From the IMG/VR virus record IMGVR_UViG_2541047802_000008: a DNA stretch of 40,539 nucleotides; one strand, given 5' to 3'. Both the position numbers and the translations under genes were made by a program. This document shows positions 1 through 40,539 of this stretch, piece after piece (positions within the stretch are counted from its first letter, which is position 1; each line of letters opens with the position of its first letter). Source of the stretch: a virus (taxonomy: Duplodnaviria; Heunggongvirae; Uroviricota; Caudoviricetes). Below the pieces are notes generated by a model. That model saw only the letters and a program-made list of their open reading frames with translations, had not been told where the DNA came from and made no database searches.

Positions 1-1251
1 GTGCTTACCGATACAAAATTAAAAAACCTCAAGCCGCAGGACAAACTGTACAAGGTCTCCGATCGTGACGGGCTGTATGTAGCTGTGCTTACGTCAGGCA
101 CGGTCTCGTTTCGCTATGACTACCGTATCAACGGTCGCCGCGAAACACTGGTAATCGGGCAGTATGGGCGTGACGGTATCAGCCTGGCAGAAGCGCGAGA
201 AGAACTGATTGCTGCAAAGAAGCTGCTTAAAGCAGGCCAGTCACCGGCTGCGGCTAAACGTGACGGTATCAAAAAGATTCGTGGTGCCGAGACGTTTGCG
301 GTACATACCGACAGTTATATGAAACACGTCATCCTGGCTGACAGTACCCGCGCAATGAAGCAGGCGGTGATCGACCGTGACATACTTCCTGTTCTTGGTA
401 ACAAAATGATGGCTGAAATTACCACATCGATGGTTCGTGATTTGTGTGACCGGATTGTCGAACGCGGTGGTCGGGCAACAGCAGTACAGGCCAGGGAGAT
501 CATCAGCAGCGTATACCGTCACGCCAATGACCGTGGTCATGGTTTGTTTAATCCTGCGGCTGACATTAAACCTTCGTCTATCGCCATATTTAAACCACGA
601 GAGCGAACACTGACACCAGAAGAAATTGGCCTGTTCTTCCGCACGCTGGATGCCATTGGTGCTATGGGCACTATGAAAATGGCTTTAAAGCTGGTGCTTA
701 TCACTATGGTTCGTAAAGGCGAATTCACCAATGCAACGTGGGATGAAATAGATTTTAAAAAATGGACATGGACAATTCCTTCAGACCGCATGAAGGGAAG
801 CCGGGCGCACGTTATTTACCTGCCTAAACAGGCACAGGATATATTGGTTGGGTTGCAGATGTGCGCTGGTGGAAGTGAATATCTGGTTCCTGGTCGTTAC
901 AATTTCCGGAAGCCATTATCTAATGCCGCGCTGAACTCTCTGATCGACAGAACGGTGAAAATAATAAATGAAGATGGTGAGCATATTCAGGGCTTCACCG
1001 TACACGATATGCGCCGTACAGCCAGTACGTTGTTGCATGAGGCTGGTTATCCTTCAGACTGGATTGAAAAGGCTCTGGCACATGAGCAGAAAGGTGTGCG
1101 CGCCGTATATAACAAAGCGGAATACGCCAGACAGCGCGCCTACATGTTGCAGCAGTGGGCCGATATGATTGATTCATGGATTGACGGGGAGCATACGGAT
1201 CTGATTCCGTTCTCCCCGTCGAAGTTTGAGAAGTGGATGGCGGGGGAATAA
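1..1251 (+). CDS. int: Tyrosine recombinase / integrase, P4-type (N-terminal arm-binding domain plus catalytic domain)
   Basis: 416-aa ORF; N-terminus LTDTKLKNLKP...YKVSDRDGLY typical of P4-family integrases; C-terminal HDMRRTAST...LAH...Y catalytic signature. Codon at position 1 is GTG, so the 5' end may be truncated or GTG-initiated. Confidence 0.88.
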   Translation: MLTDTKLKNLKPQDKLYKVSDRDGLYVAVLTSGTVSFRYDYRINGRRETLVIGQYGRDGISLAEAREELIAAKKLLKAGQSPAAAKRDGIKKIRGAETFAVHTDSYMKHVILADSTRAMKQAVIDRDILPVLGNKMMAEITTSMVRDLCDRIVERGGRATAVQAREIISSVYRHANDRGHGLFNPAADIKPSSIAIFKPRERTLTPEEIGLFFRTLDAIGAMGTMKMALKLVLITMVRKGEFTNATWDEIDFKKWTWTIPSDRMKGSRAHVIYLPKQAQDILVGLQMCAGGSEYLVPGRYNFRKPLSNAALNSLIDRTVKIINEDGEHIQGFTVHDMRRTASTLLHEAGYPSDWIEKALAHEQKGVRAVYNKAEYARQRAYMLQQWADMIDSWIDGEHTDLIPFSPSKFEKWMAGE

Positions 1252-1254
1252 CGT

Positions 1255-1449
1255 TTAATAGTTCTGCTGATTTTCTTCCATCTCTGCTTCTGCTGCCAGT
1301 GATTCAATTTTGTTTTCGAATATTGCTGACAGTGTTGCAAATTCAGCATCAGTGACAGCGGGAATTGGAACAAACCTGATCCCGCTGTGTGCAAGCATGT
1401 TTGCAGTTTCAAGGCATTTTCTTAAATCTGCTGGTGATGCCCTGTTCAT
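1255..1449 (-). CDS. Hypothetical small protein (64 aa)
   Basis: ATG at 1449 with GGGAG 8 nt upstream; its start overlaps the stop of the methyltransferase gene (ATGA-type overlap), suggesting translational coupling. Confidence 0.4.
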   Translation of the reverse strand: MNRASPADLRKCLETANMLAHSGIRFVPIPAVTDAEFATLSAIFENKIESLAAEAEMEENQQNY

Positions 1450-2096
1450 GCAGCACGCTCCCGCCCCTGGATGTCTGTTGGTGACAGCGGAGCATTGCTG
1501 AATGCATTTGTTAATCCGCCAATATCCAACGCGTATCCAGGGTGTAGTTGCACTGCCGGGTCTTCGCACTGATTACCCCAAACATCAAAGCCATGAGACG
1601 TCTGGCGGGCGAACAGTTCAATGCGAGAAACATCGCCTAATAATTGCACAAGTTTTTCACGAACGATATCTGGCTTTCTTGAATGCTCAAGCCGCGGTGC
1701 GGTAAATGACTGAACGATCCCTGCATTAATGCGCGTAGGTAGTTTTCCCTTTACCGCAAACAGGCAATCTTCACTATTGGCGCGAGTCATGTGTCCCATA
1801 CCCATAACCAGTTTATCTGGTTGTCGACTACCACATTTTATCCACGTGAAGCCCTTCATCGTCATCAGACGGAATCCCCAGGCTTCAACAACTTTTAGTG
1901 CTTCGAGTGGTTGTGTTGGCACCCACCACATGGCCAACAGACAGTTTTCATCGGCCAAATCCCACACAGGAAGGCGGCAGATATCCAGCACACTCATAAC
2001 CGGATATTTAAAACCGGCACCGCGATTACCATCTGCGGCTTTGTCCCGGTATACCCAGGGTGGATCTGCATAGATTAGTGTGTATTTCTTAGTCAT
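1446..2096 (-). CDS. MT-A70 family N6-adenine DNA methyltransferase (Dam-like orphan methylase)
   Basis: Translation contains TLIYADPPWVY (DPPW catalytic motif) near the N-terminus. ATG at 2096 preceded by GGGGTGG; a GTG at 2108 is an alternative start. Confidence 0.8.
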   Translation of the reverse strand: MTKKYTLIYADPPWVYRDKAADGNRGAGFKYPVMSVLDICRLPVWDLADENCLLAMWWVPTQPLEALKVVEAWGFRLMTMKGFTWIKCGSRQPDKLVMGMGHMTRANSEDCLFAVKGKLPTRINAGIVQSFTAPRLEHSRKPDIVREKLVQLLGDVSRIELFARQTSHGFDVWGNQCEDPAVQLHPGYALDIGGLTNAFSNAPLSPTDIQGRERAA

Positions 2097-2340
2097 AAAC
2101 CACCCCACAACATCCTATGCCGCTATAGTCGCCACGGCGAAGGCCGTTACCTTTTGTGATACATTGGTCCCTGCGAACCGCGATCCTTGCACGTTCAACA
2201 TCACCAGAAGCAACATCCATACACTGAAGCCAAAGGTGAGCGGCAATGCGGAATTGCCCTTTTTTCTCTCTTTCAATCGCGCGTTTTTCGATCTCTATCG
2301 CCGCAGGAGTAACGGCGACAATCTTTGACGGACTGCGCAT
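2089..2340 (-). CDS. Hypothetical protein (83 aa)
   Basis: ORF in the leftward early operon; ATG at 2340 with AAGG 8 nt upstream; 3' end overlaps the methyltransferase start. No recognisable motif. Confidence 0.3.
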   Translation of the reverse strand: MRSPSKIVAVTPAAIEIEKRAIEREKKGQFRIAAHLWLQCMDVASGDVERARIAVRRDQCITKGNGLRRGDYSGIGCCGVVYD

Positions 2341-2497
2341 TGAAACCTTATTCATGTGATATTTTTCAAGTCGGCTTAACTTTCTCACTTAATCCAACCC
2401 TCTCTGAAAATTAATGCCAGCAGATAAAGCCATGCTGAAACAGAGGCCAGGAATAAGTACCATCCTGACCATTTGCTCCAGTGCCTTAGCAGCGCAC

Positions 2498-2746
2498 TCA
2501 TGCAGCGTTGCTCACGGGACGATATACACGTTGCTGAACAGGAGGCTTTTTACCCTGGAACTCTGCCGGGCTTGCTGCCTGACGTTCATCAAGCCAACGC
2601 TCAACTTCATCACGGTTCCATGCGCAGCGTTTATCGGTGATATACCAGCGTTTAGGAAATTCCCCTGCGCGCTCCATACGGTCGATAGTGCTCCATGACA
2701 GTGGCACCACCGCCAGGAGTTCTTTCTTACCTAATGCACCTTTCAT
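2498..2746 (-). CDS. AlpA-family phage regulatory protein / putative excisionase (HTH)
   Basis: Translation LSWSTIDRMERAGEFPKRWYITDKRCAWNRDEVERWL matches the AlpA/Xis-type HTH pattern; AGAGG SD 6 nt before ATG at 2746. Confidence 0.7.
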   Translation of the reverse strand: MKGALGKKELLAVVPLSWSTIDRMERAGEFPKRWYITDKRCAWNRDEVERWLDERQAASPAEFQGKKPPVQQRVYRPVSNAA

Positions 2747-2795
2747 GAATACCTCTCTTGGTTGCAGTGCGGCGCACGTGGCGCCGCGGTGGTGG

Positions 2796-3818
2796 TTACT
2801 CGAATTCTGGACGCATATCGTTAAGCGTCATCATGAATTTTTGGTGATATTCATCACCGAGCTTTTCAGCCATGGTGTTAATTTCATTTTCAGCGCGCTT
2901 GAACATCGTTTTTGCATCTTCAGCAGATGGATCCAGGCTATTAAGTATCGCGATGATATATTCTCGAGCTTCTTCTCGTTCTGAATCTGAAATTGGCGAC
3001 AGGTGTTGACGCTCATCGTCAACTACGGAATATTCACCAGTGATAACAGCTGCGTTATCTTGGCTAAGTCCAGCTTCAGCGCGCTCATCCATAACAACAG
3101 CCTTCTGCATTTCAATAGAAACAGGAAGATATTTGAACAGTCGGCGAATTACTGTTTTTTTAGCCATCTCATCGAAGTGATCAACCCATGGGCCACTGCT
3201 ACCGGCTTTGCTCAGTGCACGAACTTTCTCAACGTCTGCCCGGCTCATAACTTCAAATTGGACTCCGCCATCTTTCAGTCGTGCAACGGCGTAAACGTGC
3301 GTTAATTCTCCGCGGTCACCTGTTTCGCAAGGTAAATGCTCGAGCGTTTCTTCCAGGCCGTATGAGTAGCTGAATTTGTCGTTTGTATGTACGGTACGAG
3401 CCGAGATACTCAGGATCTGCCCAGAGCGGCGGGCAAGGTCAATCATTCCGCGATAGCCGATAATCAGCTGTGCTTCTGTAGATACGGTTTCCCATCTTCC
3501 ATTTACTTTCTGGCGTTTGTCGAACGGTATCAGGTAAGCGTGTCCAAGAGCTCCGCCTGGTTCAAGACCCAATTGGGCACATTGCATAATTGCCCCCAGG
3601 AAGCTGGCTTGGTCGCATGATGCAAGTTTTGGAACCTTTCTGATCTCTGTGGTTGCTATGCGCGCCAGACGGTCTGCTGTCATGTGCTTTGGAAGTGCCA
3701 AAGCCATCTGAGCTTTAATTTTTGGGTCTGCCAGAAGTCCGGCCAGAGTTGTTGGTTTCTCATTATGATGTGCAACTTGGTTACCGGTAGCCGCTGCCTT
3801 AAGTGCATTGATAGACAT
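2796..3818 (-). CDS. recT: RecT-family single-strand annealing recombinase
   Basis: 340-aa translation shares long conserved blocks with Rac RecT (IATTEIRKVP, GLEPG.ALGHAYL.PF, LIIGYRGMIDLARRSGQI, THVYAVARLKDGG.QFEVM, GPWV.H..EMAKKT.IRRLFKYLPVSIE). Confidence 0.92.
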   Translation of the reverse strand: MSINALKAAATGNQVAHHNEKPTTLAGLLADPKIKAQMALALPKHMTADRLARIATTEIRKVPKLASCDQASFLGAIMQCAQLGLEPGGALGHAYLIPFDKRQKVNGRWETVSTEAQLIIGYRGMIDLARRSGQILSISARTVHTNDKFSYSYGLEETLEHLPCETGDRGELTHVYAVARLKDGGVQFEVMSRADVEKVRALSKAGSSGPWVDHFDEMAKKTVIRRLFKYLPVSIEMQKAVVMDERAEAGLSQDNAAVITGEYSVVDDERQHLSPISDSEREEAREYIIAILNSLDPSAEDAKTMFKRAENEINTMAEKLGDEYHQKFMMTLNDMRPEFE

Positions 3819-3827
3819 TTTTTCTCC

Positions 3828-4727
3828 TTACTTCATTCTGAAGACGCGTTGTGTCGTTGTTGTTTTGAATTTTTCGAATAACTCAGGGTGTACTGACTGG
3901 AATAGCTTCTGGTCGAATCTGTTGCTGATCTGAGATTTCCATGTGCAGAGCGGCTTTCCGTCCAGGGTCAGGACTGAGTGCTCTTGCATGTACATCTTCA
4001 GCTTCTCTTCTGATATAGCTATTTCTTCTTCCAGTGATTTTCTGCGTGATTTCATGTCTCGTAGATCGTTGAATAGTGCGAGTGCCTTTCCGTCAGCCTC
4101 GATACTTGTCCCGGCATCTTTCTCAAACATCAGCGATACATCGCTTACGCTGGTAGCTTCCGGCGGGTTAAGATTTTTCACTCGGTCCCAGAAAGCGATT
4201 TCTTTTTCTAAGATCGCCTGGATAGTTTCTTCATCACGCTCAACCCGATAGATTCGGAAGTCGTCGCCACCGATAAGCACACCGAAAACGCATACCTGTT
4301 TGTTTGTAACCATCAACCCGTGCATGGCCTGGGCCGTGTAATGCACAGGAATTGCATCTGTCTGGATTTCTCCCCATTCTTTGGCTTTGAACGGACTAAC
4401 TGTTTTGATCTCAATGTTCTCGCCTGACGCTGCTTCTGCATCGATCTCAGCTGCAATAAAATCGTAATCACGGTGGATATAGCGGTTTCCGCGATGAACG
4501 ATTTCCATCCCTGTTTCCTCAGAAAGCAGGTCTATTACGTATGGCTCCATACGCTGGCCACGCGTGAAAACTTTCTGCTTGCTTGGGTCTACTGGTTTGA
4601 CACGTGGCTGGACCTTATCCAGATAAACCTCAAGCGGGGTGCGCCATGGGCTAATTCCAAGAATCCCTGCAACATCGCTTCCTCCGATGTATTTTGTTCT
4701 ATCCATGATTCCAGCGTTCCGCATCAT
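3828..4727 (-). CDS. YqaJ-like viral recombinase exonuclease (PD-(D/E)XK), partner of RecT
   Basis: 299-aa ORF immediately upstream of recT in the same operon; N-terminal GGSDVAGILGISPWRTPLEVYL motif typical of YqaJ/lambda-exonuclease-like proteins. Confidence 0.82.
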   Translation of the reverse strand: MMRNAGIMDRTKYIGGSDVAGILGISPWRTPLEVYLDKVQPRVKPVDPSKQKVFTRGQRMEPYVIDLLSEETGMEIVHRGNRYIHRDYDFIAAEIDAEAASGENIEIKTVSPFKAKEWGEIQTDAIPVHYTAQAMHGLMVTNKQVCVFGVLIGGDDFRIYRVERDEETIQAILEKEIAFWDRVKNLNPPEATSVSDVSLMFEKDAGTSIEADGKALALFNDLRDMKSRRKSLEEEIAISEEKLKMYMQEHSVLTLDGKPLCTWKSQISNRFDQKLFQSVHPELFEKFKTTTTQRVFRMK

Positions 4728-5023
4728 GCCGCGTCCCTCTGCCCATCAAGCTGATCCGCCAGATCCCAGCGCGCTATAATTGCCATTGCCTCGCGCCGGT
4801 AGGCATCCATCAGTTCTTCGAACTCAGGGCTGTCTTTAGCAGCCTCCAGCACTTCCTGACGAACGCCTTTGCCTGTTACAACGTCGAAAGTTGAGGACAG
4901 TTGATGAAGTCGGATGCTCTCAATCAGTTCAACTTGTCGGTCATATAGCTGTTCTGACAGGCGGTAGTCCTTGTCGAATGCCAGCATGATTTTTTGAAGA
5001 TTTTTCTGCTGATTAACGTTCAT
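4724..5023 (-). CDS. Hypothetical early protein (99 aa)
   Basis: ATG at 5023 (MNVNQQ...) with GGGAGGG SD 8 nt upstream; 3' end overlaps the exonuclease start. A possible 33-aa ORF (5026..5127) lies just upstream but has no SD. Confidence 0.5.
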   Translation of the reverse strand: MNVNQQKNLQKIMLAFDKDYRLSEQLYDRQVELIESIRLHQLSSTFDVVTGKGVRQEVLEAAKDSPEFEELMDAYRREAMAIIARWDLADQLDGQRDAA

Positions 5024-5196
5024 TATCAGCCCTCCCATATCTCGTTATCGTTGGCTACATCGCGAGCTTCTTTGCTGACGAAAGCCCACTTAATGCCTTC
5101 CTGTAAGGTGCGGAACTTCCAGCTCATGAATCCGCATGCAGTAACGCAGTACCAACCGTTGATGATTTTCACTGCATAACTTGTTACCTCGGTCTG

Positions 5197-5211
5197 TTAC
5201 CGTTGGGGTAA
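5197..5211. promoter_or_regulatory. Operator-like palindrome TTACC-GTTGG-GGTAA (OL region)
   Basis: Perfect TTACC-N5-GGTAA dyad between the repressor gene terminator and the leftward recombination operon. Confidence 0.6.
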
Positions 5212-5258
5212 TAATTATGCTTATTTGGTTTGGTGTCAATAGATATGAGTTAAAAAAA

Positions 5259-5273
5259 TTACCCGTAAGGTAA
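5259..5273. promoter_or_regulatory. Operator-like palindrome TTACC-CGTAA-GGTAA (OL region)
   Basis: Second perfect dyad 62 bp from the first, same intergenic region. Confidence 0.6.
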
Positions 5274-5284
5274 TCTATCTGGCA

Positions 5285-5309
5285 ATAAAAAAGCCGCCAT
5301 GAGGCGGCT
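5285..5309 (-). terminator. Rho-independent terminator downstream of the repressor gene
   Basis: Plus-strand AAAAAAGCCGCCATGAGGCGGCT; on the minus strand the GC hairpin (AGCCGCC/GGCGGCT) is followed by a U-run, immediately 3' of the repressor stop. Confidence 0.6.
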
Positions 5310-5330
5310 TACTTACTGAAAACTATAGTT

Positions 5331-5915
5331 TTATTGTTTGCTTTTTTCGTTCTGGTTGATGACAAATTCAATGTAACTTTCGATCTTTGCTTTCTCGGTT
5401 TCGGGTAACAATGCGTAGCGTGAGCGGTCATAGTTGATAGTCGCAGGGTCGTGCGGGTGAATCAGTAGTTCATATCCGTGACGCCCGAATGCGGATGCAA
5501 CATTCTCCAGGGTGGAAATGGAAACGCTGACCTCATTGTTTAACAGGCGGCTGATTGTCACCTGGGCGACGCCGGATGCGCGGTGAAGTTTTCCCTGTGT
5601 TGAAAGGTCGCGGCTTTCGCTCATCCAGCGTTCCAGGTTGTGAGCCGCCAGCTGACCAATGTCGCTTGGGCCGACAGGCTGAAAACCTTCCTGAGAAAGC
5701 GAGCGATCGATATCAAGCCAGTTACGGGGTTTATTGGCGGCAGCTTCAATTTTTCGCGCAACCTGGTCGCCGATAACCTTCTTGCCAAGAGCCCAGCGGT
5801 TTACCAGATTTGCCTGAGTTCCAAGTTTTTCTGCCATCCGCGTCTGAACACCATTGAATTCACGGTCGATCAAGTCGTTGAGATTTTGCCTGCGGACGTC
5901 CTGGATACTTTTCAT
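5331..5915 (-). CDS. Prophage repressor candidate: tandem HTH (two XRE/lambda-repressor-like DNA-binding domains), no peptidase S24 autocleavage domain
   Basis: 194 aa; N-terminal RRQNLNDLIDREFNGVQTRMAEKLGTQANLVNRW and a second HTH-like segment SGVAQVTISRLLNNEVSVSISTLENVASAFG; no LexA-like Ser/Lys cleavage module. Divergent from a Cro-like gene, flanked on both sides by operator-like dyads. No SD in the last 12 nt before the ATG (the nearest GAGG is about 15 nt upstream, too far). Confidence 0.7.
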   Translation of the reverse strand: MKSIQDVRRQNLNDLIDREFNGVQTRMAEKLGTQANLVNRWALGKKVIGDQVARKIEAAANKPRNWLDIDRSLSQEGFQPVGPSDIGQLAAHNLERWMSESRDLSTQGKLHRASGVAQVTISRLLNNEVSVSISTLENVASAFGRHGYELLIHPHDPATINYDRSRYALLPETEKAKIESYIEFVINQNEKSKQ

Positions 5916-5970
5916 TTTCTGGAAAATCGCCTCATATATGAATCAGTAGATGATTCAATTTAAAGCAATA

Positions 5971-6033
5971 TTACCCATCAGGTAAATGCACCTCATAGGT
6001 AACTATCCTTGATTTTTGTTACCTTATGGGTGA
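5971..6033. promoter_or_regulatory. Immunity-region operator cluster (OR-like): three TTACC-N5-GGTAA-type dyads overlapping divergent promoters
   Basis: Sites at 5971..5985 (perfect), 5988..6002 (GCACC-TCATA-GGTAA) and 6019..6033 (TTACC-TTATG-GGTGA). A candidate rightward promoter TTGTTA-N17-TATTAT overlaps the third site. Confidence 0.6.
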
Positions 6034-6069
6034 ATATTTATTATCTGAAATAAATATCAGGCAATAGCT

Positions 6070-6300
6070 ATGAGCGATAACGGACATTTCGATTTCAAAA
6101 AGCACTGGCTTGCACTTACTCCGGATGAGCGTGAAGCCTTCGCACAGGAAGCCGGAACGACGAGTCACTATATCCAGACTCACTTAACAGGTAAGCGAAA
6201 AATGCCAGGTAAAGTATTGATGAATGGGCTTTTTAAAGCCTGTAAAACAAGACAATGGCTGCGCTCAAAAGCAGAACTGGCATACTTCTTCTACTCATGA
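6070..6300 (+). CDS. Cro-like HTH regulator (76 aa)
   Basis: Divergent from the repressor gene; HTH-like segment FAQEAGTTSHYIQTHLTGKR; in the cro position of a lambdoid layout. Confidence 0.55.
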   Translation: MSDNGHFDFKKHWLALTPDEREAFAQEAGTTSHYIQTHLTGKRKMPGKVLMNGLFKACKTRQWLRSKAELAYFFYS

Positions 6301-6322
6301 TATCCAGCTACAACCCTCTGTA

Positions 6323-6345
6323 GACCGCCACCCGGCGGTCTTTTC
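6323..6345 (+). terminator. Rho-independent terminator (tR1-like) after the Cro-like gene
   Basis: GACCGCC-ACCC-GGCGGTC hairpin followed by TTTTCAT. Confidence 0.6.
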
Positions 6346-6355
6346 ATATCTATTC

Positions 6356-6370
6356 GTACCTCAAAGGTAA
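6356..6370. promoter_or_regulatory. Operator-like dyad GTACC-TCAAA-GGTAA (one mismatch)
   Basis: Lies just after the tR1-like terminator and upstream of the 6451 gene. Confidence 0.45.
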
Positions 6371-6450
6371 TAAAAAACCAAATCTGGTTGATCTTTTTTT
6401 TGTGTCAGCACAAAATAACCGTAATCCCAATACTAATAACAGGGCTTACC

Positions 6451-6651
6451 ATGGAAATCATTACACGTATTGATGCCGCAAAGCGCGGACTTAAACGCTA
6501 CTACACCGGAAAACCATGTAAGCATGGACATGACAGTGAACGCTGGGTTTACAACGGACACTGTGTTGAGTGCACCATGGAATCAAACCGTCGCATCAGG
6601 GCAGAGATTAAGCAGATCATGATTAATTCCTCCCCACAACACTCAAGCTGA
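6451..6651 (+). CDS. Small Cys/His-rich hypothetical protein (66 aa) in the cII position
   Basis: ATG at 6451; translation MEIITRIDAAKRGLKRYYTGKPCKHGHDSERWVYNGHCVECT has a C-x-H...C-x2-C pattern. The longer ORF-track start at 6388 would run through the terminator and operator, so the later start is preferred. Confidence 0.4.
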   Translation: MEIITRIDAAKRGLKRYYTGKPCKHGHDSERWVYNGHCVECTMESNRRIRAEIKQIMINSSPQHSS

Positions 6652-6666
6652 TAGCGGAGATTAATC

Positions 6667-7500
6667 ATGAGCAGACATGCAACAGATTGGGCCTGGGAGA
6701 CAGATCCAGGTAGCTCATCATTAAAGCTCATACTGCTCTCGATGGCTGACAGAGCCGATGAATATAACCTCTGCTACCCCAGCATAGAACGCCTCGTTAA
6801 AGACACTTGCCTGAATAAAAAAACCGTGCAGGCCGGGCTTATATCGCTCATGAAAATGGGGCTTATTTCAGATACCGGAGAGAGAAAGGGAGCGACAAAA
6901 AGAGTGCGGGTTTTCTCTCTTAATATAACCAAAAACGGGAACATTAAAGGCAACCGGGAGGGGGGCAATGAACCCGAAAACGGTAATGTTACCGAAAACG
7001 GGAATATACCCAAAAACGGGATGTTGAATGATCCCAAAAACGGGATGTTGAATGATCCCAAAAACGGGATCCAGAACCAGTCATATAACCAGTCATTTAA
7101 CCAAGAGAGGGAGAGCAGGACAAAAACCGGGGATTCTGTTCCTCATGACCCCGGCGCAAACAACGCCGTGATGAATAACTTTGTTCCTCCTGGTGGGCCA
7201 GGGCAATTAGGTAAATTTGTCATGCATGAACAATGGCAGCCATCAGATGACTTTCTTCGGAAAAGCTCATTGCAGGGAATCTACCTGGACAGTCTGCCAA
7301 CGGCACAGGAACTTGCAGAGTTCAGAATTTACTGGATGGCTGAGGGTAAGGCATACCATCAGGCACAGTGGGAGCAGAAGCTGGCAAGGCGCATCCAGTT
7401 CTGTAGACAGAAATCAGGTGAAGTCAGAAAGAGCCTTGACTGGCATAACACTGACTGGATAGATGAGGTGTGGGATGAAATCAACTCCAGAACTTCTTAA
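6667..7500 (+). CDS. Replication initiator (lambda O-like organiser: N-terminal HTH, internal repeat linker)
   Basis: GGAG SD before ATG 6667; N-terminal HTH-like region; internal repeated peptide (PKNGMLND x2 plus ENGN/KNGN variants) encoded by DNA iterons; immediately precedes a lambda P homologue. Confidence 0.72.
   Translation: MSRHATDWAWETDPGSSSLKLILLSMADRADEYNLCYPSIERLVKDTCLNKKTVQAGLISLMKMGLISDTGERKGATKRVRVFSLNITKNGNIKGNREGGNEPENGNVTENGNIPKNGMLNDPKNGMLNDPKNGIQNQSYNQSFNQERESRTKTGDSVPHDPGANNAVMNNFVPPGGPGQLGKFVMHEQWQPSDDFLRKSSLQGIYLDSLPTAQELAEFRIYWMAEGKAYHQAQWEQKLARRIQFCRQKSGEVRKSLDWHNTDWIDEVWDEINSRTS
6929..7072 (+). repeat. Iteron array (candidate origin of replication) inside the initiator gene
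   Basis: Six direct repeats of CC(A/C/G)(A/G)AAAACGG(G/T)A starting at 6929, 6973, 6991, 7009, 7033 and 7057, including two identical 24-bp units CCCAAAAACGGGATGTTGAATGAT; followed by a CCAGTCAT(A/T)TAACCA duplication. Confidence 0.6.
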
Positions 7501-8257
7501 TGAGTACGATCGCTTTCGTGGTGGGCATGACCACTCGACGGCGGTTGCTTCTGCTGACGATGAAAGGGCAAAGAAGGAGCAGGTTGCAAGAATTTTCAAC
7601 GAAATGTTTGTCCAGTTACAGGCTGCATTTCCAGGCAGCATCGCTGCTATCAGCGAGCAAGGAAAGCTAAACGAATTTCGAAAACAATGGATGCTTGCGT
7701 TTCTGGAGAATGGGATCACAACAATGGAACAGGTTAACGCTGGTATGCGCCACGCCCGCGCCAGTGAATCTCCGTTCTGGCCGTCGCCTGGGCAATTCAT
7801 CAAGTGGTGCAAAGACAGCAAGATGGTTCTTGGCGTCACCATTGACGATGTGATGGCGGAGTTTCACCGGTACAGCAAGGAAAAAAGTTTATATCCTGGT
7901 GGTCCCGAAAGATTCCCGTGGCGACATCCGGTTATGTACTGGGTCGTATGTGATACCCGCCGTGCAATGTATCAGCGCCAGCTTAGCGAGATTGAGGTTG
8001 AGAAACACGCGCGCAGGCTGCTCGATGATTGGGCGAAAAAGGTGGCTTCCGGACAGCAGATACCCGATCCGGTGATCAGCATACAGGCAAAGCCAGAACC
8101 CATGAGTACACCTCCGGACACAGGGAGAGACGTTTACCATCCACCAGGGCGAAGTTTCGGGTGCATGCCTAACGCCGCCACCCTTGGGGGAATAACACCG
8201 GCGCAGTGGCTGATGGAGGAATACAGGCGGGGAAAGTCGGCAGGATTTATCAAGTAA
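7475..8257 (+). CDS. Replication protein P homologue (lambda P-like DnaB helicase loader)
   Basis: Translation WMLAFLENGITTMEQVNAGMRHARASESPFWPSPGQFIKWC is nearly identical in pattern to lambda P (WVLAFRENGITTMEQVNAGMRVARRQNRPFLPSPGQFVAWC). GAGGTG SD before ATG 7475; overlaps the end of the O-like gene. Confidence 0.88.
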   Translation: MKSTPELLNEYDRFRGGHDHSTAVASADDERAKKEQVARIFNEMFVQLQAAFPGSIAAISEQGKLNEFRKQWMLAFLENGITTMEQVNAGMRHARASESPFWPSPGQFIKWCKDSKMVLGVTIDDVMAEFHRYSKEKSLYPGGPERFPWRHPVMYWVVCDTRRAMYQRQLSEIEVEKHARRLLDDWAKKVASGQQIPDPVISIQAKPEPMSTPPDTGRDVYHPPGRSFGCMPNAATLGGITPAQWLMEEYRRGKSAGFIK

Positions 8258-8263
8258 TACCAG

Positions 8264-8288
8264 CGCGATAGCGCATTTTTTTACGTCT
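8264..8288 (+). terminator. Weak intrinsic terminator candidate (tR2-like) after the P gene
   Basis: Short GCGC-GATA-GCGC stem followed by a 7-T run; the stem is only 4-5 bp. Confidence 0.3.
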
Positions 8289-8294
8289 CGATAA

Positions 8295-8309
8295 TTACCT
8301 GCTGGGTAA
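8295..8309. promoter_or_regulatory. Operator-like dyad TTACC-TGCTG-GGTAA
   Basis: Perfect dyad between the P gene and the nin-like genes. Confidence 0.55.
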
Positions 8310-8356
8310 TAAAATATTCTAAAATCTATTGATTTAGTGTCTTATGTGGTTTTTAA

Positions 8357-8371
8357 TTACCTCAGGGGTAA
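8357..8371. promoter_or_regulatory. Operator-like dyad TTACC-TCAGG-GGTAA overlapping the RBS of the 8375 gene
   Basis: Perfect dyad ending 4 nt before ATG 8375. Confidence 0.55.
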
Positions 8372-8374
8372 ATC

Positions 8375-8719
8375 ATGAGAAAACAGATACAGGCTCTTGG
8401 TCGACTCAAAACAGGCCAGATGAACAAAACAGAATCTGCGTATTGCCAGCACCTTGAGCAGCGTAAACGTGCAGGGGAAATCGCCTGGTATCGGTTCGAG
8501 GGTATCAAGCTGCGGTTAGCTGATAACACGTTTTATACGCCCGATTTCGCTGTGATGCTCGCCACCGGAGAGATGGAACTGCACGAAGTGAAAGGTTTCT
8601 GGACCGACGACGCCAGAGTGAAAACCAAAGTCGCCGCAGATCAGTATCCGTTCCGAATAATCGGGGTAACGGTTAAACCAAAGAAAGCAGGTGGCGGCTG
8701 GAACATCGAAGAGTTCTGA
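8375..8719 (+). CDS. Nuclease-fold phage protein (DUF1064 / VRR-NUC-like), nin-region gene
   Basis: 114 aa; pattern resembles small restriction-endonuclease-fold phage proteins; assignment from memory only. Confidence 0.45.
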   Translation: MRKQIQALGRLKTGQMNKTESAYCQHLEQRKRAGEIAWYRFEGIKLRLADNTFYTPDFAVMLATGEMELHEVKGFWTDDARVKTKVAADQYPFRIIGVTVKPKKAGGGWNIEEF

Positions 8720-8780
8720 ATCGACGATCTTTTTAGTTATCAATGTAATCAATAAGTTATGTGGATAAGCGAGGGTAAAG

Positions 8781-9713
8781 ATGGAAAGTAATATCAAAGG
8801 GTTAGTTGCCGCCGGGCATGAGATGGCTTCGGAACTGAAAGCAGAATGTGGTGCCGTTGATATGCGCAGTGTGGCAAAGCTGATCAGCGATTTGGCAACG
8901 CAACTGGAAGTGCAACTGGTGCGTGCTAATGCGCTGGCGGCGGGTACCTGTCAGCAACTGGCGCGTATCGTGCTGGCATCGCTGGAAGCAGAGCCTGTTC
9001 TGTATCAGTCCTGCACTCGCCCCACCTGGAATAGCGGTGTTCCGTGGACGGAATGGAAAGAACGTAGTCGTGAGTGCTACGAAGACGATTTGCGTTTTAC
9101 AGACACGCCTGACCATGCCGGTTGGATATACAAATGTCGAAAACTATATACCACTCCGCCAGCGCCGATAGCGTTAGAGGCCATTGAAAACGCAATTGAA
9201 TACATTCGTAGTATCGCTTTTCACATCGATGAAGACGATTACCACGGCAAACATATTGCGTATTTCATGCGACAAGCATTGGCCTGGCTGGAAGGGCATT
9301 CATGCAGCGACGACAGACTGGGTAAAGCCGACAATCAACCAGTACGCGGCAACCAGGCTGCCGAATCCAATCGCGGTAATGAGTGGACCGGCAATCCTGA
9401 TATTGATAACGCAATCATCATGCTCGACCGCATAGATACGGCGGAAAGTTACGATGATGACCGTATTGAGGCTGTTAAGGCTGTTTTGCGTAGACTGGCA
9501 GGCAACTCTCCGGTAACTCCGGATGGTTGGATAAGCTGTAGTGAGCGAATGCCCCCTCAAGATGATTGGATTTTAATTTATTCAAAGCACGGCGAGTATA
9601 TGGCAGGACAGGTACAAGGGGAATACGTGGAGTTGAGCGACGGCACTTTATCGTGGTTAGGGAACGCCTTGTTCTGGATGCCGCTACCAGAACCGCCGCA
9701 GGAGGCGAAATGA
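8781..9713 (+). CDS. DUF551-domain phage protein (C-terminal DUF551, N-terminal region unknown)
   Basis: C-terminal MPPQDDWILIY...WMPLPEPP is the typical DUF551 signature of lambdoid nin-region proteins. Confidence 0.6.
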   Translation: MESNIKGLVAAGHEMASELKAECGAVDMRSVAKLISDLATQLEVQLVRANALAAGTCQQLARIVLASLEAEPVLYQSCTRPTWNSGVPWTEWKERSRECYEDDLRFTDTPDHAGWIYKCRKLYTTPPAPIALEAIENAIEYIRSIAFHIDEDDYHGKHIAYFMRQALAWLEGHSCSDDRLGKADNQPVRGNQAAESNRGNEWTGNPDIDNAIIMLDRIDTAESYDDDRIEAVKAVLRRLAGNSPVTPDGWISCSERMPPQDDWILIYSKHGEYMAGQVQGEYVELSDGTLSWLGNALFWMPLPEPPQEAK

Positions 9714-9970
9714 TGGATGTAAAAGAGAAGGTTTTGCAGGTGATGCGTTCCCGGGCTGCCCTGCAAGATAAAGCTCTCGGCGGGGAATATCCATTCAGGA
9801 TGGCAACCTGGAATCTGCGGTTGGCAATGGAGAAGGAATTTCCTGATGAAGAATGGCGTTCGGCAGATTTGCGCAAAATTCTTATGGAGCTGGCTAAAGA
9901 CGGAACAGTATCCAAAGATACCCATGCCAGCCGGATTGGTCAGGCGGTATGGAGACTGGAGGTGAGGTAA
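9710..9970 (+). CDS. Hypothetical protein (86 aa)
   Basis: ATG 9710 overlaps the previous stop (ATGA) with GGAGG upstream; translationally coupled gene chain. Confidence 0.5.
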   Translation: MMDVKEKVLQVMRSRAALQDKALGGEYPFRMATWNLRLAMEKEFPDEEWRSADLRKILMELAKDGTVSKDTHASRIGQAVWRLEVR

Positions 9971-10251
9971 TGGCTAACCTGCAACTTGCCGTTAAAGGTG
10001 AATACTTCGATGCCATGATTCGCGGGGAGAAAACGGAAGAGTATCGCCTGTGTAATGACTACTGGAATAAGCGCCTCGTTAACCGTAAGTATTACCGCCT
10101 GATTATCACAAAGGGATATCCGAAGCGCGAAGACTTCAGTCGCAGAATTGACGTCCCGTATAACGGATATGAAATAAAAACAATCACACATCCGCACTTC
10201 GGTGATAAACCGGTAAAGGTGTTCGCGATAAAGGTAAATATTGATGGCTAA
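9970..10251 (+). CDS. Hypothetical protein, possible ASCH/PUA-like fold (93 aa)
   Basis: GGTGAGG SD and TAATG overlap with the previous gene; N-terminal LQLAVKGEYFDAMIRGEKTEEYR resembles ASCH-domain proteins (low certainty). Confidence 0.4.
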   Translation: MANLQLAVKGEYFDAMIRGEKTEEYRLCNDYWNKRLVNRKYYRLIITKGYPKREDFSRRIDVPYNGYEIKTITHPHFGDKPVKVFAIKVNIDG

Positions 10252-10582
10252 ATCAGCAGCAGAGCGCAAAGCCGCTCAGAGAGCCAGACAAGCTGCATCT
10301 GGTGTGCGTAAGCTGGAGATTGTGCTTGATGCTCAGGAAATTGAAATGCTGGAGCGTAACTGTGCCACACGTCGCCCCGGGCGTGCGCCTTACGAATTTG
10401 GTGAGTATATTGCGTTACTGATCCGCCAGGATGATGCACGCGTGCGCGGGCGTATAAAATCGATCAGCAGAAAACGTTGCGGTAAGTGTGGCGAGAGAGT
10501 TCCTGTGAATTCATGCCCGTGTAATGGTGACTCGCAATGCTGGGTGACCAAAGGCTGGCATGAAACGAAATTAATATTGTGA
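10244..10582 (+). CDS. Hypothetical protein with C-terminal Cys4 zinc-ribbon (112 aa); candidate late-gene regulator
   Basis: AAGGTAAA SD before ATG 10244; C-terminal CGKCGERVPVNSCPCNG; last gene before a promoter/terminator region preceding the terminase genes. Confidence 0.5.
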   Translation: MAKSAAERKAAQRARQAASGVRKLEIVLDAQEIEMLERNCATRRPGRAPYEFGEYIALLIRQDDARVRGRIKSISRKRCGKCGERVPVNSCPCNGDSQCWVTKGWHETKLIL

Positions 10583-10590
10583 CATGTCAC
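10579..10590. repeat. 12-bp perfect palindrome GTGACATGTCAC (copy 1 of 3)
   Basis: Exact palindrome overlapping the stop codon of the 10244..10582 gene. Confidence 0.7.
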
Positions 10591-10631
10591 GAGTGGGTTA
10601 TGCATGATGAATTTGATGGGCTTTGAATACT

Positions 10632-10658
10632 GCCGCCAACTATGGCGGCTTTATTTTG
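10632..10658 (+). terminator. Rho-independent terminator upstream of the terminase genes (tR'-like)
   Basis: GCCGCC-AACTAT-GGCGGC hairpin followed by TTTATTTTG; lies inside the N-terminal extension of the ORF-track terminase-small ORF, arguing for the later start. Confidence 0.55.
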
Positions 10659-10668
10659 CATGGTACTA

Positions 10669-10683
10669 TTACCACAACGGTAA
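10669..10683. promoter_or_regulatory. Operator-like dyad TTACC-ACAAC-GGTAA immediately upstream of the terminase small subunit gene
   Basis: Perfect dyad 18 nt before ATG 10701, followed by an imperfect copy (TTACC-ACGGT-GGTTA) at 10687..10701. Confidence 0.5.
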
Positions 10684-10700
10684 CTATTACCACGGTGGTT

Positions 10701-11297
10701 ATGATGCCTGCTGAACCTAAAACCTATAAACGCAAATCAACGCAATTTAAGCCACTAACAGCAATGCAGGAGGCTTATTGCCAGTCATACATCAAAACTC
10801 CTGAAAACCAGACTCAGGCAGCGATTAACGCAGGATTCTCCCCAAATACAGCGGCAGTTAAAGCCAGTGTCATGATGCGCGATGAACGCATTCAAAAACG
10901 CATTGCCGAGTTGATGGAGGAGCGCAACAAACGAATGCGCGTCAGTGCTGATTACGTTCTCATGCGCCTGGTGGAGATCGACCAGATGGACGTGATTGAT
11001 ATCCTCAACGACGATGGGAGCCTTAAGCCAATCCGCGAGTGGCCGAAAATCTGGCGCACTACGCTTAGCGGCTTTGATCTGTCATCGACCATCATGAACA
11101 TGAACGAGGATTCGATAGAGACAATCCTCAAAAAAATTAAATGGCCTGACAAGGTGAAGAACCTCGAGCTTATCGGTAAGCACGTCGACGTCAACGCGTT
11201 CAAAGAGCGCCTGGATGTTAATGTGAATGTGACAATTGCTGATCGCATAGCAGCAGCCAGGAAGAGACTGAAAGAACGTCAGGATGGCAATCAGTGA
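10701..11297 (+). CDS. Terminase small subunit
   Basis: Translation LTAMQEAYCQSYIKTPENQTQAAINAGFSPNTAAVKASVMMRDERIQKRIAEL matches the Terminase_2-type small subunit pattern; directly precedes and overlaps the large subunit gene. Confidence 0.75.
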   Translation: MMPAEPKTYKRKSTQFKPLTAMQEAYCQSYIKTPENQTQAAINAGFSPNTAAVKASVMMRDERIQKRIAELMEERNKRMRVSADYVLMRLVEIDQMDVIDILNDDGSLKPIREWPKIWRTTLSGFDLSSTIMNMNEDSIETILKKIKWPDKVKNLELIGKHVDVNAFKERLDVNVNVTIADRIAAARKRLKERQDGNQ

Positions 11298-12769
11298 CAG
11301 ATGCAGCGTTATCTCCTGAAGAGCAGTTGATCGAGGATATTGCAGGGTTCACTCACGATCCGCTTGGCTATGCCCTCTATGCGTTCCCGTGGGGGGAAGA
11401 GGGTACTGAACTGGCACATGCCACCGGTCCACGTCAGTGGCAGGCCGATGCGTTCCGAGAGATACGTGATCACCTGCAGAATCCAGAGACGCGATATCAG
11501 CCGCTTATGCTGGCACGTGCTTCTGGTCACGGTATTGGTAAATCCGCATTCATCTCAATGCTGATCAACTGGGGCATGTCCACTTGCGAGGATTGTAAGG
11601 TTGTGGTGACCGCCAACACCGACAACCAGCTACGAACGAAGACCTGGCCGGAAATTATCAAGTGGTCGAACCTTGCTATCACGAAAGACTGGTTTACCTG
11701 TACCGCTACCGCGATGTACAGCAATGATCCTGGACACGACAAGCGGTGGCGAGCTGACGCAATCCCCTGGTCTGAGCACAACACTGAGGCATTCGCCGGA
11801 CTACACAACGAGCGCAAACGCATCATCGTGGTATTCGATGAAGCGTCGAACATTGCGGATCTGGTGTGGGAAGTTGCCGAGGGTGCACTAACGGACGAAG
11901 ACACTGAGATTATCTGGGTGGCGTTCGGAAACCCGACGCGTAATACCGGACGTTTCCGCGAATGTTTCCGCAAATATAAACACCGCTGGAAAACTGCGCA
12001 GATTGACAGCCGAACGGTGGAAGGCACTAACAAACAGCAGTTGCAGAAATGGGTTGATGACTACGGGGAAGACAGCGACTTCGTTAAAATCCGTGTGCGC
12101 GGCATATTCCCTGATGCATCTGAATTGCAGTTTATCCCTACCGGTCTTACTGATGAGGCAATGAAACGGGTGGTAACCGCTGCGCAGGTGGCGCATGCTC
12201 CGGTGATAATCGGCGTTGACCCTGCATACTCCGGTGTTGATGACGCGGTGATATACCTGCGGCAGGGGCTGCACAGTAAGGTGCTGTGGACCGGCAACAA
12301 GACCACTGACGATCTGATTATGGCAAAGCGTATCGCTGACTTTGAAGACCAGTATCAGGCTGACGCGGTGTTCATCGACTTCGGTTACGGTACCGGGCTG
12401 AAGTCAATCGGTGACGGTTGGGGGCGCACATGGCAACTTGTTCCGTTCGGTGGCGCGTCTACTGACCCGCAGATGCTCAACAAGCGTGGGGAGATGTTCA
12501 ATTCATGCAAGACATGGCTGAGGCTGGGCGGCATGCTGGATGACCAGGAAACAGCAGACGACCTGTCGGCGGCAGAGTACAAAGTTCGAGTGGACGGTAA
12601 AATCGTTATCGAACCGAAGGAAGATATCAAGGAGCGGCTTGGGCGTTCACCGGGTAAAGGCGATGCGCTACTGCTGACGTTTGCGTTCCCTGTGTCTAAG
12701 CGTCTGCGAATTCCCGGGCAGCAGAACCAGCAAGGCAAGGCCATCACAGATTACGATCCCTATGCTTAA
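11294..12769 (+). CDS. Terminase large subunit (ATPase/nuclease)
   Basis: 491 aa; GTG start overlapping the small-subunit stop (GTGA); Walker-A-like GHGIGKS; typical position and size. Confidence 0.88.
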   Translation: MTDAALSPEEQLIEDIAGFTHDPLGYALYAFPWGEEGTELAHATGPRQWQADAFREIRDHLQNPETRYQPLMLARASGHGIGKSAFISMLINWGMSTCEDCKVVVTANTDNQLRTKTWPEIIKWSNLAITKDWFTCTATAMYSNDPGHDKRWRADAIPWSEHNTEAFAGLHNERKRIIVVFDEASNIADLVWEVAEGALTDEDTEIIWVAFGNPTRNTGRFRECFRKYKHRWKTAQIDSRTVEGTNKQQLQKWVDDYGEDSDFVKIRVRGIFPDASELQFIPTGLTDEAMKRVVTAAQVAHAPVIIGVDPAYSGVDDAVIYLRQGLHSKVLWTGNKTTDDLIMAKRIADFEDQYQADAVFIDFGYGTGLKSIGDGWGRTWQLVPFGGASTDPQMLNKRGEMFNSCKTWLRLGGMLDDQETADDLSAAEYKVRVDGKIVIEPKEDIKERLGRSPGKGDALLLTFAFPVSKRLRIPGQQNQQGKAITDYDPYA

Positions 12770-12843
12770 TCCGCTTGAGGGGATAATGTTGTTGATATCC
12801 TCTGATGAGGATAAAACAAAGCCAGCTCATAGGCTGGCTGTTT

Positions 12844-12855
12844 GTGATATGTCAC
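12844..12855. repeat. 12-bp palindrome variant GTGATATGTCAC (copy 2 of 3, one mismatch)
   Basis: Between the terminase large gene and the convergent Gp49-like gene. Confidence 0.5.
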
Positions 12856-12859
12856 GGTG

Positions 12860-13234
12860 TTATTGCTCGCTTAACTTCTGCTTCAGCAAGTAACCTTCAA
12901 GCATCCAGATTTTGTTTACAGCATTCTGTCGGGCAATCTTCCGACCAATTTCTGCATCAAAGTTTTCCGGGCTTGCACAGGCGCTCTCTCCGGTGACGGT
13001 GAAGCCGTTGCGCAGCACCAGGACGCAGAAAGTGAGAAGGTGCAGAGCATCAGGGGTGGCTTCGACATAAGGCTCTGGATTATAAATAAGGTCATCTTCT
13101 TTAGCCTGATGATCCCCCTGCGCAGCAGTAAAAAAATGCTCACTGCAAATGAGACCTTCAATTTTCTCAGGAGTTACACGAGGTGCCGTTTTACCTTTCT
13201 CAACGATTTCTTTTTCGATTTGCTGGTCGTTCAT
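12860..13234 (-). CDS. Gp49-like phage protein (conserved, unknown function)
   Basis: 124 aa; AAGGTGAG SD before ATG 13234; C-terminal FDAEIGRKIARQNAVNKIWMLEGYLLKQ resembles N15 gp49-family proteins (from memory). Confidence 0.5.
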   Translation of the reverse strand: MNDQQIEKEIVEKGKTAPRVTPEKIEGLICSEHFFTAAQGDHQAKEDDLIYNPEPYVEATPDALHLLTFCVLVLRNGFTVTGESACASPENFDAEIGRKIARQNAVNKIWMLEGYLLKQKLSEQ

Positions 13235-13245
13235 AATCTCACCTT

Positions 13246-13269
13246 AAAAAAATGCCCGGCGAACCGGGC
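13246..13269 (-). terminator. Rho-independent terminator downstream of the tRNA (minus strand)
   Basis: Plus-strand AAAAAAA-TGCCCGGCGAACCGGGC; on the minus strand the GCCCGG/CCGGGC hairpin is followed by a U7 run. Confidence 0.5.
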
Positions 13270-13438
13270 GAACTGGAAGCAATGAGTTATGCCTTCCGTG
13301 GCTGTACTGGTTTACAGCATGAAGTCATCGCAATGGCGTCCTGCTGTAAAAAGGGCAAGGGCGGTGATAGTCCTTCAAGGGAAACCATCACCGCCAAGCA
13401 CCTGGAACTTCTGGCATCACGGTCCTTAGGCGTGATTC

Positions 13439-13515
13439 TGGCGTGGCATGCAGGATTCGAACCTGCGACCAACCGCTTAGAAGGCGGTTGCTCTGTCCAA
13501 CTGAGCTAATGCCAC
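13439..13515 (-). tRNA. tRNA-Arg (anticodon UCU, reads AGA), phage-encoded, CCA encoded
   Basis: Reverse complement folds as a cloverleaf: acceptor GTGGCAT/ATGCCAC, D-arm GCTC...GAGC, anticodon stem ACCGC/GCGGT with loop CTTCTAA, T-arm GCAGG-TTCGAAT-CCTGC, discriminator G, CCA. Related to but distinct from host argU as recalled. Confidence 0.9.
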
Positions 13516-13837
13516 AACGCTGAGAGCACTTAGCCTGTTAAGGCGCCACACTTTGTCGCGGCTCCATAAATGCTCTCATCGTTGTACCCTCGTCTCTTCC
13601 GAGGCGTCACACCGAATCGCCGGGATGGTGAATCCCCGTGCGCGGAATAAAACCGCTCGACTTGCACATTCCGGCTACCTGGTTCGTTTGCCACAGCCAG
13701 GGAGGGTGCCCCTTAAACGTATCCAGACCGCTATCGGCGCATGTGCCATACGCCGTACTGCTCAAAATAAAAGCTCACTCCACCTGTTTAATTTAACGAC
13801 AAGCCAGTCAGGTTAGTAACCAGAATGAGCCCTTTGG

Positions 13838-13852
13838 TTACCTGAAAGGTAA
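13838..13852. promoter_or_regulatory. Operator-like dyad TTACC-TGAAA-GGTAA upstream of the virion gene cluster
   Basis: Perfect dyad about 90 nt before ATG 13943; followed by a TTAACGCGTTAA palindrome at 13856..13867. Confidence 0.5.
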
Positions 13853-13942
13853 TAATTAACGCGTTAAATGTCAACCTTCTACGATAAATAAATCATATGT
13901 GGTTAAATTGGTAATAATTTAATTGCGTACGGAGTCATTGAT

Positions 13943-14149
13943 ATGTGCATGGGTAGCTCACCATCAGTGCCTGCAACACCAGAAGTTCAGGCAGCACCAC
14001 AGGAGCAGGATGCCGCCGTTGTTGATGCCCGCGACGAAGAAACACGTCGCCGTCGCGCTGCTGCTGGTCGTAGTTCTACGCTGCTTACCGGTTCTCAGGG
14101 CGACACATCAACCGCTAATACCAGCGGTAAAACGCTGCTTGGTCAGTAA
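13943..14149 (+). CDS. Small hypothetical protein (68 aa) preceding the portal gene
   Basis: Strong RBS context GGAGTCATTGATATG, nearly identical to the portal initiation region GGAGTCATTGAAATG. Confidence 0.45.
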   Translation: MCMGSSPSVPATPEVQAAPQEQDAAVVDARDEETRRRRAAAGRSSTLLTGSQGDTSTANTSGKTLLGQ

Positions 14150-14163
14150 CCGGAGTCATTGAA

Positions 14164-15843
14164 ATGGCGGAAACAACTAAAGAGCGATTGAACAAACAGT
14201 TCGCACAACTTGAAAGCGAGCGTCAGTCGTTCGAGCCGCACTGGCGCGAGTTGAGTGATTACATCAACCCGCGTGGTTCCCGCTTTCTGACTTCTGAAGT
14301 CAACCGTAACGATCGACGCAATACACGCATTATTGATTCGACCGGGACTATGGCGGCGCGCACTCTCGCCAGCGGCATGATGTCAGGCATCACAAGCCCT
14401 GCGCGTCCGTGGTTTCGCCTGGCTACGCCAGATCCTGAAATGATGGATTATGGTCCTGTTAAGTTGTGGCTCGAGGCGGTGCAGAACCGCATGAACGATA
14501 TGTTCAATAAGTCGAATCTCTACCAGTCTCTTCCGCAGTTATACGGAAGCCTCGGCACATACAGCACTGGTGCAATGGCGGTGCTGGAGGATGACGAGGA
14601 CATCATTCGCACAATGCCATTCCCGATAGGCAGTTACTACCTGGCTAACTCACCTCGTGGCAGTGTGGACACCTGTTTTCGCAAGTTCTCTATGACTGTT
14701 CGTCAGCTTGTTCAGGAGTTCGGGCTAAATAACGTCAGCGAATCCGTAAAAAGCATGTGGGAAAGCGGCACCTACGAGAAGTGGATTGAAGTGATGCATT
14801 CGGTTTACCCGAACATTGACCGCGATACATCGAAGCTGGATAGCAAGAACAAGCCATTCAAATCGGTTTATTACGAGGTTGGTGGCGATAACGACAAGTT
14901 GTTGCGTGAGTCCGGATTCGATGAGTTTCCAATTATGGCTCCGCGCTGGGAAGTTAACGGCGAAGATGTTTATGGATCATCATGCCCGGGTATGCTGGCG
15001 CTTGGACCTGTTAAGGCATTGCAGCTTCTCCAGAAGCGCAAGTCGCAGTTGATTGATAAAGCCACCAATCCGCCGATGGTTGCTCCGACTTCCCTCAAGA
15101 ATCAGCGCGCCTCCCTTCTTCCTGGCGACATCACGTATATCGATCAGATTACTGGTCAGGATGGTTTCAGGCCTGCTTATCTGGTTAACCCCAGTACAGC
15201 AGATTTGGTGGCAGACATTCAGGACACTCGTCAAATCATTAACAGCGCCTACTTTGTCGATCTGTTCATGATGTTGCAGAACATCAATACCCGCTCGATG
15301 CCTGTGGAAGCGGTGATCGAAATGAAAGAAGAAAAACTTCTGATGTTGGGGCCGGTTCTGGAGCGCCTGAACGACGAATGTCTTAATCCTCTCATTGACC
15401 GCTCTTTCTCGATGATGGTGCGTAAAAACATGCTGCCGCCACCGCCAGACGTGATGGAAGGTATGCCCCTGAAGGTCGAATACATTTCCGTCATGGCTCA
15501 GGCGCAGAAGTCTATCGGCCTGTCCAGTCTGGCGTCCACGGTTAACTTCATTGGTCAACTTGCGCAAGCGAAACCAGAAGCTCTCGACAAACTCAACGTT
15601 GATCAGGCGATCGATGCATTCGCTGATATGTCCGGAGTGTCTCCAACCGTCATTGTTCCGCAGGAACAGGTTGAGCAGGCTCGCCAGCAACGGGCACAGC
15701 AACAACAGCAGCAACAAATGATGGCGATGGGGATGGCGGCGGCACAGGGTGCCAAGACGCTAAGCGAAGCTAAAACTTCGGATCCGAGTGTTTTGTCAGC
15801 TATGGCGAATGCAGTTAGTGGTCAGGGTGGGCAATCACAATGA
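14164..15843 (+). CDS. Portal (head-to-tail connector) protein, T7 gp8-like
   Basis: 559 aa; N-terminus and the Gln/Ala/Met-rich C-terminal tail (QQQQQQQMMAMGMAAAQGA) parallel T7 gp8 as recalled. Confidence 0.85.
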   Translation: MAETTKERLNKQFAQLESERQSFEPHWRELSDYINPRGSRFLTSEVNRNDRRNTRIIDSTGTMAARTLASGMMSGITSPARPWFRLATPDPEMMDYGPVKLWLEAVQNRMNDMFNKSNLYQSLPQLYGSLGTYSTGAMAVLEDDEDIIRTMPFPIGSYYLANSPRGSVDTCFRKFSMTVRQLVQEFGLNNVSESVKSMWESGTYEKWIEVMHSVYPNIDRDTSKLDSKNKPFKSVYYEVGGDNDKLLRESGFDEFPIMAPRWEVNGEDVYGSSCPGMLALGPVKALQLLQKRKSQLIDKATNPPMVAPTSLKNQRASLLPGDITYIDQITGQDGFRPAYLVNPSTADLVADIQDTRQIINSAYFVDLFMMLQNINTRSMPVEAVIEMKEEKLLMLGPVLERLNDECLNPLIDRSFSMMVRKNMLPPPPDVMEGMPLKVEYISVMAQAQKSIGLSSLASTVNFIGQLAQAKPEALDKLNVDQAIDAFADMSGVSPTVIVPQEQVEQARQQRAQQQQQQQMMAMGMAAAQGAKTLSEAKTSDPSVLSAMANAVSGQGGQSQ

Positions 15844-16136
15844 CAGATTACGAAGACGATCAACTGAAAGAAGAAAACGCCCGTAAGCAACGTGACATGG
15901 CACAGCGTGAAATTGATGACATTTGCTTTGTCATGAGCAGTGAACAGGGGCGTCGCGTTGTCTGGTCGGTGCTGGAGAAAGGCCGTGTGTTTTCCGCTAT
16001 CTCACCGATGGACGCTATGGCAATGGCATTTAATGAGGGGCAACGCAATCTGGCGCTGGAACTGTTTCAGCGCGTTATGGCGCATTGCCCTGAACAGTAT
16101 TTGAAGATGGCCAAAGAGGCCAGTGAACAGGAGTGA
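15840..16136 (+). CDS. Hypothetical head-assembly-region protein (98 aa)
   Basis: ATGA overlap with the portal stop; coupled in the late operon. Confidence 0.5.
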   Translation: MTDYEDDQLKEENARKQRDMAQREIDDICFVMSSEQGRRVVWSVLEKGRVFSAISPMDAMAMAFNEGQRNLALELFQRVMAHCPEQYLKMAKEASEQE

Positions 16137-16138
16137 TC

Positions 16139-16834
16139 ATGAATTTATTTGAGCGTTTGCTGTATCGCCGTCTTTGCAATGAGCAACCAGTCGATGGTGG
16201 AGCAGCTCCGGCTGCGTCAGAACCGTCAGCGCCTGCAGGTGATAACCCTGCTCCAGTTGGTGATCCATCACAACAGGAAGGTGATAAGCCACAACCTGTT
16301 GCTGATGGCGATAAACCTGATGATGAAAAAAAATCTGAAAACGATAAGCAGGGTGAAAAAAAGGACGGCGATAAACCAGAGGGTGCGCCGGAGAAGTACG
16401 AATTTCATGCTGCCGAAGGCGTAGAGCTGGATACAGAAGCGTTGAAGGAATTCGAGCCGGTGGCGCGAGAACTAAACCTGACCAACGAGCAAGCGCAAAA
16501 GCTGGTTGATGCTTATCCGAAGATTCTGGCAGGTGTGCAGCAGCGCCAGGCAGAAGCCTGGCAGAAAACAACCGAGCAGTGGGCTGCTGATGTAAAAGCT
16601 GACAAAGAAATTGGTGGCGACAAGTTGATTTCTAACCTTAGCGCCGCACAGCGTGCGCTTGACCAGTTCGGGACACCCGAGCTCAAAGAATATCTGAACA
16701 CCACCGGGCTGGGTAATCACCCTGATCTGGTCAAAACGTTCGTGAAAATCGGAAAGGCGATGTCTGAAGATGGCATGGTCACCGGTGGTAATGAAGGCCA
16801 GCGTAGTGCGGCCGAAGTGCTCTATGGCAAATAA
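16139..16834 (+). CDS. Scaffolding protein candidate (acidic, low-complexity)
   Basis: GGAG SD before ATG 16139; Pro/Asp/Glu/Lys-rich N-terminal half; located between portal and major capsid as in T7 (gp9). Confidence 0.6.
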   Translation: MNLFERLLYRRLCNEQPVDGGAAPAASEPSAPAGDNPAPVGDPSQQEGDKPQPVADGDKPDDEKKSENDKQGEKKDGDKPEGAPEKYEFHAAEGVELDTEALKEFEPVARELNLTNEQAQKLVDAYPKILAGVQQRQAEAWQKTTEQWAADVKADKEIGGDKLISNLSAAQRALDQFGTPELKEYLNTTGLGNHPDLVKTFVKIGKAMSEDGMVTGGNEGQRSAAEVLYGK

Positions 16835-16842
16835 GAGAGGAA

Positions 16843-17835
16843 ATGACAATGACTGTTAAAGGCTTAACTGCGCTAACGCTGGCTGACTGGGGTAAGCGCG
16901 TCGATCCAAACGGGAAAGTCGATAAGATTATCGAGCTTCTCAGTCAAACCAACCCAATCCTTCAGGATATGCCTTTTGTTGAAGGAAACCTTCCTACCGG
17001 ACACCGAACCACCATTCGTTCTGGTTTGCCTTCCGCTACCTGGCGTTTGCTGAACTATGGCGTACAACCGAGCAAATCAACAACGGTGCAGGTCACTGAT
17101 TCCATTGGCATGCTGGAAACCTATGCTGAAGTCGATAAGTCTCTGGCTGATCTGAACGGTAATACTGCCGAATTCCGCCTGTCTGAAGACCGAGCATTTA
17201 TTGAAGCGATGAATCAGGCGATGGCGCAGACGCTGTTTTACGGTGATTCCAGCGTTAACCCTCAGCAGTTTATGGGACTGTCCTCCCGCTATTCCAGCCT
17301 GTCTGCGGGTAATGCTCAGAACATCATTGATGCTGGTGGCACGGGTACAGATAACACTTCAATCTGGTTAGTGGTGTGGGGCGAAAACACCGTGCATGGC
17401 ATCTTCCCGAAAGGGCAGAAGGCTGGCATCCAGATGGAAGATAAAGGCCAGGTGACACTGGAAGATGCTAATGGCGGCAAGTACGAAGGTTATCGTACCC
17501 ATTATAAGTGGGACAACGGGCTGACATTGCGTGACTGGCGCTATGTTGTTCGCATTGCAAACATCGATGTCAGCAATCTTGACGCTCCTTCTACTGCTGC
17601 GAATATCGCAAAACTGATGATTCGTGCCCTTCATCGAATCCCAAATCGTGGGATGGGACGTCCTATTTTCTACATGAACAGAACCATTAACGAAGTGCTT
17701 GACCTGCAATCTCTGGAGAAGAGTTCTCTGGCGATCAGCGTGAAAGAGACAGAAGGCGAATGGTGGACAGAAATTCGTGGTGTGCCGATTCGCGAAACTG
17801 ACGCACTTCTGGAAACAGAAGCCCGCGTGGTGTAA
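16843..17835 (+). CDS. Major capsid protein
   Basis: 330 aa; AGAGAGG SD; position after the scaffold gene; followed by a stable stem-loop (GTGGGCC-GCAACA-GGCCCAC at 17853..17872). Confidence 0.75.
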   Translation: MTMTVKGLTALTLADWGKRVDPNGKVDKIIELLSQTNPILQDMPFVEGNLPTGHRTTIRSGLPSATWRLLNYGVQPSKSTTVQVTDSIGMLETYAEVDKSLADLNGNTAEFRLSEDRAFIEAMNQAMAQTLFYGDSSVNPQQFMGLSSRYSSLSAGNAQNIIDAGGTGTDNTSIWLVVWGENTVHGIFPKGQKAGIQMEDKGQVTLEDANGGKYEGYRTHYKWDNGLTLRDWRYVVRIANIDVSNLDAPSTAANIAKLMIRALHRIPNRGMGRPIFYMNRTINEVLDLQSLEKSSLAISVKETEGEWWTEIRGVPIRETDALLETEARVV

Positions 17836-17886
17836 CGCCTGTTATTAACCTGTGGGCCGCAACAGGCCCACTAATGGAGAAAGAAG

Positions 17887-18324
17887 ATGATCACCGACAA
17901 ACTGTTGATGTTCTCCGAAGCTCAGGCGGTTACGAATACCGCGGCTTCTACTGACGTAATCGATCTCGGTCCAATTGATGGAAACCGTCGCGATATCGGC
18001 GTGGGTTATCCGCTTGAGTTTTGGGTGCTGGTTAACGAAGCCGCCACGGCAAGTGGTGAGGCAACTGTAAACATCCAGTTGCAGACGAGTGAGAATAACA
18101 GCTCATGGTCCACTATTTATGATAGTGGCGCACTGGCAAAGGCCACCCTGACAGCAGGTAAGCGAGTTGTTTCTGCAAAGGTGCCAGCCGGTGTTCAGCG
18201 ATATCTGCGTGTTAACTACTCCGTCGCAACTGGCCCACTAACGGCTGGCAAATTCACTGCGGGTATCAATCTTGATGTTGATGCCAATACGCCGTATCCG
18301 ATCCGCTCAAAAGTAACTGGTTAA
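17887..18324 (+). CDS. Virion protein (possible capsid decoration or minor capsid protein, 145 aa)
   Basis: Position immediately after the major capsid gene; beta-rich composition. Confidence 0.45.
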   Translation: MITDKLLMFSEAQAVTNTAASTDVIDLGPIDGNRRDIGVGYPLEFWVLVNEAATASGEATVNIQLQTSENNSSWSTIYDSGALAKATLTAGKRVVSAKVPAGVQRYLRVNYSVATGPLTAGKFTAGINLDVDANTPYPIRSKVTG

Positions 18325-18334
18325 GGTGATATTG

Positions 18335-18670
18335 ATGTCAGGTGAGAAACCAAGATACCGCGTTCTGCGCCTCTCTCATATCCATAACACTCTGTGGCCG
18401 GAGGGGGCAGAAATCGAATACGAAGGTGAGCCTGGTAGCGCACTGGAACCTGTTAACGATGCAGCCAGACAGGCAAAAGCAAAAGTTGCAGGAAAGGTGT
18501 CAATGGCAGCAACCAGCACCAAAATCATCAACGATGTGTCAGATGATGGTGAACTGGATAAGCTCCGTGAAGAGTACGAATTGCTCTTTAACGAGAAGCC
18601 ACACCATAACGCCAAAGCAGAAACGCTCCGCGAGAAGATCGCAGATAAGCGTAAAGAACTGGGCGTGTAA
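18335..18670 (+). CDS. Hypothetical virion-module protein (111 aa)
   Basis: AAGGTGA SD, ATG 18335. Confidence 0.5.
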   Translation: MSGEKPRYRVLRLSHIHNTLWPEGAEIEYEGEPGSALEPVNDAARQAKAKVAGKVSMAATSTKIINDVSDDGELDKLREEYELLFNEKPHHNAKAETLREKIADKRKELGV

Positions 18671-18686
18671 GCCTCGCGGATCAGAC

Positions 18687-18708
18687 AAGGGGCTTCGGCC
18701 CCTTTATT
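18687..18708 (+). terminator. Intra-operon intrinsic terminator or attenuator candidate
   Basis: AAGGGGC-TTCG-GCCCCTT hairpin followed by TATTG; likely partial termination after the capsid-proximal genes. Confidence 0.45.
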
Positions 18709-18720
18709 GCAGGAGTGTAT

Positions 18721-19044
18721 ATGGAACTCGTAAACCTCAAAACCGGCACTGACAGCTACCAGGATGAGAGCGGAGAAACCAGAACTCGCGATGAATACCC
18801 GTGGGGGCTGTGCATCACGCTGAATAACGACTCATTGAATAAGCTGAAGGCGCAACCTCAGGGCGTCGGAACAGAAGTGATGATAACTGCAAAGGCTGTT
18901 ATTCGAGGCCTGTCTGCCAGAGAAACTGACGATGGCGTTAATCGCAGCGCCGATCTGCAGATCACTGATATGGCGATCGCTCCTGTTTCCGGGGATGTAG
19001 AAAAATCAGCGGCGGAAACTCTGTACGGTAACGGAGGTGAGTGA
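18721..19044 (+). CDS. Hypothetical virion-module protein (107 aa)
   Basis: AGGAG SD, ATG 18721; C-terminal SAAETLYG motif shared with the scaffold C-terminus (SAAEVLYG). Confidence 0.5.
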   Translation: MELVNLKTGTDSYQDESGETRTRDEYPWGLCITLNNDSLNKLKAQPQGVGTEVMITAKAVIRGLSARETDDGVNRSADLQITDMAIAPVSGDVEKSAAETLYGNGGE

Positions 19045-19649
19045 TGTCCTCTGTAGTAGAGATCTGTAATCGTGCGCTGTCCAATATTGGCAACAGCCGC
19101 AGCATTAACAGCCTGACGGAAGCCAGCAAGGAAGCGGGGGAATGTTCGCTGCACTTTGAGGCCTGCCGTGATGCTGTGCTTTCTGATTTTGACTGGAACT
19201 TTGCTACCAAACGCGTGGCGCTTGCAGATACGAGCAATCCACCGCCTGACTGGGAATATGCGTACCAGTACCCGTCAGATTGTCTGCGCATTACTGAAAT
19301 TATGCTTCCTGGTGTACGCAATCCAACAGCAGCAATGCGCGTTCAGTACGAAGTTGGTGCAGACACCAACGGAACAGGAAAGTTGATCTACACAGACCAG
19401 CCTCAGGCATGGCTCAAGTATGTCTCTCGCGTTACAGATGTGAACATGTTTGATGCCATTTTTATGGAGGCGTTGGCCTGGCGTCTTGCGGCAGCTATTA
19501 ACATGGCGCTGACTGGGAATGCAGACCTCGGTACGTTTGCCCTCAATATGTACAATCGCGTGATTCTTAGTGCTGGCTCGCATAGCCAGAATGAATCACA
19601 GGAACCACAGCCACCGGTTGACGAGTTTACCATTGCGAGGTTGTCCTGA
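19044..19649 (+). CDS. Tail tubular protein A / adaptor (T7 gp11-like)
   Basis: 201 aa; N-terminal ICNRALSNIGNSRSINSLTE parallels the T7 gp11 N-terminus as recalled; GGAGGTGA SD; TGATG overlap with the previous gene. Confidence 0.6.
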   Translation: MSSVVEICNRALSNIGNSRSINSLTEASKEAGECSLHFEACRDAVLSDFDWNFATKRVALADTSNPPPDWEYAYQYPSDCLRITEIMLPGVRNPTAAMRVQYEVGADTNGTGKLIYTDQPQAWLKYVSRVTDVNMFDAIFMEALAWRLAAAINMALTGNADLGTFALNMYNRVILSAGSHSQNESQEPQPPVDEFTIARLS

Positions 19650-22126
19650 TGGCTATCAGTTGGATTCAGCCCAGCTTTGCTGGTGGTGAGATTGGACCGT
19701 CGTTGTACGGACGTATCGACATGGCGAAGTACCAGGTGGCATTGCGCAAGTGCGATAACTTTATCGTGCGGCAGTATGGCGGCGTTGAGAATCGACCTGG
19801 TACGCGTTTTGTCGGTGCCGCCAAATATCCAAATCGGAAATGCCGCCTGATCCCGTTCCAGTTCTCGACGGTTCAGACCTATGCTCTGGAGTTCGGACAC
19901 CAGTACATGCGCGTTATCAAAGATGGTGCGTTGGTGCTGAACAGCAGCAATGTTATTTATGAAATTTCCACGCCATATACTGAAGCCGATCTGTTCCGAA
20001 TTAAATTCACGCAAAGCGCAGACGTGCTTACGCTGGTTCATCCGGCATACCCGCCGAAAGAGTTGCGCCGCTATGCGCATGACAACTGGCAACTGGTTGA
20101 TGTGGTAACGAAGAACGGGCCATTTGAAGATATCAATATTGACGAGTCAGTGACGGTTTATGCCAGCGCCAGCACCGGGACAATTACGTTAACGGCAAGC
20201 GCCTCTATTTTTGGCGCGGAGCAGGTAGGCAAATTGTTCTATCTGGAACAGCCTGCAGTGGATTCAGTGCCGGTATGGGAAACCAGTAAGAGTACGTCGA
20301 TTGGCGATATTCGCCGTGCAGACAGTAACTACTATCGAGCCGTTACAGCAGGCAAAACAGGTACTTTGCGCCCTTCGCATACAGAAGGCACATCATGGGA
20401 TGGCTGGGGCGGATCCGGTGATGATGATACTGGCATTGAGTGGGAATATCTGCACAGTGGTTTTGGCATTGCCCGTATCACTGCTGCAAATGGAACTACT
20501 GCAACTGCCGAGGTGATTTCCTATATCCCTTCGCAGGTAGTTGGCGAGGATAATGCCAGCTATAAATGGGCTAAATATGCCTGGAACAGTGTTAATGGTT
20601 ATCCTGGCACTGTTGTTTATTATCAACAACGTCTTTACTTCGCCGCATCGACTGCGTTCCCTCAGACTATCTGGGCCAGCCGTACCGGGGATTATAAGGA
20701 TTTTGGCAAAAGCAATCCTACGCAGGATGACGACAGAATTATCTACACCTATGCCGGGCGTCAGGTTAATGAGATCCGCCACCTGATTGATGTCGGTTCG
20801 CTGGTGGCGCTGACTTCCGGAGGTGAGTACGTCATCACTGGCGACCAGAACAAAGTGCTTACCCCATCATCATTTGCATTCAGCTCTCAGGGATCAAATG
20901 GCTCGAGCAATGTCCCACCAATTGCCGTGGCGAATATTGCTCTGTTCGTCCAGGAGAAAGGCAGTGTTGTCCGTGATCTGGCCTACTCATTCGATGTTGA
21001 CGGCTATCAGGGGAACGACCTGACCATCCTTGCCAATCATCTTTTTCAGAAGCACAGCATTGTTGACTGGTGCTTCTCAATAGTCCCTTACTCCAGCGCC
21101 TTCTGCATCCGTGATGACGGTAAATTACTGGTGATGACCTATTTGCGTGATCAACAGGTTTTTGCATGGGCACCACAGTCCAGTACCGGAAAATATGAAA
21201 GCACATGCAGTATCAGCGAAGGCAATGAAGATGCGGTGTATTTCGTCATTAACCGAACCGTTAACGGGCAAACAGTGAGATACATCGAGCGACTGTCCAG
21301 CCGTTTATTTACCAGCGATGAAGATGCTTTCTTTGTTGATTCTGGCCTTAGCTATGATGGAAGAAATACGTCTGACAGAACGATGACCATCACTGGTGGT
21401 TCTGGCGAATGGGATTACCGCGCGGAATATACAATCAGTGTTTCTGGTGGTGCGTACTTCACCAGTAGTGATGTCGGCGCGCAACTACAGTTCCCTTTCC
21501 CTTATACCGGAACTGATCCTGATACTGGCGATGAGGTGTCAAAAGAATTACGTTGCGACATTATTTCTGTAACCAGCAATACCGCTGTAGTGGTTCGTGC
21601 TAACAGGAACGTCCCGCCATCCCTCAGGAATGTGGCCACCACGAACTGGCAGATGGCGCGCCGGACATTTGGAGGCCTGTCTCATCTTGAAGGCCAGACC
21701 GTAAACATTCTCTCTGATGCGAACGTGGAACCACAGAAAGTGGTTTCCGGAGGTGCCGTCACGCTGGAATCACCGGGGGCTGTAGTGCACATCGGCCTGC
21801 CAATAACTGCTGAATTCGAAACACTGGATATCAACATTAACGGACAGGAAACGCTGCTGGACAAAAAACAGGTGATCCCGTCCGTTACTCTGGTTGTGAA
21901 TGCCAGTCGCGGCATCTGGGCGACTACGCCCGGCGGTAAATGGTACGAATATCCACAGCGTGAATTCGAGTTCTACGATGATCCTGTTGATGATGCTACC
22001 GGAAAAGTAGAAGTGAAACTGGACAGTAACTGGGGCAAAAACGGACGTGTAAAAATCCGTCAGCTTGATCCGTTGCCGCTGTCTGTTCTTGCCGTTATTC
22101 CTCGCCTTACTGTTGGTGGGTTCTGA
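19649..22126 (+). CDS. Large tail protein (tail tubular protein B / nozzle-like)
   Basis: 825 aa; follows the gp11-like gene as in T7-like gene order; family assignment uncertain. Confidence 0.55.
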   Translation: MAISWIQPSFAGGEIGPSLYGRIDMAKYQVALRKCDNFIVRQYGGVENRPGTRFVGAAKYPNRKCRLIPFQFSTVQTYALEFGHQYMRVIKDGALVLNSSNVIYEISTPYTEADLFRIKFTQSADVLTLVHPAYPPKELRRYAHDNWQLVDVVTKNGPFEDINIDESVTVYASASTGTITLTASASIFGAEQVGKLFYLEQPAVDSVPVWETSKSTSIGDIRRADSNYYRAVTAGKTGTLRPSHTEGTSWDGWGGSGDDDTGIEWEYLHSGFGIARITAANGTTATAEVISYIPSQVVGEDNASYKWAKYAWNSVNGYPGTVVYYQQRLYFAASTAFPQTIWASRTGDYKDFGKSNPTQDDDRIIYTYAGRQVNEIRHLIDVGSLVALTSGGEYVITGDQNKVLTPSSFAFSSQGSNGSSNVPPIAVANIALFVQEKGSVVRDLAYSFDVDGYQGNDLTILANHLFQKHSIVDWCFSIVPYSSAFCIRDDGKLLVMTYLRDQQVFAWAPQSSTGKYESTCSISEGNEDAVYFVINRTVNGQTVRYIERLSSRLFTSDEDAFFVDSGLSYDGRNTSDRTMTITGGSGEWDYRAEYTISVSGGAYFTSSDVGAQLQFPFPYTGTDPDTGDEVSKELRCDIISVTSNTAVVVRANRNVPPSLRNVATTNWQMARRTFGGLSHLEGQTVNILSDANVEPQKVVSGGAVTLESPGAVVHIGLPITAEFETLDININGQETLLDKKQVIPSVTLVVNASRGIWATTPGGKWYEYPQREFEFYDDPVDDATGKVEVKLDSNWGKNGRVKIRQLDPLPLSVLAVIPRLTVGGF

Positions 22127-22590
22127 TGATAGATGTTCAAATTATTCCCGCAACCGAAGAGCATCTTCAGATGATTTTGCCGGATGTTCGTCAGGCTGAT
22201 ATTGACGAACTGTATGCGGTATCACTGATGACTACCGAAGATGCGCTGCGTGTTGGTCTGCGTACTGCGACTATGGCCTGGTCAGGATTTGCGAACGGAG
22301 AACTGGTAACCATGTTTGGCGTATCTCCGGCGTCAATGATCGGTGGCAATGGTACGCCCTGGCTGGTAGGAACCAGCCGTATTGAAAAATATCAGAAGAC
22401 ATTTCTTCGCCACTGCCGCCCTGTATTGCAGCAGATGCTGGCAGTTTATCCGCGCCTGGAAAACTACGTCGACGAGCGAAACCATGTTGCCAAAGCATGG
22501 CTGCACTGGCTTGGATTCAGGCTTGAAGAAGCCGCGCCTTATGGTGCTCTTGGTCTTAATTTCCACAGATTTCACATGGAGAGAAAATAA
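22126..22590 (+). CDS. Virion-module protein (154 aa), possibly internal virion protein
   Basis: ATGA overlap with the preceding gene; GGTGGG SD. Confidence 0.45.
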   Translation: MIDVQIIPATEEHLQMILPDVRQADIDELYAVSLMTTEDALRVGLRTATMAWSGFANGELVTMFGVSPASMIGGNGTPWLVGTSRIEKYQKTFLRHCRPVLQQMLAVYPRLENYVDERNHVAKAWLHWLGFRLEEAAPYGALGLNFHRFHMERK

Positions 22591-23165
22591 TGTGCGATCC
22601 GGTTATTGCTGGTGGCGCAATGCTCGCCATGAGTGGCATTCAGGCATACACCCAGTACCAACAGGGAAAGTATGCCTCGAAGGTTGCAGAAGCGAACGCA
22701 GATATAGCCACTGCTCAGGCAAATGATGCAATAAACAGAGGTAACGCTGAAGCTGAGCAACGGCGCAGAGAGACCCGACAGCGGCTTGGTACACAGGCGG
22801 CGACAATGGGGGCGACCGGCGCCGATTTATCTACAGGTAACGCGCTGGATATATTTGGTGACACTGCTCAGTTCGGCGCTCTTGATTCGCTGACGACGGT
22901 GAATAACGCGCAACGCGAGGCTTACGGTTATCAGGTTCAGGCTGCCAACTATAAAGCAGAAGCCAGTTCAGCCCGTAAACAGGGGAATGTGGGAGCAGCA
23001 ACAACATTGCTCACTGCGCCTCTGAAGGCATACGGTGCGTACCAGATGTTTGGTGGGACGTGGAGTCCGTTCTCTAAAGGAAGTACATCTAGTGGTGGGA
23101 CGCCAATGTTATCTAACTCAGGTTTTATGAATTCTGACTCCCGATTCAAAATAGGAGGTTACTGA
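22590..23165 (+). CDS. Virion-module protein (191 aa), possibly internal virion protein
   Basis: GGAGAG SD; Ala/Gly/Gln-rich. Confidence 0.45.
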   Translation: MCDPVIAGGAMLAMSGIQAYTQYQQGKYASKVAEANADIATAQANDAINRGNAEAEQRRRETRQRLGTQAATMGATGADLSTGNALDIFGDTAQFGALDSLTTVNNAQREAYGYQVQAANYKAEASSARKQGNVGAATTLLTAPLKAYGAYQMFGGTWSPFSKGSTSSGGTPMLSNSGFMNSDSRFKIGGY

Positions 23166-25678
23166 TGCCTGTTGTTCCTACTACATCCGGACGCCAGGTG
23201 CAAAGTCGTGGTGTGCAAACCGGTGGTTTTCAAACCTTCGATGTTCCTCAAGCAGGTCAGGTGCTGGCGAATGTCGCAGATCAGTATGCGGTGGCATATG
23301 GTGAAGCCAGGCAGAAAGCGAATGTTGCTATGGCTCAGGATGCTTCTCTTAGCTTAAGCCAGATAAGCAGCGATCTGCTGAATAACCCTGAAACAGGTTT
23401 GCTTAACCTGAAAGGGAAAAATGCTATTGGAAAAGGTCAGGAGTATACGCAGCAGTTTGATGCTCAGGTCGAACAACTGGCTATGTCGCTGCCGGATGAA
23501 CAGGCTCGTAATGCTTTCATGCAGCAGGCGCAGCAGCAGCGCATTCAGTTCACTACGCAGGCCGGGCGGCACGAGATAGGGCAAATAAATGCCTACGAAG
23601 AAGGCCAGTTTCAGGCTACGCTGCTGAACAATGGTAAAAATGCCGCAGCATTGTATGGCGACAACGCCGCATACGTATTGGCTAATAAGCAAACTTTCCA
23701 GCAAATTGAGGATTACGGCATTGCACATGGCTGGAGTGACGAGCAAATCCAGGCCAAGAAAATCGAGTTTAAAGAAGCAACAGCAAAAGCAACTGCTCAA
23801 AATGCTATTGGAGCAAACTATCTTCAGGTAAGACAGCAAAACGGCGAGTTAAGCGATACTGCTGCTGGTTCTCGCCGTGCTGTAGCAGATAGTGGCTCTT
23901 CCGATCGTACCCGCGGTATACGCAACAATAACCCCGGCAATCTTGAATACAGCAAAACTAATCCGTGGGTTGGGCAGACTGGTGATGATGGTCGCTTTGC
24001 CAAATTCGAAACCCCTGAACACGGTATTCGTGCATTAGGGCGGAACCTGATGTCGTATCAGCGGCAGGGTATTGATACCGTCAGCGAGATAATTAATCGC
24101 TGGGCACCGCCTACTGATAAAAATGACACTATGTCGTATATCAAAGCAGTGTGCGAACAACTTGGCGTTTCTGCTGATGAGCCTCTCGATGCATCAAATC
24201 CTGATACCCTGAAGGCGCTTTGTGCAGCCATTATCCATCATGAAAACGGTAGCCAGCCATACAGTGATCAGCAGTTAACTGCAGGTGTTAGTGCTGCGCT
24301 GGGGCTTTCTCAGCTACCGACAAAAAATAAACGTTATACCGGTGTAGCCTGGTTCGATGCTTTAAGTGAATCAGATCAGGCCAGCGTGTTGCGACAGACT
24401 GATGCACTAGCCAGACAACAGCAGGCTGAATATAAAACGATGCTCGACAGCCGGGTTCGCGATGCGACGGCTGCGTATATGCGTGGCATTGAATTTCCTA
24501 ACCCACCTGGTGAGGATGATTTTATTGCAGCTTATGGAGTCAGAGAAGGAAACCTGCGATATACCGAGTTTAAGAATACGCAGATCGCCGGACAGTATAT
24601 AGGCTCTTTCCGCAACATGCCGACAAGCAGCATTACAGCATATGTTGAGCAATTACGCCCGGATACTGGTGATACAGGGGAGGGGTATGCGGCACGCGCA
24701 ACTCTTTATGACAACGTTGTTTCGGCTGCAAATCAGGTGATAAAGCAGCGGCAGTCGGATCCTGTGCAGTTCTCTCTTGCCTCCGGACAGGCAAAGCCTA
24801 TCGACATGAGCAATAAGGATAACTTTGGACAGAGCGTTGCCTTGCGTGCCGCTCAGGTCAGTGACCTTGCTAAGTCATATGGCACTCCACTGACGTTCTT
24901 TTCCAAAGACGAGGCCAATCAGATCGGTGTTTTCTTTCGTGATGCTCCAGTTTCCCAACAGGCAGCATATCTCGATACCATCAGGCAGAGCACTGGTGGT
25001 GGGCAGGTGTATATGTCAGCACTACAGCAGATCAGTGCCAACGCTCCATCTGCTGCCGTTGCCGGGATACTGATGGATAAGCCTGGTGGTATTTTGGCAG
25101 AAAAAAACTGGTTTAATCCGGATGTTTCCGTGTCTCCTGAAACCGCTGCGCAGACAATTCTTGCTGGCGCGGCGGCTCGTAAAGGTACTGATGATGCGAA
25201 AGGTATTCCGATGCCTAAAGATGCTGATCTTCGCCTTGAGTTTTCTGACATGGTGAAGGATGCATTTGCTGGTGACGCTCAGGGCGCATCAATGGCATAC
25301 GAGATCGCAAAGGATTATTACGCTGGTGTGATGGCGAAAAAAGGCGTGGTATCAGGCGAAATTGACAATGATGTCTGGAAACAGGCTGTTAACGTAGCTA
25401 CAGGTGGCGTGCATGACTATAACGGAATGGGGAATGTCCTTTTGCCGTGGGGAATGTCTGCAGAGCAATTCGATAAGCAGGTTAATCAGGCTTGGAATGA
25501 ACAAGTTGTCGGCTCCGGGATAAAAACACCGCCTGGTCAGTATGGTTTGCAAAGTTACGGCGATAGTCAGTACCTGGTGAAACTTGGTACTGGTTATCTG
25601 CTGAAAGATGATGGTTCTCCCGTTGTTCTTAATCTGACACAGAAGCGTCAGAGATTCTCCGGAGATATTCCGCAATGA
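23165..25678 (+). CDS. Internal virion / DNA-ejection protein (837 aa), possible cell-wall hydrolase-like segment
   Basis: AGGAGG SD; large protein in the injection-protein position; the segment GIRNNNPGNLEYSKTNPWVGQ resembles motifs seen in virion-associated hydrolases (memory-based, unverified). Confidence 0.55.
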   Translation: MPVVPTTSGRQVQSRGVQTGGFQTFDVPQAGQVLANVADQYAVAYGEARQKANVAMAQDASLSLSQISSDLLNNPETGLLNLKGKNAIGKGQEYTQQFDAQVEQLAMSLPDEQARNAFMQQAQQQRIQFTTQAGRHEIGQINAYEEGQFQATLLNNGKNAAALYGDNAAYVLANKQTFQQIEDYGIAHGWSDEQIQAKKIEFKEATAKATAQNAIGANYLQVRQQNGELSDTAAGSRRAVADSGSSDRTRGIRNNNPGNLEYSKTNPWVGQTGDDGRFAKFETPEHGIRALGRNLMSYQRQGIDTVSEIINRWAPPTDKNDTMSYIKAVCEQLGVSADEPLDASNPDTLKALCAAIIHHENGSQPYSDQQLTAGVSAALGLSQLPTKNKRYTGVAWFDALSESDQASVLRQTDALARQQQAEYKTMLDSRVRDATAAYMRGIEFPNPPGEDDFIAAYGVREGNLRYTEFKNTQIAGQYIGSFRNMPTSSITAYVEQLRPDTGDTGEGYAARATLYDNVVSAANQVIKQRQSDPVQFSLASGQAKPIDMSNKDNFGQSVALRAAQVSDLAKSYGTPLTFFSKDEANQIGVFFRDAPVSQQAAYLDTIRQSTGGGQVYMSALQQISANAPSAAVAGILMDKPGGILAEKNWFNPDVSVSPETAAQTILAGAAARKGTDDAKGIPMPKDADLRLEFSDMVKDAFAGDAQGASMAYEIAKDYYAGVMAKKGVVSGEIDNDVWKQAVNVATGGVHDYNGMGNVLLPWGMSAEQFDKQVNQAWNEQVVGSGIKTPPGQYGLQSYGDSQYLVKLGTGYLLKDDGSPVVLNLTQKRQRFSGDIPQ

Positions 25679-27477
25679 GTTACTTTGGCCTTAATCCAGT
25701 AAACCAGAATCAGCAGCTTGACGAAGCAGCATCAAATCCAGCTGGCTTTAACAGCGATGTTGGTTTTTTCGACAATGCTGTAGGAGCGGCATTGTCTGGT
25801 TTGTACTCCGGGCTGGTGGCAAAGCCAGATCAGTTGCTATGGGCAGGGATGGATAAAATCGTATCCCCGATTGCTCAGTTTGTTAACGAAAACACCTCGA
25901 TCAATGACACTTCAGTTTCATACATTGCTGAGCAGAGAAAACTAGCAGAGCAGCAGGTTAAGCGGCTGACGCCTGATGCCGCGACAACCGGAACCGCCGG
26001 GCAGGTCCTTTATGGGTTGTTCGATATGGGCGGGCAGGCTGTTGTCGGTACAACGCTCGGTGGTCCGGTCGGAGGTGCTGCGGCGGTAACTTCTCTACAG
26101 GGTTTTTCTGAGTTTGAACGGCTTACAGCACAGGGTGTTGATTTCAGGACGGCGCAGGAAGCGGGATTAGTGCAGGGTATTACTGCTGGTGCCGGAACAC
26201 TGATCCCTATGAGCCTCGGGTTACGTGCTGGTGGTGCGCTGGCGGAAGGTGTGGCGGCTCAGCTTGCGCGGACGGGTGAAAGTTCAGTGCGACGCGCCGC
26301 AGCAACAGCAGTACGTGCAACGCCAGATATTGCCTATGCCGCAGGTACAAATATTGCGTTCGGTATGGCACAGCGTGGGCTTACTGCAAAAACGCTTCGT
26401 GATGGTGGCTATAGCGAAATGGCTAACCAGTATGATGTGTTGGATCGACAGGCAATTGCTATTGATGCTGTTCTTGGGGTGGCGTTTGGTGGTGTCGGCA
26501 GATTTATTAACTCTCGCGGCGAGTCTACAAGCGCACCAAATTTTTCACCAGTTGATATCGATGCTGCACTGGCGGCGAATGCCGCTCATCATGCTGAAAT
26601 TGATATTGCTCCCGGCGTGCCGATCAACGTGCTTTCGCGTAATTCGCACATTCAGGCTCTGCGAAAAGCCATGTCTGATGTTAGCCAGGGGAGACCTGTA
26701 GACGTTGCCAGCATTGTTGAGTCTGCATCTTTCAGTGAAATTCCTGGACGCAAGAGTCTGCTGTCTCAGGCAGTTAATGAGGCTCTGTCATCTGTAGATG
26801 ATGGAGTAACGGCGCGCGCTATAGAAAATCGGTTGCTTGAAGAACAGGCCGCGCAGCTTTTGCCGCGTGGCGATAGACAGGTTTACCAGTCTGAAATCGC
26901 TAATAGCCAACGAATTATTGAAAATCTCACTGAACAGCGCGCACAAATTCTTGCAGAAGATCCAGCCGGTAGCGGTAAGGCTTTATCTCGTGCTCGATCA
27001 GATAAACAGGCCAGACTTCGCGATATTGACCAACGAATCCGGCAGGCACAAGAACGCCTGGAATTTTCTCGTAACGCGTTGGCACCGCATGAGCCTGGCG
27101 GTCAGTTTTTTGAAGCTCGAGCAGAACTGGCTCGGAGACAGCAGGCAGAAAGTGAACTTAATGCTCAGGCTGTTTCATTCTATAAAACAGCAGAGGTCAG
27201 GACGCCAGACGAAGTAGCTCCTTTTGAGCCTGATAAAATATTGCAACAGGCAGAACAAAAAATGATGTCAGATCAGGCAGGAGATATTGATTTGCGCATA
27301 GCTGAAGACTCGCTGATTGAATCACCTGACATGATAATCACCGTGCTGGATGATGATGGTAATCCACAATCGCGCAGTGCGCGTGAAGCACTGGATGAAG
27401 CGAACAGGGAAAGTGAGCAGGCAATACAGGATTCCAGCCTGTTTGATGTCGCTGTGGCGTGTTTCTTGAGAGGTTAA
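25675..27477 (+). CDS. Internal virion / DNA-ejection protein (600 aa)
   Basis: ATGA overlap with the upstream gene; Ala/Gly-rich N-terminus and coiled-coil-like C-terminus. Confidence 0.55.
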   Translation: MSYFGLNPVNQNQQLDEAASNPAGFNSDVGFFDNAVGAALSGLYSGLVAKPDQLLWAGMDKIVSPIAQFVNENTSINDTSVSYIAEQRKLAEQQVKRLTPDAATTGTAGQVLYGLFDMGGQAVVGTTLGGPVGGAAAVTSLQGFSEFERLTAQGVDFRTAQEAGLVQGITAGAGTLIPMSLGLRAGGALAEGVAAQLARTGESSVRRAAATAVRATPDIAYAAGTNIAFGMAQRGLTAKTLRDGGYSEMANQYDVLDRQAIAIDAVLGVAFGGVGRFINSRGESTSAPNFSPVDIDAALAANAAHHAEIDIAPGVPINVLSRNSHIQALRKAMSDVSQGRPVDVASIVESASFSEIPGRKSLLSQAVNEALSSVDDGVTARAIENRLLEEQAAQLLPRGDRQVYQSEIANSQRIIENLTEQRAQILAEDPAGSGKALSRARSDKQARLRDIDQRIRQAQERLEFSRNALAPHEPGGQFFEARAELARRQQAESELNAQAVSFYKTAEVRTPDEVAPFEPDKILQQAEQKMMSDQAGDIDLRIAEDSLIESPDMIITVLDDDGNPQSRSAREALDEANRESEQAIQDSSLFDVAVACFLRG

Positions 27478-27482
27478 ATTAA

Positions 27483-29957
27483 ATGAGACAGGAATGTATA
27501 CAAGCGGTTCAGCAGGCGGCGCAGCGCATGTTAACGGCGCGAGAAATACAGAACATTGAAGACCGCATTTATCGAAATATGCGCTCCATTGCTCGTGATG
27601 ACCCTATGTCGTGGCGACAACTTTCCGAATCAGAGCGGCTATATCGAGCAGCACAATTGGCATCTGAAGAATTACAGCGAGAAGCGGCATTAAAGAAACG
27701 TCGTGTGGCTCTAACTATAGCCGCGCGTCAGAGATTGGATAAATTTATCAATAGCTATCAAGGGGCTGATGGGAAACTTGGCGCTCTTAACCGTACTATA
27801 GCTTTTAATGCAGACGGTAAATCTAATTTCCTCTCTGTTGAATCCAGAACAAAAGCCACCCGTGATTATGCATTGAGTCAATTGCAGGAGGCATTCGAAG
27901 CAGTTGATCCTCGCTTTTTTGGTCTGTTTGAAGATGAAGCGGGCGTACGTGACCTGGTATATGAAATGCGGGGGCAAAATACTGGCAATGCTAAAGCAAG
28001 AAACGGTGCTAAGGCGTGGAGAGAAGTTACAGAGCTGCTGCGCCGCCGGTTTAATGATGCTGGTGGGGACATTGGCTATCTCGAAAACTGGGGGATCCCT
28101 CAACATCATTCTATGGAAAAGGTTGGGGCAGTATCAAAGGATAAGTGGGTTAGCGATGTTATAGGTAAGCTGGATCGCAAATATTATATCCGAGCCGATG
28201 GACAACTGATGAACGATGCCGAGTTGTCTTCATTTCTTGGAGAGGCTTATAACACGATCGCTACTGGTGGGCTGAATAAGCTTACTGATACCGGAATGCG
28301 AATTTCCGGCGCACGTGCTAACCGTGGTAATGCATCACGACAGATACATTTCAAAGATGCAGATTCCTATCTGCAATATCAGCAACTTTATGGCGATCGC
28401 TCTCTATGGGAAATCATGGTCGGTCACCTGGAAGGTATCAGTAAAGATATTGCACTGGTGGAAACATATGGCCCAAACCCCGATCATGTTTTCCGCTCTC
28501 TTCTTGATCAGGTGAAGGCAGAAACGGCAACAGCTAACCCGAGTAAAACCGGTAAAGTCGAGCGGCTGGCGAACAACACAGAGAATCTGTACAACTTTAT
28601 TTCCGGAAAGACACAGCCTGTAGCGAATCCGCACATCGCGCGATGGTCTGACAATATCCGCAACTGGCTGGTTGCCAGCAGACTCGGATCCGCGTTGCTG
28701 TCATCGTTCTCTGATCTTGGAACCATGTATCTGTCTGCGAAGGTTACCAACCTTCCAATAAACCAGTTATTCCGCAACCAGCTTGAAGCTATGGACCCAA
28801 CGAACCGTACAGAACTTGCGCGGGCTCGCCGCGCTGGTCTGGCGATGGAATCTCTACTTGGCAGCGTTAACCGCTGGGCGATGGATAATATGGGGCCGTC
28901 AGTGTCTCGTTGGGCGGCAACGGCGGTAATGCGTGCCAGTGGGCTTACAGCATGGTCAGATGCGCACAAGCGCGCCTATGGCGTAACCATGATGGGAAGC
29001 CTGGGAGAAGTAGTGTCACGGACACCAGACCTTCGTAGCCTCGATGACTCTGATTTTCGTATCCTGAAAAGCAAAGGGATTACTGACACAGACTGGAGCG
29101 TATGGAAGCTGGCGAAACAGGAGGACTGGGGGAACGGTAATAATACGATGCTGACACCGGAAAGCATTATGCGTATCCCTGATTCAGCAGTTAAACATCT
29201 TGGTGAGCCTGAACGCGTGAAATTTGAGGCAATGCGTAAACTGCTCGGTGCCGTAACTGAAGAAGTTGATATGGCTGTTATTACACCGGGAGCACGTGAG
29301 CAACTGATAACCGGTTCTGGTATTCAGCGTGGAACATGGAAAGGTGAATTAACGAGAAGTGTTTTCCTGTTTAAATCGTTCCCTATCTCGGTTGTTATGC
29401 GTCACTGGTCACGCGCTATGGGTATGCCGTCTGCTGGTGGGCGTGCGGCATATATTGCGACGTTTATTGCCAGTACGACCATTCTTGGCGCTTTGTCGCA
29501 GCAACTTAACGACCTTGCGTCTGGTCGTAATCCTCGAGAGATGACAGGAGAAGATGCCGCAAAATTCTGGCTTGGTGCTCTACTGAAAGGTGGTGGTCTT
29601 GGCCTTTACGGTGACTTTTTATTGTCAGATCACACTAGGTACGGAAGCGGCGCGCTGGCGTCGATGCTTGGCCCGGTAGCTGGTCTGGTTGATGACGTAG
29701 TGAAGATTGCTCAGGGCATACCGTTAAATGCTGTGGAAGGGAAGAGTGAGCAGACTGGTGGTGATCTGGTGAAGCTGGGGAAAGGTTTGATGCCTGGTGC
29801 GAATCTCTGGTACTTGAAGGCGGCTCTCGATCACATGATCTTTAACCAGATGCAGGAGTATTTTTCACCAGGCTATTTGCGTAAAATGGAGCAACGTTCG
29901 AAGAAAGAGTTTAACCAGACATACTGGTGGCGACCACAGGATGTCACTCCGCAATAA
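27483..29957 (+). CDS. Internal virion / DNA-ejection protein (824 aa)
   Basis: Large ORF completing the podovirus core-protein trio before the accessory island. Confidence 0.55.
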   Translation: MRQECIQAVQQAAQRMLTAREIQNIEDRIYRNMRSIARDDPMSWRQLSESERLYRAAQLASEELQREAALKKRRVALTIAARQRLDKFINSYQGADGKLGALNRTIAFNADGKSNFLSVESRTKATRDYALSQLQEAFEAVDPRFFGLFEDEAGVRDLVYEMRGQNTGNAKARNGAKAWREVTELLRRRFNDAGGDIGYLENWGIPQHHSMEKVGAVSKDKWVSDVIGKLDRKYYIRADGQLMNDAELSSFLGEAYNTIATGGLNKLTDTGMRISGARANRGNASRQIHFKDADSYLQYQQLYGDRSLWEIMVGHLEGISKDIALVETYGPNPDHVFRSLLDQVKAETATANPSKTGKVERLANNTENLYNFISGKTQPVANPHIARWSDNIRNWLVASRLGSALLSSFSDLGTMYLSAKVTNLPINQLFRNQLEAMDPTNRTELARARRAGLAMESLLGSVNRWAMDNMGPSVSRWAATAVMRASGLTAWSDAHKRAYGVTMMGSLGEVVSRTPDLRSLDDSDFRILKSKGITDTDWSVWKLAKQEDWGNGNNTMLTPESIMRIPDSAVKHLGEPERVKFEAMRKLLGAVTEEVDMAVITPGAREQLITGSGIQRGTWKGELTRSVFLFKSFPISVVMRHWSRAMGMPSAGGRAAYIATFIASTTILGALSQQLNDLASGRNPREMTGEDAAKFWLGALLKGGGLGLYGDFLLSDHTRYGSGALASMLGPVAGLVDDVVKIAQGIPLNAVEGKSEQTGGDLVKLGKGLMPGANLWYLKAALDHMIFNQMQEYFSPGYLRKMEQRSKKEFNQTYWWRPQDVTPQ

Positions 29958-29965
29958 AAGGAGAT

Positions 29966-30091
29966 ATGATGGTTCAAATAACTTTTATTGTACTAATATG
30001 TGCAGCGTTTTTATGCTATTCATACATTTTGATAAAAATGGGTTTCAATTGGAATCTCTGTTGCGTGCAGCGGCATGGTTCGGCTTTGTAG
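29966..30091 (+). CDS. Small hydrophobic peptide candidate (41 aa)
   Basis: AAGGAG at 29958..29963 followed by two in-frame ATGs at 29966 and 29969; translation MMVQITFIVLICAAFLCYSYILIKMGFNWNLCCVQRHGSAL. An overlapping alternative frame (29998..30129) also encodes a hydrophobic peptide; which is real is unresolved. Confidence 0.25.
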   Translation: MMVQITFIVLICAAFLCYSYILIKMGFNWNLCCVQRHGSAL

Positions 30092-30176
30092 TATTCGGAA
30101 TTGTATTGTTCGGAAGAATAATAAAATAACTAGTTAATTTGTGGATTGGTGCTGTTTTTCCATGATAGGGGTAATT

Positions 30177-30557
30177 ATGAGAAAAGTATTTTTGATTTTT
30201 GGATTTATGCTTCTCGTTGGATGCCAGTCAGCTGCACAGTTTGAAAGAAATATGCTTACGTGGCGCGGGCAGAGTATAGACGCAATGGTTCAGCAGTGGG
30301 GGTATCCTCAGGGAGAGCTTACATCTCCAGATGGAAACAGAGTGTATGTTTACTCAAGCTCTGGTAGTTATAACGTACCACAAACCACAACGTATAATAC
30401 TACGTCTAATCTAATTGGTAATACTATATATTCAAACACATACGCAACAACTGATGGCGGTTATACACTCCATTTCAGTTGCTCTGTTTACGTTGAGTTT
30501 GGTGCTGATAAGATTATTAAAAATGTTACATGGCGCGGTAATAATTGCGTTGCGTGA
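30177..30557 (+). CDS. Lipoprotein (126 aa) with signal peptide and lipobox LVGC; accessory gene
   Basis: MRKVFLIFGFMLLVGCQS signal/lipobox; Thr/Ser/Tyr-rich mature region; AT-rich surroundings. Confidence 0.6.
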   Translation: MRKVFLIFGFMLLVGCQSAAQFERNMLTWRGQSIDAMVQQWGYPQGELTSPDGNRVYVYSSSGSYNVPQTTTYNTTSNLIGNTIYSNTYATTDGGYTLHFSCSVYVEFGADKIIKNVTWRGNNCVA

Positions 30558-30565
30558 CATGTCAC
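30554..30565. repeat. 12-bp perfect palindrome GTGACATGTCAC (copy 3 of 3)
   Basis: Overlaps the lipoprotein stop codon and directly abuts the terminator hairpin. Confidence 0.7.
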
Positions 30566-30590
30566 AGGCCGCTTTCGCGGCCTTGTTTTT
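30566..30590 (+). terminator. Rho-independent terminator after the lipoprotein gene
   Basis: AGGCCGC-TTT-CGCGGCCT hairpin followed by TGTTTTT. Confidence 0.6.
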
Positions 30591-30750
30591 AACGAATGCC
30601 ACCGCCACCCGGGCGGGAATCCGCAGAACGCCCACCGCAGCGTGAGCCGTCAGCAGCAGTGTCGCTGTCGTGCTGACAACGACCGGCAAAGGCCTGAGTT
30701 GAAGCTACCAGAGACAACAAAACGAACAGTGCAGCAAATGCTTTTTTCAT
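30589..30750 (-). CDS. Small secreted protein candidate (53 aa) with signal peptide
   Basis: MKKAFAALFVLLSLVASTQAFA signal peptide followed by a short Cys-containing Gly/Arg-rich region; weak RBS. Confidence 0.3.
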   Translation of the reverse strand: MKKAFAALFVLLSLVASTQAFAGRCQHDSDTAADGSRCGGRSADSRPGGGGIR

Positions 30751-30821
30751 TGTGAAATTTCCATCTATAAGCCACCTCAATGTGGCGTCAATGAGTGTAG
30801 CACTGACTTTTGTTTCGTCCA

Positions 30822-30844
30822 CAAAAAAGCCCGCAGCGCGGGCT
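30822..30844 (-). terminator. Rho-independent terminator ending the minus-strand accessory operon
   Basis: Plus-strand AAAAAA-GCCCGCAGCGCGGGC; on the minus strand the hairpin is followed by U6, immediately 3' of the 30844 stop. Confidence 0.55.
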
Positions 30845-31392
30845 TACTTTTCTTCAGGTTTGTTGTCTTCAGATTTCTTCTTGATGCTTGGTTTTTGTCT
30901 AAGAACGAAAATACCAGCCACTGCAACAACTGTACCGATCACTGTGCCAGCTAGAACTTCATGGCCTGTTAAACCTAATAATGTTGCACAAGCTACTGTA
31001 AAAATAGTTGCACTCAGGCCAAACCACTGCCCACGTTTATCTCTATTAATAGCCCCGTCAAGTGCCTTTTCCTCCATTTTCTGGCGGTGAGCAAACTCCT
31101 TCTCCGTCAGCTGGAAGATGCGTTCGGGGGCATCAGGTAAAATATCCTGATACCCGCGAAGCAGATAGGGGGGAGGAAGCGGACCCTGAAACGCATGGTG
31201 AGCGACAACTATCTCCTGAATTTCAGGGCGATCAAGAACTCTTGTGAAGGCATCTGGGTGTTGAATGATCTCGTTACTTAGCCCTTCCTCAACTTCCTCG
31301 AACTCAGTTTCTTCGTTATCACTTGGTTGCCCAATAGATTTTTGCATATTTGTCGAAGGACATTCCTTTAGCTTCTGGTTTTCCTCTTGCAT
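30844..31392 (-). CDS. Membrane protein (182 aa) with acidic N-terminal region and two C-terminal TM helices (DUF2335-like)
   Basis: C-terminal hydrophobic segments WFGLSATIFTVACATLLGL and LAGTVIGTVVAVAGIFVL followed by a Lys-rich tail; RGQ motif before the first TM. Start at 31392 overlaps the upstream gene by 74 nt; a later start at 31347 is possible. Confidence 0.5.
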   Translation of the reverse strand: MQEENQKLKECPSTNMQKSIGQPSDNEETEFEEVEEGLSNEIIQHPDAFTRVLDRPEIQEIVVAHHAFQGPLPPPYLLRGYQDILPDAPERIFQLTEKEFAHRQKMEEKALDGAINRDKRGQWFGLSATIFTVACATLLGLTGHEVLAGTVIGTVVAVAGIFVLRQKPSIKKKSEDNKPEEK

Positions 31393-31645
31393 TTGAGTTT
31401 TTCCCTGTCACTATTGCCCATTTTCCGCCAGCAGGCGCTGCAATTTTTTTTCCGTTCTTTACTATATATTCAGCATAAACACGATTTTCTGACCGTCTGA
31501 GATCGTCTCCGACCATATTCATGTCTCTTGATATAACTTTGACGACAGAGTCTCGGTTTAAAGCCTTGGCATAGTTGGAGCCAGGAACGATACCCAAAGG
31601 GGTGCCAGACTCTATAGCCAGCTCCTTGACATATCTTCTGCTCAT
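31319..31645 (-). CDS. Hypothetical protein (108 aa)
   Basis: ATG at 31645 with GAGG 6 nt upstream, 22 nt downstream of an operator-like dyad; basic protein, function unknown. Confidence 0.45.
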   Translation of the reverse strand: MSRRYVKELAIESGTPLGIVPGSNYAKALNRDSVVKVISRDMNMVGDDLRRSENRVYAEYIVKNGKKIAAPAGGKWAIVTGKNSNARGKPEAKGMSFDKYAKIYWATK

Positions 31646-31666
31646 ATGAACCTCAACCAATCGACT

Positions 31667-31681
31667 TTACCAATCGGGTAA
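31667..31681. promoter_or_regulatory. Operator-like dyad TTACC-AATCG-GGTAA
   Basis: Perfect dyad between the Ant-like gene and the 31645 gene. Confidence 0.5.
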
Positions 31682-31766
31682 TTTTAAACATGAGTATAAT
31701 GCTTTTAACTGCAACGAGTGTAAACAATTATTGATAATTGTAGGCACATCCATGTGCCGCCGCTCG

Positions 31767-32423
31767 TCAGAAGAACCCTGCTTTGTCGTTGATATACTCC
31801 GCGTGGGTCTGGATATCACGCAGGCATTTGCTCACACCGACGATGTAGCAGAACATGGTGGTCAGCTCCGCCGCCGCGCCCGATACGTCGTGCCCGTCGT
31901 CCTGTAACTGGTTCAGCAGATTCATCAGCAGTGAGTGCTCCGTCAGGCCGAGAACACCAGACGGCGAGTGAATCAAACTGCGGTAGCCGGGCTTCAGCGG
32001 GGCGCTGTATTCTTTTTTGTCTTCCAGCTTGATCGCCTCCATAATGGCGGGCATGAAGCCTGACAAGACCTTCTCCACTTTTGTTTCTTGTTGTCTTAAA
32101 CGTTTCTCGCATTCAATGAAGTAGCGTCGCACCTGGCGACCTTTTTCGTTACGCTCGACCATCGCCAGCTCTTTGGCTGTATCAAGGGTGAGGTGGTACT
32201 CTTTGCGGTTGTGGCCGCCTCTACCAGATGTTTGCTTTCCCAAATTGGAAAGCAAAATATAGTCTTGATTTTCAATGAATTCGTATTCTGATATGCGATT
32301 TGTAATCCATGCTGCAAACACCTTTTTAACACCTAAAAAAGCGTGCAGATCGCGGGCATTACAAAGTAGGGCTGTTTCGTTAGATATAGTGCCGTTGAAT
32401 ACGGGGATGAGTTGAGCGTTCAT
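31767..32423 (-). CDS. Ant-like antirepressor candidate (218 aa): N-terminal AntA-like domain plus C-terminal domain shared with the 33574..33831 protein
   Basis: N-terminal [33 protein letters not shown] resembles the AntA/AntB antirepressor N-domain pattern (from memory). The C-terminal ~70 aa align with the 85-aa protein at about 45% identity (IH(S/T)P.GV..L.E.S.LM.LL..L..DG..V.G..AELT...Y......DLQTH). Confidence 0.6.
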
Positions 32424-32580
32424 GATGGCGTCTCCACTTAGCGAATTACATCACCACCGCTGAGACCAATCAGATGGTGGTGAACTGAACGGAGTTGGTC
32501 TTACCGGCCTAAGTGGTACCGGCGTCCTTTCGGACCCCCATTCAGCCCACCATAATTCTGGCATGACTGTGCTATACGCA

Positions 32581-32665
32581 TAAAAAAACCACGTCTGGCG
32601 TGGTATGCGCCACTTAGTAATCCGGGAGACCAATCCCGGCACTGGATTTTGCCAGTGCCCGATTA
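32581..32665 (-). ncRNA. Candidate small RNA or attenuating leader upstream of the Ant-like gene
   Basis: Minus-strand unit: candidate promoter near 32660-32700 (TTTACA-N18-TAGTAA on the minus strand, overlapped by an operator dyad), two adjacent hairpins (32640..32657 and 32622..32639) and an intrinsic terminator (CCACG-CCAGA-CGTGG plus U7, plus-strand 32582..32603). No convincing ORF. Confidence 0.3.
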
Positions 32666-32694
32666 CTATGGCACAAGAGGAGTGCAATGTAAAT

Positions 32695-32709
32695 TTACCG
32701 CAAAGGTAA
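32695..32709. promoter_or_regulatory. Operator-like dyad TTACC-GCAAA-GGTAA
   Basis: Perfect dyad overlapping the candidate promoter of the leader/Ant transcription unit. Confidence 0.5.
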
Positions 32710-32787
32710 TGATAAACGCGAAGAAATATTAAAATCAACCGTATTTGGTTGATTGCGTTTAACGCTTGATCACCTGAAAGCAAGATA

Positions 32788-32802
32788 TTACCTTTAAGGT
32801 AA
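32788..32802. promoter_or_regulatory. Operator-like dyad TTACC-TTTAA-GGTAA
   Basis: Perfect dyad 21 nt upstream of ATG 32823. Confidence 0.5.
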
Positions 32803-32822
32803 TGTTATTGTGAGGAAAAGCA

Positions 32823-33551
32823 ATGGAAGTTTTCTGGATAGTTGTTGGTGTGGTTGCGGTGATTATTTACGTTATCAACCAGAACAAGACTAAGATCTCT
32901 GATCGTACGGTCGTTAATCATAACAAAACGATAAAGACCGAAGATGGGGAGATAACGATTAATCGTACACAGGTGATAGAACACACCTCTACTCAGTTTC
33001 AAAAAACTGGAGGTAATGCGCCTAATATTTCCGCACCTCCTGCTTATGATAGTGCGGTAATCCAGACATATTATAAACAGCAGGAGTTAGCAAAAGAGAG
33101 GCAACTGATTCAGCCAAAGCCGTTTACAGCTGAGCTTCCACCTGGAGTGTCAACGCGTCCGGCATATCATGGAAGATTCCCTGGTGATGACATATCGTCT
33201 CAGTCATCTAAAAAAGCACCTCAGGCAGTATCAGAGCCAGCAAGAATACCTTCTGTATCGCCGCCAAAAGAAGAATCAGCTAACAGAGTTTCAAGTGGTA
33301 GCAAGCAGTGCTTGCGATGCAGAATAAACCTACCATATGAAAAATTCAGGAAATCGTCAAAAAATCCAGATGGATTGACTAAGTGGTGTGCAAGGTGTCT
33401 CGATGGCCCAAAGAATACACGCCATATGAAGTGGTGCCCAATTTGTAATGTCCGCAGAAAACGAACAAGCTTTTACCCTAATAATCAAAATGCGGATGGC
33501 TTAATGGCATGGTGCAAAACGTGCTGGGACGAGCACAAAGCGAAACGATAG
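32823..33551 (+). CDS. Membrane-anchored protein (242 aa): N-terminal TM helix, low-complexity linker, two tandem Cys4 zinc-ribbon repeats
   Basis: TM helix FWIVVGVVAVIIYVI; C-terminal repeats C-LRC-x22-WC-ARC and C-PIC-x24-WC-KTC, each with DGL before WC; GAGG SD. Confidence 0.6.
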   Translation: MEVFWIVVGVVAVIIYVINQNKTKISDRTVVNHNKTIKTEDGEITINRTQVIEHTSTQFQKTGGNAPNISAPPAYDSAVIQTYYKQQELAKERQLIQPKPFTAELPPGVSTRPAYHGRFPGDDISSQSSKKAPQAVSEPARIPSVSPPKEESANRVSSGSKQCLRCRINLPYEKFRKSSKNPDGLTKWCARCLDGPKNTRHMKWCPICNVRRKRTSFYPNNQNADGLMAWCKTCWDEHKAKR

Positions 33552-33575
33552 GCCGCTCTTGCGGCCTTTAAATTT
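33551..33575 (+). terminator. Rho-independent terminator after the zinc-ribbon protein gene
   Basis: GGCCGC-TCTT-GCGGCC hairpin followed by TTTAAATTT. Confidence 0.5.
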
Positions 33576-33831
33576 ACCGGGTTTGTTTTCGTAATTGTTC
33601 GGCACAATAGTCGAGATGTGTTTGCAGATCCTGCATAGACATCTGTGAGCTGGTGACGTAGTTAATCAGTGCAGTCAGTTCGGCAAGTGGGCCATCGACA
33701 TTAAATCCATCCTTATCGAGATCCCGGAGTAATTTCATCAAGTGCGATCCCTCCACCAGTGACCTGACGCCTCCCGGCGTGTGAATCCTTTCGGTAAATC
33801 CGTCTTCCAGTGGATAGTGATACTGCTGCAT
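33574..33831 (-). CDS. LexA-controlled small protein (85 aa), paralogue of the Ant-like C-terminal domain; candidate SOS-inducible antirepressor or modulator
   Basis: ATG at 33831 with GGAGAAG SD; a near-consensus LexA box lies 22 nt upstream. The ORF-track start at 33954 would run through the LexA box and operator and is rejected. Confidence 0.6.
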   Translation of the reverse strand: MQQYHYPLEDGFTERIHTPGGVRSLVEGSHLMKLLRDLDKDGFNVDGPLAELTALINYVTSSQMSMQDLQTHLDYCAEQLRKQTR

Positions 33832-33852
33832 CTTATCTTCTCCATGCAATAA

Positions 33853-33868
33853 CTGTATATTTATACAG
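33853..33868. promoter_or_regulatory. LexA (SOS) box CTGTATATTTATACAG
   Basis: With flanks AACTGTATATTTATACAGTA it matches the enterobacterial LexA consensus TACTGTATATATATACAGTA at 18 of 20 positions; a TATAAA -10-like element lies inside the box on the coding (minus) strand. Confidence 0.75.
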
Positions 33869-33907
33869 TAGCAAATAATTTGTTTGCTATCCAGCACGTT
33901 TTGCAAA

Positions 33908-33922
33908 TTACCCGAAAGGTAA
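33908..33922. promoter_or_regulatory. Operator-like dyad TTACC-CGAAA-GGTAA
   Basis: Perfect dyad upstream of the LexA-box promoter, between it and the tailspike gene. Confidence 0.5.
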
Positions 33923-34026
33923 TATCTATTGGTATTTATAGTCTTTTTATCCATATATGGTTTTTCAGGTAATAGAATAACCAGATATGCGGCGCAACGG
34001 GTGCTGCGACTATCTGGAGATTTAAC

Positions 34027-37000
34027 ATGACGGTCTCAACCGAAGTTGACCACAACGAATACACCGGTAACGGCGTTACGACATCGTTTCCGTATACTTT
34101 TCGAATTTTCAGAAAATCAGACCTGGTTGTTCAGGTGTCTGACCTGAACGGAAACGTAACAGAATTGGTTCTGGATACCGGTTATACGGTAACTGGGGCG
34201 GGCACTTATAGTGGCGGTTCTGTGGTTCTTCCGTCTCCGCTTGCTACTGGATGGCGAATTACGATAGATCGTGTGCTTGATGTAGTGCAGGAGACAGACC
34301 TTCGCAATCAGGGAAAATTTTTCCCCGAAGTGCATGAAGATGCCTTTGACTACCTGACGATGCTGATCCAGCAATGTTTTGGGTGGTTCAGACGTGCATT
34401 GATGAAACCATCTTTGCTTGCAAAATATTACGATGCAAAGCAAAACAAAATTTCTAACCTTGCAGATCCATCATTTGAGCAGGACGCTGTAAATAATCGC
34501 TCAATGCGTAATTATGTCGATGCTGCAATCGCCGGGGTTGTTGGTGGTTTTGGTTGGTTTATTCAGTATGGTTCTGGGGCAGTATACCGAACGTTCCAGG
34601 ATAAGATGCGTGATGCTATTAGCCCCAAAGATTTTGGAGCTGTTGGTGATGGTATAAATGACGATTCCACTGCAATAAGCGCGTGCCTTGAAGCCTCATC
34701 TCCAGGTTATAAAATTGACGGATTAGGGCTTACTTTTAAAGTATCAACTCTTCCGGATGTCAGCCGATTTAAAAATGCTCGTTTTTTATTTGAGAGAATA
34801 CCGGGTCAGCCTCTTTTTTATGCTTCTGAAGATTTTATCCAGGGAGAGTTATTTAAAATTACAGATACACCGTGGTACAACGCCTGGACGCAGGATAAAA
34901 CGTTTGTATATGACAATGTCATCTATGCGCCTTTTATGGCTGGAGACCGCCATGGTGTAAATAACCTCCATGTTGCATGGGTTCGCTCAGGAGATGACGG
35001 GAAGACCTGGACAACGCCGGAATGGCTTACAGATTTACATGAAAACTATCCCACAGTTAACTATCACTGCATGAGTATGGGGGTTGTCAGAAATCGCCTT
35101 TTTGCTGTAATTGAGACGCGGACCGTGAGCGGAAATAAACTGCAGGTTGCAGAGTTGTGGGATCGCCCAATGAGTCGCAGCCTTCGCGTTTATGGTGGTA
35201 TAACGAAAGCAGCAAATCAGCAAGTCGCTTATATTCGCATTACTGATCACGGATTATTTGCTGGTGATTTTGTCAACTTCTCAAACTCTGGTGTTACAGG
35301 TGTTACCGGGAATATGACGGTGACTACTGTTATTGATAAAAATACTTTTACAGTTACGACGCAAAATACCCAGGATGTGGATCAGAATAACGAGGGTAGA
35401 TACTGGAGTTTTGGTACATCATTTCACTCGTCACCATGGAGAAAAACCAGTCTTGGAACTATTCCTTCTTTTGTTGACGGAAGCACTCCTGTTACTGAGA
35501 TTCACAGTTTTGCGACGATTAGCGATAACAGTTTTGCTGTTGGCTACCATAATGGTGATATTGGTCCACGCGAGCTTGGGATACTCTATTTCTCTGATGC
35601 TTTCGGTTCTCCTGGTAGCTTTGTTCGCAGACGCATACCTGCAGAATATGAGGCGAATGCATCTGAGCCATGTGTAAAATATTATGATGGCATTCTGTAT
35701 CTGACGACCAGGGGGACATTAAGTACTCAACCCGGTAGTTCATTGCACAGAAGCTCTGATTTAGGTACATCATGGAATTCTCTTCGCTTCCCAAATAATG
35801 TTCATCACTCAAACCTTCCTTTTGCCAAAGTTGGCGATGAGCTGATTATTTTTGGCAGTGAGCGCGCATTTGGTGAGTGGGAAGGAGGAGAACCTGATAA
35901 CCGTTATGCAGGAAACTATCCAAGAACATTTATGACCAGAGTTAACGTCAATGAGTGGAGTCTGGATAATGTAGAGTGGGTTAATGTTACTGATCAGATT
36001 TATCAGGGCGGAATAGTTAACTCTGCGGTTGGTGTTGGTTCAGTTTGTATCAAAGACAACTGGCTGTACTACATTTTCGGTGGGGAAGACTTTCTAAACC
36101 CATGGAGCATAGGGGATAACAACAGAAAATATCCTTATGTTCACGATGGTCACCCGGCTGATTTGTATTGTTTCAGGGTGAAAATTAAACAGGAAGAATT
36201 TGTTTCAAGGGATTTTGCCTACGGAGCCACTCCTAACAGAACGCTTCCTACTTTTATGTCGACGTCAGGCGTGAGGACGGTTCCTGTACCTGTTGATTTC
36301 ACAGATGATGTTGCCGTCCAGTCACTGACTGTCCATGCAGGTACATCAGGACAAGTTCGCGCGGAAGTCAAACTTGAGGGTAATTACGCCATTATTGCGA
36401 AGAAAGTACCGTCTGATGATGTTACCGCTCAGAGATTAATCGTTAGCGGCGGTGAAACAACGTCTTCAGCAGATGGTGCAATGATAACGTTGCATGGTTC
36501 CGGAAGCAGTACTCCACGTCGCGCGGTATATAACGCACTCGAACATCTTTTTGAGAACGGAGATGTTAAACCTTATCTTGATAATGTAAATGCTCTTGGT
36601 GGTCCGGGAAACAGGTTCTCGACAGTTTATCTTGGCTCCAATCCTGTGGTTACCAGTGACGGAACATTAAAGACAGAGCCGGTCTCTCCTGACGAAGCAT
36701 TGCTGGATGCCTGGGGTGACGTCAGGTATATCGCTTATAAATGGCTGAACGCTGTCGCTATAAAGGGGGAAGAAGGGGCGAGGATACATCATGGTGTAAT
36801 CGCGCAGCAACTTCGTGATGTTCTTATTTCTCACGGACTCATGGAAGAAGAAAGCACAACATGCCGCTATGCCTTTCTTTGCTATGACGATTATCCCGCA
36901 GTATATGATGACGTCATTACTGGCCAAAGGGAAATGCCGCTGACTGATAATGACGGGAGCATCATTGTTGATGAGGATGATAATCCAGTGATGGTAATGG

Positions 37001-37146
37001 AAGACATCATTGAGCGCGTTGAAATAACGCCAGCAGGATCTAGATGGGGGGTCAGACCTGATCTCTTATTCTATATCGAGGCAGCATGGCAGCGCAGAGA
37101 AATGGATAAGATAAAAGAGCGGATTCAGTCTCTGGAAGAACGTTAA
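34027..37146 (+). CDS. Tailspike protein: conserved N-terminal particle-binding domain, beta-helix (pectate-lyase-like) domain, C-terminal intramolecular chaperone (S74-like) domain
   Basis: 1039 aa; N-terminal EYTGNGVTTSFPYTF motif; KDFGAVGDGINDDSTAI is the typical beta-helix tailspike motif; C-terminal GARIHHGVIAQQLRDVL matches the autoproteolytic chaperone domain of endosialidase-type spikes. Confidence 0.85.
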   Translation: MTVSTEVDHNEYTGNGVTTSFPYTFRIFRKSDLVVQVSDLNGNVTELVLDTGYTVTGAGTYSGGSVVLPSPLATGWRITIDRVLDVVQETDLRNQGKFFPEVHEDAFDYLTMLIQQCFGWFRRALMKPSLLAKYYDAKQNKISNLADPSFEQDAVNNRSMRNYVDAAIAGVVGGFGWFIQYGSGAVYRTFQDKMRDAISPKDFGAVGDGINDDSTAISACLEASSPGYKIDGLGLTFKVSTLPDVSRFKNARFLFERIPGQPLFYASEDFIQGELFKITDTPWYNAWTQDKTFVYDNVIYAPFMAGDRHGVNNLHVAWVRSGDDGKTWTTPEWLTDLHENYPTVNYHCMSMGVVRNRLFAVIETRTVSGNKLQVAELWDRPMSRSLRVYGGITKAANQQVAYIRITDHGLFAGDFVNFSNSGVTGVTGNMTVTTVIDKNTFTVTTQNTQDVDQNNEGRYWSFGTSFHSSPWRKTSLGTIPSFVDGSTPVTEIHSFATISDNSFAVGYHNGDIGPRELGILYFSDAFGSPGSFVRRRIPAEYEANASEPCVKYYDGILYLTTRGTLSTQPGSSLHRSSDLGTSWNSLRFPNNVHHSNLPFAKVGDELIIFGSERAFGEWEGGEPDNRYAGNYPRTFMTRVNVNEWSLDNVEWVNVTDQIYQGGIVNSAVGVGSVCIKDNWLYYIFGGEDFLNPWSIGDNNRKYPYVHDGHPADLYCFRVKIKQEEFVSRDFAYGATPNRTLPTFMSTSGVRTVPVPVDFTDDVAVQSLTVHAGTSGQVRAEVKLEGNYAIIAKKVPSDDVTAQRLIVSGGETTSSADGAMITLHGSGSSTPRRAVYNALEHLFENGDVKPYLDNVNALGGPGNRFSTVYLGSNPVVTSDGTLKTEPVSPDEALLDAWGDVRYIAYKWLNAVAIKGEEGARIHHGVIAQQLRDVLISHGLMEEESTTCRYAFLCYDDYPAVYDDVITGQREMPLTDNDGSIIVDEDDNPVMVMEDIIERVEITPAGSRWGVRPDLLFYIEAAWQRREMDKIKERIQSLEER

Positions 37147-37152
37147 AAAAAA

Positions 37153-37171
37153 GCCCGCAATATTTTGCGGG
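37153..37171. terminator. Hairpin with A-run upstream (terminator-like; orientation favours minus-strand transcripts)
   Basis: AAAAAAAA-GCCCGCAA-TATT-TTGCGGGT followed by TATCAAAAA; the U-tract would be on the minus strand, so it may be a leaky bidirectional terminator or an insulator against antisense transcription. Confidence 0.35.
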
Positions 37172-37452
37172 TATCAAAAACGGAGTTTGTGAAAAGTTAT
37201 CTTTGAATTCTATCATGAATCAGTACGTATTTTAAATACATGTTCAGGTTTATTACACCATAGCATTATTAAATACAAAATTAAGTCTATGGTTCCTGTA
37301 CAACTGCCCCCACTCTGCTGGCTCGTTCTGTAAAATCATTAGTACTTTTATTGAGATATATGATATGGAACAATAATGATTCATATATGGTTTACTATGC
37401 GGGTTTAGTCATCAATAATTGACTGGCTTATAGATAGTAAACAGGAGAAAGT

Positions 37453-37857
37453 ATGTCTGCTCAAGTAACAAGTGAGCAATTAAATCAGTTGCTTAGTTTT
37501 GGTTCTCTTGCTGCGGTTATTGCAGGTGTCCCTCCGGAGGTTGCTTTAGGGGCTTTGGCTGGGGCGGTAATTTTTGTTACCTCTGCAGTAGAGTACCCCA
37601 TCCGTCGCCGGGTGCTCCTGTCGATGCTCAGCTTTCTTTGCGGCCTTCTCTTTTACAAACCAGCAGCATCAATTCTTATCGGCATAGCCAGCCTGATCCC
37701 TACCATCACGCAGGACTCTTTTGAAAAAGGGATTGTTTTCTCTGCAGGCGCATTCGTGTCAGCAATTGTCGCTGTGCGTATTGGTATATGGCTCTATCAC
37801 CGTTCCGATAATCCACGCGAGTTAATTCCGGGGAGAAAAGACGATGGTAACGCATGA
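37453..37857 (+). CDS. Holin candidate (134 aa, multi-TM)
   Basis: AGGAGAAAG SD; three to four hydrophobic helices; first gene of the lysis cassette. Confidence 0.6.
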   Translation: MSAQVTSEQLNQLLSFGSLAAVIAGVPPEVALGALAGAVIFVTSAVEYPIRRRVLLSMLSFLCGLLFYKPAASILIGIASLIPTITQDSFEKGIVFSAGAFVSAIVAVRIGIWLYHRSDNPRELIPGRKDDGNA

Positions 37858-38152
37858 GTTTTTTTTGCTTATCACTAATGCAGTTATTTGCACTGGCATA
37901 GCAATTCGCGTTGTCACATTCCGGCGTAACGGCTCTCAACATCGAAGGTGGGGAGGATGGCTTGCTTATTTCCTGATTGTTGCTGCGGCCAGTATTCCTG
38001 TTCGAGTCGCCTATGCAATCTGGTTACGTACGCCAATGGCTGTGGATTTATCTGAGGTCATTATCAACGCTGTCATGCTGGCTGCGGTTATTAAAACGCG
38101 CGGTAACGTCGTTCAAATTTTTAAAGTATCGAGGTCTAAACATGGAGATTAA
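37844..38152 (+). CDS. Second holin-like / antiholin candidate membrane protein (102 aa)
   Basis: Overlaps the holin stop; three hydrophobic helices; lies between the holin and endolysin genes. Confidence 0.5.
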
Positions 38153-38771
38153 ACAATTCCAGCGAGCTGCTGGTATCAGCGAGGCACTGGCCGCACGCTG
38201 GTTCTCGCATATAACTTCTGCGATGAAAGAGTTTGGTATCAGCAAAGCAGAAGATCAGGCAATGTTTATTGCTCAAGCCGGGCATGAGTCTGGGGGCTTC
38301 ACCAGGTTGCAGGAGAATTTCAACTACAGTGTCAGCGGACTGGCTAACTTCGTTCGGGCTGGGCGTCTCACTCAGGGGCAGGCTAATGCACTGGGGCGCC
38401 GTGCTGGTGAACCACCATTGCCACTTGAGCGCCAGCGCGCAATCGCAAATCTGGTATACAGCAAACGCATGGGGAACAATGCCCCTGGTGATGGCTGGAA
38501 TTACCGAGGGCGCGGACTTATCCAGATTACCGGTTTGAATAACTATCGTGATTGCGGAAACGGTCTGAAGGTTGACCTGCTGGAGAGCCCTGAACTGCTG
38601 GCGCAGGACGAATATGCGGCTCGTAGCGCGGCGTGGTTCTTCGCCAGCAAAGGATGCATGAAGTATACCGGCGATATTGCACGTGTAACTCTGATTATCA
38701 ATGGTGGCCGGAACGGCATCGACGACCGGCGAGCGCGGTACATCACTGCCAGTAAGGTGCTGGCGGTATGA
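38142..38771 (+). CDS. Endolysin, glycoside hydrolase family 19 (chitinase-like lysozyme)
   Basis: Motifs [22 protein letters not shown] and [16 protein letters not shown] are characteristic of GH19 endolysins; ATG 38142 overlaps the upstream gene end. Confidence 0.82.
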
Positions 38772-39250
38772 TCTGGGCATTCGTAAAAGCATACTGGAAA
38801 CAGTTTCTTATCGTGGCAGTGCTTGCTGTTCTGGTCATATCAGGAGTGGTTGCTTGGAATATACACGGCAGTCGCCAGTACGATGCCGGGTATGCTCAGG
38901 CGGAAGAAGACCGCAAAGCCGAAGAAGACAAAGTTCGTCAGTACTACGAACAGGAGAAAGTGACCAATGAACGTGAAGCTCAGCAGAGGATCGACCAGGC
39001 GCGCAATGATGCTCTTGATGCTGCCGCTAGCGCTGGCCGGTTGCAGCAACAACTCTTTGCCATCCGTGAGCAGCTCAGGCAGTATAACGCCATTGTCGGC
39101 GCTGGGTCGTCAGCCGCAGACACCGGAGTTTTGCTTGCCGACGTGCTCAGCAAATCTCTCGAGAGAAACAGACAACTGGCAGAGTATGCTGACCGGGCAG
39201 CCGAAGCCGGAAGAGTCTGCGAAAAACAGTACGACACTTTGACCAGATAG
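38768..39250 (+). CDS. Rz-like inner-membrane spanin (i-spanin)
   Basis: N-terminal TM helix ([18 protein letters not shown]) followed by a coiled-coil periplasmic domain; ATGA overlap with the endolysin stop. Confidence 0.7.
38967..39242 (+). CDS. Rz1-like outer-membrane lipoprotein spanin (o-spanin), embedded in the +1 frame of Rz
   Basis: AGGAGAAAG SD; signal peptide with lipobox LALAGC; Pro-rich mature peptide; embedded within the Rz reading frame. Confidence 0.6.
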   Translation: MNVKLSRGSTRRAMMLLMLPLALAGCSNNSLPSVSSSGSITPLSALGRQPQTPEFCLPTCSANLSRETDNWQSMLTGQPKPEESAKNSTTL

Positions 39251-39399
39251 CATGGCATTTTTCATGGTACTGATTTCCGGTGACGGTATATAAAACGGTA
39301 CGGGAAAAATTGAGATTTGGAAAAATGTTATCACTCAATTGGTTATGGTTATCGTAAATAATTGAGTGGGAATGATTTGACCCTGCACTATGAATGAAC

Positions 39400-39431
39400 A
39401 AAACCCTCTGTTACTACAGAGGGTTTTTTTA
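39400..39431 (+). terminator. Strong Rho-independent terminator (potentially bidirectional) closing the lysis operon
   Basis: AAAACCCTCTG-TTACTA-CAGAGGG followed by TTTTTTTAT; the A-run upstream gives some minus-strand potential for the convergent 39469 gene. Confidence 0.7.
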
Positions 39432-39468
39432 TCCTAAAGAATTATAGGTTTGAAGTTACTAACATCGT

Positions 39469-40008
39469 TTAGTTAAACCAGCTATCTGATTTATTCTCTT
39501 CTGCTTTACCCACGCTTTTCATCAGATCGCGACCGCCTTCAGTCATATTTCTGTTTGCGTCAGCTTCAGATTGCACCACATCGGTTTGCGCAGCTTTGTG
39601 CTTCAGTTCCTGATCGATAAATTCGTTTTCGCGCTTGACGCGGGCTTCTTCTTTCGCCAGCGCCAGTTTTTGTTTCTGAATCTCTAAGCTACGTAGCTCA
39701 TCTTCATAACTTTGATCGCGTTTTTTGTCCGCAGTGGCTTCGGCGTCCAGTTTATCCTGACGAGCTTTCTTATTCGCTGCTGCCGTTGCCGCTCTTTTAT
39801 TAGCCGCGGCCTGGGCGTTTGCGCGACGTTGCTTCTCTTGCTGGATTTCCCTGTTGCGCTCCGCGACCCATTCGTCATGCTGCCTTTGCTCTTCATTTTT
39901 ACCTTGCTGTTCCGCTTCTGCGACAGCCGAGAGTTGATCCTGCAATGATGAGGCGATAGCCGGATAGCTTAAGGAGGCTAAGATGGCGCAAAGAAAAACT
40001 TTCTTCAT
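39469..40008 (-). CDS. Secreted charged coiled-coil protein (179 aa) with signal peptide; host or cargo gene
   Basis: MKKVFLCAILASLSYPAIAS signal peptide; Lys/Glu/Ala/Gln-rich low-complexity mature region; convergent with the lysis operon. Confidence 0.5.
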   Translation of the reverse strand: MKKVFLCAILASLSYPAIASSLQDQLSAVAEAEQQGKNEEQRQHDEWVAERNREIQQEKQRRANAQAAANKRAATAAANKKARQDKLDAEATADKKRDQSYEDELRSLEIQKQKLALAKEEARVKRENEFIDQELKHKAAQTDVVQSEADANRNMTEGGRDLMKSVGKAEENKSDSWFN

Positions 40009-40023
40009 GACTCCTCCTGATTA

Positions 40024-40539
40024 TTAGCTCTTTTCAGGACATTTGGTATTTGGCTGAATACGCGTTTCGTTATACGTCGTGGTAATAACAACGGCTAAAC
40101 CTGTCGTAAACTGGCACTCTTTACCCACCTGGGTGGAGGTATACACTTTGGTGCCTTCCTTATATGTTAAAGAAACACCTTCCACTAAGGTTTTATCATT
40201 CACCATAGAACCCGCTGCCGCGCCTACAGCTCCGCCGCCAACTGCACCTGCCGTCGTTCCGGAATTGCTGCCAGACCCGACGTTGTGGCCGATAACACCG
40301 CCAGCGACAGCGCCAATAAGCGCGCCGAAGGCTTGTGCGTTCCGTTTATTTTGGGCGTTGTCTACGGCAACTTTTGCGGGAAGAATGGAAATAATATTAA
40401 CGGTTTTAGTTTCTTGTTTGGTATTCAGTTGATCGGTTTGATAAACATCGGCGGCATGATCATCAGCATTTGACTGGCATCCTGCCAGAGTGAATGACGC
40501 TAACATTGCCACAGGCAGAAGACATTTTTTAAATTTCAT
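40024..40539 (-). CDS. Glycine-zipper outer-membrane lipoprotein (SlyB/Pcp/OsmB-like)
   Basis: Signal peptide with lipobox LAGC; glycine-zipper GALIGAVAGGVIGHNVGSGS...GAVGGGAVGAAAGS; ATG start is the last three bases of the window. Confidence 0.6.
   Translation of the reverse strand: MKFKKCLLPVAMLASFTLAGCQSNADDHAADVYQTDQLNTKQETKTVNIISILPAKVAVDNAQNKRNAQAFGALIGAVAGGVIGHNVGSGSNSGTTAGAVGGGAVGAAAGSMVNDKTLVEGVSLTYKEGTKVYTSTQVGKECQFTTGLAVVITTTYNETRIQPNTKCPEKS

Follow-up and report, generated by a model that had tools for sequence, protein, structure and literature searches.

Dispersed ATTACC-N5-GGTAAT palindromes as probable operators of the immunity repressor in a phiV10-like Uetakevirus prophage

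The window analyzed here, by which we mean the whole stretch of 40,539 nucleotides, is an integrated phiV10-like Uetakevirus prophage that is ~97% identical to phiV10. Its immunity region holds a repressor gene, rep, and a divergent gene for a Cro-like protein, with copies of the palindrome TTACC-N5-GGTAA, listed below as putative operators, on either side of rep and beyond the Cro-like gene.

5197..5211: perfect operator OL1, with its center at the predicted +1 of PL, the leftward early promoter; conserved in 6 genomes
5239-5211, minus strand: predicted PL, TTGACA (5239-5234), N17, AATTAT (5216-5211); 10 of 12 consensus matches
5259..5273: perfect operator OL2, 62 bp from OL1, centered at -62 of PL and adjoining the rep terminator (5291-5310)
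5331..5915, minus strand: immunity repressor Rep, 194 amino acids; N-terminal DNA-binding domain, middle and C-terminal oligomerization/Ant-binding region
-10 at 5963-5958, minus strand: candidate rep promoter, TTTACC N17 TTAAAT; conserved
5971..5985: perfect OR operator nearest rep, overlapping the -35 and spacer of the candidate rep promoter
5988..6002: middle OR operator, GCACC...GGTAA, two mismatches; 17 bp from the 5971 site
6019..6033: OR operator within the rightward early promoter PR, one mismatch
6009-6037, plus strand: candidate PR, -35 TTGATT (6009-6014) and -10 GAATAT (6032-6037); or TTGTTA N17 TATTAT (6016-6044)
6070..6300, plus strand: small Cro-like regulator, divergent from rep; phrog_35, transcriptional repressor
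6356..6370: operator with one mismatch, after the cro terminator (6322-6341), at about -60 from the candidate replication-operon promoter
6388-6416: candidate replication-operon promoter, TTGATC (6388-6393), N17, CAAAAT (6411-6416)

A scan of the whole window finds 11 perfect copies of TTACC-N5-GGTAA, starting at 5197, 5259, 5971, 8295, 8357, 10669, 13838, 31667, 32695, 32788 and 33908, against a mean of 0.03 in shuffled sequence (0 of 100 shuffles reach 11). The four imperfect copies, at 5988 (two mismatches) and at 6019, 6356 and 10687 (one mismatch each), can be taken as real sites because all four are conserved at matching places in relatives; the remaining two-mismatch matches lie mostly within genes and are about as numerous as chance predicts (11.4 expected). 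The gap is fixed at 5 nt, with 0.10 copies expected from half-site counts alone, and gaps of 0-4 and 6-11 nt between the half-sites give no copy anywhere in the window. When genes are taken as maximal ORFs, the strictly non-coding 6.8% of the sequence holds eight of the perfect sites, and the other three lie inside ORFs with over-extended starts: a terS ORF with a TTG start upstream of a terminator, ORF 32451-32783, which overlaps two Rfam RNA genes, and an ant ORF stretched across its own LexA box. Once these three starts are corrected, every copy is non-coding. The preliminary description, made from the sequence alone, had given the same 11 perfect and four imperfect copies, placed each of them in an intergenic or start region, and proposed an exhaustive scan that could have revealed copies spread at random through genes; on all these points the scan agrees with it. 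The extension to ATTACC...GGTAAT that it had seen at many copies proves to be the consensus of 118 perfect sites in 14 genomes, A-TTACC-(W-rich N5)-GGTAA-T, where the central base is A/T in 96%. A second motif, CATATRTGGTT, also recurs in regulatory regions.

Outside the immunity region, operators are found at nine regulatory regions, and terminators separate the units that they precede.

8295..8309: upstream member of a pair before the DUF1064/late-early operon; follows a terminator T-run, 62 bp from 8357
8329-8357: candidate late-early promoter, TTGATT (8329-8334), N17, -10 TTTAAT (8352-8357); the -10 abuts the 8357 operator
8357..8371: downstream member of the late-early pair; conserved in 6 genomes
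10669..10683: operator at the start of the terminase operon, after a terminator (10632-10649), abutting a conserved extended -10 (TGG-TACTAT, 10661-10669)
10687..10701: imperfect second terminase operator, 18 bp further downstream; overlaps the ribosome-binding and start region of terS (ATG 10699 or 10702)
13838..13852: operator preceding the virion (gp3/portal) operon
31667..31681: operator at the promoter of leftward accessory genes 31660-30844, abutted by candidate promoter TTAAAA N16 TAAAAT (31708-31681, minus strand)
32423-31767, minus strand: AntA-type antirepressor gene, downstream of an RNA leader
32695..32709: operator at the promoter of the isrK-like/C4-like RNA leader and the AntA-type antirepressor gene
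32738-32709, minus strand: candidate leader promoter, TTGATT N18 TATCAT, abutting the 32695 operator
32788..32802: operator 20 nt upstream of accessory gene 32823-33551
33574..33831, minus strand: small antirepressor Ant, 88% identical to SPC32H Ant
33863-33878: LexA box CTGTATATTTATACAG (CTGT-N8-ACAG) in the ant promoter region, as read from the sequence; conserved
33908..33922: operator between the divergent ant and tail-fiber genes

The accessory genes at 31660-30844 are a phrog_10654 member and a DUF2335 membrane protein, and at the DNA level this cassette is found only in Uetakeviruses; the cassette with gene 32823-33551 (phrog_6762, with a zinc-finger C-terminus) is also carried by TL-2011b. 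The leader upstream of the AntA-type gene has Rfam matches to isrK (32582-32658) and C4 (32473-32557), and the same RNA leader and operator are present in phiV10. The lysis operon of the window has no operator, although relatives carry one there. The placement of operators at these units stands as it was first described, but the labels "cII-position" and "nin-like" then given to two of the units are loose.

Promoter calls throughout are consensus matches only, which show no enrichment over shuffles in 4900-14200, and that of the rep promoter draws on conservation and is to be read as putative. Given these calls, the sites recur in a few arrangements. At five of them (PL, terminase, 8357 and two accessory promoters) the last base of a -10-like hexamer coincides with the operator's first T, as at PL, where the TTACC of OL1 opens with the final T of the -10; each such operator would thereby span the transcription start. 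The PR operator would instead sit between -35 and -10. The sites at 6356, 13838 and 33908 lie 58-79 bp upstream of the best promoter candidates and not on them, which, like the missing operator at the lysis operon, speaks against the reading of the sites as repressor operators. BUCT554 has a second near-site at the replication-operon promoter, abutting its -10. Two pairs (5197/5259 and 8295/8357) are spaced exactly 62 bp apart and bracket two candidate promoters; the spacing at OL is conserved in all relatives, and a conserved half-site element, TGGTT-N5-GGTAAT at 13900-13915, lies exactly 62 bp downstream of the 13838 operator. As for the OR sites, the position of the middle one is occupied by a perfect site in epsilon15 and SPC32H, and the 6019 operator is imperfect in all relatives.

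The comparison with related prophages, suggested at the outset as a check, places ATTACC-N5-GGTAAT at orthologous positions in every relative examined, across several enterobacterial genera. The motif ranks first among palindromes in each of the nine retrieved prophage loci with full-length Rep homologs, down to 52-55% identity, and is absent from five loci where Rep has just a distant N-terminal homolog, in which a SIVNQH or TQVSRL helix takes the place of NLVNRW. The half-site stays the same even where Rep identity drops to 42-55%. Rep itself is 99% identical to phiV10 p40 and ~43% identical to the Rep proteins of epsilon15 and SPC32H, all of which have NLVNRW, and in a phmmer search it is a full-length homolog of SPC32H Rep (PDB 5D50_A, residues 1-190, E 3.5e-42). 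Its PHROG and Pfam matches are limited to HTH_3-type families, and Pfam finds no peptidase S24 (LexA-like autocleavage) domain in it.

The operator system is already known, and our finding is a rediscovery because the epsilon15 reference genome annotates the same sites. Its RefSeq record (NC_004775.2) holds seven dispersed features labeled "protein_bind, repressor, lysogeny", all of the form (A)TTACC-N5-GGTAAT, before terS, gp3, the tail fiber gene and the resolvase gene and at OL (three sites). They are orthologous to the window sites at 10669 (epsilon15 counterpart 12-27), 13838 (2931-2947), 33908 (19895-19911), 5197/5259 and 8295, and this annotation may itself be mere prediction. Missing from the record are the OR sites, the partner of the annotated late-early site and the site at the lysis operon, though a scan of epsilon15 recovers each of them; the record of phiV10, the closest annotated relative of the window, lists no repressor sites. 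The primary papers are Kropinski (2007) and, for the SPC32H system, Kim and Ryu (2013) and Kim et al. (2016).

The Rep-Ant system of SPC32H (PDB 5D50, 5D4Z) shares with the window the homologous full-length Rep, the similar Ant and the LexA box, and the SPC32H genome has the same palindrome at the same places, 62-bp pairs included. The window differs in its Rep, which is only ~43% identical, in its additional accessory cassettes with operators and in a further Ant-like protein that is fused to AntA. One secondary source (PMC9638917) describes SPC32H Rep as binding palindromic DNA sites as a tetramer, which is disassembled by Ant, an antirepressor under LexA control that thereby inactivates Rep; another (PMC9986798) describes it as repressing lytic genes and as having a looping-type tetramerization domain. 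In phage ZX5, whose Rep is reported to be sequence-identical to phiV10 Rep, Rep overexpression lowered endolysin and holin transcripts by at least 99.97% and abolished free phage. With a full-length Rep, dyads at the epsilon15 sites, Ant with a LexA box and no autocleavage domain, the window has these sequence features of the Uetakevirus Rep-operator-Ant system. The 15 sites are very probably operators of Rep, a member of the epsilon15/SPC32H Rep family; we infer, on comparative grounds, both the binding of Rep to these particular sites in this phage and all promoter assignments. The SPC32H homology, the epsilon15 annotation and the co-occurrence of motif and full-length Rep all favor the product of 5331..5915, which the preliminary description had named as the obvious candidate. 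Its wider proposals, an OL/OR-like core around the repressor gene and a single regulator's operator set over early, late and accessory operons, likewise fit the comparative evidence and the existing annotation.

Other multi-operator systems provide weaker parallels. In phage P1, operators of the C1 repressor occur at many separate operons, late functions included, and the primary repressor also governs the antirepressor operon of immI, which has a C4-type antisense RNA ahead of it. The C4 Rfam match downstream of the 32695 operator is the only immI-like element shared by the window. C1, which is not related to Rep, has asymmetric 17-mers as its operators in P1, and we reject immunity of the C1 type here, where operators are symmetric dyads and Rep is HTH-type and reportedly tetrameric. 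The window resembles lambda in its divergent repressor and cro-like genes across a three-site OR and in having more than one site at PL, and binding is likely to be cooperative or to involve looping. Unlike in lambda, however, operators also precede the replication, terminase, virion, tail-fiber and accessory operons; a repressor without an S24 domain and operators beyond OL/OR lead us to reject a CI/Cro switch of the lambda type. No antitermination cascade was identified in the window. The stoperators bound by gp71 of mycobacteriophage L5 are asymmetric, orientation-dependent and located inside transcription units. The window shares with L5 the spread of many repressor sites over the genome, but the stoperator comparison drawn earlier fails, as the sites here are palindromic, intergenic and at or just upstream of promoters.

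One alternative is that the main binder is the Cro-like protein (6070-6300) or a regulator at 10241-10582, so that the sites would serve lytic-phase control and not lysogenic repression. The Cro-like protein falls in a PHROG family named "transcriptional repressor", and its gene is divergent from rep with the three OR sites in between; the lambda proteins Cro and CI have operators in common. It is also 76% identical to epsilon15 gp39, compared with 43% for Rep, and a homolog lies beside rep in every locus checked. Because it adjoins rep in each of these loci and is better conserved, co-occurrence cannot separate the two as binders. The epsilon15 record, however, assigns the sites to the repressor, SPC32H Rep is reported to be a tetrameric binder of palindromes, and silencing of the terminase, virion and tail-fiber operons is a prophage repressor's task, while Cro-type proteins are usually confined to the immunity region. 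We therefore consider it quite unlikely that another protein is the main binder; the OR sites may be shared by Rep and the Cro-like protein, which is possible as a second binder there.

It is less probable still that the palindrome is a phage-specific promoter element, read by RNA polymerase or an activator and recurring because promoters recur. Such an element could account for the TAAT in the GGTAAT arm, for the several sites that abut or contain -10-like hexamers and for the marking of the same regions by CATATRTGGTT. It does not fit a perfect dyad of fixed 5-nt gap whose placement relative to -35 and -10 varies (+1, spacer, -60 to -80), or the two copies that bracket one promoter at PL and at 8357, and ordinary sigma-70-like hexamers adjoin the sites. 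Least credible of all are a role as hairpins in RNA, whether terminators or processing sites, and a role in DNA apart from transcription control, for example as targets of restriction/modification or as boundaries where mosaic modules recombine: many copies do adjoin terminators and module junctions where gene content differs among relatives, and the phage encodes a DNA methyltransferase, but the 17-mers fold only weakly as RNA (-3.3 to -5.3 kcal/mol) and no copy has a U-run 3' of it, real GC-rich terminators adjoin the sites, modification targets would also fall inside genes, where no copy lies once the starts are corrected, and the spacers vary freely among relatives while positions stay conserved, as expected for a protein-contacted dyad.

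Intrinsic terminators divide the genome into some ten short units of transcription, namely early left, early right, replication, late-early, terminase, virion and tail fiber and three accessory/antirepressor cassettes. Nearly every unit begins with one or two ATTACC-N5-GGTAAT palindromes, so that in the lysogen Rep, as their binder, would switch each unit off directly. Since Rep has no S24 autocleavage domain, induction would proceed by antirepressor: by homology with SPC32H, the LexA-controlled Ant would remove the Rep tetramer from DNA. We infer that each 62-bp pair may be bridged by a single Rep tetramer. The tetramerization fold of SPC32H Rep is reported to be of the same type as TetDloop in pLS20 Rco, where it is tied to DNA looping (PMC9986798). 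Rco is a plasmid conjugation regulator in Bacillus and Rep a phage repressor, and looping by Rep is putative, but the fold is compatible with the 62-bp pairs in the window. A more speculative proposal, which we regard as doubtful though worth stating, is that Rep acts as a promoter clamp: a two-headed tetramer would bridge a 62-bp pair, about six helical turns, and trap the promoter in a very small loop, with one invariant half-site serving the whole Rep family.

Our analysis places this prophage in a characterized immunity system and provides a complete operator map for a phiV10-type genome, which is useful for annotation and for the engineering of phiV10-based O157 reporter phages. The exact 62-bp pairs, the operators that abut a -10, the invariant operator specificity of diverged repressors and the operator-tagged accessory cassettes are less described, and bear on operon-by-operon silencing of a genome by a tetrameric repressor and on the cross-immunity of these phages. 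If the clamp and the invariant half-site hold true, in nine or more enterobacterial genera and with Rep identity as low as 42-55%, immunity specificity would lie in Rep-Ant pairing or in host range, that is, outside repressor-operator recognition, which would be unusual for temperate phages.

The window is about 97% identical to the Escherichia phages phiV10, phiv142-3 and PAS61, all members of the genus Uetakevirus (epsilon15-like podoviruses). It begins at the integrase gene, and the attachment core attgagtgggaatgatt, reported as the attP sequence of phiV10, epsilon15 and ZX5 (PMC9782041), lies at 39362-39378 as the attR core at the prophage end, with host DNA beyond; these two features identify the window, on sequence grounds, as an integrated prophage. 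A tRNA-Arg gene (anticodon TCT; 13439-13515, minus strand) lies between the terminase and virion operons, and six iteron-like direct repeats (core CCCAAAAACGGGA, spaced by 18-24 bp; 6921-7073) within the replication-initiator gene (6667-7500) probably represent the phage replication origin.

The preliminary description had counted 11 perfect copies of TTACC-N5-GGTAA and four imperfect ones. Our scan of both strands finds exactly those 11 perfect copies, against 0.03 expected from dinucleotide-preserving shuffles and 0.10 from half-site counts alone, together with all four imperfect copies, with two mismatches at 5988 and one each at 6019, 6356 and 10687. The spacer is invariably 5 nt long, and other gaps of 0 to 11 between TTACC and GGTAA give zero copies in the window. 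The intergenic or start-region placement also claimed for these sites holds: eight of the 11 perfect operators, named here by their start coordinates, lie in strictly non-coding sequence, which amounts to 6.8% of the window when maximal ORFs are used, and the remaining three lie inside ORFs with clearly over-extended starts (terS, 32451-32783 and the small antirepressor gene ant). The maximal terS ORF begins with a TTG upstream of a terminator, and the epsilon15 terS starts 20 nt past the site; ORF 32451-32783 overlaps two Rfam RNA genes; and the maximal ant ORF runs through the LexA box of ant. In phiV10, terS is annotated (L001 41-715) as starting at a TTG, equivalent to 10623 in the window, which precedes a strong terminator as well as both operators; an ATG at 10699 or 10702 appears the likelier start and agrees with the epsilon15 annotation.

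A search of related prophages, envisaged in the preliminary description, recovers the same motif at orthologous positions in phiV10, Tyrion, SPC32H and BUCT554. The RefSeq record of epsilon15 contains seven features labelled "protein_bind, repressor, lysogeny", located before terS, before gp3, between gp19 and the tail-fibre gene, between gp37 and the repressor gene (three features) and before the resolvase gene. All seven read (A)TTACC-N5-GGTAAT, and this annotation may itself be only a prediction. TTACC-N5-GGTAA likewise ranks first among palindromes in each of the nine prophage loci obtained by way of full-length homologues of the immunity repressor Rep (Superficieibacter, Erwinia, Klebsiella, Citrobacter, Scandinavium, a Serratia-type Rep and two metagenomic contigs). 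Fourteen genomes together supply 118 perfect sites, and these give the consensus A-TTACC-N5-GGTAA-T; the spacer is rich in A/T, and 96% of the sites have A or T at its centre. At orthologous sites the arms are constant and the spacer sequences vary freely, the pattern that would be expected of a protein-contacted dyad. A one-mismatch site, ATTACCYTAAAGGTATA, is conserved about 45-60 bp upstream of int in the compared relatives (L001-L005); the window begins at int, so the matching region falls outside it. The intergenic region upstream of the lysis cassette (37147-37452) has no TTACC-N5-GGTAA site in the window; the same region carries a perfect site in epsilon15 and a one-mismatch site in phiV10, Tyrion, SPC32H and BUCT554. 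The window is also without the O-antigen acetylase gene that phiV10 and Tyrion have between the tail-fibre gene and the lysis cassette.

Rep (5331-5915), the most likely binder of these operators, matches the crystallised SPC32H repressor (PDB 5D50) over its whole length (E 3.5e-42) and is 99% identical to phiV10 Rep; a search of Rep for an autocleavage domain found none. ZX5 Rep is reported to be sequence-identical to phiV10 Rep, and its overexpression in ZX5 lowered endolysin and holin transcripts by at least 99.97% and abolished free phage (PMC9782041). One secondary account of SPC32H Rep (PMC9638917) describes palindromic DNA sites bound by a tetramer, in which DNA-binding pairs are drawn from different dimers, and a tetrameric antirepressor, Ant, that takes Rep apart; another (PMC9986798) describes repression of genes required for lytic growth and links the tetramerisation fold to DNA looping in the pLS20 repressor Rco. 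The stretch NLVNRW in the N-terminal domain does not change between Rep proteins that share only 43% identity, and more distant Rep proteins have slight variants only (NLISRW, NLVSRW and NVISRW). Five loci with only a distant N-terminal homologue have SIVNQH or TQVSRL instead, and a scan of the same five finds TTACC-N5-GGTAA absent. Covariation between operator and recognition helix, sought among Rep homologues down to 52% identity in a sample that included the three helix variants, is unavailable because every examined locus keeps TTACC-N5-GGTAA; for assigning the binder, only motif presence or absence against the distant N-terminal homologues is informative.

The Cro-like protein (6070-6300), encoded divergently from rep, may be a second binder of the operators. 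Its window and epsilon15 versions share 76% identity, and co-occurrence does not separate it from Rep, since its family is narrow and a homologue adjoins rep in every locus checked. A host-factor reading, prompted by the gapless TTACC-GGTAA of the E. coli GntR operator, is at odds with the strict 5-nt gap and the phage-restricted distribution of the motif. A role as RNA hairpins or terminators is rejected, because the folding energy of the elements as RNA is only -3.3 to -5.3 kcal/mol and no U-run follows any of them.

Intrinsic terminators split the prophage into short units, nearly every one of which is opened by an operator. Promoters, including the candidate leftward (PL) and rightward (PR) early promoters, were assigned from consensus and conservation, and consensus matches in 4900-14200 show no enrichment over shuffles. 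The operators are placed relative to these candidates as follows.

Operators and candidate promoters in the window
PL candidate, minus strand: TTGACA-N17-AATTAT, 10 of 12 consensus matches
Operator 5197: starts on the last T of the PL -10, centred on the predicted +1
Operator 5259: centred at -62 of PL
Operators 5197 and 5259: exactly 62 bp centre to centre, the same two-operator design as 8295 and 8357
Operators 8295 and 8357: surround candidate TTGATT-N17-TTTAAT before the DUF1064 operon, exactly 62 bp centre to centre
Operator 10669: its first T ends a conserved extended -10 (TGN-TACTAT) at the candidate terS promoter
Operators 31667 and 32695: abut the -10 of two leftward accessory candidate promoters
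Operator 6019 (imperfect): occupies the gap from the conserved TTGATT to the -10 of the PR candidate
Operator 5971 (perfect): overlaps the -35 and spacer of the conserved candidate rep promoter
Sites 6356, 13838 and 33908: 58-79 bp upstream of the best promoter candidates

The overlap of operator 5971 with the -35 and spacer of its candidate promoter suggests that rep is negatively autoregulated. Across all genomes, the spacing of operator pairs is sharply peaked at 62 bp (24 pairs, with four more at 61 or 63 bp), and further clusters lie at 17-18, 30, 47-48, 76 and 138 bp. Rep would block initiation directly at the +1 and spacer operators; the 62-bp pairs, whose operators are separated by about six helical turns, would be bound cooperatively, and one Rep tetramer could possibly bridge both operators of such a pair.

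A second conserved motif, yCATATrTGGTT, occurs on the plus strand at 5222, 6380, 8343, 13896, 32742, 33954 and 37384; TATNTGGTT has 10 matches against 1.04 expected, and the copy at 6380 is the variant AATCTGGTT. All regulatory-region copies share the plus strand, even that within the spacer of the leftward PL. In the promoters of gp3 and the tail-fibre gene, and in the relatives' lysis promoters, the motif takes the form CATATRTGGTT-N7-TAWAAT, a candidate for an activator-dependent late promoter. For gp3 and the tail-fibre gene the -10 falls within an operator half-site (TGGTT-N5-GGTAAT), and the gp3 element lies exactly 62 bp from operator 13838. Identity as a sigma-54, DnaA or IHF site was rejected on spacing and sequence, by eye against their consensus sequences. 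The palindrome GTGACATGTCAC (10579-10590, 12844-12855 and 30554-30565, one copy with one mismatch) stands at operon ends: two of the copies directly adjoin a rho-independent terminator, and the third precedes one by about 40 bp. Several related prophage loci contain two or three copies of the same palindrome.

In the variable region that separates the virion operon from ant there are three cassettes with one operator each (31667, 32695 and 32788), all found at the DNA level only in this phage group (Uetakevirus). The AntA cassette runs from operator and promoter through an isrK-like RNA and a C4-type antisense RNA to an AntA-domain protein.

AntA-type gene and its leader
32473-32658, minus strand: leader, Rfam isrK (67.7 bits) and C4 antisense RNA (61.2 bits)
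31767-32423: AntA-type gene, C-terminal 75 residues 40% identical to SPC32H small Ant

This arrangement resembles the P1 immI operon. The same RNA leader is found in phiV10, but before a Bro-N gene, and the AntA coding part alone is common to this cassette and Stx phages. When antirepressor cassettes with different operators were sought in other phages, leader and operator were found only in this phage group. The small Ant itself (33574-33831) is 88% identical to SPC32H Ant, and a perfect LexA box (33863-33878), conserved in relatives, precedes its gene.

On every feature testable by sequence, the window carries an epsilon15/SPC32H Rep-operator-Ant system. This system resembles phage P1 in that a single repressor has operators at many operons, and lambda in its divergent repressor/cro core with multiple, probably cooperative sites. 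It belongs to neither family, because its operators are symmetric and its repressor is unrelated to C1, in contrast to P1, and because Rep, unlike the lambda repressor, has no S24 domain. Of the earlier likening to multi-operator or stoperator systems, the multi-operator part stands, in the P1-like sense, and the stoperator part falls, since these operators are palindromes placed on promoters or a short distance upstream of them. The finding is already known, as the dispersed operators are annotated in the type phage epsilon15 and the structure of the repressor has been characterised. Features that may not have been described before are the 62-bp clamp geometry of the paired operators, the rule by which operators abut the -10, and the complete lack of operator diversification among repressors that have diverged to 42-55% identity.

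Follow-up and report, generated by a model that had tools for sequence, protein, structure and literature searches.

The window, a stretch of 40,539 nucleotides, is an epsilon15/phiV10-like (Uetakevirus) E. coli prophage, and the region 10244-10701 within it marks the transition from the early-right operon to the packaging genes in this epsilon15-like temperate phage (Table 1). A first-pass annotation of the sequence had already placed the early/late boundary here, and this is borne out: the open reading frame, the palindrome, the terminator and the dyads on which it drew are all four present, within 1-2 nt of where it had put them. The terminase small subunit gene (terS) starts at either 10701 or 10704. 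An Rfam search of the whole window returned no match inside 10244-10701, and the ZX5 and mEpimmI papers do not deal with the region.

Table 1. Features of the early/late boundary and related sites elsewhere in the window
Feature	Position	Strand	Remarks
cI-like prophage repressor gene	5331..5915	-	two HTH domains; Pfam HTH_3 and YdaS-like matches
O_L/O_R operator copies	5196-5212, 5258-5274, 5970-5986, 6018-6034		flank the cI-like gene
Two operator copies	8294-8310, 8356-8372		around internal early promoter TTGATT-17-TTTAAT
112-aa protein gene	10244..10582	+	last gene of early-right operon; PHROG 536
Site A, palindrome GTGACATGTCAC	10579..10590		perfect 12-bp palindrome over TGA stop of 112-aa gene
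Eight-codon remnant MHDEFDGL-stop	10600..10626	+	of a ~70-aa ORF intact in sister phages
Intrinsic terminator	10632..10657	+	GCCGCCAACTATGGCGGC with tail TTTATTTT; ends early-right operon
terS extended -10, TGGTACTAT	10661..10669	+	TG 10661-10662, hexamer TACTAT 10664-10669
Operator O1, ATTACCACAACGGTAAC	10668..10684		over last 2 bases of -10 hexamer and predicted start site
Operator O2, ATTACCACGGTGGTTAT	10686..10702		over Shine-Dalgarno and terS start
terS (Terminase_2)	10701..11297	+	Pfam PF03592, E = 1e-29
Site B, palindrome GTGATATGTCAC	12844..12855		1-mismatch copy; between terL and a variable reverse-strand gene
Operator copy	13837..13853		ahead of portal/structural block; phiV10 3251, Tyrion 3968
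Site C, exact GTGACATGTCAC	30554..30565		over stop of ORF 30141-30557
Two operator copies	32694-32710, 32787-32803		C4-RNA/antirepressor control region
Operator copy	33907..33923		ahead of tail-fibre gene; phiV10 20876, Tyrion 21775

Terminator, promoter and operators upstream of terS

The hairpin that closes the early-right operon has a GC-rich stem of 7 bp (six of them GC pairs) and a 4-nt loop, is present in the minimum-free-energy fold and is followed by a U-tract, as is typical of an intrinsic terminator at an operon end. In relatives it keeps a fixed spacing to the promoter downstream of it, with a single G.U variant (locus L105). In one group of sister phages (the L035 type) the full ORF, of which the window retains the eight-codon remnant, ends in DEFDGL immediately 5' of the same terminator.

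Directly 3' of the terminator, and overlapping a repressor operator, lies TGnTAnnAT, which is the only invariant promoter-like element of the region. It is found in more than 50 distinct regulator-linked terS contexts, 40-42 nt before the ATG wherever the leader can be aligned, and an alignment of ten diverged terS upstream regions leaves TG, A, AT and TACC as its sole invariant columns. This is the pattern of an extended -10, with the TG, A2, A5 and T6 invariant and T1 nearly so, while positions 3-4 and n vary. The element is also kept at two loci (L008, L013) where a umuD-like insertion has removed the terminator. Transcription of terS is predicted to start at about 10676. As the terS promoter has no recognisable -35, an activator may still be needed.

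The dyads that the first-pass annotation described as operator-like are very probably real operators: the 17-bp repeat ATTACC-N5-GGTAAT occurs at 12 sites in the window (with at most one mismatch) against 0.1 expected, all of them intergenic, and comparison with phiV10 and Tyrion shows that the operator positions are shared with these phages. O2 is kept in phiV10 and, in part, in other relatives. As in a typical repressor-operator regulon, the repeat is found on both sides of the repressor gene (O_L, O_R) and also lies across core promoter elements, with the overlap of -10 and operator recurring at four promoters, namely those of terS, P_L (TTGACA-17-AATTAT, minus strand, 5239-5211), 8356 and C4-RNA. 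Presumably the cI-like protein binds this repeat, and a Cro-like protein could do so instead of or besides it. Since this motif also stands on either side of the cI-like gene and at other promoters, we rejected the dyads as pac or TerS-binding sites.

These observations suggest how the boundary might operate. The comparison across relatives argues strongly that early transcription would stop at the terminator, and with the terS promoter directly 3' of it late transcription would start after the terminator and not before. Two repressor operators would occlude the terS promoter, one at the -10 and start site and the other at the ribosome-binding site. The same operator appears to guard P_L, P_R and internal early promoters, as well as the antirepressor region and the upstream ends of the portal and tail-fibre blocks; hence, the repressor would shut every lytic unit directly, with each unit fenced by a terminator. 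The first-pass annotation had read the region as promoter, terminator and late genes, after the manner of lambda pR'-tR'. With the conserved promoter 3' of the terminator and under the operators, the order becomes instead terminator, repressor-controlled promoter and terS.

The 112-aa protein and its palindrome

The 112-aa protein is predicted to have a basic helix at its N-terminus, a core resembling a ribbon-helix-helix, then a long helix and, at the C-terminus, a zinc ribbon with four cysteines, which the conserved C79, C82, C91 and C99 fit; it models as a ribbon-helix-helix domain plus a zinc ribbon. Its family, PHROG 536, has no Pfam entry and was found only in phages of Enterobacterales, Vibrio and Aeromonas. 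A first AlphaFold run with 24 sequences was of low confidence (pLDDT 62), and Foldseek against the PDB gave no significant match. The best fold match is MatP. In sequence comparisons the two gave an hhalign E of 0.1, about 8 bits in hmmsearch and a BLASTP E of 13; a homologue search with a MatP query gave only near-identical MatPs, which do not make up a diverse MatP profile. Pfam lists neither of the MatP families, PF06303 and PF17414, for the phage family, and none of the papers found describes a phage MatP-like protein. Members of the family also occur away from terS, in N15, ZF40 and P2-like phages.

The palindrome over the stop codon of this gene is a separate conserved site, distinct from the promoter and operators of terS. 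Of 98 distinct loci compared, 86 have it on or directly next to the stop codon of the 112-aa gene, irrespective of the downstream sequence: at least 10 different sequences are found 3' of it, and the linkage persists down to 34% protein identity. This supports the earlier designation of the zinc-ribbon protein as a candidate regulator, in the form of a DNA-binding one, and site A is its probable (predicted) binding site. In six phages there are 2-3 exact copies per genome against 0.03 expected, the shuffles likewise giving 0.03 copies of GTGACNNGTCAC per genome. Half-sites are invariant and the centre is variable, with a spacer between half-sites of 2 nt 15 times and of 3 nt once across six phage genomes.

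Conserved positions are a further property of the palindrome. Site B, 4 nt from a bidirectional terminator (12820-12839), is kept in phiV10, Tyrion and about 12 other loci, while site C, directly followed by a terminator (30566-30591), is kept in phiV10 (19493) and Tyrion (20377). Two to three conserved places per genome are also occupied in the unrelated phages N15, phiKO2, ZF40 and Vibrio K308, with positions shared between N15 and phiKO2 as they are among the epsilon15-like phages. In the latter and in Vibrio phage K308 the palindromes head late gene blocks or separate them; others lie inside coding regions, namely repA of N15 and phiKO2 and gp08 and gp12 of ZF40, and a Yersinia P2-like phage has an array with sites 33 bp apart.

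Several other identities for the palindrome were considered. A nut-like RNA hairpin would have a stem of only 4 bp, the half-sites do not covary but stay invariant, and some copies are in translated sequence; this reading stays weakly alive, without being favoured, because on the transcribed strand three single-base variants would fit a G.U pair or the loop. In a late promoter of the P1 Lpa type the palindrome would lie at -22, but a -10 at 3-4 nt past the palindrome was found only in L012 and ZF40, so this is not general. The SopB centromere sites of N15 differ in sequence (GTGCGACCACGGTCGCAC). The 12-mer itself was not found in any paper.

Possible roles and rival readings

Taken together, the region 10244-10701 is in our reading probably built of two independent modules, one comprising the terminator, promoter and operators and the other the 112-aa protein with its palindrome; from the comparative sequence data we put the probability of this explanation as a whole at about 60%. 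In the second module the protein would bind DNA as a ribbon-helix-helix dimer that carries a zinc ribbon, and is predicted to recognise GTGAC-NN-GTCAC at its own stop codon and in the further copies at the other two late-unit borders. Its role may lie in read-through control, as a roadblock or in DNA organisation. Under the first of these, which we favour though with low confidence, the border-bound protein would alter the passage of RNA polymerase through the adjacent terminators, and such read-through would permit early and late genes to be co-transcribed once the protein had accumulated. Against it, each late block has its own operator-linked region, so that antitermination is not required; the strong terminator at site B faces the reverse strand, and read-through there would yield antisense terL RNA; some palindromes lie within coding regions; and N15 and phiKO2 also have a Q-like gene. 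The Yersinia array looks more like a structural or repressor array than like read-through sites.

A Q-like scheme, close to that of the first-pass annotation, would have a promoter with its -35 over the palindrome, a leader ending at 10657 and the 112-aa protein letting polymerase into terS. GTGACA does match the -35 consensus at 5 of 6 positions with CATGAT 18 bp on, Tyrion-type phages have GTGACA-17-TAAATT and the 112-aa gene occupies the position of Q in lambdoid phages. However, the promoter match (9 of 12 sigma-70 positions) is at chance level: shuffles give 3.9 such matches where 3 kb of the sequence has 2. Its -10 (CATGAT, 10603-10608) falls inside the remnant of the deleted ORF, neither this -10 nor its spacing is conserved in sister phages, and the Rahnella-type loci lack a -10. 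In L035-type phages an ATG and 70-aa ORF begin within 9 nt of the palindrome, and the distance from palindrome to terminator varies from 19 to more than 240 nt among phages. No conserved sigma-70 promoter 5' of the terminator, as a short leader would call for, was found in the relatives compared, and the conserved promoter lies 3' of it. The profile comparison that the first-pass annotation had proposed gave no Q-family match to the 112-aa protein at thresholds as lax as E <= 10 when Pfam, PHROGs, NCBIfam and the PDB sequences were searched. We regard this scheme as highly improbable. An ordinary activator of late promoters in the manner of RinA, Ogr or Lpa, which would bind the palindrome and stimulate the terS promoter, is quite improbable too. 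It would suit the absence of a -35 and the location of the gene directly 5' of terS, like the RinA-type activators of Gram-positive phages (PMC3152322), and in four context types the palindrome would be centred at about -71.5, -73.5, -91.5 and -102.5 from the predicted start. Yet the distance from palindrome to -10 is 50, 52, 70, 81, about 256 or more than 400 bp depending on the phage and thus not fixed: the palindrome is some 256 bp upstream in phages of the L035 type, which are common, and 400-460 bp in SOS-moron types, two contexts that exclude class I activator phasing. Moreover, no promoter stands at a comparable distance from site B, site C or the Vibrio sites, and a Samsonia locus (L019) has the promoter but no palindrome nearby.

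It is also unlikely, though less so, that the palindrome and its bound protein form a bidirectional roadblock or insulator that stalls polymerase, reinforces terminators and separates early, late and reverse moron transcription. A perfect palindrome would act independently of orientation, sites B and C stand at convergent junctions and lie within 0-4 nt of hairpins that have a weak U-tract in one direction, and the in-gene sites (repA of N15/phiKO2, early genes of ZF40) would fit a late shut-off of early functions. But the site in Vibrio K308 is only 19 nt 5' of the terS start codon, where a promoter cannot fit between them and a roadblock would shut the whole structural operon; at site A it would truncate the protein's own mRNA. 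Unlikely as well, though less so than the roadblock, is a miniature analogue of MatP with matS-like palindromes, which would organise or bridge phage DNA or act in the unloading or exclusion of MukBEF-type SMC complexes with no direct role in late transcription, the position next to terminators being incidental, in that such a place is quiet, does not code and remains linked to the gene. The 2-3 sites per genome, some of them in genes, and the single array of the Yersinia phage would agree with this, as would the limits of the family, given that Enterobacterales, Vibrio and Aeromonas are lineages with MatP. The half-sites are the same as in the matS consensus GTGAC[AG]N[CT]GTCAC (PMC3603311, PMC8669397) and GTGACATTGTCAC, and phages are known to target MukBEF, as T7 does with gp5.9 (PMC7617805). 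On the other side, sequence similarity to MatP is not significant, the protein lacks the N-terminal bundle and C-terminal coiled coil of MatP, the spacer is 2 nt and not 3, and the overlap in host range may reflect sampling bias. It is a tentative possibility that the module steers how SMC complexes of the MukBEF type are loaded or how replicating phage DNA is folded, or else belongs to a new class of DNA-site-dependent elongation factors replacing Q. If the former were true, temperate phages of enterobacteria, Vibrio and Aeromonas would carry a self-contained module of one 112-aa ribbon-helix-helix/zinc-ribbon protein and two to three 12-bp sites, whose one-base-shorter spacing would keep them orthogonal to the host MatP.

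With the two-module reading, the regulatory map of the epsilon15/phiV10 group, to which prophages of O157, O103 and Salmonella belong, is corrected: a terminator closes off each unit, and the late packaging genes are apparently repressed directly by the prophage repressor through a genome-wide operator rather than a Q-type switch. It also pairs PHROG 536, an uncharacterised family, with a probable, predicted DNA site, the two being kept in phages that range from podophages of E. coli to siphophages of Vibrio and to N15 and phiKO2, which are linear plasmid-prophages.

Comparison with known systems

The arrangement resembles lambda Q/qut/pR'-tR' in that the regulator gene is the last of the early-right operon and directly 5' of the late genes, the cis site adjoins that gene and a terminator stands at the junction. 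It differs in that the 112-aa protein has no similarity to the Q family, the conserved promoter comes after the terminator and not before, the site is a perfect palindrome at three unit borders instead of a promoter-embedded Q-binding element, and the late promoter is operator-controlled and not constitutive. An antitermination-like role of the 112-aa protein at the palindrome, if real, would thus be unlike that of lambda Q at pR'. One scattered operator guarding many lytic promoters recalls the dispersed operators of P1 C1 and the stoperators of mycobacteriophage L5 gp71. The P1 and L5 repressor sites are asymmetric, whereas at least 12 copies of a symmetric 17-bp inverted repeat are found here. 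The late promoters of P1 require the activator Lpa (PMC10695390), and in contrast to P1 the operator here is on the terminase promoter itself. The RinA/Ltr-type activators of Gram-positive phages share a small regulator gene immediately 5' of terS at the early/late boundary, but have a different fold; the family described here shows no fixed geometry of site and promoter and also occurs away from terS.

As modelled, the 112-aa protein resembles E. coli MatP in its ribbon-helix-helix, whose strand is preceded by a basic helix and followed by a long one, and the palindromes resemble matS in their GTGAC/GTCAC half-sites and few dispersed copies. Unlike MatP, the protein is phage-encoded in an early lytic operon and is 112 aa long, with a zinc ribbon replacing the four-helix bundle and coiled coil, and with their 2-nt spacer in place of 3 the phage palindromes fall outside the 13-bp matS consensus. 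The near-identity of palindrome and matS offers a directly testable link between phage development and host chromosome organisation by MatP/MukBEF, one that gains interest because prophages are reported to avoid genuine matS (PMC3603311).

The 112-aa protein and its linked palindrome

The product of the last early-right gene, put forward in the first-pass annotation as a zinc-ribbon regulator, matches PHROG 536, labelled 'transcriptional regulator' (E = 2e-54), and belongs to a modest family of 214 clusters at 50% identity. It matched no Q or antiterminator family, there being no hit in Pfam, none significant in NCBIfam and none among PDB sequences. Aligned family members share a basic helix at the N-terminus, the strand and helix pattern typical of ribbon-helix-helix (RHH) proteins, an RRPGR turn and a long helix, and four of their cysteines are conserved. 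The AlphaFold2 model built with 55 diverse sequences (pLDDT 93) has MatP, an RHH protein, as its top fold match; since fold-match scores are low and sequence-profile comparisons gave no significant match to CopG, Arc or MatP, we consider the RHH fold likely, short of proof.

GTDB genomes, IMG/VR and phage records in GenBank yielded 152 loci (98 distinct; L-numbers) with a homologue and sufficient downstream sequence. The palindrome GTGAC-NN-GTCAC overlaps the homologue's stop in 81 distinct loci, follows it within 10 nt in five and at 11-260 nt in six, and was not found in the remaining six. Genes ending in TAA or TAG keep the linkage, with the palindrome placed after the stop, so that no coding constraint explains it. 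At least 10 different sequences lie 3' of the palindrome. Among them are a terminator with terS at 22, 41 or 53 nt, unrelated terminators, umuD-like morons driven from SOS-box promoters, and a 70-aa ORF with its ribosome-binding site beginning 1 nt past the palindrome; in N15 (gp47), L017 and L072 the next cistron follows directly. On this comparison, the palindrome goes with the 112-aa gene and not with terS. In L007, L008, L013, L078, L092 and L095, a moron with its own sigma-70 promoter and LexA box is inserted exactly at the palindrome's 3' edge, the inserted gene being umuD-like in some relatives (L008 type). The palindrome is thus the mark of a boundary of recombination or mosaicism.

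Two exact palindromes and one with a mismatch occur in the window, and phiV10 and Tyrion have the same three positions, whereas shuffled genomes give 0.03 copies; ZF40, N15, phiKO2 and Vibrio phage K308, with proteins only 31-66% identical to the window's, also have three each. Six genomes hold 15 copies with a 2-nt spacer, and 0, 1 and 0 with spacers of 1, 3 and 4 nt; the half-sites are invariant while the central dinucleotide varies. Gene linkage, repeated copies, fixed spacer and invariant half-sites bear the signature of a module inherited as a unit, made up of a putative dimeric protein with sequence-specific DNA binding and its candidate site.

In the epsilon15-like phages all three positions are transcription-unit borders. 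In K308, one site lies 226 nt past the regulator gene, ahead of the lysis genes, and those at 21342 and 35942 lie 19 nt before the next start codons, of terS and a recombinase-like gene. In N15 and phiKO2, one palindrome falls within repA and another precedes the antirepressor operon; both sites are conserved from one phage to the other, though the flanks diverge. The P2-like Yersinia phage vB_YenM_42.18 (L110 466-550; record 11675-11745) has an array with 33-bp spacing in which the full sites GTGACATGGCAC and GTGACATGTCAC are joined by one half-site, GTGACA; it follows a terminator-like hairpin, 5' of an unknown 240-aa gene, with the regulator homologue 3.4 kb away.

Genomic setting

Over the region 10244-10701, the window is 95-97% identical to Escherichia phages PAS61, O157 typing phages 9 and 10, TL-2011b and phiV10, all of them epsilon15-like podophages (genus Uetakevirus). 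Its genes run in the order integrase, leftward early genes, cI-like repressor, cro-like gene, O-/P-like replication genes, nin-like genes, 112-aa gene, terS (Terminase_2), terL, a reverse-strand gene with tRNA-Arg, portal and structural genes, a reverse-strand antirepressor region (C4 and isrK RNAs), tail-fibre gene and lysis genes. With the reverse-strand tRNA-Arg and PHROG 322 gene between terL and the portal block, the late genes do not form one unbroken operon. The C4/isrK/antA-like unit is a P1/P7-type immI module within an epsilon15-like phage.

Features of the window
Feature	Position	Strand	Remarks
cI-like repressor gene	5331-5915	minus	two HTH domains; single 194-aa chain, YdaS-like residues 21-61, HTH_3 106-147
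Operator after cro terminator	6355		2 mismatches; additional to the twelve
112-codon ORF	10244-10582	plus
Palindrome, site A	10579-10590		perfect, GTGACATGTCAC; over TGA stop; end of early operon
Terminator	10632-10657		GCCGCCAACTATGGCGGC + TTTATTTT
Two dyads	10668-10702		reach terS start
Palindrome, site B	12844-12855		one mismatch; 4 nt from bidirectional terminator after terL, beside variable reverse-strand morons
PHROG 322 gene	12860-13234	minus	between terL and portal block
tRNA-Arg (anticodon tct)	13439-13515	minus	between terL and portal block
Palindrome variant	15892-15903		one mismatch, GTGACATGGCAC; inside ORF after portal gene; conserved in 28 related loci; recurs in Yersinia array
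Palindrome, site C	30554-30565		exact; 0-1 nt before terminator closing structural block
Small ORF	30595-30750	minus	N-terminus resembles a signal peptide (MKKAFAALFVLLSLVASTQAFA...); ends 11 nt from site C terminator
antA-like antirepressor gene	31767-32423		AntA family
C4 antisense RNA and isrK Hfq-binding RNA (Rfam)	32473-32658	minus	tandem, 5' of antirepressor gene; module promoter TTGATT-18-TATCAT overlapped by dispersed operator
LexA box	33853-33868		perfect, CTGTATATTTATACAG; ~40 nt 5' of operator copy preceding tail-fibre gene

The predicted terS promoter and dispersed operators

The first-pass annotation had read this region as a lambda pR'-tR'-like order of promoter, terminator and late genes. 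Its ORF, palindrome, terminator and dyads are all present, and the sole weak element is the palindrome-overlapping promoter GTGACA-18-CATGAT, a 9/12 match to consensus of a kind found twice in 3 kb versus 3.9 times in shuffles. Its -10 hexamer is part of a deletion remnant (10591-10631, palindrome to terminator): here L035-type sister phages have a 70-aa ORF ending ...DEFDGL*, of which the window retains only ATG CAT GAT GAA TTT GAT GGG CTT TGA.

The conserved, predicted terS promoter lies instead 3' of the terminator. TGnTAnnAT occurs 40-42 nt before the ATG in every alignable terS of this family, with -10 variants TACTAT, TAGTAT, TATTAT, TATGAT, TACCAT and TACAAT; across ten diverged upstream regions only the columns TG, A, AT and TACC are invariant, the conservation typical of an extended -10 promoter. 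It is kept where an umuD-like insertion removed the terminator (L008, L013) and without a nearby palindrome (L019).

The TACC is the left arm of ATTACC-N5-GGTAAT, a probable repressor operator to which both dyads belong and which has four perfect sites in the window and 12 with at most one mismatch, versus 0.1 expected from shuffles. All twelve are intergenic: the cI-like gene has two each on its O_L and O_R sides, two lie around an internal early promoter and two at terS, the antirepressor/C4 region has two or three, and single copies precede the portal block and the tail-fibre gene. At corresponding places phiV10 and Tyrion carry them too, with one more before the lysis genes. The double HTH of the repressor may explain recognition of this 17-bp inverted repeat with its 5-nt spacer. 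At P_L (TTGACA-17-AATTAT), the 8356 promoter (TTGATT-17-TTTAAT) and the C4 promoter (TTGATT-18-TATCAT), the -10 hexamer ends in the AT with which the operator begins, and at terS the layout is identical. The simplest reading is that the prophage repressor would occlude the terS promoter directly. Rightward, the succession of terminator and operator-linked region recurs at 6322/6355, ~8270/8294-8356 and 10632/10668.

Proposed mechanism and comparison with MatP/matS

We propose with reasonable confidence that the terminator shields the packaging genes from early transcription and that these are transcribed from a repressor-controlled promoter of their own. We further suggest, with low confidence, that the RHH protein bound at unit borders might alter polymerase passage through adjacent terminators. 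We lean towards read-through because the gene sits where Q sits in lambdoid phages, because the palindromes head or separate late blocks in two unrelated phage types, and because in the Vibrio phage a block only 19 nt from the start codon of terS would defeat itself. The palindrome-protein complex might alternatively act as a roadblock, or the protein as a distant activator or as a MatP-like organiser of DNA.

Bearing on the last of these, the phage palindrome is matS minus one central base (E. coli consensus GTGAC[AG]N[CT]GTCAC, best site GTGACATTGTCAC; PMC3603311, PMC8669397). K308 also has one genuine 13-bp matS match besides its three spacer-2 sites. A literature search found no paper on a phage MatP-like protein or this 12-mer. 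As the 112-aa protein is without MatP's flanking domains and no significant sequence similarity to MatP was found, it is not established as a member of that family. The hosts of this phage family are lineages that possess MatP. Together with these hosts, the reported absence of genuine matS from prophages (PMC3603311) and the phage inhibitor of MukBEF already known (PMC7617805) make the likeness to MatP/matS notable.

Follow-up and report, generated by a model that had tools for sequence, protein, structure and literature searches.

A recurrent GTGAC-N2-GTCAC palindrome at operon ends of an epsilon15-like prophage and its candidate ribbon-helix-helix binding protein

Ribbon-helix-helix (RHH) repressors, among them omega of pSM19035, CopG, Arc/Mnt, MetJ and ParD/TacA, are small proteins that act as dimers on short sites of symmetric or repeated sequence; the sites of omega are 7-bp heptads, WATCACW, arranged as direct or inverted pairs. 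SlmA, the nucleoid occlusion factor, binds a 12-bp palindrome, GTGAGTACTCAC. MatP recognizes matS (GTGAC-RNY-GTCAC) in the chromosomal Ter region, and the clade of bacteria that carry it includes Escherichia, Salmonella, Enterobacter, Pectobacterium, Yersinia, Vibrio and Aeromonas. MatP and SlmA sites share their outer four bases (PMC3116907). In phage N15, the inverted repeats of the SopB centromere (IR1-4) take the form GTGCGACC-NN-GGTCGCAC (PMC7205306 Table 4). Here we analyse a palindrome that recurs within an epsilon15/phiV10-like (Uetakevirus) E. coli prophage, referred to as the window, meaning the whole stretch of 40,539 nucleotides.

The palindrome and its surroundings in the window

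A preliminary description of this DNA had reported two exact copies and one near copy of the palindrome, located them at module boundaries and judged them unlikely to have arisen by chance. We verified all three positions, and a fourth copy, likewise a near one, at 15892, had been overlooked. The palindromes and the features that surround them are as follows.

10241..10582, plus strand: candidate binding-protein gene, 113 aa from TTG 10241, with an ATG at 10244
10579..10590: palindrome copy 1, GTGACATGTCAC, exact (extended form TGTGACATGTCAC), overlapping the TGA stop of 10241-10582
10632..10659, plus strand: intrinsic terminator at the end of the early-right operon, stem GCCGCC/GGCGGC plus TTTATTTT
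12820..12839: hairpin between the convergent terL (plus strand) and 12860-13234 (minus strand), scoring as a terminator on both strands
12844..12855: palindrome copy 2, GTGATATGTCAC, one mismatch (C5>T), with the hairpin on one side and the minus-strand gene stop on the other
12860..13234, minus strand: gene of 124 aa, Phage_gp49_66 / Sf6 gene 66 family (Pfam PF13876, E 1.8e-34)
15892..15903: fourth copy, one mismatch, GTGACATGGCAC, inside CDS 15840-16136 (Bbp19-like)
30141..30557, plus strand: closing gene of the structural operon, a variable cargo gene for a 138-aa lipoprotein with lipobox LLVGC
30554..30565: palindrome copy 3, GTGACATGTCAC(A), exact, directly abutting the terminator stem
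30566..30590, plus strand: intrinsic terminator of the structural (late) operon, AGGCCGC-TTTC-GCGGCCT plus TGTTTTT, stem 30566-30583

Four matches with at most one mismatch occur in the window against 0.10 expected, a number reached by none of 100 dinucleotide shuffles, and the probability of at least two exact copies is 2.9e-6 under a uniform-model Poisson; chance is as poor an explanation as had been supposed. This is the sole 12-mer palindrome to recur within the window, and likewise the sole one to recur in each Uetakevirus genome. The copy at 15892 is common only to phiV10 (5306), being absent from epsilon15, SPN1S and Tyrion in a scan at up to two mismatches, and is probably not a functional part of the system. 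The motif reads TGTGA-CATG-TCACA, and the earlier remark that its spacing does not fit a CRP site (TGTGA-N6-TCACA) was right: the gap is N4, not N6.

The gene contexts first assigned to the copies were also correct, and the description of the sites as module boundaries is apt, as every one of the three lies at an operon end beside a terminator. A GC-rich hairpin plus U-tract adjoins each of them (10632-10659; 12820-12839, on both strands; 30566-30590). Bases 10580-10582 of copy 1 are the TGA stop of ORF 10241-10582, and the terminator begins 41 nt downstream of this copy; the equivalent hairpin is annotated as a terminator in the epsilon15 record. Copy 2 lies 75 nt past the terL stop (12769), with the hairpin at 12820-12839 ending 4 nt to its left and the minus-strand gene stop 4 nt to its right. 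The better U-tract of this hairpin is on the minus strand, and in the direction in which 12860-13234 is transcribed the order is stop, palindrome, terminator. The TGA stop of ORF 30141-30557 falls within copy 3, and the terminator that follows has an RNA fold of -16.5 kcal/mol (z -3.3).

Conservation of the sites and co-occurrence with one gene family

A scan of related genomes, proposed earlier as a check, found the same three positions occupied in phiV10, epsilon15, SPN1S and Tyrion. In epsilon15, SPN1S and Tyrion all three syntenic sites carry the exact 12-mer; phiV10 has it at two, and its third has one mismatch. Equivalents of site 1 lie at 39612 in epsilon15, at 38653 in SPN1S and across the record junction in Tyrion; that of phiV10 also spans the record junction and reads GTGACATGTTAC. 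Those of site 2 (phiV10 2262, epsilon15 2142, SPN1S 2174, Tyrion 2702) and site 3 (phiV10 19493, epsilon15 19517, SPN1S 19662, Tyrion 20377) are all exact. Flanking sequences differ by ~20% between phages, and terminator stems, spacers and neighbouring genes vary while the palindrome is kept. At site 2 the stem sequence has changed in epsilon15, SPN1S and Tyrion beside an unchanged palindrome, and the gene slot before site 3 holds other genes in phiV10, epsilon15 and Tyrion, with palindrome and terminator retained. The palindrome is under strong purifying constraint and behaves as a protein-recognition element.

Beyond Uetakevirus the site takes the general form GTGAC-N2-GTCAC, ideally TGTGACA-TGTCACA, and accompanies homologues of the 10241-10582 gene down to 31% identity, usually 0-13 nt after their stop. 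Lambda-like Chlobot has one copy, 6 nt past the homologue stop, and the myovirus ZF40 (homologue 67% identical) has three exact copies, one of them 3 nt past the stop. A Yersinia P2-like phage (39%) has a pair of copies, separated by 33 bp within an intergenic promoter region, that resembles a classical operator pair. In N15 (35%), GTGACTGGTCAC occurs three times, at 28550, 33237 and 39269, with one copy overlapping the gene 46 stop (P 1.4e-5), and Vibrio K303 (31%) likewise has three copies (P 6.8e-6). With the Aeromonas homologue (31%), the palindrome is replaced by an asymmetric variant, GTGACCGGACAC, present three times. Two or three copies per genome are the rule. Adjacency to a terminator is true of Uetakevirus, not of ZF40, the Yersinia phage or K303.

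Across seven independent lineages (290 kb), GTGAC-N2-GTCAC gave 13 hits in six genomes (probability of at least 13, 6.8e-18), the next best 5-N2-5 palindrome gave 4, and gap 2 alone had GTGAC as its top half-site. No copy occurs in lambda, P22 or P2, and 1.0 Mb of control viral DNA held three against ~1 expected; outside the linked phages the background of the motif equals chance. In an unbiased IMG/VR scan for the 14-mer, with a few kb fetched per locus, the homologue was present at 32 of 120 motif-bearing loci, and at ~20 of these 32 the motif lay 0-13 nt after its stop. The other 88 had no homologue within the few kb fetched, some being ZF40-like loci at which it would be further off. A control with the matS-type 3-bp spacer found the homologue at 0 of 120 loci (Fisher P = 4e-11). 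This co-occurrence with the family first described as a zinc-ribbon gene, together with the syntenic invariance of the sites, makes a binding site for a phage regulator the best of the readings put forward in the preliminary description.

In the complete genome of the E. coli phage SaltyDalty, one N2 site closely follows cro and a second falls within a Q-like gene, and no homologue of the 10241-10582 protein is detectable. Its relatives L048, L074, L085, L092 and L101 have two sites ~3.5-4 kb apart. Sites without a homologue imply either another binder or a protein acting in trans from another prophage.

A candidate binding protein and alternative explanations

The product of 10241-10582 is predicted to consist of a basic N-terminal helix, an RHH core and a C-terminal Cys4 (CxxC...C...C) domain, and is a homologue of epsilon15 gp49, phiV10 gp55 and N15 gp46. 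Residues 2-112 of its 113 match the profile of phrog_536 (PHROG 536) at E 1.1e-54, and tblastn located homologues in 154 phage records. All source records name the family 'hypothetical protein', and no Pfam family applied to it among 30 members at E <= 10; a few Vibrio homologues are listed with RepB-RCR_reg (PF10723). Modelling favours an RHH-type DNA-binding protein.

Our preferred explanation, to which we assign a probability of about 0.55, is that the palindrome would be the cognate DNA site of this predicted RHH protein and would mark operon boundaries. We infer that the protein binds the site, that its target is DNA and not RNA, and what binding does. Protein dimers would read the two GTGAC half-sites. 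In the window the three sites stand at the 3' ends of the early-right operon, of the terS-terL/gp50 convergent pair and of the structural operon. Since these sites are at 3' ends beside terminators, the bound protein would mark or insulate operon boundaries, perhaps as a roadblock that reinforces termination. Alternatively, because two or three sites per genome are the rule, it might bridge sites, as has been proposed for MatP on matS. Counting against this explanation are the SaltyDalty-type sites without a homologue, the 88 IMG/VR loci with none in the fetched DNA, and the asymmetric variant that accompanies the Aeromonas homologue.

We consider it unlikely that a host factor binds the sites instead, be it a MatP that tolerates a 12-bp variant of matS, SlmA or some other protein, recruited by the phages of MatP-bearing gamma-proteobacteria to position, condense or insulate their DNA. 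The half-sites are those of matS (GTGAC[AG]N[TC]GTCAC), the outer four bases are also found in the SlmA site (PMC3116907), the named hosts all belong to the MatP-carrying clade, and SaltyDalty-type phages retain two sites without a gp49-family gene. However, phage sites adhere strictly to a 2-bp spacer: 169 sites with this gap were counted in the 1.7 Mb of phage DNA fetched and 2 with a gap of 3 bp, a result on which we rejected the phage sites as true matS. A spacer shorter by 1 bp turns the half-sites by ~34 degrees relative to each other, and true matS is absent from 500 prophages, where it has been argued to be counter-selected (PMC3603311). A host factor also leaves unexplained why sites lie 0-13 nt from the stop of one gene family at ~20 independent loci, and why that family is found at 0 of 120 matS-type loci.

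The motif might instead act in the transcript, as a small GUGA-CAUG-UCAC hairpin to which the phage protein would bind through its zinc domain or its arginine-rich N-terminus, modulating either the neighbouring terminator (an antitermination comparable to N/nut or BglG/RAT) or a neighbouring ribosome-binding site (like Mu Com), a possibility that we regard as doubtful. Read along the transcript, each of the three sites in the window comes after a stop codon and before an intrinsic terminator, and the small hairpin of sites 2 and 3 is stacked directly onto that of the terminator. The motifs of N15, Chlobot, K303 and the Aeromonas phage immediately precede a Shine-Dalgarno sequence, 10-19 nt ahead of the start codon; for sites before a Shine-Dalgarno sequence or a terminator, action in RNA would be as good an explanation as binding to DNA. 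The sites of ZF40-like and L049-like phages are placed as nutL and nutR are, on either side of the immunity region in the early-left and early-right transcripts. The N-terminus AERKAAQRARQ resembles arginine-rich RNA-binding motifs. Yet the hairpin on its own is only marginally stable (-1.2 kcal/mol, which is not better than shuffled sequences give), the Aeromonas variant is unable to form it because of an A.A mismatch, and no compensatory stem changes were found in any lineage. The syntenic one-mismatch variants GTGATATGTCAC and GTGACATGTTAC keep G.U pairing, but C>T transitions are the commonest mutations anyway. Variation is confined to the central dinucleotide and the half-sites never change in sequence, the hallmark of a DNA site read by a dimer; the RHH fold modelled for the core of the protein is one that binds DNA; and the Yersinia pair, which precedes a gene with 33 bp between its members, suits DNA operators.

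It is also conceivable, if improbable, that temperate phages of MatP-bearing bacteria carry their own 'mini-MatP', an RHH/zinc protein that bridges or marks two or three matS-like sites whose spacer is one base pair shorter, so that host MatP ignores them. If so, the genome would form loops around the immunity region in ZF40-like phages, and around the terminase and structural modules in the window. Alternative purposes would be to shield the phage genome from host SMC/MukBEF-type complexes, or to act in trans on early-operon sites of other phages as a form of inter-phage interference. Early-operon sites in other phages lie just after cro or inside cII or Q, and SaltyDalty has such sites while lacking the protein.

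Very unlikely, in our estimation, is a passive linker or recombination boundary that promotes module exchange, possibly cut or paired by a phage function. BLAST matches of several phages start at about the palindrome edge of site 3 (query 654, window 30553) and end at site 1 at query 392-393 (window 10591-10592), and site 3 is preceded by a variable cargo slot; but a conserved element amid divergent DNA gives the same breakpoints, which thus add no independent support, homologous recombination would not be efficient over as little as 12 bp, ZF40-like and SaltyDalty-like sites lie inside conserved coding sequences and not at mosaic joints, and no recombinase or nuclease is linked to the motif. 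We can give least credence to the earlier suggestion of a nuclease or methyltransferase site, in the form of a restriction, homing or methylation target of, for example, the prophage MT-A70 enzyme: the motif is palindromic and contains CATG, and these phages do have methyltransferase genes, but its centre varies (TG in N15; AC or GC in K303) while only the outer GTGAC half-sites are conserved, a 12-14 bp motif with fixed 5-bp half-sites and a free central dinucleotide occurs 2-3 times per genome at fixed positions and not as a dispersed short motif, and it follows the RHH/Zn-ribbon gene, not the MT-A70 gene, co-occurring with no single methylase family (N15, ZF40, K303 and the Yersinia phage have it with other methylases or none adjacent).

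Comparison with known systems

The N15 SopB repeats are likewise a few dispersed palindromes, and N15 carries both systems. We rejected the phage palindrome as a SopB centromere repeat, as the sequence of the latter differs from the GTGACTGGTCAC sites of N15; the annotations of the homologous phiV10 and epsilon15 genomes include no ParB/SopB gene. The SlmA site equals the phage site in length (12 bp) and in its outer four bases, GTGA...TCAC, but differs at positions 5 and 8 and in the centre; SlmA is a TetR-family protein, and this analysis produced no evidence of its involvement.

With lambda Q/qut-tR' and N/nut, site 1 shares the order of regulator gene, cis site, terminator and late (terminase) genes, and in both early transcripts the flanking of the immunity region by ZF40-like and L049-like sites recalls nut. 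The phage protein has no homology to Q or N, however. N15 and Chlobot have Q-like genes of their own besides this protein, and SaltyDalty has the sites together with a Q-like gene. The site recurs at operon ends and not once near a promoter, and no conserved promoter was found at the palindrome sites.

With RHH repressors the phage protein has its predicted fold class in common. The 14-mer may also be parsed into two inverted heptads that end in TCACA, to be compared with the omega heptads. The phage protein differs in its additional C-terminal Cys4 domain, its sites lie where its gene and other operons end and not at its promoter, and the gene has no toxin, partition or copy-control partner.

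MatP/matS has equal half-sites, but the phage spacer is strictly 2 bp and that of matS 3 bp, and phage sites lie beside terminators or in early operons whereas matS lies in the Ter region. In place of the N-terminal four-helix bundle and C-terminal coiled coil of MatP, the phage protein has a Cys4 domain. True MatP proteins contain both PF06303 and PF17414, neither of which gave a hit at E <= 10 among 30 family members. An hhalign comparison of family profile A1 with E. coli MatP was non-significant (E 0.49, probability 0.1), its 24 aligned columns falling in the RHH helix register. The link between the phage sites and MatP/matS could be one of distant homology, convergence or mimicry.

A palindrome at the ends of three transcription units

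Judged from its sequence, the window is an epsilon15/phiV10-like prophage of E. coli, genus Uetakevirus. BLAST of the window against the phage collection gave 95–97% identity to phiV10-like phages and ~80% to the Salmonella phages epsilon15 and SPN1S and the Enterobacter phage Tyrion. The gene map was taken from the annotated phiV10 and epsilon15 records.

Gene map of the window
Left end: integrase
Early-left operon, minus strand
5331–5915, minus strand: CI-like repressor
Early-right operon, last gene 10241–10582 (113 aa)
10623–12769: terS and terL
12860–13234, minus strand: gene after terL
Up to ~30557: structural operon
Right of the structural operon: cargo genes, tailspike, lysis cassette

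Copies of the palindrome in the window
10579–10590 (site 1): exact GTGACATGTCAC; includes the TGA stop of 10241–10582
12844–12855 (site 2): one mismatch, GTGATATGTCAC; comes after the terL terminator hairpin
15892: one mismatch, GTGACATGGCAC; within a coding sequence
30554–30565 (site 3): exact GTGACATGTCAC; includes the TGA of the lipoprotein gene 30141–30557 and adjoins a terminator

The preliminary description had reported the exact copies at 10579 and 30554 and the near copy at 12844, with their genetic contexts, and had considered their recurrence unlikely by chance. Our scan recovered all three in those contexts, together with the copy at 15892 that had been missed. Four copies at no more than one mismatch compare with 0.10 expected, a count reached by 0 shuffles; two exact copies have P = 2.9e-6 under a uniform model, and GTGACATGTCAC (wild-type duplex form TGTGACATGTCACA) is the only recurring 12-mer palindrome in the window. 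These count statistics exclude a chance origin, and the observation as a whole is much stronger than the preliminary description could know. Read along transcription, all three sites share one anatomy of stop codon, palindrome and intrinsic terminator; at site 2 the gene concerned is the minus-strand 12860–13234, and the better U-tract of the hairpin lies on that strand. The sites mark the ends of three transcription units.

The scan of the whole window and of related genomes that the preliminary description had proposed found the same 12-mer at three syntenic positions in the relatives.

Positions of the palindrome in Uetakevirus relatives
phiV10: site 1 split over the record ends, GTGACATGTTAC; site 2 at 2262; site 3 at 19493
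epsilon15: site 1 at 39612; site 2 at 2142; site 3 at 19517
SPN1S: site 1 at 38653; site 2 at 2174; site 3 at 19662
Tyrion: site 1 split over the record ends, exact; site 2 at 2702; site 3 at 20377

The flanks are less conserved than the palindrome. Terminator stems at site 2 differ phage by phage, site 1 is separated from its terminator by 41 nt in the window versus 22 nt in epsilon15, and the gene 5' of site 3 encodes a lipoprotein in the window and a peptide with two transmembrane segments in phiV10 and SPN1S, with other genes there in epsilon15 and Tyrion. Retention of a syntenic 12-mer amid diverging flanks is the mark of a functional cis element. Among the relatives, only phiV10 shares the copy at 15892, which is probably fortuitous. 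SPN1S (GTGACATGTCAT) and epsilon15 (GTGACATGGCAT) have a weak fourth site over the stop of Rz; in the window it is degenerate (ATAGCATGGCAT at 39246), and it was set aside.

The last gene of the structural operon, just 5' of site 3 (window 30141–30557), occupies a variable cargo slot. It encodes a 138-aa lipoprotein in the window and unrelated small proteins in phiV10 (19345–19485), epsilon15 (19326–19520) and Tyrion (20064–20375), with the palindrome and terminator retained. Although annotated in detail, with repressor, IHF, RNase III and integrase sites, the epsilon15 record has a feature at none of the three palindromes. The element is absent from the fetched epsilon15 and phiV10 GenBank feature tables; in the literature searched, the 12-mer occurs in no paper and its 10-mer core only in primers and unrelated sequences.

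The element and the PHROG 536 gene across phages

Neither Pfam nor NCBIfam has a family matching the gene that ends in site 1. Its assignment is to PHROG 536, which carries the label 'transcriptional regulator' and whose source names are all 'hypothetical protein'. Homologues occur in very different phage types (Uetakevirus, N15-like, P2-like, ZF40-like and Vibrio phages), and the motif accompanies them.

Motif copies in phages carrying a PHROG 536 homologue (phage; identity; copies)
Chlobot (lambda-like); gene 89% DNA identity; single copy, 6 nt past the homologue's stop
ZF40 (Pectobacterium myovirus); 67%; three exact copies, one 3 nt past the stop and two flanking cI-cro-cII, in coding sequence
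Yersinia P2-like phage; 39%; one exact copy and, 33 bp away, one with a single mismatch, both intergenic
N15; 35%, gene 46; three copies, each GTGACTGGTCAC or the complement, of which one overlaps the stop of gene 46 precisely as in the window
Vibrio K303; 31%; GTGAC-(AC/GC)-GTCAC three times

Comparison of the copies across phages defines the element as GTGAC-N2-GTCAC, often with an outer T and A as well, which gives a 14-mer of TGTGACA followed by TGTCACA. Of the three N15 copies, GTGAC(TG/CA)GTCAC at 28550, 33237 and 39269, one belongs to the antirepressor operon's leader, ~115 nt before the operon's terminator, one is internal to repA, and one covers the stop of gene 46, immediately ahead of the ribosome-binding site of gene 47. 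They are distinct from the SopB centromeres, an identity excluded by the different inverted repeats published for these, GTGCGACC-NN-GGTCGCAC (PMC7205306). Over seven independent lineages (290 kb), GTGAC-N2-GTCAC occurs 13 times in six genomes versus 0.28 expected (P = 7e-18), and any other 5-N2-5 palindrome gives at most four matches. Lambda, P22 and P2 have no copy.

The 14-mer occurs in at least 120 IMG/VR loci. Among the 120 matches listed, with a few kb fetched per locus, 32 contain the homologue, and in ~20 of those 32 the motif lies 0–13 nt past the homologue's stop; 25 of the listed loci carry at least two N2 sites, a second site in ~10 kb having a chance probability of ~0.01. As a control we compared the homologue content of loci matching TGTGACANTGTCACA, a matS-type pattern with a 3-bp spacer that likewise occurs in at least 120 IMG/VR loci. 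The homologue was found in none of the 120 control loci listed (Fisher P = 4e-11 versus the 14-mer loci), and these contain three N2 sites in 1.0 Mb versus ~1 expected. The spacer is strict: in 1.7 Mb of fetched phage DNA 169 sites have a gap of 2, and the remaining gaps in the range 0–8 have 0–3 sites each. When bacteria were scanned at one genome per species, the 120 matches listed were mostly scattered chance matches in all phyla; three of the 120 contain the homologue, all in Enterobacterales.

Several further arrangements were observed. In ZF40 the exact palindromes at 5125 and 7622 bracket the cI-cro-cII immunity region, and in ZF40-like and low-GC (0.38) phages two exact palindromes 2–5 kb apart do the same (loci L006, which is ZF40, L054, L056, L067, L075 and L078; L025, L049 and L059). 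These palindromes lie within coding sequence (the cII 3' end; an early-left gene or downstream of gam), and their flanks have diverged. Aeromonas phage 14AhydR10PP, with a homologue of 31% identity, carries an asymmetric variant, GTGACCGGACAC, at 251, 3032 and 29428, where each copy precedes a start codon by 13–15 nt, in one case that of the homologue itself, and two copies follow a good -10 hexamer by 14–16 nt; this cassette of motif and Shine-Dalgarno sequence resembles the one after N15 gene 46 (GTCACGGAGGGTTAAAAATG). Some metagenomic phages contain many copies with the 3-bp spacer, GTGACA-N-TGTCAC, with six in 3.9 kb or five in 10.5 kb (L186, 276–2137; L202, 2303–10299; also L144, L163 and L203), often adjoining divergent gene starts. 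No PHROG 536 or MatP homologue was found in those stretches, and the copies there probably belong to a separate regulator-operator system.

A candidate binding protein and its rivals

Alignment of 30 family members showed invariant residues in the basic N-terminal helix (R8, K9, Q12, R13), further invariant residues L36, Y50, E54, L59 and D63, and invariant cysteines C79, C82 and C93, with C99 almost so. The AlphaFold model of the window protein (pLDDT 80.6, pTM 0.59) has a helix at 5–18, an extended segment at 19–29, helices at 30–42 and, long, at 52–75, and a coil-rich Cys4 tail. After the top entry, its ranked resemblances are CopG/TacA, MazE, TraM, AmrZ, ParD, Arc, FitA and MetJ, all ribbon-helix-helix (RHH) DNA binders; Foldseek with the model gave no significant match (best 5ytp, probability 0.84). 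The C-terminal Cys4 domain (residues ~50–108) has a weak, non-significant likeness (E 0.66) to a TraR/DksA-type zinc finger (PDB 6n57_M). Zinc fingers of this type bind RNA polymerase, and the likeness, non-significant as it is, would fit a factor touching the polymerase.

There is, then, a constrained cis element of dimer-type symmetry, with half-sites and spacing fixed and the centre free, which is tied statistically and positionally to a phage gene for a protein with an RHH-type model. We infer, with a probability of about 0.55, that the PHROG 536 protein binds the element as DNA. The preliminary description had offered a binding site for a phage regulator among its readings; this is now the best supported, and has a specific candidate protein.

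The element may instead act as RNA (16-nt form UUGUGACAUGUCACAG). Its sites stand ahead of terminators or, in N15, Chlobot, K303 and the Aeromonas phage, of Shine-Dalgarno sequences; the N-terminus of the window protein is arginine-rich, and two natural site variants retain G·U pairs. However, the RNA hairpin of the palindrome amounts to only -1.2 kcal/mol, compensatory changes were seen in no lineage, and the Aeromonas variant is unable to pair.

A host factor (MatP, SlmA or another protein) may read the sites, which would account for the identity of their half-sites with matS and for phages with sites and no homologue. In the complete 36.9-kb genome of Escherichia phage SaltyDalty (PP925825.1), N2 sites lie at 15420 and 18870 and no PHROG 536 homologue is detectable. 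Across this lambdoid group one site is just after or overlapping the end of cro and the other, whose central dinucleotide varies, is inside a Q-like gene; the relatives L048, L074, L085, L092 and L101 also have two sites, ~3.5–4 kb apart. Such sites may be read by another protein, by a host factor, or by a PHROG 536 protein acting in trans from another prophage. A host factor, however, leaves both the strict N2 spacing and the linkage to the PHROG 536 gene unexplained.

The palindrome may also be a recombination linker, a reading whose sole basis is BLAST breakpoints at the palindrome, but such breakpoints are expected from any conserved island. The methyltransferase or nuclease site envisaged in the preliminary description fails because the central CATG is not conserved.

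Proposed function and comparison with matS

A second motif, TTACC-N5-GGTAA, is far commoner in the window than the palindrome, with 11 exact and three one-mismatch copies versus 0.6 expected.

Copies of TTACC-N5-GGTAA in the window
5197, 5259, 5971, 6019, 6356, 8295, 8357, 10669, 10687, 13838, 31667, 32695, 32788, 33908

The motif lies on both sides of the CI-like repressor gene (OL/OR) and just 5' of terS (10669, 10687), the portal operon (13838) and the tailspike gene (33908), and it matches 'repressor' protein_bind features in the epsilon15 record. These late operons, each preceded by the motif, presumably have their own promoters. Its positions and the epsilon15 features together suggest direct control of the late operons by the prophage repressor, in which case the units of terminator plus palindrome would be natural insulators between independently repressed operons.

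We speculate that a protein bound beside the terminators would reinforce termination or act as a roadblock, especially, at the convergent junctions of sites 2 and 3, in the direction without the hairpin's U-tract; alternatively, it might bridge the sites. In L049-like phages two sites bracket the immunity region, as in ZF40-like phages, and the site positions in these two groups and in SaltyDalty-like phages point to a role in early transcription control or to a loop around the switch. On each strand the palindrome also includes GTGACA, which agrees with the -35 hexamer at 5 of 6 bases. Site 1 has a -10-like hexamer 17–18 nt further on, ahead of the terminator (CATGAT in the window, 10579–10608; TAAATT in epsilon15, 39612–39646), an arrangement reminiscent of lambda PR'-tR'. 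A late promoter is a plausible reading of site 1 alone and, as it does not extend to the other two sites or to other lineages, is not a general one.

The element, with its predicted RHH partner a pair of protein and palindromic site of a familiar sort, bears an unexpected likeness to host matS and is widespread in temperate phages of enterobacteria and vibrios. It would give the widespread, unnamed family PHROG 536 a testable function, and the motif offers a compact marker for operon ends and cargo slots, with the variable gene 5' of site 3 in a moron position. Should tight and orthogonal DNA binding be demonstrated for the protein, it might find use as a tool.

The closest known site is matS, bound by the Ter-macrodomain protein MatP, with the consensus GTGAC[AG]N[TC]GTCAC (PMC3116907, PMC3603311). 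The half-sites are identical, but in the phage element the spacer between them is shorter by one base pair. In 500 prophages Bobay et al. detected no matS, which they argued to be counter-selected (PMC3603311); their regular expression would have missed the 12-bp phage form. We found no literature linking MatP-like proteins or matS-like sites with phages. The core of MatP responsible for matS binding and dimerization is itself an RHH fold (PMC12756933). Sequence homology between the proteins was found neither by hhalign of the window-protein profile with E. coli MatP (E 0.49, no detectable relationship), a comparison in which the MatP relatives were near-identical E. coli proteins rather than a diverse profile, nor by Pfam, with no MatP match among the phage family. 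The short hhalign alignment falls in the RHH helix register; extended upstream by eye, outside the hhalign output, this register would pair phage RK-x-x-I-x-L-D with RK-x-x-I-x-L-E of MatP. Distant homology, convergence on one half-site and deliberate orthogonality towards the host system are each possible sources of the resemblance to matS, and a matS one base shorter in phages raises the question of whether a parallel, orthogonal pair of site and protein evolved there to organize or insulate phage DNA.

Follow-up and report, generated by a model that had tools for sequence, protein, structure and literature searches.

A phage tRNA-Arg(UCU) gene embedded in a leftward transcription unit with a widespread, pseudoknotted RNA

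The tRNA-Arg(UCU) gene of the phiV10/epsilon15-like (Uetakevirus) prophage described here is not a free-standing gene but one module of a leftward transcription unit, in which it is surrounded by structured RNA belonging to a widespread family that has so far gone without annotation. The DNA analyzed, hereafter the window, is a single stretch of 40,539 nucleotides, and the unit lies on its minus strand in the order promoter/operator, conserved RNA core, long hairpin P6, tRNA, hairpin H1, terminator T1, two further hairpins, terminator T2, ribosome-binding site and cargo gene, giving a leader of ~0.6 kb (promoter to T2) plus the cargo gene. The original prediction had delimited a tRNA island at 13246-13860, which covers most of the unit, but the whole unit is longer, with the −35 box at 13875 as one limit and the last base of the cargo ORF, at 12860, as the other. 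There is nothing unusual in the tRNA by itself; the notable part is the structured RNA around it, a core of ~170 nt plus a hairpin of 70-150 nt. From the position of the core we infer that its leader may be a cis-acting antitermination-type RNA, functionally similar to the put RNA of HK022 but unrelated to it, a reading to which we assign a probability of roughly 0.45.

ARAGORN made a single tRNA call in the 40.5-kb window, a tRNA-Arg with anticodon TCT and an encoded CCA at 13439-13515 on the minus strand, and the Rfam tRNA model (RF00005) scored the same interval at 73.3 bits (E = 2.5e-14) relative to a gathering score of 29. The two programs thus agree on what had been predicted from the sequence, a complete tRNA-Arg(UCU) on the strand opposite the late (structural) genes, whose cloverleaf scores above the family threshold. 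A20, C35, U36 and the 3′ CCA are all found in the sequence, A20 and C35 being arginine identity elements of tRNA. Relative to argU of E. coli K-12, the anticodon loop and T-arm are the same, the D-arm differs by one base, and the differences in the acceptor and anticodon stems are compensatory. As judged by these comparisons, the gene is a genuine and probably functional phage tRNA. It is also ordinary in itself, since several relatives already have it listed as tRNA-Arg (O157 typing phages 9 and 10, phiv142-3, SPN9TCW, SPC32H and one Klebsiella phage). As in the tRNA-Arg genes described for phiV10-like phages and for Stx phage 933W (argN/argO), we find the UCU type of tRNA in a temperate, AGA-rich enterobacterial phage; the new element is not the tRNA but the conserved, structured leader around it and, in lambdoid relatives, the tRNA-like domain that takes its place.

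The conserved core (13585-13755, minus strand) was delimited by a covariance model, R1, and by covariation. It consists of hairpin P1, helix P2 enclosing a variable P3, helix P4 and hairpin P5 (CCUCG-GAAGAGA-CGAGG); the loop of P4, UUCACCA, pairs with a downstream GGUG to form the pseudoknot, and the invariant single-stranded stretches include GGUAGCCGGAAUGUGCAAG. The window copy scores 138 bits under R1 (E = 1e-41). In the alignment 96.4% of the cells in core helices are paired, as opposed to 31-47% when the partners are slid, and 11 pairs have changed on both sides, the observed value being reached by none of 500 shuffles. G-U pairs occur only on the minus-strand reading, which shows that RNA and tRNA have the same orientation. 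Each locus has one copy of the core (109-156 bits in 30 diverse loci); the window has one other match, of 13 bits, on the plus strand at 3575-3706, which falls within the RecT gene and was taken as chance. A search of Rfam 15 at E ≤ 10, covering positions 12770-14165 and the PhiR63_1 homologue, returned only the tRNA and noise, with no family matching the core, P6 or the leader that follows the tRNA. The ~320 nt preceding the tRNA had been described as non-coding, and we find no credible gene there; this sequence is nevertheless far from featureless, as it holds the pseudoknotted RNA.

The invariant P1 loop GGCACAU could in principle pair at a distance with an invariant AAUGUGC; this was rejected, as the latter is AAUUUGC in one locus (L132) and AAUAUGC in another (L134), both uncompensated. 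Between the core loops and the downstream leader, complementarity extends to only 4-5 nt, as judged by eye from printed alignments.

Between the core and the tRNA is the long hairpin P6 (13513-13584, minus strand), identified by covariation and having a conserved base and a hypervariable tip. Ten of its 19 predicted pairs show compensatory changes among 20 diverse homologues. The tips vary widely in length and content, with T-arm-like hairpins in some, and the final three paired bases of P6 are G1-U2-G3 of the tRNA.

The segment 3′ of the tRNA is likewise structured (195 nt, fold z = −3.3 relative to shuffles) and constitutes a conserved leader, common to lambdoid phages, comprising H1, T1, two hairpins and T2. 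Hairpin H1 (AUCACG-CCUAAGGAC-CGUGAU; 13416-13436, minus strand) directly follows the CCA end and is nearly invariant in 16 diverse homologues, among them lambdoid-type loci that have no tRNA. Terminator T1 (13348-13395, minus strand) comprises the stem GGCGGUGAU / AUCACCGCC (13395-13360) and a U run (13352-13348), and the 9-bp-stem hairpin predicted after the tRNA, GGCGGTGAT...ATCACCGCC, was located at 13360-13395 and is this T1 stem. Its arms covary among homologues (GGUGAUGG/CUAUCACC, GGUGGCAG/CUGACCACC and GGUACCAG/CUGGUACC). In phiV10 the sequence CUUUUU is immediately 3′ of the stem, and both there and in most homologues T1 has the form of an intrinsic terminator; in the window six inserted nucleotides (CUUGCC) stand between stem and U run, so T1 may be weakened. 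The segment between the terminators (13270-13347, minus strand) has two hairpins (ACAGCA...UGCUGU and GGAAGGCA...UGCUUCC), as determined from conservation and a centroid fold, and is kept from E. coli to Klebsiella, in lambdoid-type loci and in epsilon15. T2 (GCCCGG-UUCG-CCGGGC followed by AUUUUUUU; 13246-13269, minus strand) is a GC-rich hairpin with an adjoining U run, whose stem covaries (GCCCAC/GUGGGC, GCCCGC/GCGGGC); a terminator scan places its stem at 13269-13254 followed by seven U, in agreement with the intrinsic terminator that had been predicted after the tRNA. The same prediction described a structured segment of 170 nt that could be a second, degenerate tRNA; the structure stood up, but no second tRNA was detected after tRNA-Arg by ARAGORN or permissive Rfam scans.

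Upstream of the core, a sigma-70-type promoter directed leftward (13847-13875, minus strand) was identified by reading of the sequence and by its conservation. It comprises a −35 box TTGACA (13875-13870), a 17-nt spacer and a −10 box TACCTT (13852-13847), and was missed by a consensus scan because the −10 box matches at only three of six positions. Hexamers and spacing are kept in phiV10, a Klebsiella relative and epsilon15, and several IMG/VR and Citrobacter loci have the same promoter/operator sequence ahead of the RNA. Transcription would start near 13840, which leaves a 5′ leader of ~85 nt before helix P1 (13756-13840, minus strand) that, in an alignment of relatives, is variable in length (<10 nt in some lambdoid loci and ~50 nt in PhiR63_1). 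Overlapping the −10 box is a palindromic operator, TTACCTGAAAGGTAA (13838-13852), recognized from the number of its repeats and from the annotation of epsilon15: the motif TTACC-N5-GGTAA has 14 copies in the window, where 0.6 are expected, clustered beside an HTH gene (5331-5915) and in the antirepressor/C4 region, and the epsilon15 record has "repressor" and IHF binding sites annotated at the homologous position. The operator copy over the −10 box leads us to consider that the repressor probably keeps the unit off in the lysogen and that induction probably turns it on early, not specifically late.

The unit ends with a ribosome-binding site (AAGGUGA) and a 124-residue cargo gene (12860-13245, minus strand), whose product in the window belongs to the N4 gp49 / Sf6 gp66 family (PF13876, E = 1.8e-34). 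Between T2 and the ribosome-binding site there is no room for a separate promoter. The cargo gene differs between relatives, with the similarity to other relatives ending exactly at T2, and in a Klebsiella relative the cargo position is occupied by a Tad2-like (Thoeris anti-defence) gene. With cargo genes that are exchangeable and include a Tad2-like one, the module that drives them could be used in gene finding as a marker of early accessory and anti-defence genes. A bidirectional terminator (12820-12839), found by the terminator scan and annotated in phiV10, separates the cargo gene from the convergent terminase gene.

Among complete E. coli genomes about a third, 1840 of 5426, carry the core, and it is likewise found in phages P1 and P7, Stx2c-converting and other lambdoid phages, Uetakeviruses of Klebsiella, Salmonella and Enterobacter, and one Stenotrophomonas phage. 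It is annotated in no record and has no Rfam family. An earlier description of the RNA was not found in the literature on put/HK639, the P1 ban operon and tRNA-like leaders, or in a 2026 ncRNA-mining preprint, a survey that did not take in the P1 genome paper. In lambdoid phages the core is just after the cI terminator and the operator-flanked early-left promoter (pL), with helix P1 in some loci beginning ≤10 nt from the predicted transcription start, and no N gene is annotated there; the core is placed exactly where lambda has N and nutL. An S24/LexA-type repressor gene is directly upstream on the same strand in 63 of 145 loci. In phages P1 and P7, where the ban operon is controlled by C1, the core fills the 286 nt that separate trnI from ban and that carry no annotation. 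The tRNA neighbor also varies: tRNA-Arg follows the core in Uetakeviruses, tRNA-Ile2 directly precedes it in P1-type loci, and in lambdoid loci the core is followed, in place of the tRNA, by a tRNA-like domain that has hairpins resembling the acceptor, D- and T-arms and that ends in ACCA or ACCC. In epsilon15 most of the core, P6, the tRNA and half of T1 have been lost, and as this phage is viable the module is dispensable.

How the proposed antitermination would work can be outlined as follows. The operator would place the unit under repressor control, and once the repressor was removed the nascent core would affect, in cis, either the polymerase transcribing it or the way in which the leader folds, such that transcription would pass T1, T2 and later terminators and the tRNA and downstream genes would be made. 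The tRNA, or the tRNA-like structure of lambdoid phages, would be excised by RNase P and 3′ processing enzymes, separating the core from the downstream message. The core would thereby do the job that put RNA does in HK022, by means of a larger and unrelated RNA. Several observations count for this reading. Terminators are present between the core and the first gene not only in the window (T1 and T2) but also in PhiR63_1 (T1/T2-like hairpins ahead of yfdP), in Ayreon (terminators annotated inside the early-left operon) and in L087 and L044, two loci in which they are the bidirectional terminators of reverse-inserted genes. The core is placed after repressor-controlled early promoters and its cargo has no promoter of its own. 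Lastly, 78 of 101 non-P1 loci have a T1-like motif in the 1.4 kb that follow the core, T1 being the only terminator specifically associated with the core.

Other observations count against it. There is one core per phage and none in the rightward operon. A generic excess of intrinsic terminators downstream of the core is absent, with those in sense orientation (50 of 121 loci) no commoner than those in antisense (68 of 121). A conserved T1 sequence would be needless if the polymerase were simply made resistant to termination; its conservation could reflect a specific RNA-RNA switch, or merely the shared ancestry of the module. In phage P1 the core is located mid-operon, directly ahead of ban and with no terminator between, and epsilon15 lives without most of the module.

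The closest functional parallel to the antitermination proposal is with putL and putR of HK022, which also lie just downstream of repressor-controlled early promoters in an N-less lambdoid phage, with terminators downstream, and whose position relative to the transcription start is flexible, as is that of the core. Put is a cis-acting, RNA-only processive antiterminator, whose read-through depends on the zinc-binding domain of the beta-prime subunit of RNA polymerase, whereas for the core antitermination is proposed; moreover, put is ~70 nt long, has two stem-loops and is present in two copies, in contrast to the ~170 nt, five helices, pseudoknot and P6 of the single copy found per phage here. 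Homology between the two was rejected, as similarity in sequence and structure is absent (about 7 bits at most): positions 27000-33000 of HK022, which we presume, without annotation, to hold the pL and pR leaders, gave no match under R1, the best being 7.4 bits (E = 0.33). A more far-reaching form of the proposal, which we advance more tentatively, is that core and P6 represent a new class of RNA-only antiterminator (or an RNA that captures RNA polymerase or a host factor), structurally unrelated to put, that would carry N-less lambdoid phages, the P1 ban operon and phiV10-like phages past early terminators, with a tRNA or tRNA-like slot cut by RNase P, and would drive exchangeable accessory and anti-defence cargo. 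A 2025 study of the N-less lambdoid group noted the missing N and could only guess at a put-like mechanism (PMC12315714). If the core is the missing early antiterminator of these phages, the question raised again in that study becomes testable by a simple reporter, and the unexplained gap in the P1 ban operon gains a function.

The loci also invite comparison with nut and rrn boxA leaders, which are likewise untranslated leaders needing escape from termination; the core loci differ in having no boxB/N pair and no annotated N gene. An exact rrn boxA (UGCUCUUUAACAA) follows the core in L087, one of few such members. The 3′ strand of P6 starts with UGCUCU, the boxA sought being GCUCUUUA-like, single-stranded and able to bind NusB-NusE; in most members this strand of P6 is base-paired and covarying, so that a boxA reading stays unproven, and the resemblance is lost in one locus (L041). 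Another comparison is with GOLLD and ROOL, which are large, conserved, structured prophage ncRNAs associated with tRNA genes. The core has no match to either in Rfam, is a much smaller RNA, is found in phages of Enterobacterales and Stenotrophomonas, and always heads a co-oriented operon.

It is feasible, though we consider it unlikely, that core and P6 act as a stable trans-acting ncRNA, which RNase P would free, in the manner of C4, by cutting where the neighboring tRNA or tRNA-like structure begins, and which would bind a host or phage target (e.g., as a defence decoy or a regulator of the downstream leader). In keeping with such a role, the core always adjoins a tRNA or tRNA-like structure (tRNA-Arg in Uetakeviruses, tRNA-Ile2 in P1-type loci and the tRNA-like domain in lambdoid phages), its long invariant single-stranded stretches suggest a conserved binding partner, one cargo gene is the Tad2-like anti-defence gene, and the C4/isrK RNA module is also used in the same window. 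However, no antisense target for the core RNA was found and no conserved complementarity to other conserved sequence, the pairing of the P1 loop with AAUGUGC failing in the two variants described above. In addition, the core is always upstream of co-oriented genes in repressor-controlled operons and is never isolated with a terminator of its own, any terminator directly after it belonging to a reverse-inserted gene. A trans-acting RNA is compatible with antitermination in cis and does not exclude it. The C4 antisense RNA of P1 and P7 itself, which is freed by RNase P owing to a tRNA-like fold, resembles the core, which is abutted by a true tRNA or tRNA-like domain, in being a structured RNA in the leader of a repressor-controlled phage operon. 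The two are unrelated in sequence and fold, and the Rfam C4 model matches the window at 32473-32557 and not at the core locus.

We attach a low probability to the core being a sensor, whether as a riboswitch or through the binding of a protein or tRNA, in which alternative long-range pairing would control T1 (and T2) by conditional attenuation. Complexity of fold, a pseudoknot and invariant nucleotides left unpaired are together what aptamers typically show, and T1 both is conserved in sequence and co-occurs with the core. Furthermore, GCGGU occurs both in the invariant core sequence AGCGGUC and in the 5′ arm of T1, so that the core could in principle compete for the 3′ arm, and the overlap of the P6 base with the first three nucleotides of the tRNA acceptor stem makes those pairings mutually exclusive. 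Nevertheless, this candidate competing pairing is just 5 nt, T1 is absent from P1-type copies, and there is no Rfam riboswitch match. The distance from core to T1 ranges from ~250 to 900 nt and is occupied by unrelated inserts (tRNA, tRNA-like domain or a small ORF), unlike the expression platforms of riboswitches.

Equally, there is little to recommend the view that this is an ordinary phage tRNA gene, with the tRNA its sole functional product and the flanks no more than a promoter, an unimportant precursor leader and terminators. The tRNA is canonical, the phage strongly over-uses AGA, and in most relatives T1 is directly 3′ of the tRNA and would end its transcript. Comparative sequence data already contradict this view: the flanks are kept, with compensatory changes, in phages without a tRNA at this position (lambdoid phages, P1, P7 and the Stenotrophomonas phage), the leader of H1, T1 and T2 is shared with loci bearing the tRNA-like domain instead, and the cargo gene is left with no promoter of its own.

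That the flanks encode small hypothetical proteins is very improbable. Plus-strand ORFs of 52-87 residues do exist there and some relatives have them annotated (phiV10p04, mEp460 gp37, CDSs of PhiR63_1 and BUCT709, and a PGAP 47-residue CDS of P1-like plasmids), yet they vary among relatives in frame, length and position, and most records annotate nothing in this region. Substitutions in the helices are compensatory, the G-U pairs point to the other strand and the indel lengths are not divisible by three; we rejected a coding reading, as the listed upstream ORFs overlap RNA with covarying helices. An origin of the tRNA as part of an attachment site or as a captured fragment of the host argU locus can be dismissed, for although prophages are known to integrate at argU in E. 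coli K-12 (DLP12 starts within it) and the phage tRNA resembles argU, the integrase gene (1-1251) is 12 kb from the tRNA, the attP of phiV10, epsilon15 and ZX5 adjoins int and targets guaA (PMC9782041), and the phage tRNA is full length with stems that have diverged from argU through compensatory changes.

The original prediction had also suggested that the tRNA supplies a rare tRNA for late gene expression. Comparison of phage with host genes showed that AGA is used at 8.4 per 1000 codons in the window ORFs relative to 1.2 per 1000 in 42 core genes of E. coli K-12, an approximately seven-fold excess (odds ratio 6.9, p = 1e-19), which makes a role in codon supply plausible. Genes rich in AGA include the tailspike at 34027-37146 and the gene at 6667-7500. 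A link to late genes in particular did not hold, as the head genes beside the tRNA (terminase, portal, protease and coat region) are almost without AGA and the unit, with an operator over its −10 box, is probably on early after induction. The AGA-rich genes of the window are the tailspike, lysis-region and early genes.

The window is an integrated prophage of a phiV10/epsilon15-like podophage (genus Uetakevirus), with an integrase gene at its start and ~97% identity to phiV10 in the region around the tRNA unit. Positions 13500-13780 match a prophage of E. coli O1:K1:H7 strain APEC E16002 at 100%, and the window tailspike (34027-37146), a K1-capsule endosialidase with an intramolecular chaperone domain, fits the O1:K1:H7 host of that identical prophage. 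The only tRNA that ARAGORN identified anywhere in the window is a minus-strand tRNA-Arg (anticodon TCT) at 13439-13515, and its score of 73.3 bits with the Rfam tRNA model (threshold 29) confirmed the complete tRNA-Arg(UCU) of the original prediction. Relative to E. coli K-12 argU, the D-arm is one base apart, the anticodon loop and T-arm are the same, and the acceptor and anticodon stems have compensatory differences; the CCA end is encoded. A tRNA-Arg is already annotated in O157 typing phages 9 and 10, phiv142-3, SPN9TCW, SPC32H, and Klebsiella phage ST512-KPC3phi13.3, and the tRNA alone belongs to a known family and is known biology.

Codon usage was compared between 50 crudely called window ORFs and 42 annotated K-12 genes (positions 100-150 kb). 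Per 1000 codons, AGA occurred 8.4 times in the window ORFs vs. 1.2 in the K-12 genes (odds ratio 6.9, p = 1e-19), AGG 5.0 vs. 0.7 and ATA 10.7 vs. 2.4. The AGA excess makes it reasonable that the phage tRNA would supply this rare codon, as was originally proposed. The emphasis on late genes was not supported. There is essentially no AGA in the tRNA-adjacent terminase, portal, protease and coat region genes, and the codon is instead frequent in the tailspike (16 AGA, the window maximum), in the 6667-7500 gene and in several small genes that are early or belong to the lysis region.

The main feature of the region lies in the stretch upstream of the tRNA, which had been taken as non-coding; a structured RNA within it was overlooked. 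The 241 nt immediately 5' of the tRNA on its strand (13516-13756) have ~81% identity to an unannotated stretch adjoining cI in otherwise unrelated lambdoid phages (cdtI, mEp460, 2H10, Ayreon, PhiR63_1, and Stx2c-converting phages), and ~100 nt are found at 75% identity in Stenotrophomonas phage BUCT709. An alignment of 25 diverse representatives defined a core of ~170 nt, comprising a hairpin (P1), a helix (P2) with a variable P3 inside it, P4 with outer and inner helices and the 7-nt loop UUCACCA, a hairpin P5 (CCUCG-GAAGAGA-CGAGG) and a pseudoknot between CACC of the P4 loop and GGUG downstream. Standard pairs occupy 96.4% of cells in this fold vs. 31-47% when partners are slid by 1-3 columns, two-sided changes are present in 11 of the 29 core pairs (61 cells), and the observed values were reached in none of 500 shuffles. 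The pseudoknot covariation (CACC/GGUG to AACC/GGUU) is limited to one lambdoid clade and so may represent a single evolutionary event. As G-U pairs are frequent on the minus strand only, the core RNA is co-oriented with the tRNA.

Under a covariance model derived from the alignment, the window copy (13755-13585, minus strand) scored 138 bits and 30 other loci scored 109-156 bits, each with exactly one copy; a second window match (3575-3706, plus strand; 13 bits, E = 0.005) is inside the RecT gene and was taken as chance. Between the core and the tRNA is a long hairpin, P6 (13584-13513, minus strand), whose base is conserved and covarying (compensatory changes at 10 of its 19 pairs across 20 homologues), whose tip is hypervariable in both length and content, and whose last three pairs have G1-U2-G3 of the tRNA as partners. 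Some homologous loci (L132, L102, L011, and L096) carry T-arm-like hairpins (GGGGUUCGAUUCCCC) or a nearly complete interrupted tRNA in the P6 tip or the tRNA slot, none of which was called by ARAGORN.

The element is widely distributed: its invariant 16-nt motif is present in at least 120 IMG/VR viral contigs, and blastn located the element at 1920 chromosomal and 554 plasmid sites, spread over 1840 of 5426 complete E. coli genomes. None of the E. coli matches listed has an RNA annotation for it, and at most there is a stray overlapping "hypothetical protein."

The segment 3' of the tRNA had been predicted to be GC-rich and structured, and in folding its 195 nt beat all 200 shuffles (z = -3.3). 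The suggestion that it might hold a second degenerate tRNA was not borne out, as it consists of conserved elements in a fixed order: a hairpin H1 (13436-13416, minus strand; AUCACG-CCUAAGGAC-CGUGAU), the terminator T1, two conserved hairpins, the terminator T2, whose stem covaries, a ribosome-binding site (AAGGUGA) and a variable cargo gene. T1 is the 9-bp-stem hairpin GGCGGTGAT...ATCACCGCC noted originally, found at 13360-13395, and T2 is the intrinsic terminator noted after the segment, found at 13269-13254. The arms of T1 covary and its stem is directly followed by CUUUUU in phiV10 and most homologues; in the window a 6-nt insertion relative to phiV10 (13353-13359; CUUGCC, RNA strand) parts stem from U run and has probably weakened T1. 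Similarity among relatives ends at T2, beyond which the cargo differs: a 124-residue protein of the N4 gp49/Sf6 gp66 family in the window, a Tad2-like (Thoeris anti-defence 2) protein in Klebsiella phage ST512-KPC3phi13.3 (locus L003, 2468-2989) and one of several proteins of unknown function in others. The Tad2-like gene suggests that the slot may gather anti-defence or accessory genes.

The promoter upstream of the core (-35 TTGACA, 13875-13870; 17-nt spacer; -10 TACCTT, 13852-13847) is common to phiV10, the Klebsiella phage and epsilon15, and a palindrome, TTACCTGAAAGGTAA, overlaps its -10 box. The window has 14 matches to TTACC-N5-GGTAA, where 0.6 would be expected (5197, 5259, 5971, 6019, 6356, 8295, 8357, 10669, 10687, 13838, 31667, 32695, 32788, and 33908), with copies grouped in the antirepressor/C4 region and next to an HTH gene (5331-5915), the presumed repressor gene. 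The palindrome probably serves as the operator of the repressor and marks several candidate promoters across the prophage. At the homologous position the epsilon15 record has an annotated repressor site and IHF site. We infer that the tRNA unit is off in the lysogen and on upon induction or infection.

In the lambdoid phages cI, which has a terminator of its own, comes first, followed by the early-left promoter pL with its flanking operators and then by the core, which begins 10 to ~50 nt past the predicted transcription start. The core is likewise trailed by the H1-T1-hairpins-T2-ribosome-binding site leader, with T1/T2-like terminators ahead of the first gene, yfdP. In the tRNA slot is a tRNA-like domain of 80-290 nt with an acceptor-like closing stem (UGUGGUG/CACCACA), a D-arm-like hairpin (GCGC-AGGCUGAU-GCGC), a T-arm-like hairpin with compensatory stem variation (GCCGG-AGAUCAGCA-CCGGY) and an ACCA or ACCC tail; the closing stem of this putative domain is predicted in the minimum-energy folds of 13 of 16 variants. 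An S24/LexA-type repressor gene is immediately upstream on the same strand in 63 of 145 loci, and in some loci the core is separated from the remainder of the operon by a reversed gene insert with a bidirectional terminator. No lambda-type antiterminator gene N is annotated in the lambdoid loci examined; a 2025 paper on an N-less lambdoid group noted its absence and merely proposed a mechanism like that of put, the cis-acting antiterminator RNA of HK022 (PMC12315714). In the C1-controlled ban operon of P1 and P7, the 286 nt that separate trnI (tRNA-Ile2) from ban are unannotated and are filled by the core (71009-71294 in P1, NC_005856, locus L152, an otherwise exhaustively annotated genome). 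That P1 operon also contains a "dicF-like region," three tRNAs and two reverse-oriented genes.

The tRNA, the RNA structures and their order, the promoter sequence and operator palindrome, the terminators and the broad occurrence of the element are established by these data; an action of the core on transcription is what we infer. Its best-supported reading, to which we give a probability of roughly 45%, is that of a cis-acting antitermination-type leader. This reading draws on the position of the core, which heads repressor-controlled early operons, the intrinsic terminators between it and the genes it precedes in both lambdoid and phiV10-like loci, the lack of space for a separate cargo-gene promoter and the carriage of the core by phages without N. 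Against it, the core showed no homology to put on the HK022 stretch searched, generic terminator counts had no sense-strand enrichment, the conservation of T1 at the sequence level could mean a specific switch instead, and the P1 copy has no terminator between core and ban. The constant tRNA or tRNA-like neighbor suggests RNase P processing, which would free core and P6 as a separate RNA; a trans-acting role for such an RNA is a less likely reading. A conditional attenuator is less likely still, and that the locus is just a tRNA gene is slightly less likely again. The antitermination-type leader would be nearest to put in its mode of working; as put homology is absent and Rfam, scanned at permissive cutoffs with the window region and the PhiR63_1 homologue, gave no match for core, P6 or the post-tRNA leader, it is best classed as a novel RNA family whose general kind is known (cis-regulatory leader/antiterminator RNA) with a putative function.

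The module is dispensable, as epsilon15 retains a deletion remnant (locus L008, 2447-2534) in which P1 and the start of P3 are joined to the 3' half of T1 via a shared UUCCCUUGAUGCU. The deletion corresponds to window 13352-13720, removing most of the core, P6, the tRNA, H1 and half of T1, and seems to have arisen between two UUCCCUUGAUGCU copies, in the P3 region and the T1 loop. Just upstream of the remnant is an "RNaseIII" site annotation.

Within 13876-13942, upstream of the small gene at 13943, ~47 nt (TTAAATTATTACCAATTTAACCACATATGATTTATTT, minus strand) are 100% the same in phiV10, the Klebsiella relative and epsilon15 while the flanks diverge, and may be a control site of the structural-gene operon. 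At 32473-32658 (minus strand) Rfam isrK (67.7 bits) adjoins C4 antisense RNA (61.2 bits), directly upstream of an AntA/AntB-type antirepressor gene (31767-32423), an RNA-controlled antirepressor arrangement of the P1/P7 style, here carried by a phiV10-like phage.

Follow-up and report, generated by a model that had tools for sequence, protein, structure and literature searches.

A putative immI-like induction switch with exchangeable cargo in an epsilon15-group prophage

The segment at positions 29958–33960 of the analysed 40,539-nt DNA (the window) is, at a probability of about 80%, the epsilon15-group counterpart of P22 immI: a mosaic stretch, bounded by the last internal-virion gene and by the tailspike, that houses the prophage induction switch together with exchangeable cargo. 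By its sequence, the window is an epsilon15/phiV10-type (Uetakevirus) prophage of E. coli with an endosialidase tailspike, and the segment occupies the genomic place that immI has in P22. Its left part (29958–30845) comprises the end of the late operon, with small hydrophobic ORFs and a lipoprotein of BamE/BLIP fold, and a gene for a 53-aa secreted peptide; a motif search of the window found no repressor sites there. The right part (30844–33960) holds four transcription units, each with the palindrome TTACC-N5-GGTAA overlapping or adjoining its promoter. These units encode an 85-aa SPC32H-type antirepressor downstream of a perfect LexA box; a large Ant whose gene, with P1-type a/b target sites, follows an isrK/c4 antisense RNA leader; orf108 with a DUF2335 protein; and a 242-aa membrane protein with zinc ribbons.

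Judged from sequence, the segment ORFs other than the small hydrophobic candidates are real genes rather than chance ORFs, since each has a PHROG family match and homologues in relatives. The ORFs listed in the first-pass annotation were recovered at or near their positions. The enclosing terminators that it named were also found, within a window-wide scan that returned 13 terminator-like sites against 4.2 expected: 30566–30583 (plus strand), ending the late/lipoprotein transcript; 30827–30845 (bidirectional; previously placed at 30822), ending the orf108–DUF2335 unit; and 33550–33567 (plus strand), following the zinc-ribbon gene. The segment does interrupt the virion module, as had been proposed: in epsilon15, gp18 and gp19 are the only genes that separate gp17 from the tailspike. 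A gene presence/absence matrix across relatives, in which most segment genes are missing from epsilon15 and phiV10, defines the genes as accessory and mosaic, in line with the earlier view that virion assembly does not need them.

The palindrome TTACC-N5-GGTAA occurs 14 times in the window against 0.61 expected (0 of 100 shuffles reach 14), and the epsilon15 record labels identical palindromes as repressor sites, one of them upstream of gp19. The repressor Rep is encoded outside the segment (5331..5915, minus strand; 194 aa; PDB 5D50_A, E 3.5e-42); a domain search detected two HTH domains and no S24 or peptidase domain. Sites cluster on both flanks of rep (5197, 5259, 5971, 6019 and 6356), and four further operators, absent from the first-pass annotation, lie within the segment. 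phiV10 and a Pectobacterium prophage share this layout. These operators would wire the segment into the phage regulon, and from their position we infer that Rep represses the four units.

The small antirepressor (33574..33831, minus strand; phrog_450; PDB 5D50_E, E 4e-47) is a homologue of epsilon15 gp19 and phiV10 p24. Its start codon lies 22 nt downstream of the LexA box CTGTATATTTATACAG (33853..33868), which is kept in seven relatives (L001, TL-2011b, phiV10, the Pectobacterium prophage, epsilon15, ZX5 and Salmonella L022). Both gene and box fell inside the stretch first annotated and were not listed. The ant gene of SPC32H is reportedly under LexA control. Further upstream, a Rep operator (33908..33922) matches the epsilon15 'repressor; lysogeny' site upstream of gp19. 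In the lysogen, LexA and Rep together would silence small ant, and Rep would silence the other three units. Ant takes apart Rep tetramers (PMC9638917); upon DNA damage, LexA would be removed, small Ant would disassemble Rep, and all four units would switch on.

The large antirepressor (31767..32423, minus strand; Pfam AntA, 92 bits; phrog_377) combines an AntA N-terminal domain with a C-terminal domain homologous to small Ant (42% identity over 74 aa, E 1e-15). Its homologue in ZX5, a Bro-N antirepressor, was verified there by overexpression along with the repressor (PMC9782041). Upstream of the gene, Rfam models disclosed two minus-strand RNAs, both scoring above their gathering thresholds and both missing from the earlier account: a C4 antisense RNA (32473..32557; RF01695, 61.2 bits; gathering 45) and an isrK-like leader (32582..32658; RF01394, 67.7 bits; c4-a1b1, 39.9 bits). 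The leader contains a1 (32633–32627), b1 (32617–32610) and an intrinsic terminator (32604–32588). By computed complementarity, the c4 loops pair with a1/b1 and with the second set of sites at the Ant ribosome-binding site (32434..32469, minus strand), where a2 is UUGGUCU (32469–32463) and b2, CUAAGUGG (32441–32434), overlaps the Shine-Dalgarno sequence. The c4/isrK module is present in all nine relatives with a Bro-N/Ant gene. The c4 RNA would block large Ant translation unless transcription outruns c4. The Rep operator here (32695..32709) spans –7 to +8 of the upstream promoter (32738–32709) and sits just upstream of the –35 of the downstream isrK/c4 promoter (32693–32665), a position from which it could activate or have no effect.

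Downstream of Ant lies a slot with a fixed position and a conserved promoter, occupied here by orf108 (31319..31645, minus strand; 108 aa; basic, pI 10.0; phrog_10654) and the 167-aa DUF2335 membrane protein (30844..31347, minus strand; PF10097, 57 bits; phrog_3996). The orf108 family is very narrow (7 clusters), and DUF2335 follows it in every case. The two genes overlap by 29 nt if the latter starts at its likely ATG, 31347 (the ORF reaches 31392); the DUF2335 protein ends in two TM helices. A Rep operator, TTACCAATCGGGTAA (31667..31681), abuts the –10 of the cargo promoter (TAAAAT, 31686–31681), with identical geometry in TL-2011b, L006, L011 and L012. Across relatives, the slot carries orf108 plus DUF2335, HicB plus HicA, a 59-aa protein plus YafO, DUF4760, or a 69-aa plus a 272-aa protein. 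No PADLOC defence model matched the segment proteins or the alternative slot cargo.

On the left side, two overlapping small hydrophobic ORF candidates (29941..30129, plus strand) span 29966–30091 (41 aa) and 29941/29999–30129 (43 aa from ATG 29999). Family searches returned no match for them and the PGAP annotation of near-identical L001 does not call them; the stretch is 100% identical in relatives and occupies the position that p21, a 46-aa protein with two TM helices, has in phiV10. The 126-aa lipoprotein (30177..30557, plus strand; lipobox LLVG/C, Gln at +2; phrog_3716) has a BamE/OsmE/BLIP-like fold, and its gene closes the late (+) operon, on whose transcription it would be carried. The 53-aa signal-peptide protein (30589..30750, minus strand; phrog_14503) yields a secreted peptide of ~31 aa, rich in Gly/Arg/Asp and with two Cys, and has its own sigma-70-like promoter, TTGACG-16-TATAGA, read off the sequence directly. 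The motif search found no Rep operator at this gene or the lipoprotein gene; the promoter of the 53-aa gene would be unregulated, making it the only good candidate for lysogen expression.

The 242-aa bitopic protein (32823..33551, plus strand; phrog_6762) has a TM helix (3–22), a conserved hairpin (~29–52), a disordered Pro-rich linker and a basic tandem zinc-ribbon domain (160–242; two CxxC...DG..WCxxC motifs; domain pI 9.9). It is predicted to reside in the inner membrane, N-out and C-in, with nearly the whole chain cytoplasmic. AF2 models the ribbons at pLDDT >90, and their best PDB fold match is Stc1 (probability 0.89); the Stc1 Pfam match, at 21 bits, lies below the gathering score of 24.8. 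N-terminal modules of viral HNH/EndoVII nucleases match as well (E down to 2e-7), with many BFVD matches. The first reading of the architecture as unassignable thus holds for the protein as a whole, whose rare family (26 representative clusters) is uncharacterised; the ribbons themselves are of the known Stc1-like type. Their resemblance to nuclease modules raises the alternative that the ORF is the remnant of a decayed homing HNH/EndoVII endonuclease whose nuclease domain was lost. This is highly improbable: every full-length member, down to 28% identity and in Aeromonas as well as several enterobacterial genera, keeps TM helix, hairpin, linker and both ribbons, the family alignment shows no change at any of the eight Cys, the N-terminal module is found nowhere else, and the gene comes with a promoter, an operator and a terminator of its own. 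The promoter (32766..32802, plus strand) comprises –35 TTGATC (32766–71), a 17-nt spacer and –10 TACCTT (32789–94), the latter covered by a Rep operator (32788–32802), a geometry shared with Pectobacterium, Providencia and Serratia relatives.

As to function, the protein would anchor DNA or a partner protein at the cytoplasmic face of the inner membrane; no catalytic domain was detected. DNA binding is only conjectural, as Stc1 itself is a protein binder, not a DNA binder. Our best guess, a tentative one, is that the protein keeps out incoming or competing phage DNA. In Aeromonas phage phiARM81mr a zinc-ribbon homologue comes immediately after cI, and in a P22-like prophage one follows mnt directly, where P22 has orf59a/sieA. 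Positions after cI or mnt are classic sites for lysogen-expressed exclusion genes. Co-transcription with cI or mnt implies that the family is expressed in those lysogens, which would accord less with an early lytic role than with one in the lysogen. Another role, as an early lytic or establishment factor (a membrane-tethered lysis-lysogeny modulator, a factor for host takeover or an anchor that ties replication/packaging of phage DNA to the membrane), seems rather unlikely. The Rep-gated promoter resembles early promoters in this respect, and the gene always adjoins antirepressor or repressor genes (c4-ant, KilA-N/ANT, mnt, cI). The build of the protein, with an anchor at the N-terminus, a flexible linker and a globular domain in the cytoplasm, may also recall bitopic recruiters such as ZipA. 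The gene is, however, missing from phiV10, epsilon15 and ZX5, and TL-2011b annotates it only as a misc_feature ('similar to hypothetical protein') and not as a CDS, so it is not needed for the basic cycle; nor does a conserved partner gene lie beside it.

The first-pass annotation had read the whole segment as an island for lysogenic conversion, superinfection exclusion or defence. With prophage expression, such an island would use the zinc-ribbon protein as exclusion/defence effector and orf108–DUF2335 as a toxin-antitoxin or abortive-infection pair, a possible account that we do not favour. Part of it stands: the segment is low-GC and mosaic, its position equals that of P22 immI, home of sieA, the post-Ant slot of relatives holds HicB–HicA, YafO or DUF4760, zinc-ribbon homologues follow cI, or mnt in place of orf59a/sieA, and the 53-aa and lipoprotein genes are free of operators. 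Against it, the right three quarters form an induction regulatory region with two antirepressors, c4 RNA and four operators, that is, with induction-control rather than conversion genes. Rep operators lie over the –10 of the zinc-ribbon and cargo promoters in every epsilon15-like relative examined, which predicts silence in the lysogen, and the PADLOC result speaks against defence. The close relative ZX5, which has the lipoprotein, 53-aa, DUF2335, orf108 and Ant genes and lacks the zinc-ribbon gene, leaves its lysogens unchanged in the reported growth, stress, serum and virulence assays (PMC9782041).

The induction switch can be set against known systems. As in the Rep–Ant system of SPC32H and epsilon15 (PDB 5D50; Kim & Ryu 2013; Kim et al. 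2016), the 85-aa protein corresponds to the Ant chain over its full length and the 194-aa repressor, which has two HTH domains and no peptidase domain, to Rep, a LexA box lies at the ant promoter, and the operators are the palindromes annotated in epsilon15. Unlike there, a second, c4-controlled large Ant shares the C-terminal domain of small Ant, and two more Rep-gated cargo units lie beside the switch. The immI logic of P1 (c4 antisense RNA, icd, ant) has been described (PMC8201110); P1/P7 immI shares the c4 RNA, the pairing of its a'/b' loops with a1/b1 and with a2/b2 at the downstream ribosome-binding site, and an operator of the primary repressor at the promoter. Here, in contrast, only 49 nt separate c4 from the start of ant and the interval contains no icd-like ORF, so the coupling mechanism must differ at least in part from that of P1; the leader is of isrK type with its own terminator, and the antirepressor targets an SPC32H-type Rep, not C1. 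P22 immI (sieA–orf59a–mnt–arc–sar–ant, flanked by genes 16 and 9) likewise lies between an ejection/internal protein gene and the tailspike and follows the same logic of antirepressor, antisense RNA control and accessory membrane proteins. Mnt, Arc and sar are missing here (an Rfam search found sar in L019 and TL-2011b, not in the window), and no sequence relation of segment proteins to SieA was found. The ribbons share with Stc1 (PF12898; PDB 2LUY) and with phage and giant-virus HNH/EndoVII modules two consecutive four-Cys ribbons of CxxC...G..WCxxC spacing. Unlike those endonucleases, the 242-aa protein has no nuclease or other catalytic domain, and its ribbon module is C-terminal, tied to a TM helix via a ~100-residue disordered linker. 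Prophage accessory hotspots, such as those of P2/P4, carry toxin-antitoxin or defence cargo. The slot downstream of Ant resembles them in being one fixed site with variable cargo in relatives; it differs in cargo without a PADLOC match and in that the operator of the prophage repressor overlaps its promoter, so that the cargo would be expressed upon derepression and not in the lysogen.

[quoted passage not shown] Its segment at 29958-33960 is bounded on the left by the gene for an 824-aa virion structural protein (27483-29957), a homologue of phiV10 p20 and epsilon15 gp17, and on the right by the endosialidase tailspike gene (34027-37146). Matches to the segment and its flanks come from E. coli prophages and from phages TL-2011b, phiV10, vB_EcoP_ZX5 and EC.W1-9; the best match, E. 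coli SY033, has an identical gene order, and ~890 of 5426 complete E. coli genomes match part of the segment. Because epsilon15 carries only gp18 and gp19 between its gp17-type gene and the tailspike, and phiV10 only a few more genes, we regard the segment as an expanded, naturally variable spot. Its GC content (0.43-0.48) lies below that of the virion module (~0.50-0.52).

All ORFs and terminators listed by the first-pass annotation are present, the terminators at 30566-83, 30827-45 (bidirectional) and 33550-67. PHROG families and homologues were found for every listed ORF except the small hydrophobic ones directly after the 824-aa gene, which remain uncertain; relatives are 100% identical across them, leaving the comparison uninformative. 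Within the same coordinates that annotation had passed over a minus-strand gene for an 85-aa protein (33831-33574), two structured RNAs inside the 400-bp "intergenic" stretch that separates the gene of the AntA-domain antirepressor (large Ant) from that of a 242-aa membrane protein, a set of repeated operator palindromes, and a LexA box. Its proposal of a lysogenic-conversion, superinfection-exclusion or defence island survives in part for the cargo genes, and the core of the region speaks against it. PADLOC-DB 2.0 models gave a single chance-level match (E 0.039) to the segment proteins and none to the alternative cargo of relatives, an NCBIfam scan of all segment proteins returned nothing useful, and the SieA family was absent from the PHROG and Pfam matches of every segment protein. 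PDB sequence searches with the 242-aa protein, the lipoprotein and a 108-aa basic protein (orf108) yielded only chance-level or repeat-driven matches.

The 85-aa gene encodes a small antirepressor (small Ant) that aligns over residues 2-84 with the "Anti-repressor protein" chain of Salmonella phage SPC32H (5D50_E, E 4e-47). Its presumed partner is Rep, a 194-aa protein (5915-5331, minus strand) with helix-turn-helix motifs at ~21-61 and 104-147 and no Peptidase_S24 domain, which matches SPC32H Rep (PDB 5D50_A, E 3.5e-42). In SPC32H, the Ant tetramer breaks the DNA-binding Rep tetramer (PMC9638917). Judging from the match to the 5D50 complex, small Ant would bind Rep and free it from DNA. A perfect CTGT-N8-ACAG LexA box (CTGTATATTTATACAG, 33853-68) stands 22 nt upstream of the small Ant ATG, and the box, the adjacent Rep operator and the intervening sequence are kept in phiV10, epsilon15, ZX5, TL-2011b and Salmonella and Pectobacterium prophages, so that transcription of small ant is predicted to be LexA-controlled. 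According to Kim & Ryu (2013), SPC32H ant is reportedly under LexA control as well. The same logic is shared with the Tum, AntC and Gifsy antirepressors (PMC3121763). The small Ant gene is universal among relatives, and the other genes of the region come and go. All sequence-level features of the SPC32H/epsilon15 Rep-Ant SOS switch are present, and on these the region reads as a member of it.

A 15-bp palindrome, TTACC-N5-GGTAA, serves as the putative operator of Rep. With one mismatch allowed, the window holds 14 copies against 0.61 expected, a number reached in 0 of 100 shuffles; five of them flank the Rep gene. Fourteen sites occur in the same places in phiV10, 13 lie within 16.6 kb of a Pectobacterium prophage whose repressor is of this kind, and the epsilon15 GenBank record labels ATTACC-N5-GGTAAT palindromes, one of them upstream of gp19, as "repressor; lysogeny" sites. 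Four of the 14 operators (31667, 32695, 32788 and 33908) lie in the segment, with a start codon or RNA 5' end 21-77 nt downstream of each; left of 31667 the segment has none. The remaining sites are at 5197, 5259, 5971, 6019, 6356, 8295, 8357, 10669, 10687 and 13838. Besides the immunity region, operators precede a DUF1064/resolvase-like gene, the gene of the small terminase and the portal region, a layout that is alike in phiV10. This scatter, which rather resembles that of the C1 operators in P1, suggests that Rep may directly control many operons. The site at 6356 lies, together with a terminator, upstream of the gene for a 66-aa homologue of epsilon15 gp40 (6451-6651, plus strand; phrog_1081), a further small early protein, possibly zinc-binding, with a C-x-H...C-x2-C motif. 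A tRNA gene (73 bits; 13442-13515, minus strand) sits between the terminase and portal genes, and one tRNA is also described for ZX5 (PMC9782041).

Large Ant appears to be governed by a second layer of control at the RNA level. Rfam assigns a full-length C4 antisense RNA to 32557-32473 (RF01695, 61.2 bits against a gathering threshold of 45) and an isrK-type RNA to 32658-32582 (67.7 bits against 50); within the latter lies the c4-a1b1 target motif, and an intrinsic terminator forms its end. Two target words, CUAAGUGG and UUGGUCU, are complementary to the words CCACUUAG and AGACCAA in the loops of c4. Each target is present twice, in the isrK leader (b1, a1) and just upstream of the large Ant start (b2, a2), where b2 overlaps the Shine-Dalgarno sequence. 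The a/b targets of P1/P7 immI have the same arrangement (PMC8201110). P1/P7 immI differs in having an icd ORF between c4 and ant, with translational coupling, whereas here the 49 nt from the c4 end (32473) to the large ant ATG (32423) hold no ORF. Apart from this icd feature, the region would work like the P1/P7 c4 antisense control of an antirepressor. The isrK-c4 pair precedes a Bro-N/Ant gene in nine of nine relatives scanned. In other records the same region is named differently: Rfam places isrK and c4 where the phiV10 record (NC_007804, 20336-20415) has "similar to hypothetical protein SF0880" plus a terminator and the ZX5 record (1779-1892) has an "ash family protein" CDS.

Large Ant combines an N-terminal AntA domain with a C-terminal stretch of ~75 residues that is 42% identical to small Ant (E 1e-15). 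Among the close relatives compared (loci L001, L002, L012 and L021), the N-terminal domain is swapped, being AntA here and in L012 and Bro-N or ORF6N elsewhere, and the small-Ant-like domain is retained throughout. Both antirepressors probably target the same Rep via this shared domain. Overexpression of the ZX5 homologue of large Ant (ORF4) lowered lysogeny, and ORF21, the repressor of ZX5, silenced lytic genes (PMC9782041). TL-2011b carries a P22-type arc/ant/sar module together with an isrK/c4/Bro-N module in the same inter-virion region (2780-3964 and 5883-6068 of its locus, L002), which with small Ant makes three antirepressor systems in one phage.

Behind large Ant and a hairpin lies, in every relative, a promoter with a Rep operator directly adjoining its -10 hexamer, and the cargo that it precedes varies. 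The slot holds orf108 with a DUF2335 gene in the window, ZX5, EC.W1-9 and two further relatives (L008 and, from Salmonella, L022), a 59-aa ORF with a YafO toxin in TL-2011b, HicB with HicA in Pectobacterium, a DUF4760 gene in L011 and genes for 69 and 272 aa in L012. The orf108 product (pI 10.0) belongs to a very narrow family of seven clusters, and its gene and the DUF2335 gene overlap by 29 nt and are always found together. Such small, overlapping, co-transcribed pairs are also the format of type II toxin-antitoxin modules, although orf108 and DUF2335 matched no toxin or antitoxin family in Pfam, NCBIfam or PADLOC; the likeness to two-gene toxin modules such as HicAB and YafO is one of position only. 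The term "DUF2335 phospholipase" in two T6SS papers was not used, being probably a slip for DUF2235 (Tle1).

The left part of the segment encodes a lipoprotein, with a signal peptide and lipobox MRKVFLIFGFMLLVG/C (pattern [LVI][ASTVI][GAS]C) whose Cys16 is invariant in 19 homologues, and a 53-aa product consisting of a signal peptide and a Gly/Arg/Asp-rich peptide of ~31 residues with two Cys. The 53-aa gene has its own sigma-70-like promoter without an operator, and it is the strongest candidate for a gene expressed in the lysogen. Both genes are also present in ZX5, whose lysogens were unchanged in the phenotypes tested (PMC9782041).

The 242-aa membrane protein (32823-33551, plus strand) belongs to a rare zinc-ribbon family. 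A word-indexed search found 33 clusters, all from Enterobacterales, and when the N-terminal 58 residues were run against all 1.84 billion representatives, only 26 clusters emerged. Full-length members follow one plan, namely a transmembrane helix, an NQN[RK]T motif, a conserved hairpin, a variable Pro-rich linker and two ribbons in which all eight Cys are invariant. In the AF2 model, confidence is high for the transmembrane helix and the ribbons only (pLDDT >90 at 160-242). Foldseek returned the Stc1 tandem zinc finger as the best PDB match (2LUY, E 3e-3, probability 0.89), and in BFVD, HNH/EndoVII endonucleases from phages and giant viruses matched through their zinc modules (E as low as 2e-7). 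These fold matches agree with a sub-threshold match to Pfam Stc1 (PF12898, 21.0 bits against a cut-off of 24.8) and with the PHROG matches. No beta-beta-alpha-Me or EndoVII nuclease domain was found in the protein, the PHROG and BFVD matches spanning only the ribbons (residues ~142-242). The PHROG label "Lar-like restriction alleviation" on ribbon 2 was dropped as evidence of function, since it covers one ribbon and endonuclease-labelled families match the same region. With 20 Lys/Arg among its 85 residues and a pI of 9.9, the ribbon domain is basic. We infer that the ribbons face the cytoplasm, because Lys/Arg residues follow the transmembrane helix and Zn-Cys4 sites need a reducing compartment.

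The zinc-ribbon gene is found in two expression regimes. Here its promoter has a good -35 and a -10 (TACCTT) inside a Rep operator, a geometry that recurs in Pectobacterium and Serratia and, with a different palindrome, in Providencia. In the Providencia prophage (L004), the gene lies just downstream of a small Ant homologue on the same strand, and the palindrome at the same promoter position is TTAACC-N5-GGTTAA (7957-7973), which hints that the operator may co-vary with a heteroimmune repressor. In phages of other types, the zinc-ribbon gene shares a transcript with lysogeny repressors, lying 18 bp after cI in Aeromonas phiARM81mr and 12 bp after mnt in a P22-like prophage (L019), in the place of P22 orf59a/sieA. 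The Aeromonas homologue goes unmentioned in the Nature 2023 paper on ARM81mr; the gene is missing from epsilon15, phiV10 and ZX5, and in TL-2011b it is annotated as a misc_feature only. A perfect 15-nt inverted repeat, TGCAAAACGTGCTGG, has one arm (33513-33527) that encodes WCKTCW of ribbon 2 and another (33891-33905) that belongs to the conserved small-ant promoter and is kept even in phages without the zinc-ribbon gene. Such repeats are estimated to arise by chance ~0.01 times in 4.2 kb, and this one may be a recombination joint.

These two regimes fail to point to one answer about function. Our preferred reading is a membrane-tethered binder of DNA or of a protein partner at the inner membrane face, which most plausibly excludes other genomes, incoming or competing. 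Nearly as likely, in place of exclusion, is a role early in the lytic cycle or in the lysis-lysogeny decision. The membrane-tethered binder can be extended to a wider proposal, in which the protein would be the founding member of a new class of non-catalytic zinc-ribbon binders tethered to the inner membrane, kept in immunity-associated slots by unrelated temperate phages (epsilon15-like, P22-like, lambdoid Aeromonas phage and Yersinia phages) and trapping at the membrane either a host factor or DNA that is incoming or competing. Alongside it, the slot behind large Ant, gated by Rep, would act as a hotspot for toxin modules that the prophage repressor keeps silent and that fire only once it is inactivated, a new orf108-DUF2335 pair among them. 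We put the probability of this whole reading at about 0.2.

What appeared to be a "mystery island" turns into a readable circuit in a K1-capsule-specific E. coli prophage, one in which an SOS switch of the SPC32H type is joined to a second antirepressor under P1-type antisense control and to a genome-wide 14-site repressor regulon. With the accessory genes of the slot apparently wired to the repressor, the experiment to be expected shifts to induction or infection rather than the resting lysogen. Two uncharacterised elements merit work at the bench, namely the rare family of zinc-ribbon proteins with a membrane anchor and the orf108-DUF2335 pair, whose place is taken in relatives by HicAB or YafO.

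Compared with known systems, the segment matches P22 immI in place and role but differs in its genes: Mnt and Arc had no Pfam match, and the sar RNA no Rfam match, in the window. For P22 SieA, positional equivalence in the P22-like prophage is the sole link to the zinc-ribbon gene. As a whole, the region combines three known schemes, namely the SPC32H/epsilon15 SOS switch, the P1/P7 c4 control and the position logic of P22 immI.

Follow-up and report, generated by a model that had tools for sequence, protein, structure and literature searches.

A small basic protein and a DUF2335 membrane protein encoded as an overlapping two-gene cassette in the antirepressor region of an Escherichia coli phage

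The two open reading frames analysed here constitute an obligately paired, overlapping (translationally coupled) two-gene cassette. They are located in a window of 40,539 nucleotides, which is the whole stretch of viral DNA under consideration. The cassette is the last unit of the antirepressor region in a phiV10/epsilon15-type E. coli phage and is provided with its own candidate promoter. Its first gene encodes a cytoplasmic member of a previously undescribed protein family, and its second gene a DUF2335 protein whose N-terminal domain is cytoplasmic and whose C-terminal part is a hairpin of two membrane helices. The cassette is mobile: temperate phages of many phyla carry it at accessory positions, and it occurs on phage-plasmids as well. 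Tentatively, the DUF2335 protein is proposed to be a membrane-acting effector placed under the control of its small cytoplasmic partner, according to a toxin-antitoxin-like logic.

An initial annotation had proposed such a pair in this area, with an Ant-like gene upstream, a dyad ahead and an intrinsic terminator at its end. These three features are present, and all the elements of the cassette itself were found on the minus strand as follows:

31319..31645, minus strand: small gene, from ATG 31645 to TGA 31319, 108 aa
30844..31392, minus strand: DUF2335 gene, from ATG 31392 to TAA 30844, 182 aa
31319..31392, minus strand: gene overlap of 74 nt, the DUF2335 gene lying in the +1 frame relative to the small gene
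31650..31654, minus strand: Shine-Dalgarno-like GAGGT, 4 nt 5' of the small-gene ATG, read from the sequence
30827..30845, minus strand: intrinsic terminator, 8-bp G+C-rich stem with 6 G-C pairs, then a T-run (TTTTTTGTGG)

The GAGGT of the small gene is invariant across a 6-locus alignment, and the terminator stem overlaps the DUF2335 stop codon and closes the transcription unit. Two lengths had been given for the overlap, 74 nt (31392-31319) or 29 nt with a later start at ATG 31347, and both can be read from the DNA. The ambiguity regarding the start of the membrane protein is settled in favour of the 182-aa form: ATG 31392 is conserved, as is the SD-like purine run located 5' of it (AGGAAGG, 6 nt upstream, in the Enterobacter, Leclercia and Klebsiella loci), while the alternative ATG 31347 is replaced by ACG in most homologues. 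A conserved RNA structure masking the DUF2335 start was also considered and rejected, as no consensus pairs were obtained (z = -0.38).

The profile search suggested for the second gene product returned a genuine DUF2335 match (Pfam 57.2 bits vs a cutoff of 25). The PF10097 alignment (E = 1.6e-15) covers the whole 50-position model with residues 73-122, and phrog_3996 is matched with E = 8e-60. The 182-aa protein is accordingly a clear member of this family (PF10097; COG5346 'predicted membrane protein'; PHROG 3996), whose function is undescribed and whose one-line Pfam description includes neither an upstream partner nor a conserved overlap. Its parts are positioned as follows:

31176-31027, minus strand: DUF2335 core, residues 73-122, from the profile match and alignments
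31026-30898, minus strand: two-TM hairpin, residues about 123-165, from hydropathy and AF2

Residues 1-69 form an acidic N-terminal region (charge -11) which is predicted to be cytoplasmic. The description of the product as a two-TM membrane protein agrees both with hydropathy (hydrophobic segments at about residues 123-141 and 144-165) and with the helices of the AF2 model, which is all-helical (pLDDT 62) and displays a long helix, 88-141, entering TM1 and a second helix at 145-165. The two TM helices are conserved across 39 diverse DUF2335 members, where they follow the invariant core GPLPPP...Y...P....RI...E.E..HR. A search of the literature on DUF2335, PF10097 and COG5346 yielded no functional study; the 'DUF2335 phospholipase' of T6SS and T4SS papers apparently results from a confusion with DUF2235/Tle1. 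PDB sequence and profile searches, performed with four alignments, gave nothing significant and no fold match for the cassette proteins, and a hit to the Colicin A hairpin (E = 2.5) was judged compositional.

The small protein is basic (net charge +11, pI 10.0) and devoid of TM segments. It matches phrog_10654, of unknown function, with E = 9.5e-66, and no Pfam, NCBIfam or PADLOC entry. Three conserved motifs can be delineated:

31633-31571, minus strand: small-protein motif YVKELAIESGTPLGIVPGSNY
31525-31490, minus strand: small-protein motif DMNMVGDDLRRS
31357-31322, minus strand: small-protein C-terminal motif FDKYAKIYWATK

In the partner family, the core motifs read G-x-G-S-x-L-D-I-x-P ... 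D-W/M-x-x-V-G-x-D-L-R-x-A. Partners from Klebsiella, Salmonella and Enterobacter share 45-51% identity with the window protein, whose profile (A3) reaches P0049 with E = 4e-11. A far-only HMM used as a control gives a marginal E = 0.12 against the window protein, so that its cross-phylum membership rests on synteny and on intermediates (L014-type, 3e-4; L024-type, 1e-6) linking it to the non-enterobacterial partners. P0055, a repetitive protein of 2791 aa matching the partner profile via five short repeated stretches, was treated as a false positive. The AF2 model of the small protein, based on 12 sequences, is of low confidence (pLDDT 43).

The pairing of the two genes was surveyed with 74 distinct DUF2335 genes from many phyla, 69 of which have upstream sequence available. 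A match to the partner HMM lies directly upstream in 63 of these 69; the overlap exceeds 4 nt in 60 of the 63 pairs, and the DUF2335 gene occupies the +1 frame in 60 of the 63 as well. The partners are basic in 52 of 60 pairs, and the small gene is often unannotated and lacks a Pfam family across the surveyed pairs. Reciprocally, all the partner matches among 16,943 six-frame ORFs adjoin a DUF2335 gene with two exceptions, one situated at a contig end and the other separated from its DUF2335 gene by an IS insertion. The exact protein occurs in E. coli with an identical cassette geometry in 10 places out of 10, and the Klebsiella, Salmonella and Enterobacter loci display a 77-nt overlap, including those in which the small ORF had escaped the gene callers. 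Distant partner homologues, sought by a profile search of 1.84 billion proteins, were again found overlapping DUF2335, in a lambdoid prophage after the Q antiterminator and in a phage-plasmid after Rep3; the same arrangement is present in the phages RAH1 of Klebsiella, LE1 of Leptospira and Gusanita of Arthrobacter. On phage-plasmids the pair begins 10 nt after rep and has no promoter of its own. Over 41 sequence clusters, the neighbourhood is enriched in integrase, Cro/CI HTH, S24 repressor and Rha genes. The cassette is carried by 72 of 5,426 complete E. coli genomes. A very small number of decay variants (P0007, L081 with an IS insertion, and H35) keep a partner remnant and have the DUF2335 gene deleted or disrupted, and no intact DUF2335 gene with a deleted or disrupted partner was encountered among the E. 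coli and other enterobacterial loci. The proposal that the two genes form one unit is thereby upheld: they are co-conserved, overlapping and co-directional, possess their own promoter and terminator, and occupy an accessory slot.

The region upstream of the cassette contains the following elements:

31767..32423, minus strand: AntA-type antirepressor gene (AntA/AntB, PF08346, E = 4e-26; phrog_377)
31667..31681, no strand assigned: operator dyad TTACC-N5-GGTAA (TTACCCGATTGGTAA), a putative phage immunity repressor site
31681..31708, minus strand: candidate promoter from a consensus scan, -35 TTAAAA at 31708-31703, 16-nt spacer, -10 TAAAAT at 31686-31681
31724-31696, minus strand: second, overlapping promoter candidate TTTACA-17-CATTAT from a consensus scan

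The dyad is fused to the -10-like TAAAAT. It is present ahead of the pair as had been noted, but is not specific to the cassette, since the motif occurs in 14 copies in the window versus 0.61 expected (at most 3 were obtained in any of 100 shuffles). Copies are located on either side of the repressor gene (5331-5915, minus strand; 194 aa), between this gene and the cro-like ORF, and also at the antirepressor promoter. The arms of the dyad are invariant and its spacer variable in 6 related loci. The layout in which the -10 element is fused to TTACC recurs at other operator-bearing promoters of the phage and 5' of the cassette in other genomes. We infer that TTACC-N5-GGTAA is a phage-wide immunity operator; lysogens would therefore probably not express the cassette, whose activation would accompany the lytic programme. 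A classical exclusion moron is expressed in the lysogen, and the predicted repression speaks against such a reading. Roles in addiction or in defence of the lysogen are likewise difficult to accommodate in this phage if the promoter is indeed repressed during lysogeny. An 18-bp palindrome at 31724-31741 was considered as a second repeated operator and discarded, being unique in the window.

No convincing terminator separates the antirepressor gene from the cassette, so that read-through is possible. The cassette sits between the antirepressor gene and a gene for a 53-aa secreted peptide, neither of which is a lysis gene. In the sister phage TL-2011b, the same slot is occupied by a small ORF and a YafO-family toxin (F365_gp45/gp44). 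The two cassettes are alike in their position between a Bro/Ant gene and the 53-aa gene, in having the small ORF first, in their overlap (26 nt in TL-2011b) and in the operator-bearing promoter, which is the same; they differ in that the TL-2011b sequences are unrelated to the partner-DUF2335 pair. YafO is not membrane-borne but acts as a ribosome-dependent mRNA interferase. The antirepressor gene leader carries isrK and C4 RNAs, a likeness to the P1 immI and Gifsy-1 isrK-orf45-anrP regions. In the P1 immI operon, c4-icd-ant-kilA, icd and kilA are accessory host-acting genes of the antirepressor operon. By analogy with these two, antirepressor operons may end in accessory genes that act on the host, although Icd and KilA are unrelated to the cassette proteins and the cassette has its own promoter. 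Overexpression of ORF4 of the phage vB_EcoP_ZX5, an orthologue of the antirepressor, pushed that phage toward lysis, and lysogeny by ZX5, which is nearly identical to the phage of the window, was without growth or stress phenotype (PMC9782041).

The pair had been likened to toxin/immunity, abortive-infection or exclusion modules. That comparison holds as far as the layout is concerned, the pair being an accessory unit in a slot where TL-2011b carries a YafO cassette, but does not extend to any known family. Neither window protein shows similarity to TA or defence families in Pfam, NCBIfam or PADLOC, no PADLOC-DB v2.0.0 profile being matched at E 0.01 or better, and when 39 DUF2335 members and 44 partners were scanned, all that emerged were isolated, weak and unrelated matches. 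The matches to housekeeping or structural families that would have spoken against such a role did not arise either.

The proposed effector-partner mechanism can be outlined as follows. The prophage repressor would bind the operator and keep the cassette off in a stable lysogen; infection or induction would then allow its expression along with that of the antirepressor. The role of effector would fall to the DUF2335 protein, oligomerising in the inner membrane via its small-residue-rich hairpin and perturbing either this membrane or a process located there. Its small basic partner, presumably made first because of the gene overlap, would attach to the acidic cytoplasmic region of the DUF2335 protein and thereby restrain or gate it, so that the pair would obey a toxin-antitoxin-like or sensor-effector logic. 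Such binding is our inference, the model of the small protein being unreliable; the charge contrast between the small protein (+11) and the DUF2335 N-terminus (-11) is consistent with it. A TA-like context also speaks for the mechanism, namely the YafO cassette in the TL-2011b slot, the integrase and repressor genes among the neighbours, and the asymmetric decay seen in very few cases; the absence of homology to characterised toxin, antitoxin, defence or exclusion proteins and the lack of a growth or stress phenotype in ZX5 lysogeny speak against it. The pay-off may lie in killing of the host, in exclusion, or in competition of the abortive-infection type among mobile elements.

Membrane toxins which possess a cytoplasmic domain and are bound and neutralised by a small soluble partner are exemplified by CptA(YgfX)/CptB(SdhE) of E. 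coli and by SpoIISA/SpoIISB of Bacillus subtilis. The small gene lies upstream in CptAB, where the toxin has two TM helices, and SpoIISB alone is largely disordered; the 108-aa protein may likewise be disordered alone, as its low-confidence model may hint. The cassette nevertheless differs from these systems in that no sequence relationship was detected, Pfam having given only DUF2335, and the spoIISA-B gene order is not that of the partner-DUF2335 cassette. In RexA/RexB of lambda, a cytoplasmic partner is associated with an inner-membrane effector which collapses the membrane potential; there are four TM helices in RexB and 279 aa in RexA, and the prophage produces the two proteins along with cI. 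The likeness, drawn by description, is that of a two-component phage module, whereas size and architecture differ.

Four other readings of the cassette were weighed against that of a partner-controlled membrane effector. An unlikely one is non-toxic superinfection exclusion, where DUF2335 and its partner would block genome entry of related phages in the manner of P22 SieA or T4 Imm. The DUF2335 protein is small, resides in the inner membrane and is borne by temperate phages; integrase and repressor neighbours, common in other phages carrying it, are the typical setting of exclusion genes. P22, a short-tailed temperate phage as well, carries sieA in the corresponding slot, with the ejection-protein genes on one side and immI/tailspike on the other; the gene is on the strand opposite to the late operon and has its own promoter. 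SieA is expressed from the prophage, whereas the immunity operator on the cassette promoter renders expression in the lysogen doubtful. Homology to SieA was rejected (hhalign of A1, probability 2.2%, with only a TM segment aligned), and the module is also found after the Q antiterminator and beside a plasmid rep gene. SieA is moreover a single annotated gene, as are the other known exclusion proteins of the SieA/Imm type, while the present cassette needs its partner and carries an immunity operator. A lytic-cycle function is rather improbable: the cassette would act in lysis timing like a holin/antiholin pair, or in a 'kil'-type host takeover, and would be expressed with the antirepressor operon. 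Its operator-controlled promoter, the possible read-through and the C4 and isrK RNAs in the leader, of the P1 immI / Gifsy-1 type (PMC4825925), are compatible with such a function. The N-in/C-in two-TM topology also resembles that of class II holins, and some family members are located just after Q, after a lysin gene or near a GH104 lysozyme. Lysis genes are nevertheless not enriched among the neighbours over the 41 clusters, and the cassette lies on the strand opposite to the late genes, well apart from the ORFs near 37.4-39.3 kb which we take to be the lysis cluster. No homology to known holin families was found; class II holins measure about 65-95 aa and are encoded beside the endolysin, unlike the 182-aa DUF2335 protein, which is encoded outside the lysis genes and whose cytoplasmic domain of 120 aa would be unusual in a holin. 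The cassette is furthermore dispensable and swappable, as seen in TL-2011b, and is present in few of the complete E. coli genomes.

There is little chance that the cassette is a classical type II TA system, with the small protein as a DNA-binding antitoxin autoregulating through TTACC-N5-GGTAA. The two genes are indeed small, adjacent, co-directional and overlapping, are borne by mobile elements and follow the antitoxin-first order; the small protein is strongly basic, and the dyad stands at the promoter and also precedes a diverged cassette found in a lambdoid setting. The same dyad is however present at 13 other sites, including the repressor/cro region, and ahead of the unrelated YafO cassette of TL-2011b; a DNA-binding domain was detected in none of the 44 partner proteins scanned, and the promoterless phage-plasmid pairs following rep do not fit autoregulation. 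The least plausible reading, to which hardly any credence can be given, is that there are not two genes, the small ORF being fortuitous or both frames yielding one protein by programmed +1 frameshift. Such a reading could draw on the prevalence of the +1 frame (60 of 63 pairs), on the frequent omission of the small ORF by gene callers and on the database entry P0004, which is a fused ORF. P0004, P0005 and P0006 are however single-contig indel variants, the latter two shifting at an A8 run, and no natural partner-DUF2335 fusion occurs in 128 loci. The small-ORF C-terminus FxKYAKLYWATK is nearly invariant in its own frame within the overlap, whereas the same DNA, read in the other frame, yields a variable DUF2335 N-terminus; the DUF2335 gene has its own conserved ATG and SD, and the junction of the two genes displays no conserved RNA structure or slippery motif.

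These data provide several corrections to current annotations, namely the missing small gene, the true DUF2335 start and the DUF2335/DUF2235 confusion in the literature. DUF2335 is widespread, and its near-constant and specific small partner makes it a defined, clonable and testable two-component system. On a bolder and more doubtful view, the pairs may represent an unrecognised cross-phylum class of translationally coupled two-protein membrane modules of temperate phages and phage-plasmids. These would be either membrane toxins of a new, protein-neutralised kind or defence/counter-defence systems, and in this phage the cassette would be placed under the immunity repressor and fire only upon derepression or new infection. 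Should the cassette turn out to be a protein-regulated membrane toxin, or to serve in exclusion or abortive infection, it would define a new family of mobile-element conflict systems, and would offer an example of a conflict system wired to the phage's own immunity operator.

The window is an essentially complete temperate E. coli podophage of the phiV10/epsilon15 type (Uetakevirus-like), which around the locus shares 99.5-99.6% identity with Escherichia phages EC.W1-9 and vB_EcoP_ZX5 (ZX5). The cassette, consisting of a small partner gene and a gene for a DUF2335 membrane protein, is carried by the minus strand in an accessory region between the ejection-protein and tailspike genes. The layout proposed in the initial annotation (two overlapping ORFs, an Ant-like gene upstream, a dyad and a terminator) was recovered in full:

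13439-13515, minus strand: tRNA-Arg(tct) gene
27483-29957: large ejection-protein gene
30141-30557, plus strand: lipoprotein-like ORF (phrog_3716; LLVGC lipobox-like motif) with its own terminator at 30566-30583
30589-30753, minus strand: gene of a 53/54-aa signal-peptide-bearing Cys/Gly/Arg-rich peptide (phrog_14503), just downstream of the cassette terminator
30845-30827: strong intrinsic terminator downstream of the DUF2335 gene, overlapping its stop codon
31392 (ATG) to 30844 (TAA), minus strand: DUF2335 ORF, 182 aa
31645 (ATG) to 31319 (TGA), minus strand: small partner ORF, 108 aa
31681-31667: dyad TTACCCGATTGGTAA upstream of the small gene, with promoter-like hexamers
32423-31767, minus strand: AntA-domain antirepressor (Ant-like) gene upstream of the cassette
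32823-33551, plus strand: gene of a 242-aa protein (phrog_6762), divergent from the antirepressor unit
33574-33954, minus strand: gene of a 126-aa protein, behind an operator-bearing promoter
34027-37146: tailspike gene

Several neighbouring features were recorded as well. A perfect 18-bp palindrome, ACAATTATCAATAATTGT, occupies 31724-31741 and overlaps the -35 element of an upstream promoter candidate; it occurs once in the window and is partly kept in an Enterobacter locus (L020). A GGCACATGGATGTGCC hairpin lies beside it, right behind the Ant stop codon. The 53/54-aa gene has a 70%-identical copy after a diverged cassette in a lambdoid prophage (L024, 3933-4094). It is also found behind the YafO cassette of the sister phage TL-2011b and is therefore probably an independent neighbour. 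The lipoprotein-like ORF is convergent with it, and TL-2011b has an Arc-like repressor and Ant at that place. The 126-aa protein and the C-terminus of the Ant-like protein have a C-terminal domain in common (phrog_450 / phrog_15539). The 242-aa protein displays an N-terminal hydrophobic segment and C-terminal Cys-rich repeats with weak resemblance to endonuclease VII / Lar-like zinc modules.

The 182-aa protein matches PHROG 3996 ('membrane protein') and Pfam DUF2335 (57.2 bits for a threshold of 25), a profile that the initial annotation had named for searching. Its two hydrophobic helices (residues 123-141 and 144-165, approximately) have RDKRGQ in front of them and RQKPSIKKK behind them, which suggests an N-in/C-in hairpin. 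The AF2 model (pLDDT 62; 73-84 for the greater part of residues 71-140) consists entirely of helices, of which a long one extends out of the conserved core and into TM1. The pattern shared by DUF2335 proteins comprises (F/Y)SGPLPPPxxLxxYExxLPGAAERILxMAExxxxHR, a variable helical spacer, RGQxxGF, a pair of TM helices with many small residues, FVxGR and a polar tail. The 108-aa protein is basic (net charge +11, pI 10.0) and has no hydrophobic segment; the N-terminal 69 residues of the window DUF2335 protein carry a complementary net charge of -11. The AF2 model of the 108-aa protein is unreliable (pLDDT 43). Typical partners measure about 65-110 aa, with a median pI of about 10 and a positive net charge in 52 of 60 pairs. 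They display an N-terminal motif, F/Y-x-x-G-x-G-S-x-L-D-I-x-P, followed 15-30 residues later by D-W/M/F-x-x-V/I-G-x-D-L/M-R-x-A. In enterobacterial partners a variable linker follows, and then a nearly invariant C-terminal F-x-K-Y-A-K-L-Y-W-x-T-K, which is coded within the overlap. The small protein is outside any described family except a PHROG of unknown function: a Pfam scan of 44 diverse partners returned no family matches, and none recurred even at E <=1. Neither protein was found to belong to the catalogued TA or defence families. No functional literature on DUF2335 was found in the searchable full-text library, and several T6SS and T4SS papers that speak of a 'DUF2335 phospholipase / Tle1-like' domain appear to have mixed up DUF2335 and DUF2235.

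The two ORFs have 74 nt in common, DUF2335 being read in the +1 frame; with the later ATG (31347) the overlap would be 29 nt. Both starts had been considered initially and both ATGs are present, but the comparison of homologues disfavours the later one and favours the 182-aa form: Enterobacter, Leclercia and Klebsiella homologues have AGGAAGG 6 nt ahead of the start codon that corresponds to 31392, most homologues read ACG where the window has its second ATG, and homologous proteins are mostly 179-183 aa long with an equivalent start position and a variable N-terminal sequence.

The two genes form a conserved module and occur as an obligate pair. Over 2,000 assembly blocks are indexed as containing the exact 182-aa protein, and the 108-aa gene precedes it with identical geometry in all ten distinct E. 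coli prophage places examined, while the flanks vary (Bro-N, ORF6N or AntA upstream; different tailspikes). Among 5,426 complete E. coli genomes, 72 carry the cassette, every time on the chromosome; plasmid occurrences are rare and are on phage-plasmids. Gene callers often leave a 400-500-nt 'gap' upstream of the Klebsiella, Salmonella and Enterobacter DUF2335 genes (78-82% identical), and this gap holds a clear small-protein homologue (45-51% identity) ending 77 nt inside DUF2335. The apparently non-coding gap thus results from the partner being uncalled or unannotated in many public records, such as L013 and L015-L022 (NCBI/Logan gene calls), L023 (phage BUCT711) and L030 (phage RAH1, 2278-2475). 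Decay variants, few in number, keep the partner or its 5' part while DUF2335 is lost or disrupted (a deletion in P0007, the case H35 and an IS insertion in L081); no intact DUF2335 with a deleted or disrupted partner was found among the E. coli and other enterobacterial loci. The small gene contains an A8 run at 31444-31451, at which two small-protein entries (P0005 and P0006) are frameshifted, and in P0004 the small ORF is fused to DUF2335 via a single-base loss in the overlap; in all three entries an error of sequencing or assembly in a single contig is the most likely cause.

A small-protein profile compared to 1.84 billion representative proteins gave only about a dozen matches. The two distant ones that were looked up each adjoin a DUF2335 gene on its upstream side and overlap it: P0049 (E = 4e-11) in a lambdoid prophage just behind a Q-type antiterminator, and P0054 (E = 2e-5) on an Enterobacter phage-plasmid, 10 nt behind a Rep3 initiator. 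An overlapping small ORF with recognisable motifs also precedes DUF2335 in phages Klebsiella RAH1 (where it is unannotated), Leptospira LE1 and Arthrobacter Gusanita (…SILDIAP…SDFRRIGGDFGRA; …ILDL…QDWLVTGEDLREA; …SDWNAVGNDLRVA).

For a wider survey, 14 loci were fetched from species-representative genomes (Bacteroidota, Desulfobacterota, Planctomycetota, Latescibacterota, a CPR lineage, Actinomycetota, Alpha- and Gammaproteobacteria) and 80 from viral contigs. All 128 loci were translated in six frames, and the resulting 16,943 stop-to-stop ORFs were searched with the DUF2335 HMM and an iterated HMM of upstream ORFs. Seventy-four distinct DUF2335 genes were obtained, five of them without upstream sequence, and a partner match lay directly upstream in 63 of the remaining 69. 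The six exceptions are the second half of a frameshifted gene, a pair separated by an IS element, three genes with a small upstream ORF of degenerate motif (Streptococcus prophages, L041 and L127) and a single locus (L119) with no candidate partner upstream. Conversely, all partner matches among the 16,943 ORFs adjoin a DUF2335 gene, the two exceptions being the IS case and a match located at a contig end. For 60 of the 63 pairs, whichever start codon is taken, the genes overlap by more than 4 nt (the smallest overlap allowed lies between 11 and 113 nt), and DUF2335 is in the +1 frame in 60 of 63. A control HMM built solely from far clades reached Klebsiella orthologues (3e-4) and the lambdoid-context partner (1e-6), matched a single ORF beyond the existing partner set (upstream of DUF2335 in L127) and was marginal on the window protein (E = 0.12); cross-phylum membership therefore rests on intermediates and on synteny, overlap and frame.

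The dyad TTACC-N5-GGTAA (<=1 mismatch) occurs 14 times in the window for 0.61 expected and a shuffle maximum of 3, and its copies precede most transcription units:

5197 and 5259: operator copies just left of the repressor gene
5331-5915, minus strand: CI-like repressor gene (PHROG transcriptional regulator/repressor)
5971 and 6019: operator copies between the repressor gene and the divergent cro-like ORF
6070-6300: cro-like ORF, divergent from the repressor gene
6356, 8295, 8357, 10669, 10687 and 13838: operator copies elsewhere in the early and packaging regions
31667: operator copy of the cassette
32473-32557, minus strand: C4 antisense RNA (Rfam gathering-level match, 61.2 bits)
32582-32658, minus strand: isrK Hfq-binding sRNA (Rfam gathering-level match, 67.7 bits)
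32695: operator copy at the antirepressor-unit promoter
32788: operator copy at the divergent promoter
33908: operator copy upstream of the 126-aa gene

The first T of the dyad is, at most sites, also the last base of a -10-like hexamer (GATAAT|TACC, TACTAT|TACC; TAAAAT|TACC at the cassette). The same arrangement precedes the cassette in six related aligned loci, with invariant arms and a varying 5-nt spacer, and is also found ahead of the unrelated YafO cassette of TL-2011b and of a diverged cassette in a lambdoid context. Judged from sequence, this phage lineage probably uses the dyad as its immunity operator. The simplest reading is that the prophage repressor binds its copies, so that the cassette would be off in a stable lysogen and on with the lytic programme. 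Overexpression of the orthologous ZX5 antirepressor drives the phage toward lysis, and no host phenotype was detectable upon ZX5 lysogeny (PMC9782041), both of which fit this reading. No convincing terminator was found between the antirepressor gene and the cassette, which may therefore also be the distal part of the antirepressor operon. Both the isrK and the C4 match fall within the leader of the Ant-like gene, behind an operator-bearing promoter, and correspond to the type of antirepressor RNA control described for P1 immI and Gifsy-1 isrK-orf45-anrP (PMC4825925).

Several explanations of the cassette were weighed against these data. That it is a single frameshifted gene or includes a spurious small ORF is highly improbable, as conservation is frame-specific and DUF2335 has an SD and an ATG of its own. 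The small protein is very unlikely to be a classical DNA-binding antitoxin acting on the dyad, given the genome-wide use of the latter and the absence of a DNA-binding domain in the former. A role in the lytic cycle, for example in the timing of lysis or in taking over the host, would fit the regulation but is quite doubtful in view of the neighbour statistics. When the four nearest neighbours were counted for 41 family clusters at 60% identity, the commonest were integrases (6), Cro/CI-type HTH proteins (at least 6), small terminase (4), Rha (2) and S24 repressors (2), and lysis families were absent from the 25 most frequent neighbour families. A non-toxic entry block resembling SieA has a positional analogy in its favour; it is unlikely, as homology to SieA is lacking and the operator is at odds with it.

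We tentatively prefer a membrane effector paired with a small cytoplasmic regulator, of toxin-antitoxin-like or sensor-effector type and, in this phage, placed under the immunity repressor. DUF2335 would act on, and might perturb, the membrane, and the small basic protein, made first because of the gene overlap, would regulate or neutralise it in the cytoplasm by binding its acidic or conserved cytoplasmic part. Such logic could serve in conflicts between mobile elements or against the host. SpoIISAB and CptAB are protein-neutralised membrane toxins and RexAB-type systems are two-component modules; the cassette resembles them in layout only. In TL-2011b the same slot is taken by a 59-aa ORF and a YafO-family toxin gene, which overlap by 26 nt, and the slot therefore accepts interchangeable two-gene cassettes. 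The cassette represents a well-defined, testable candidate, which we rate as an accessory module carried by mobile elements and made up of two genes from uncharacterised families.
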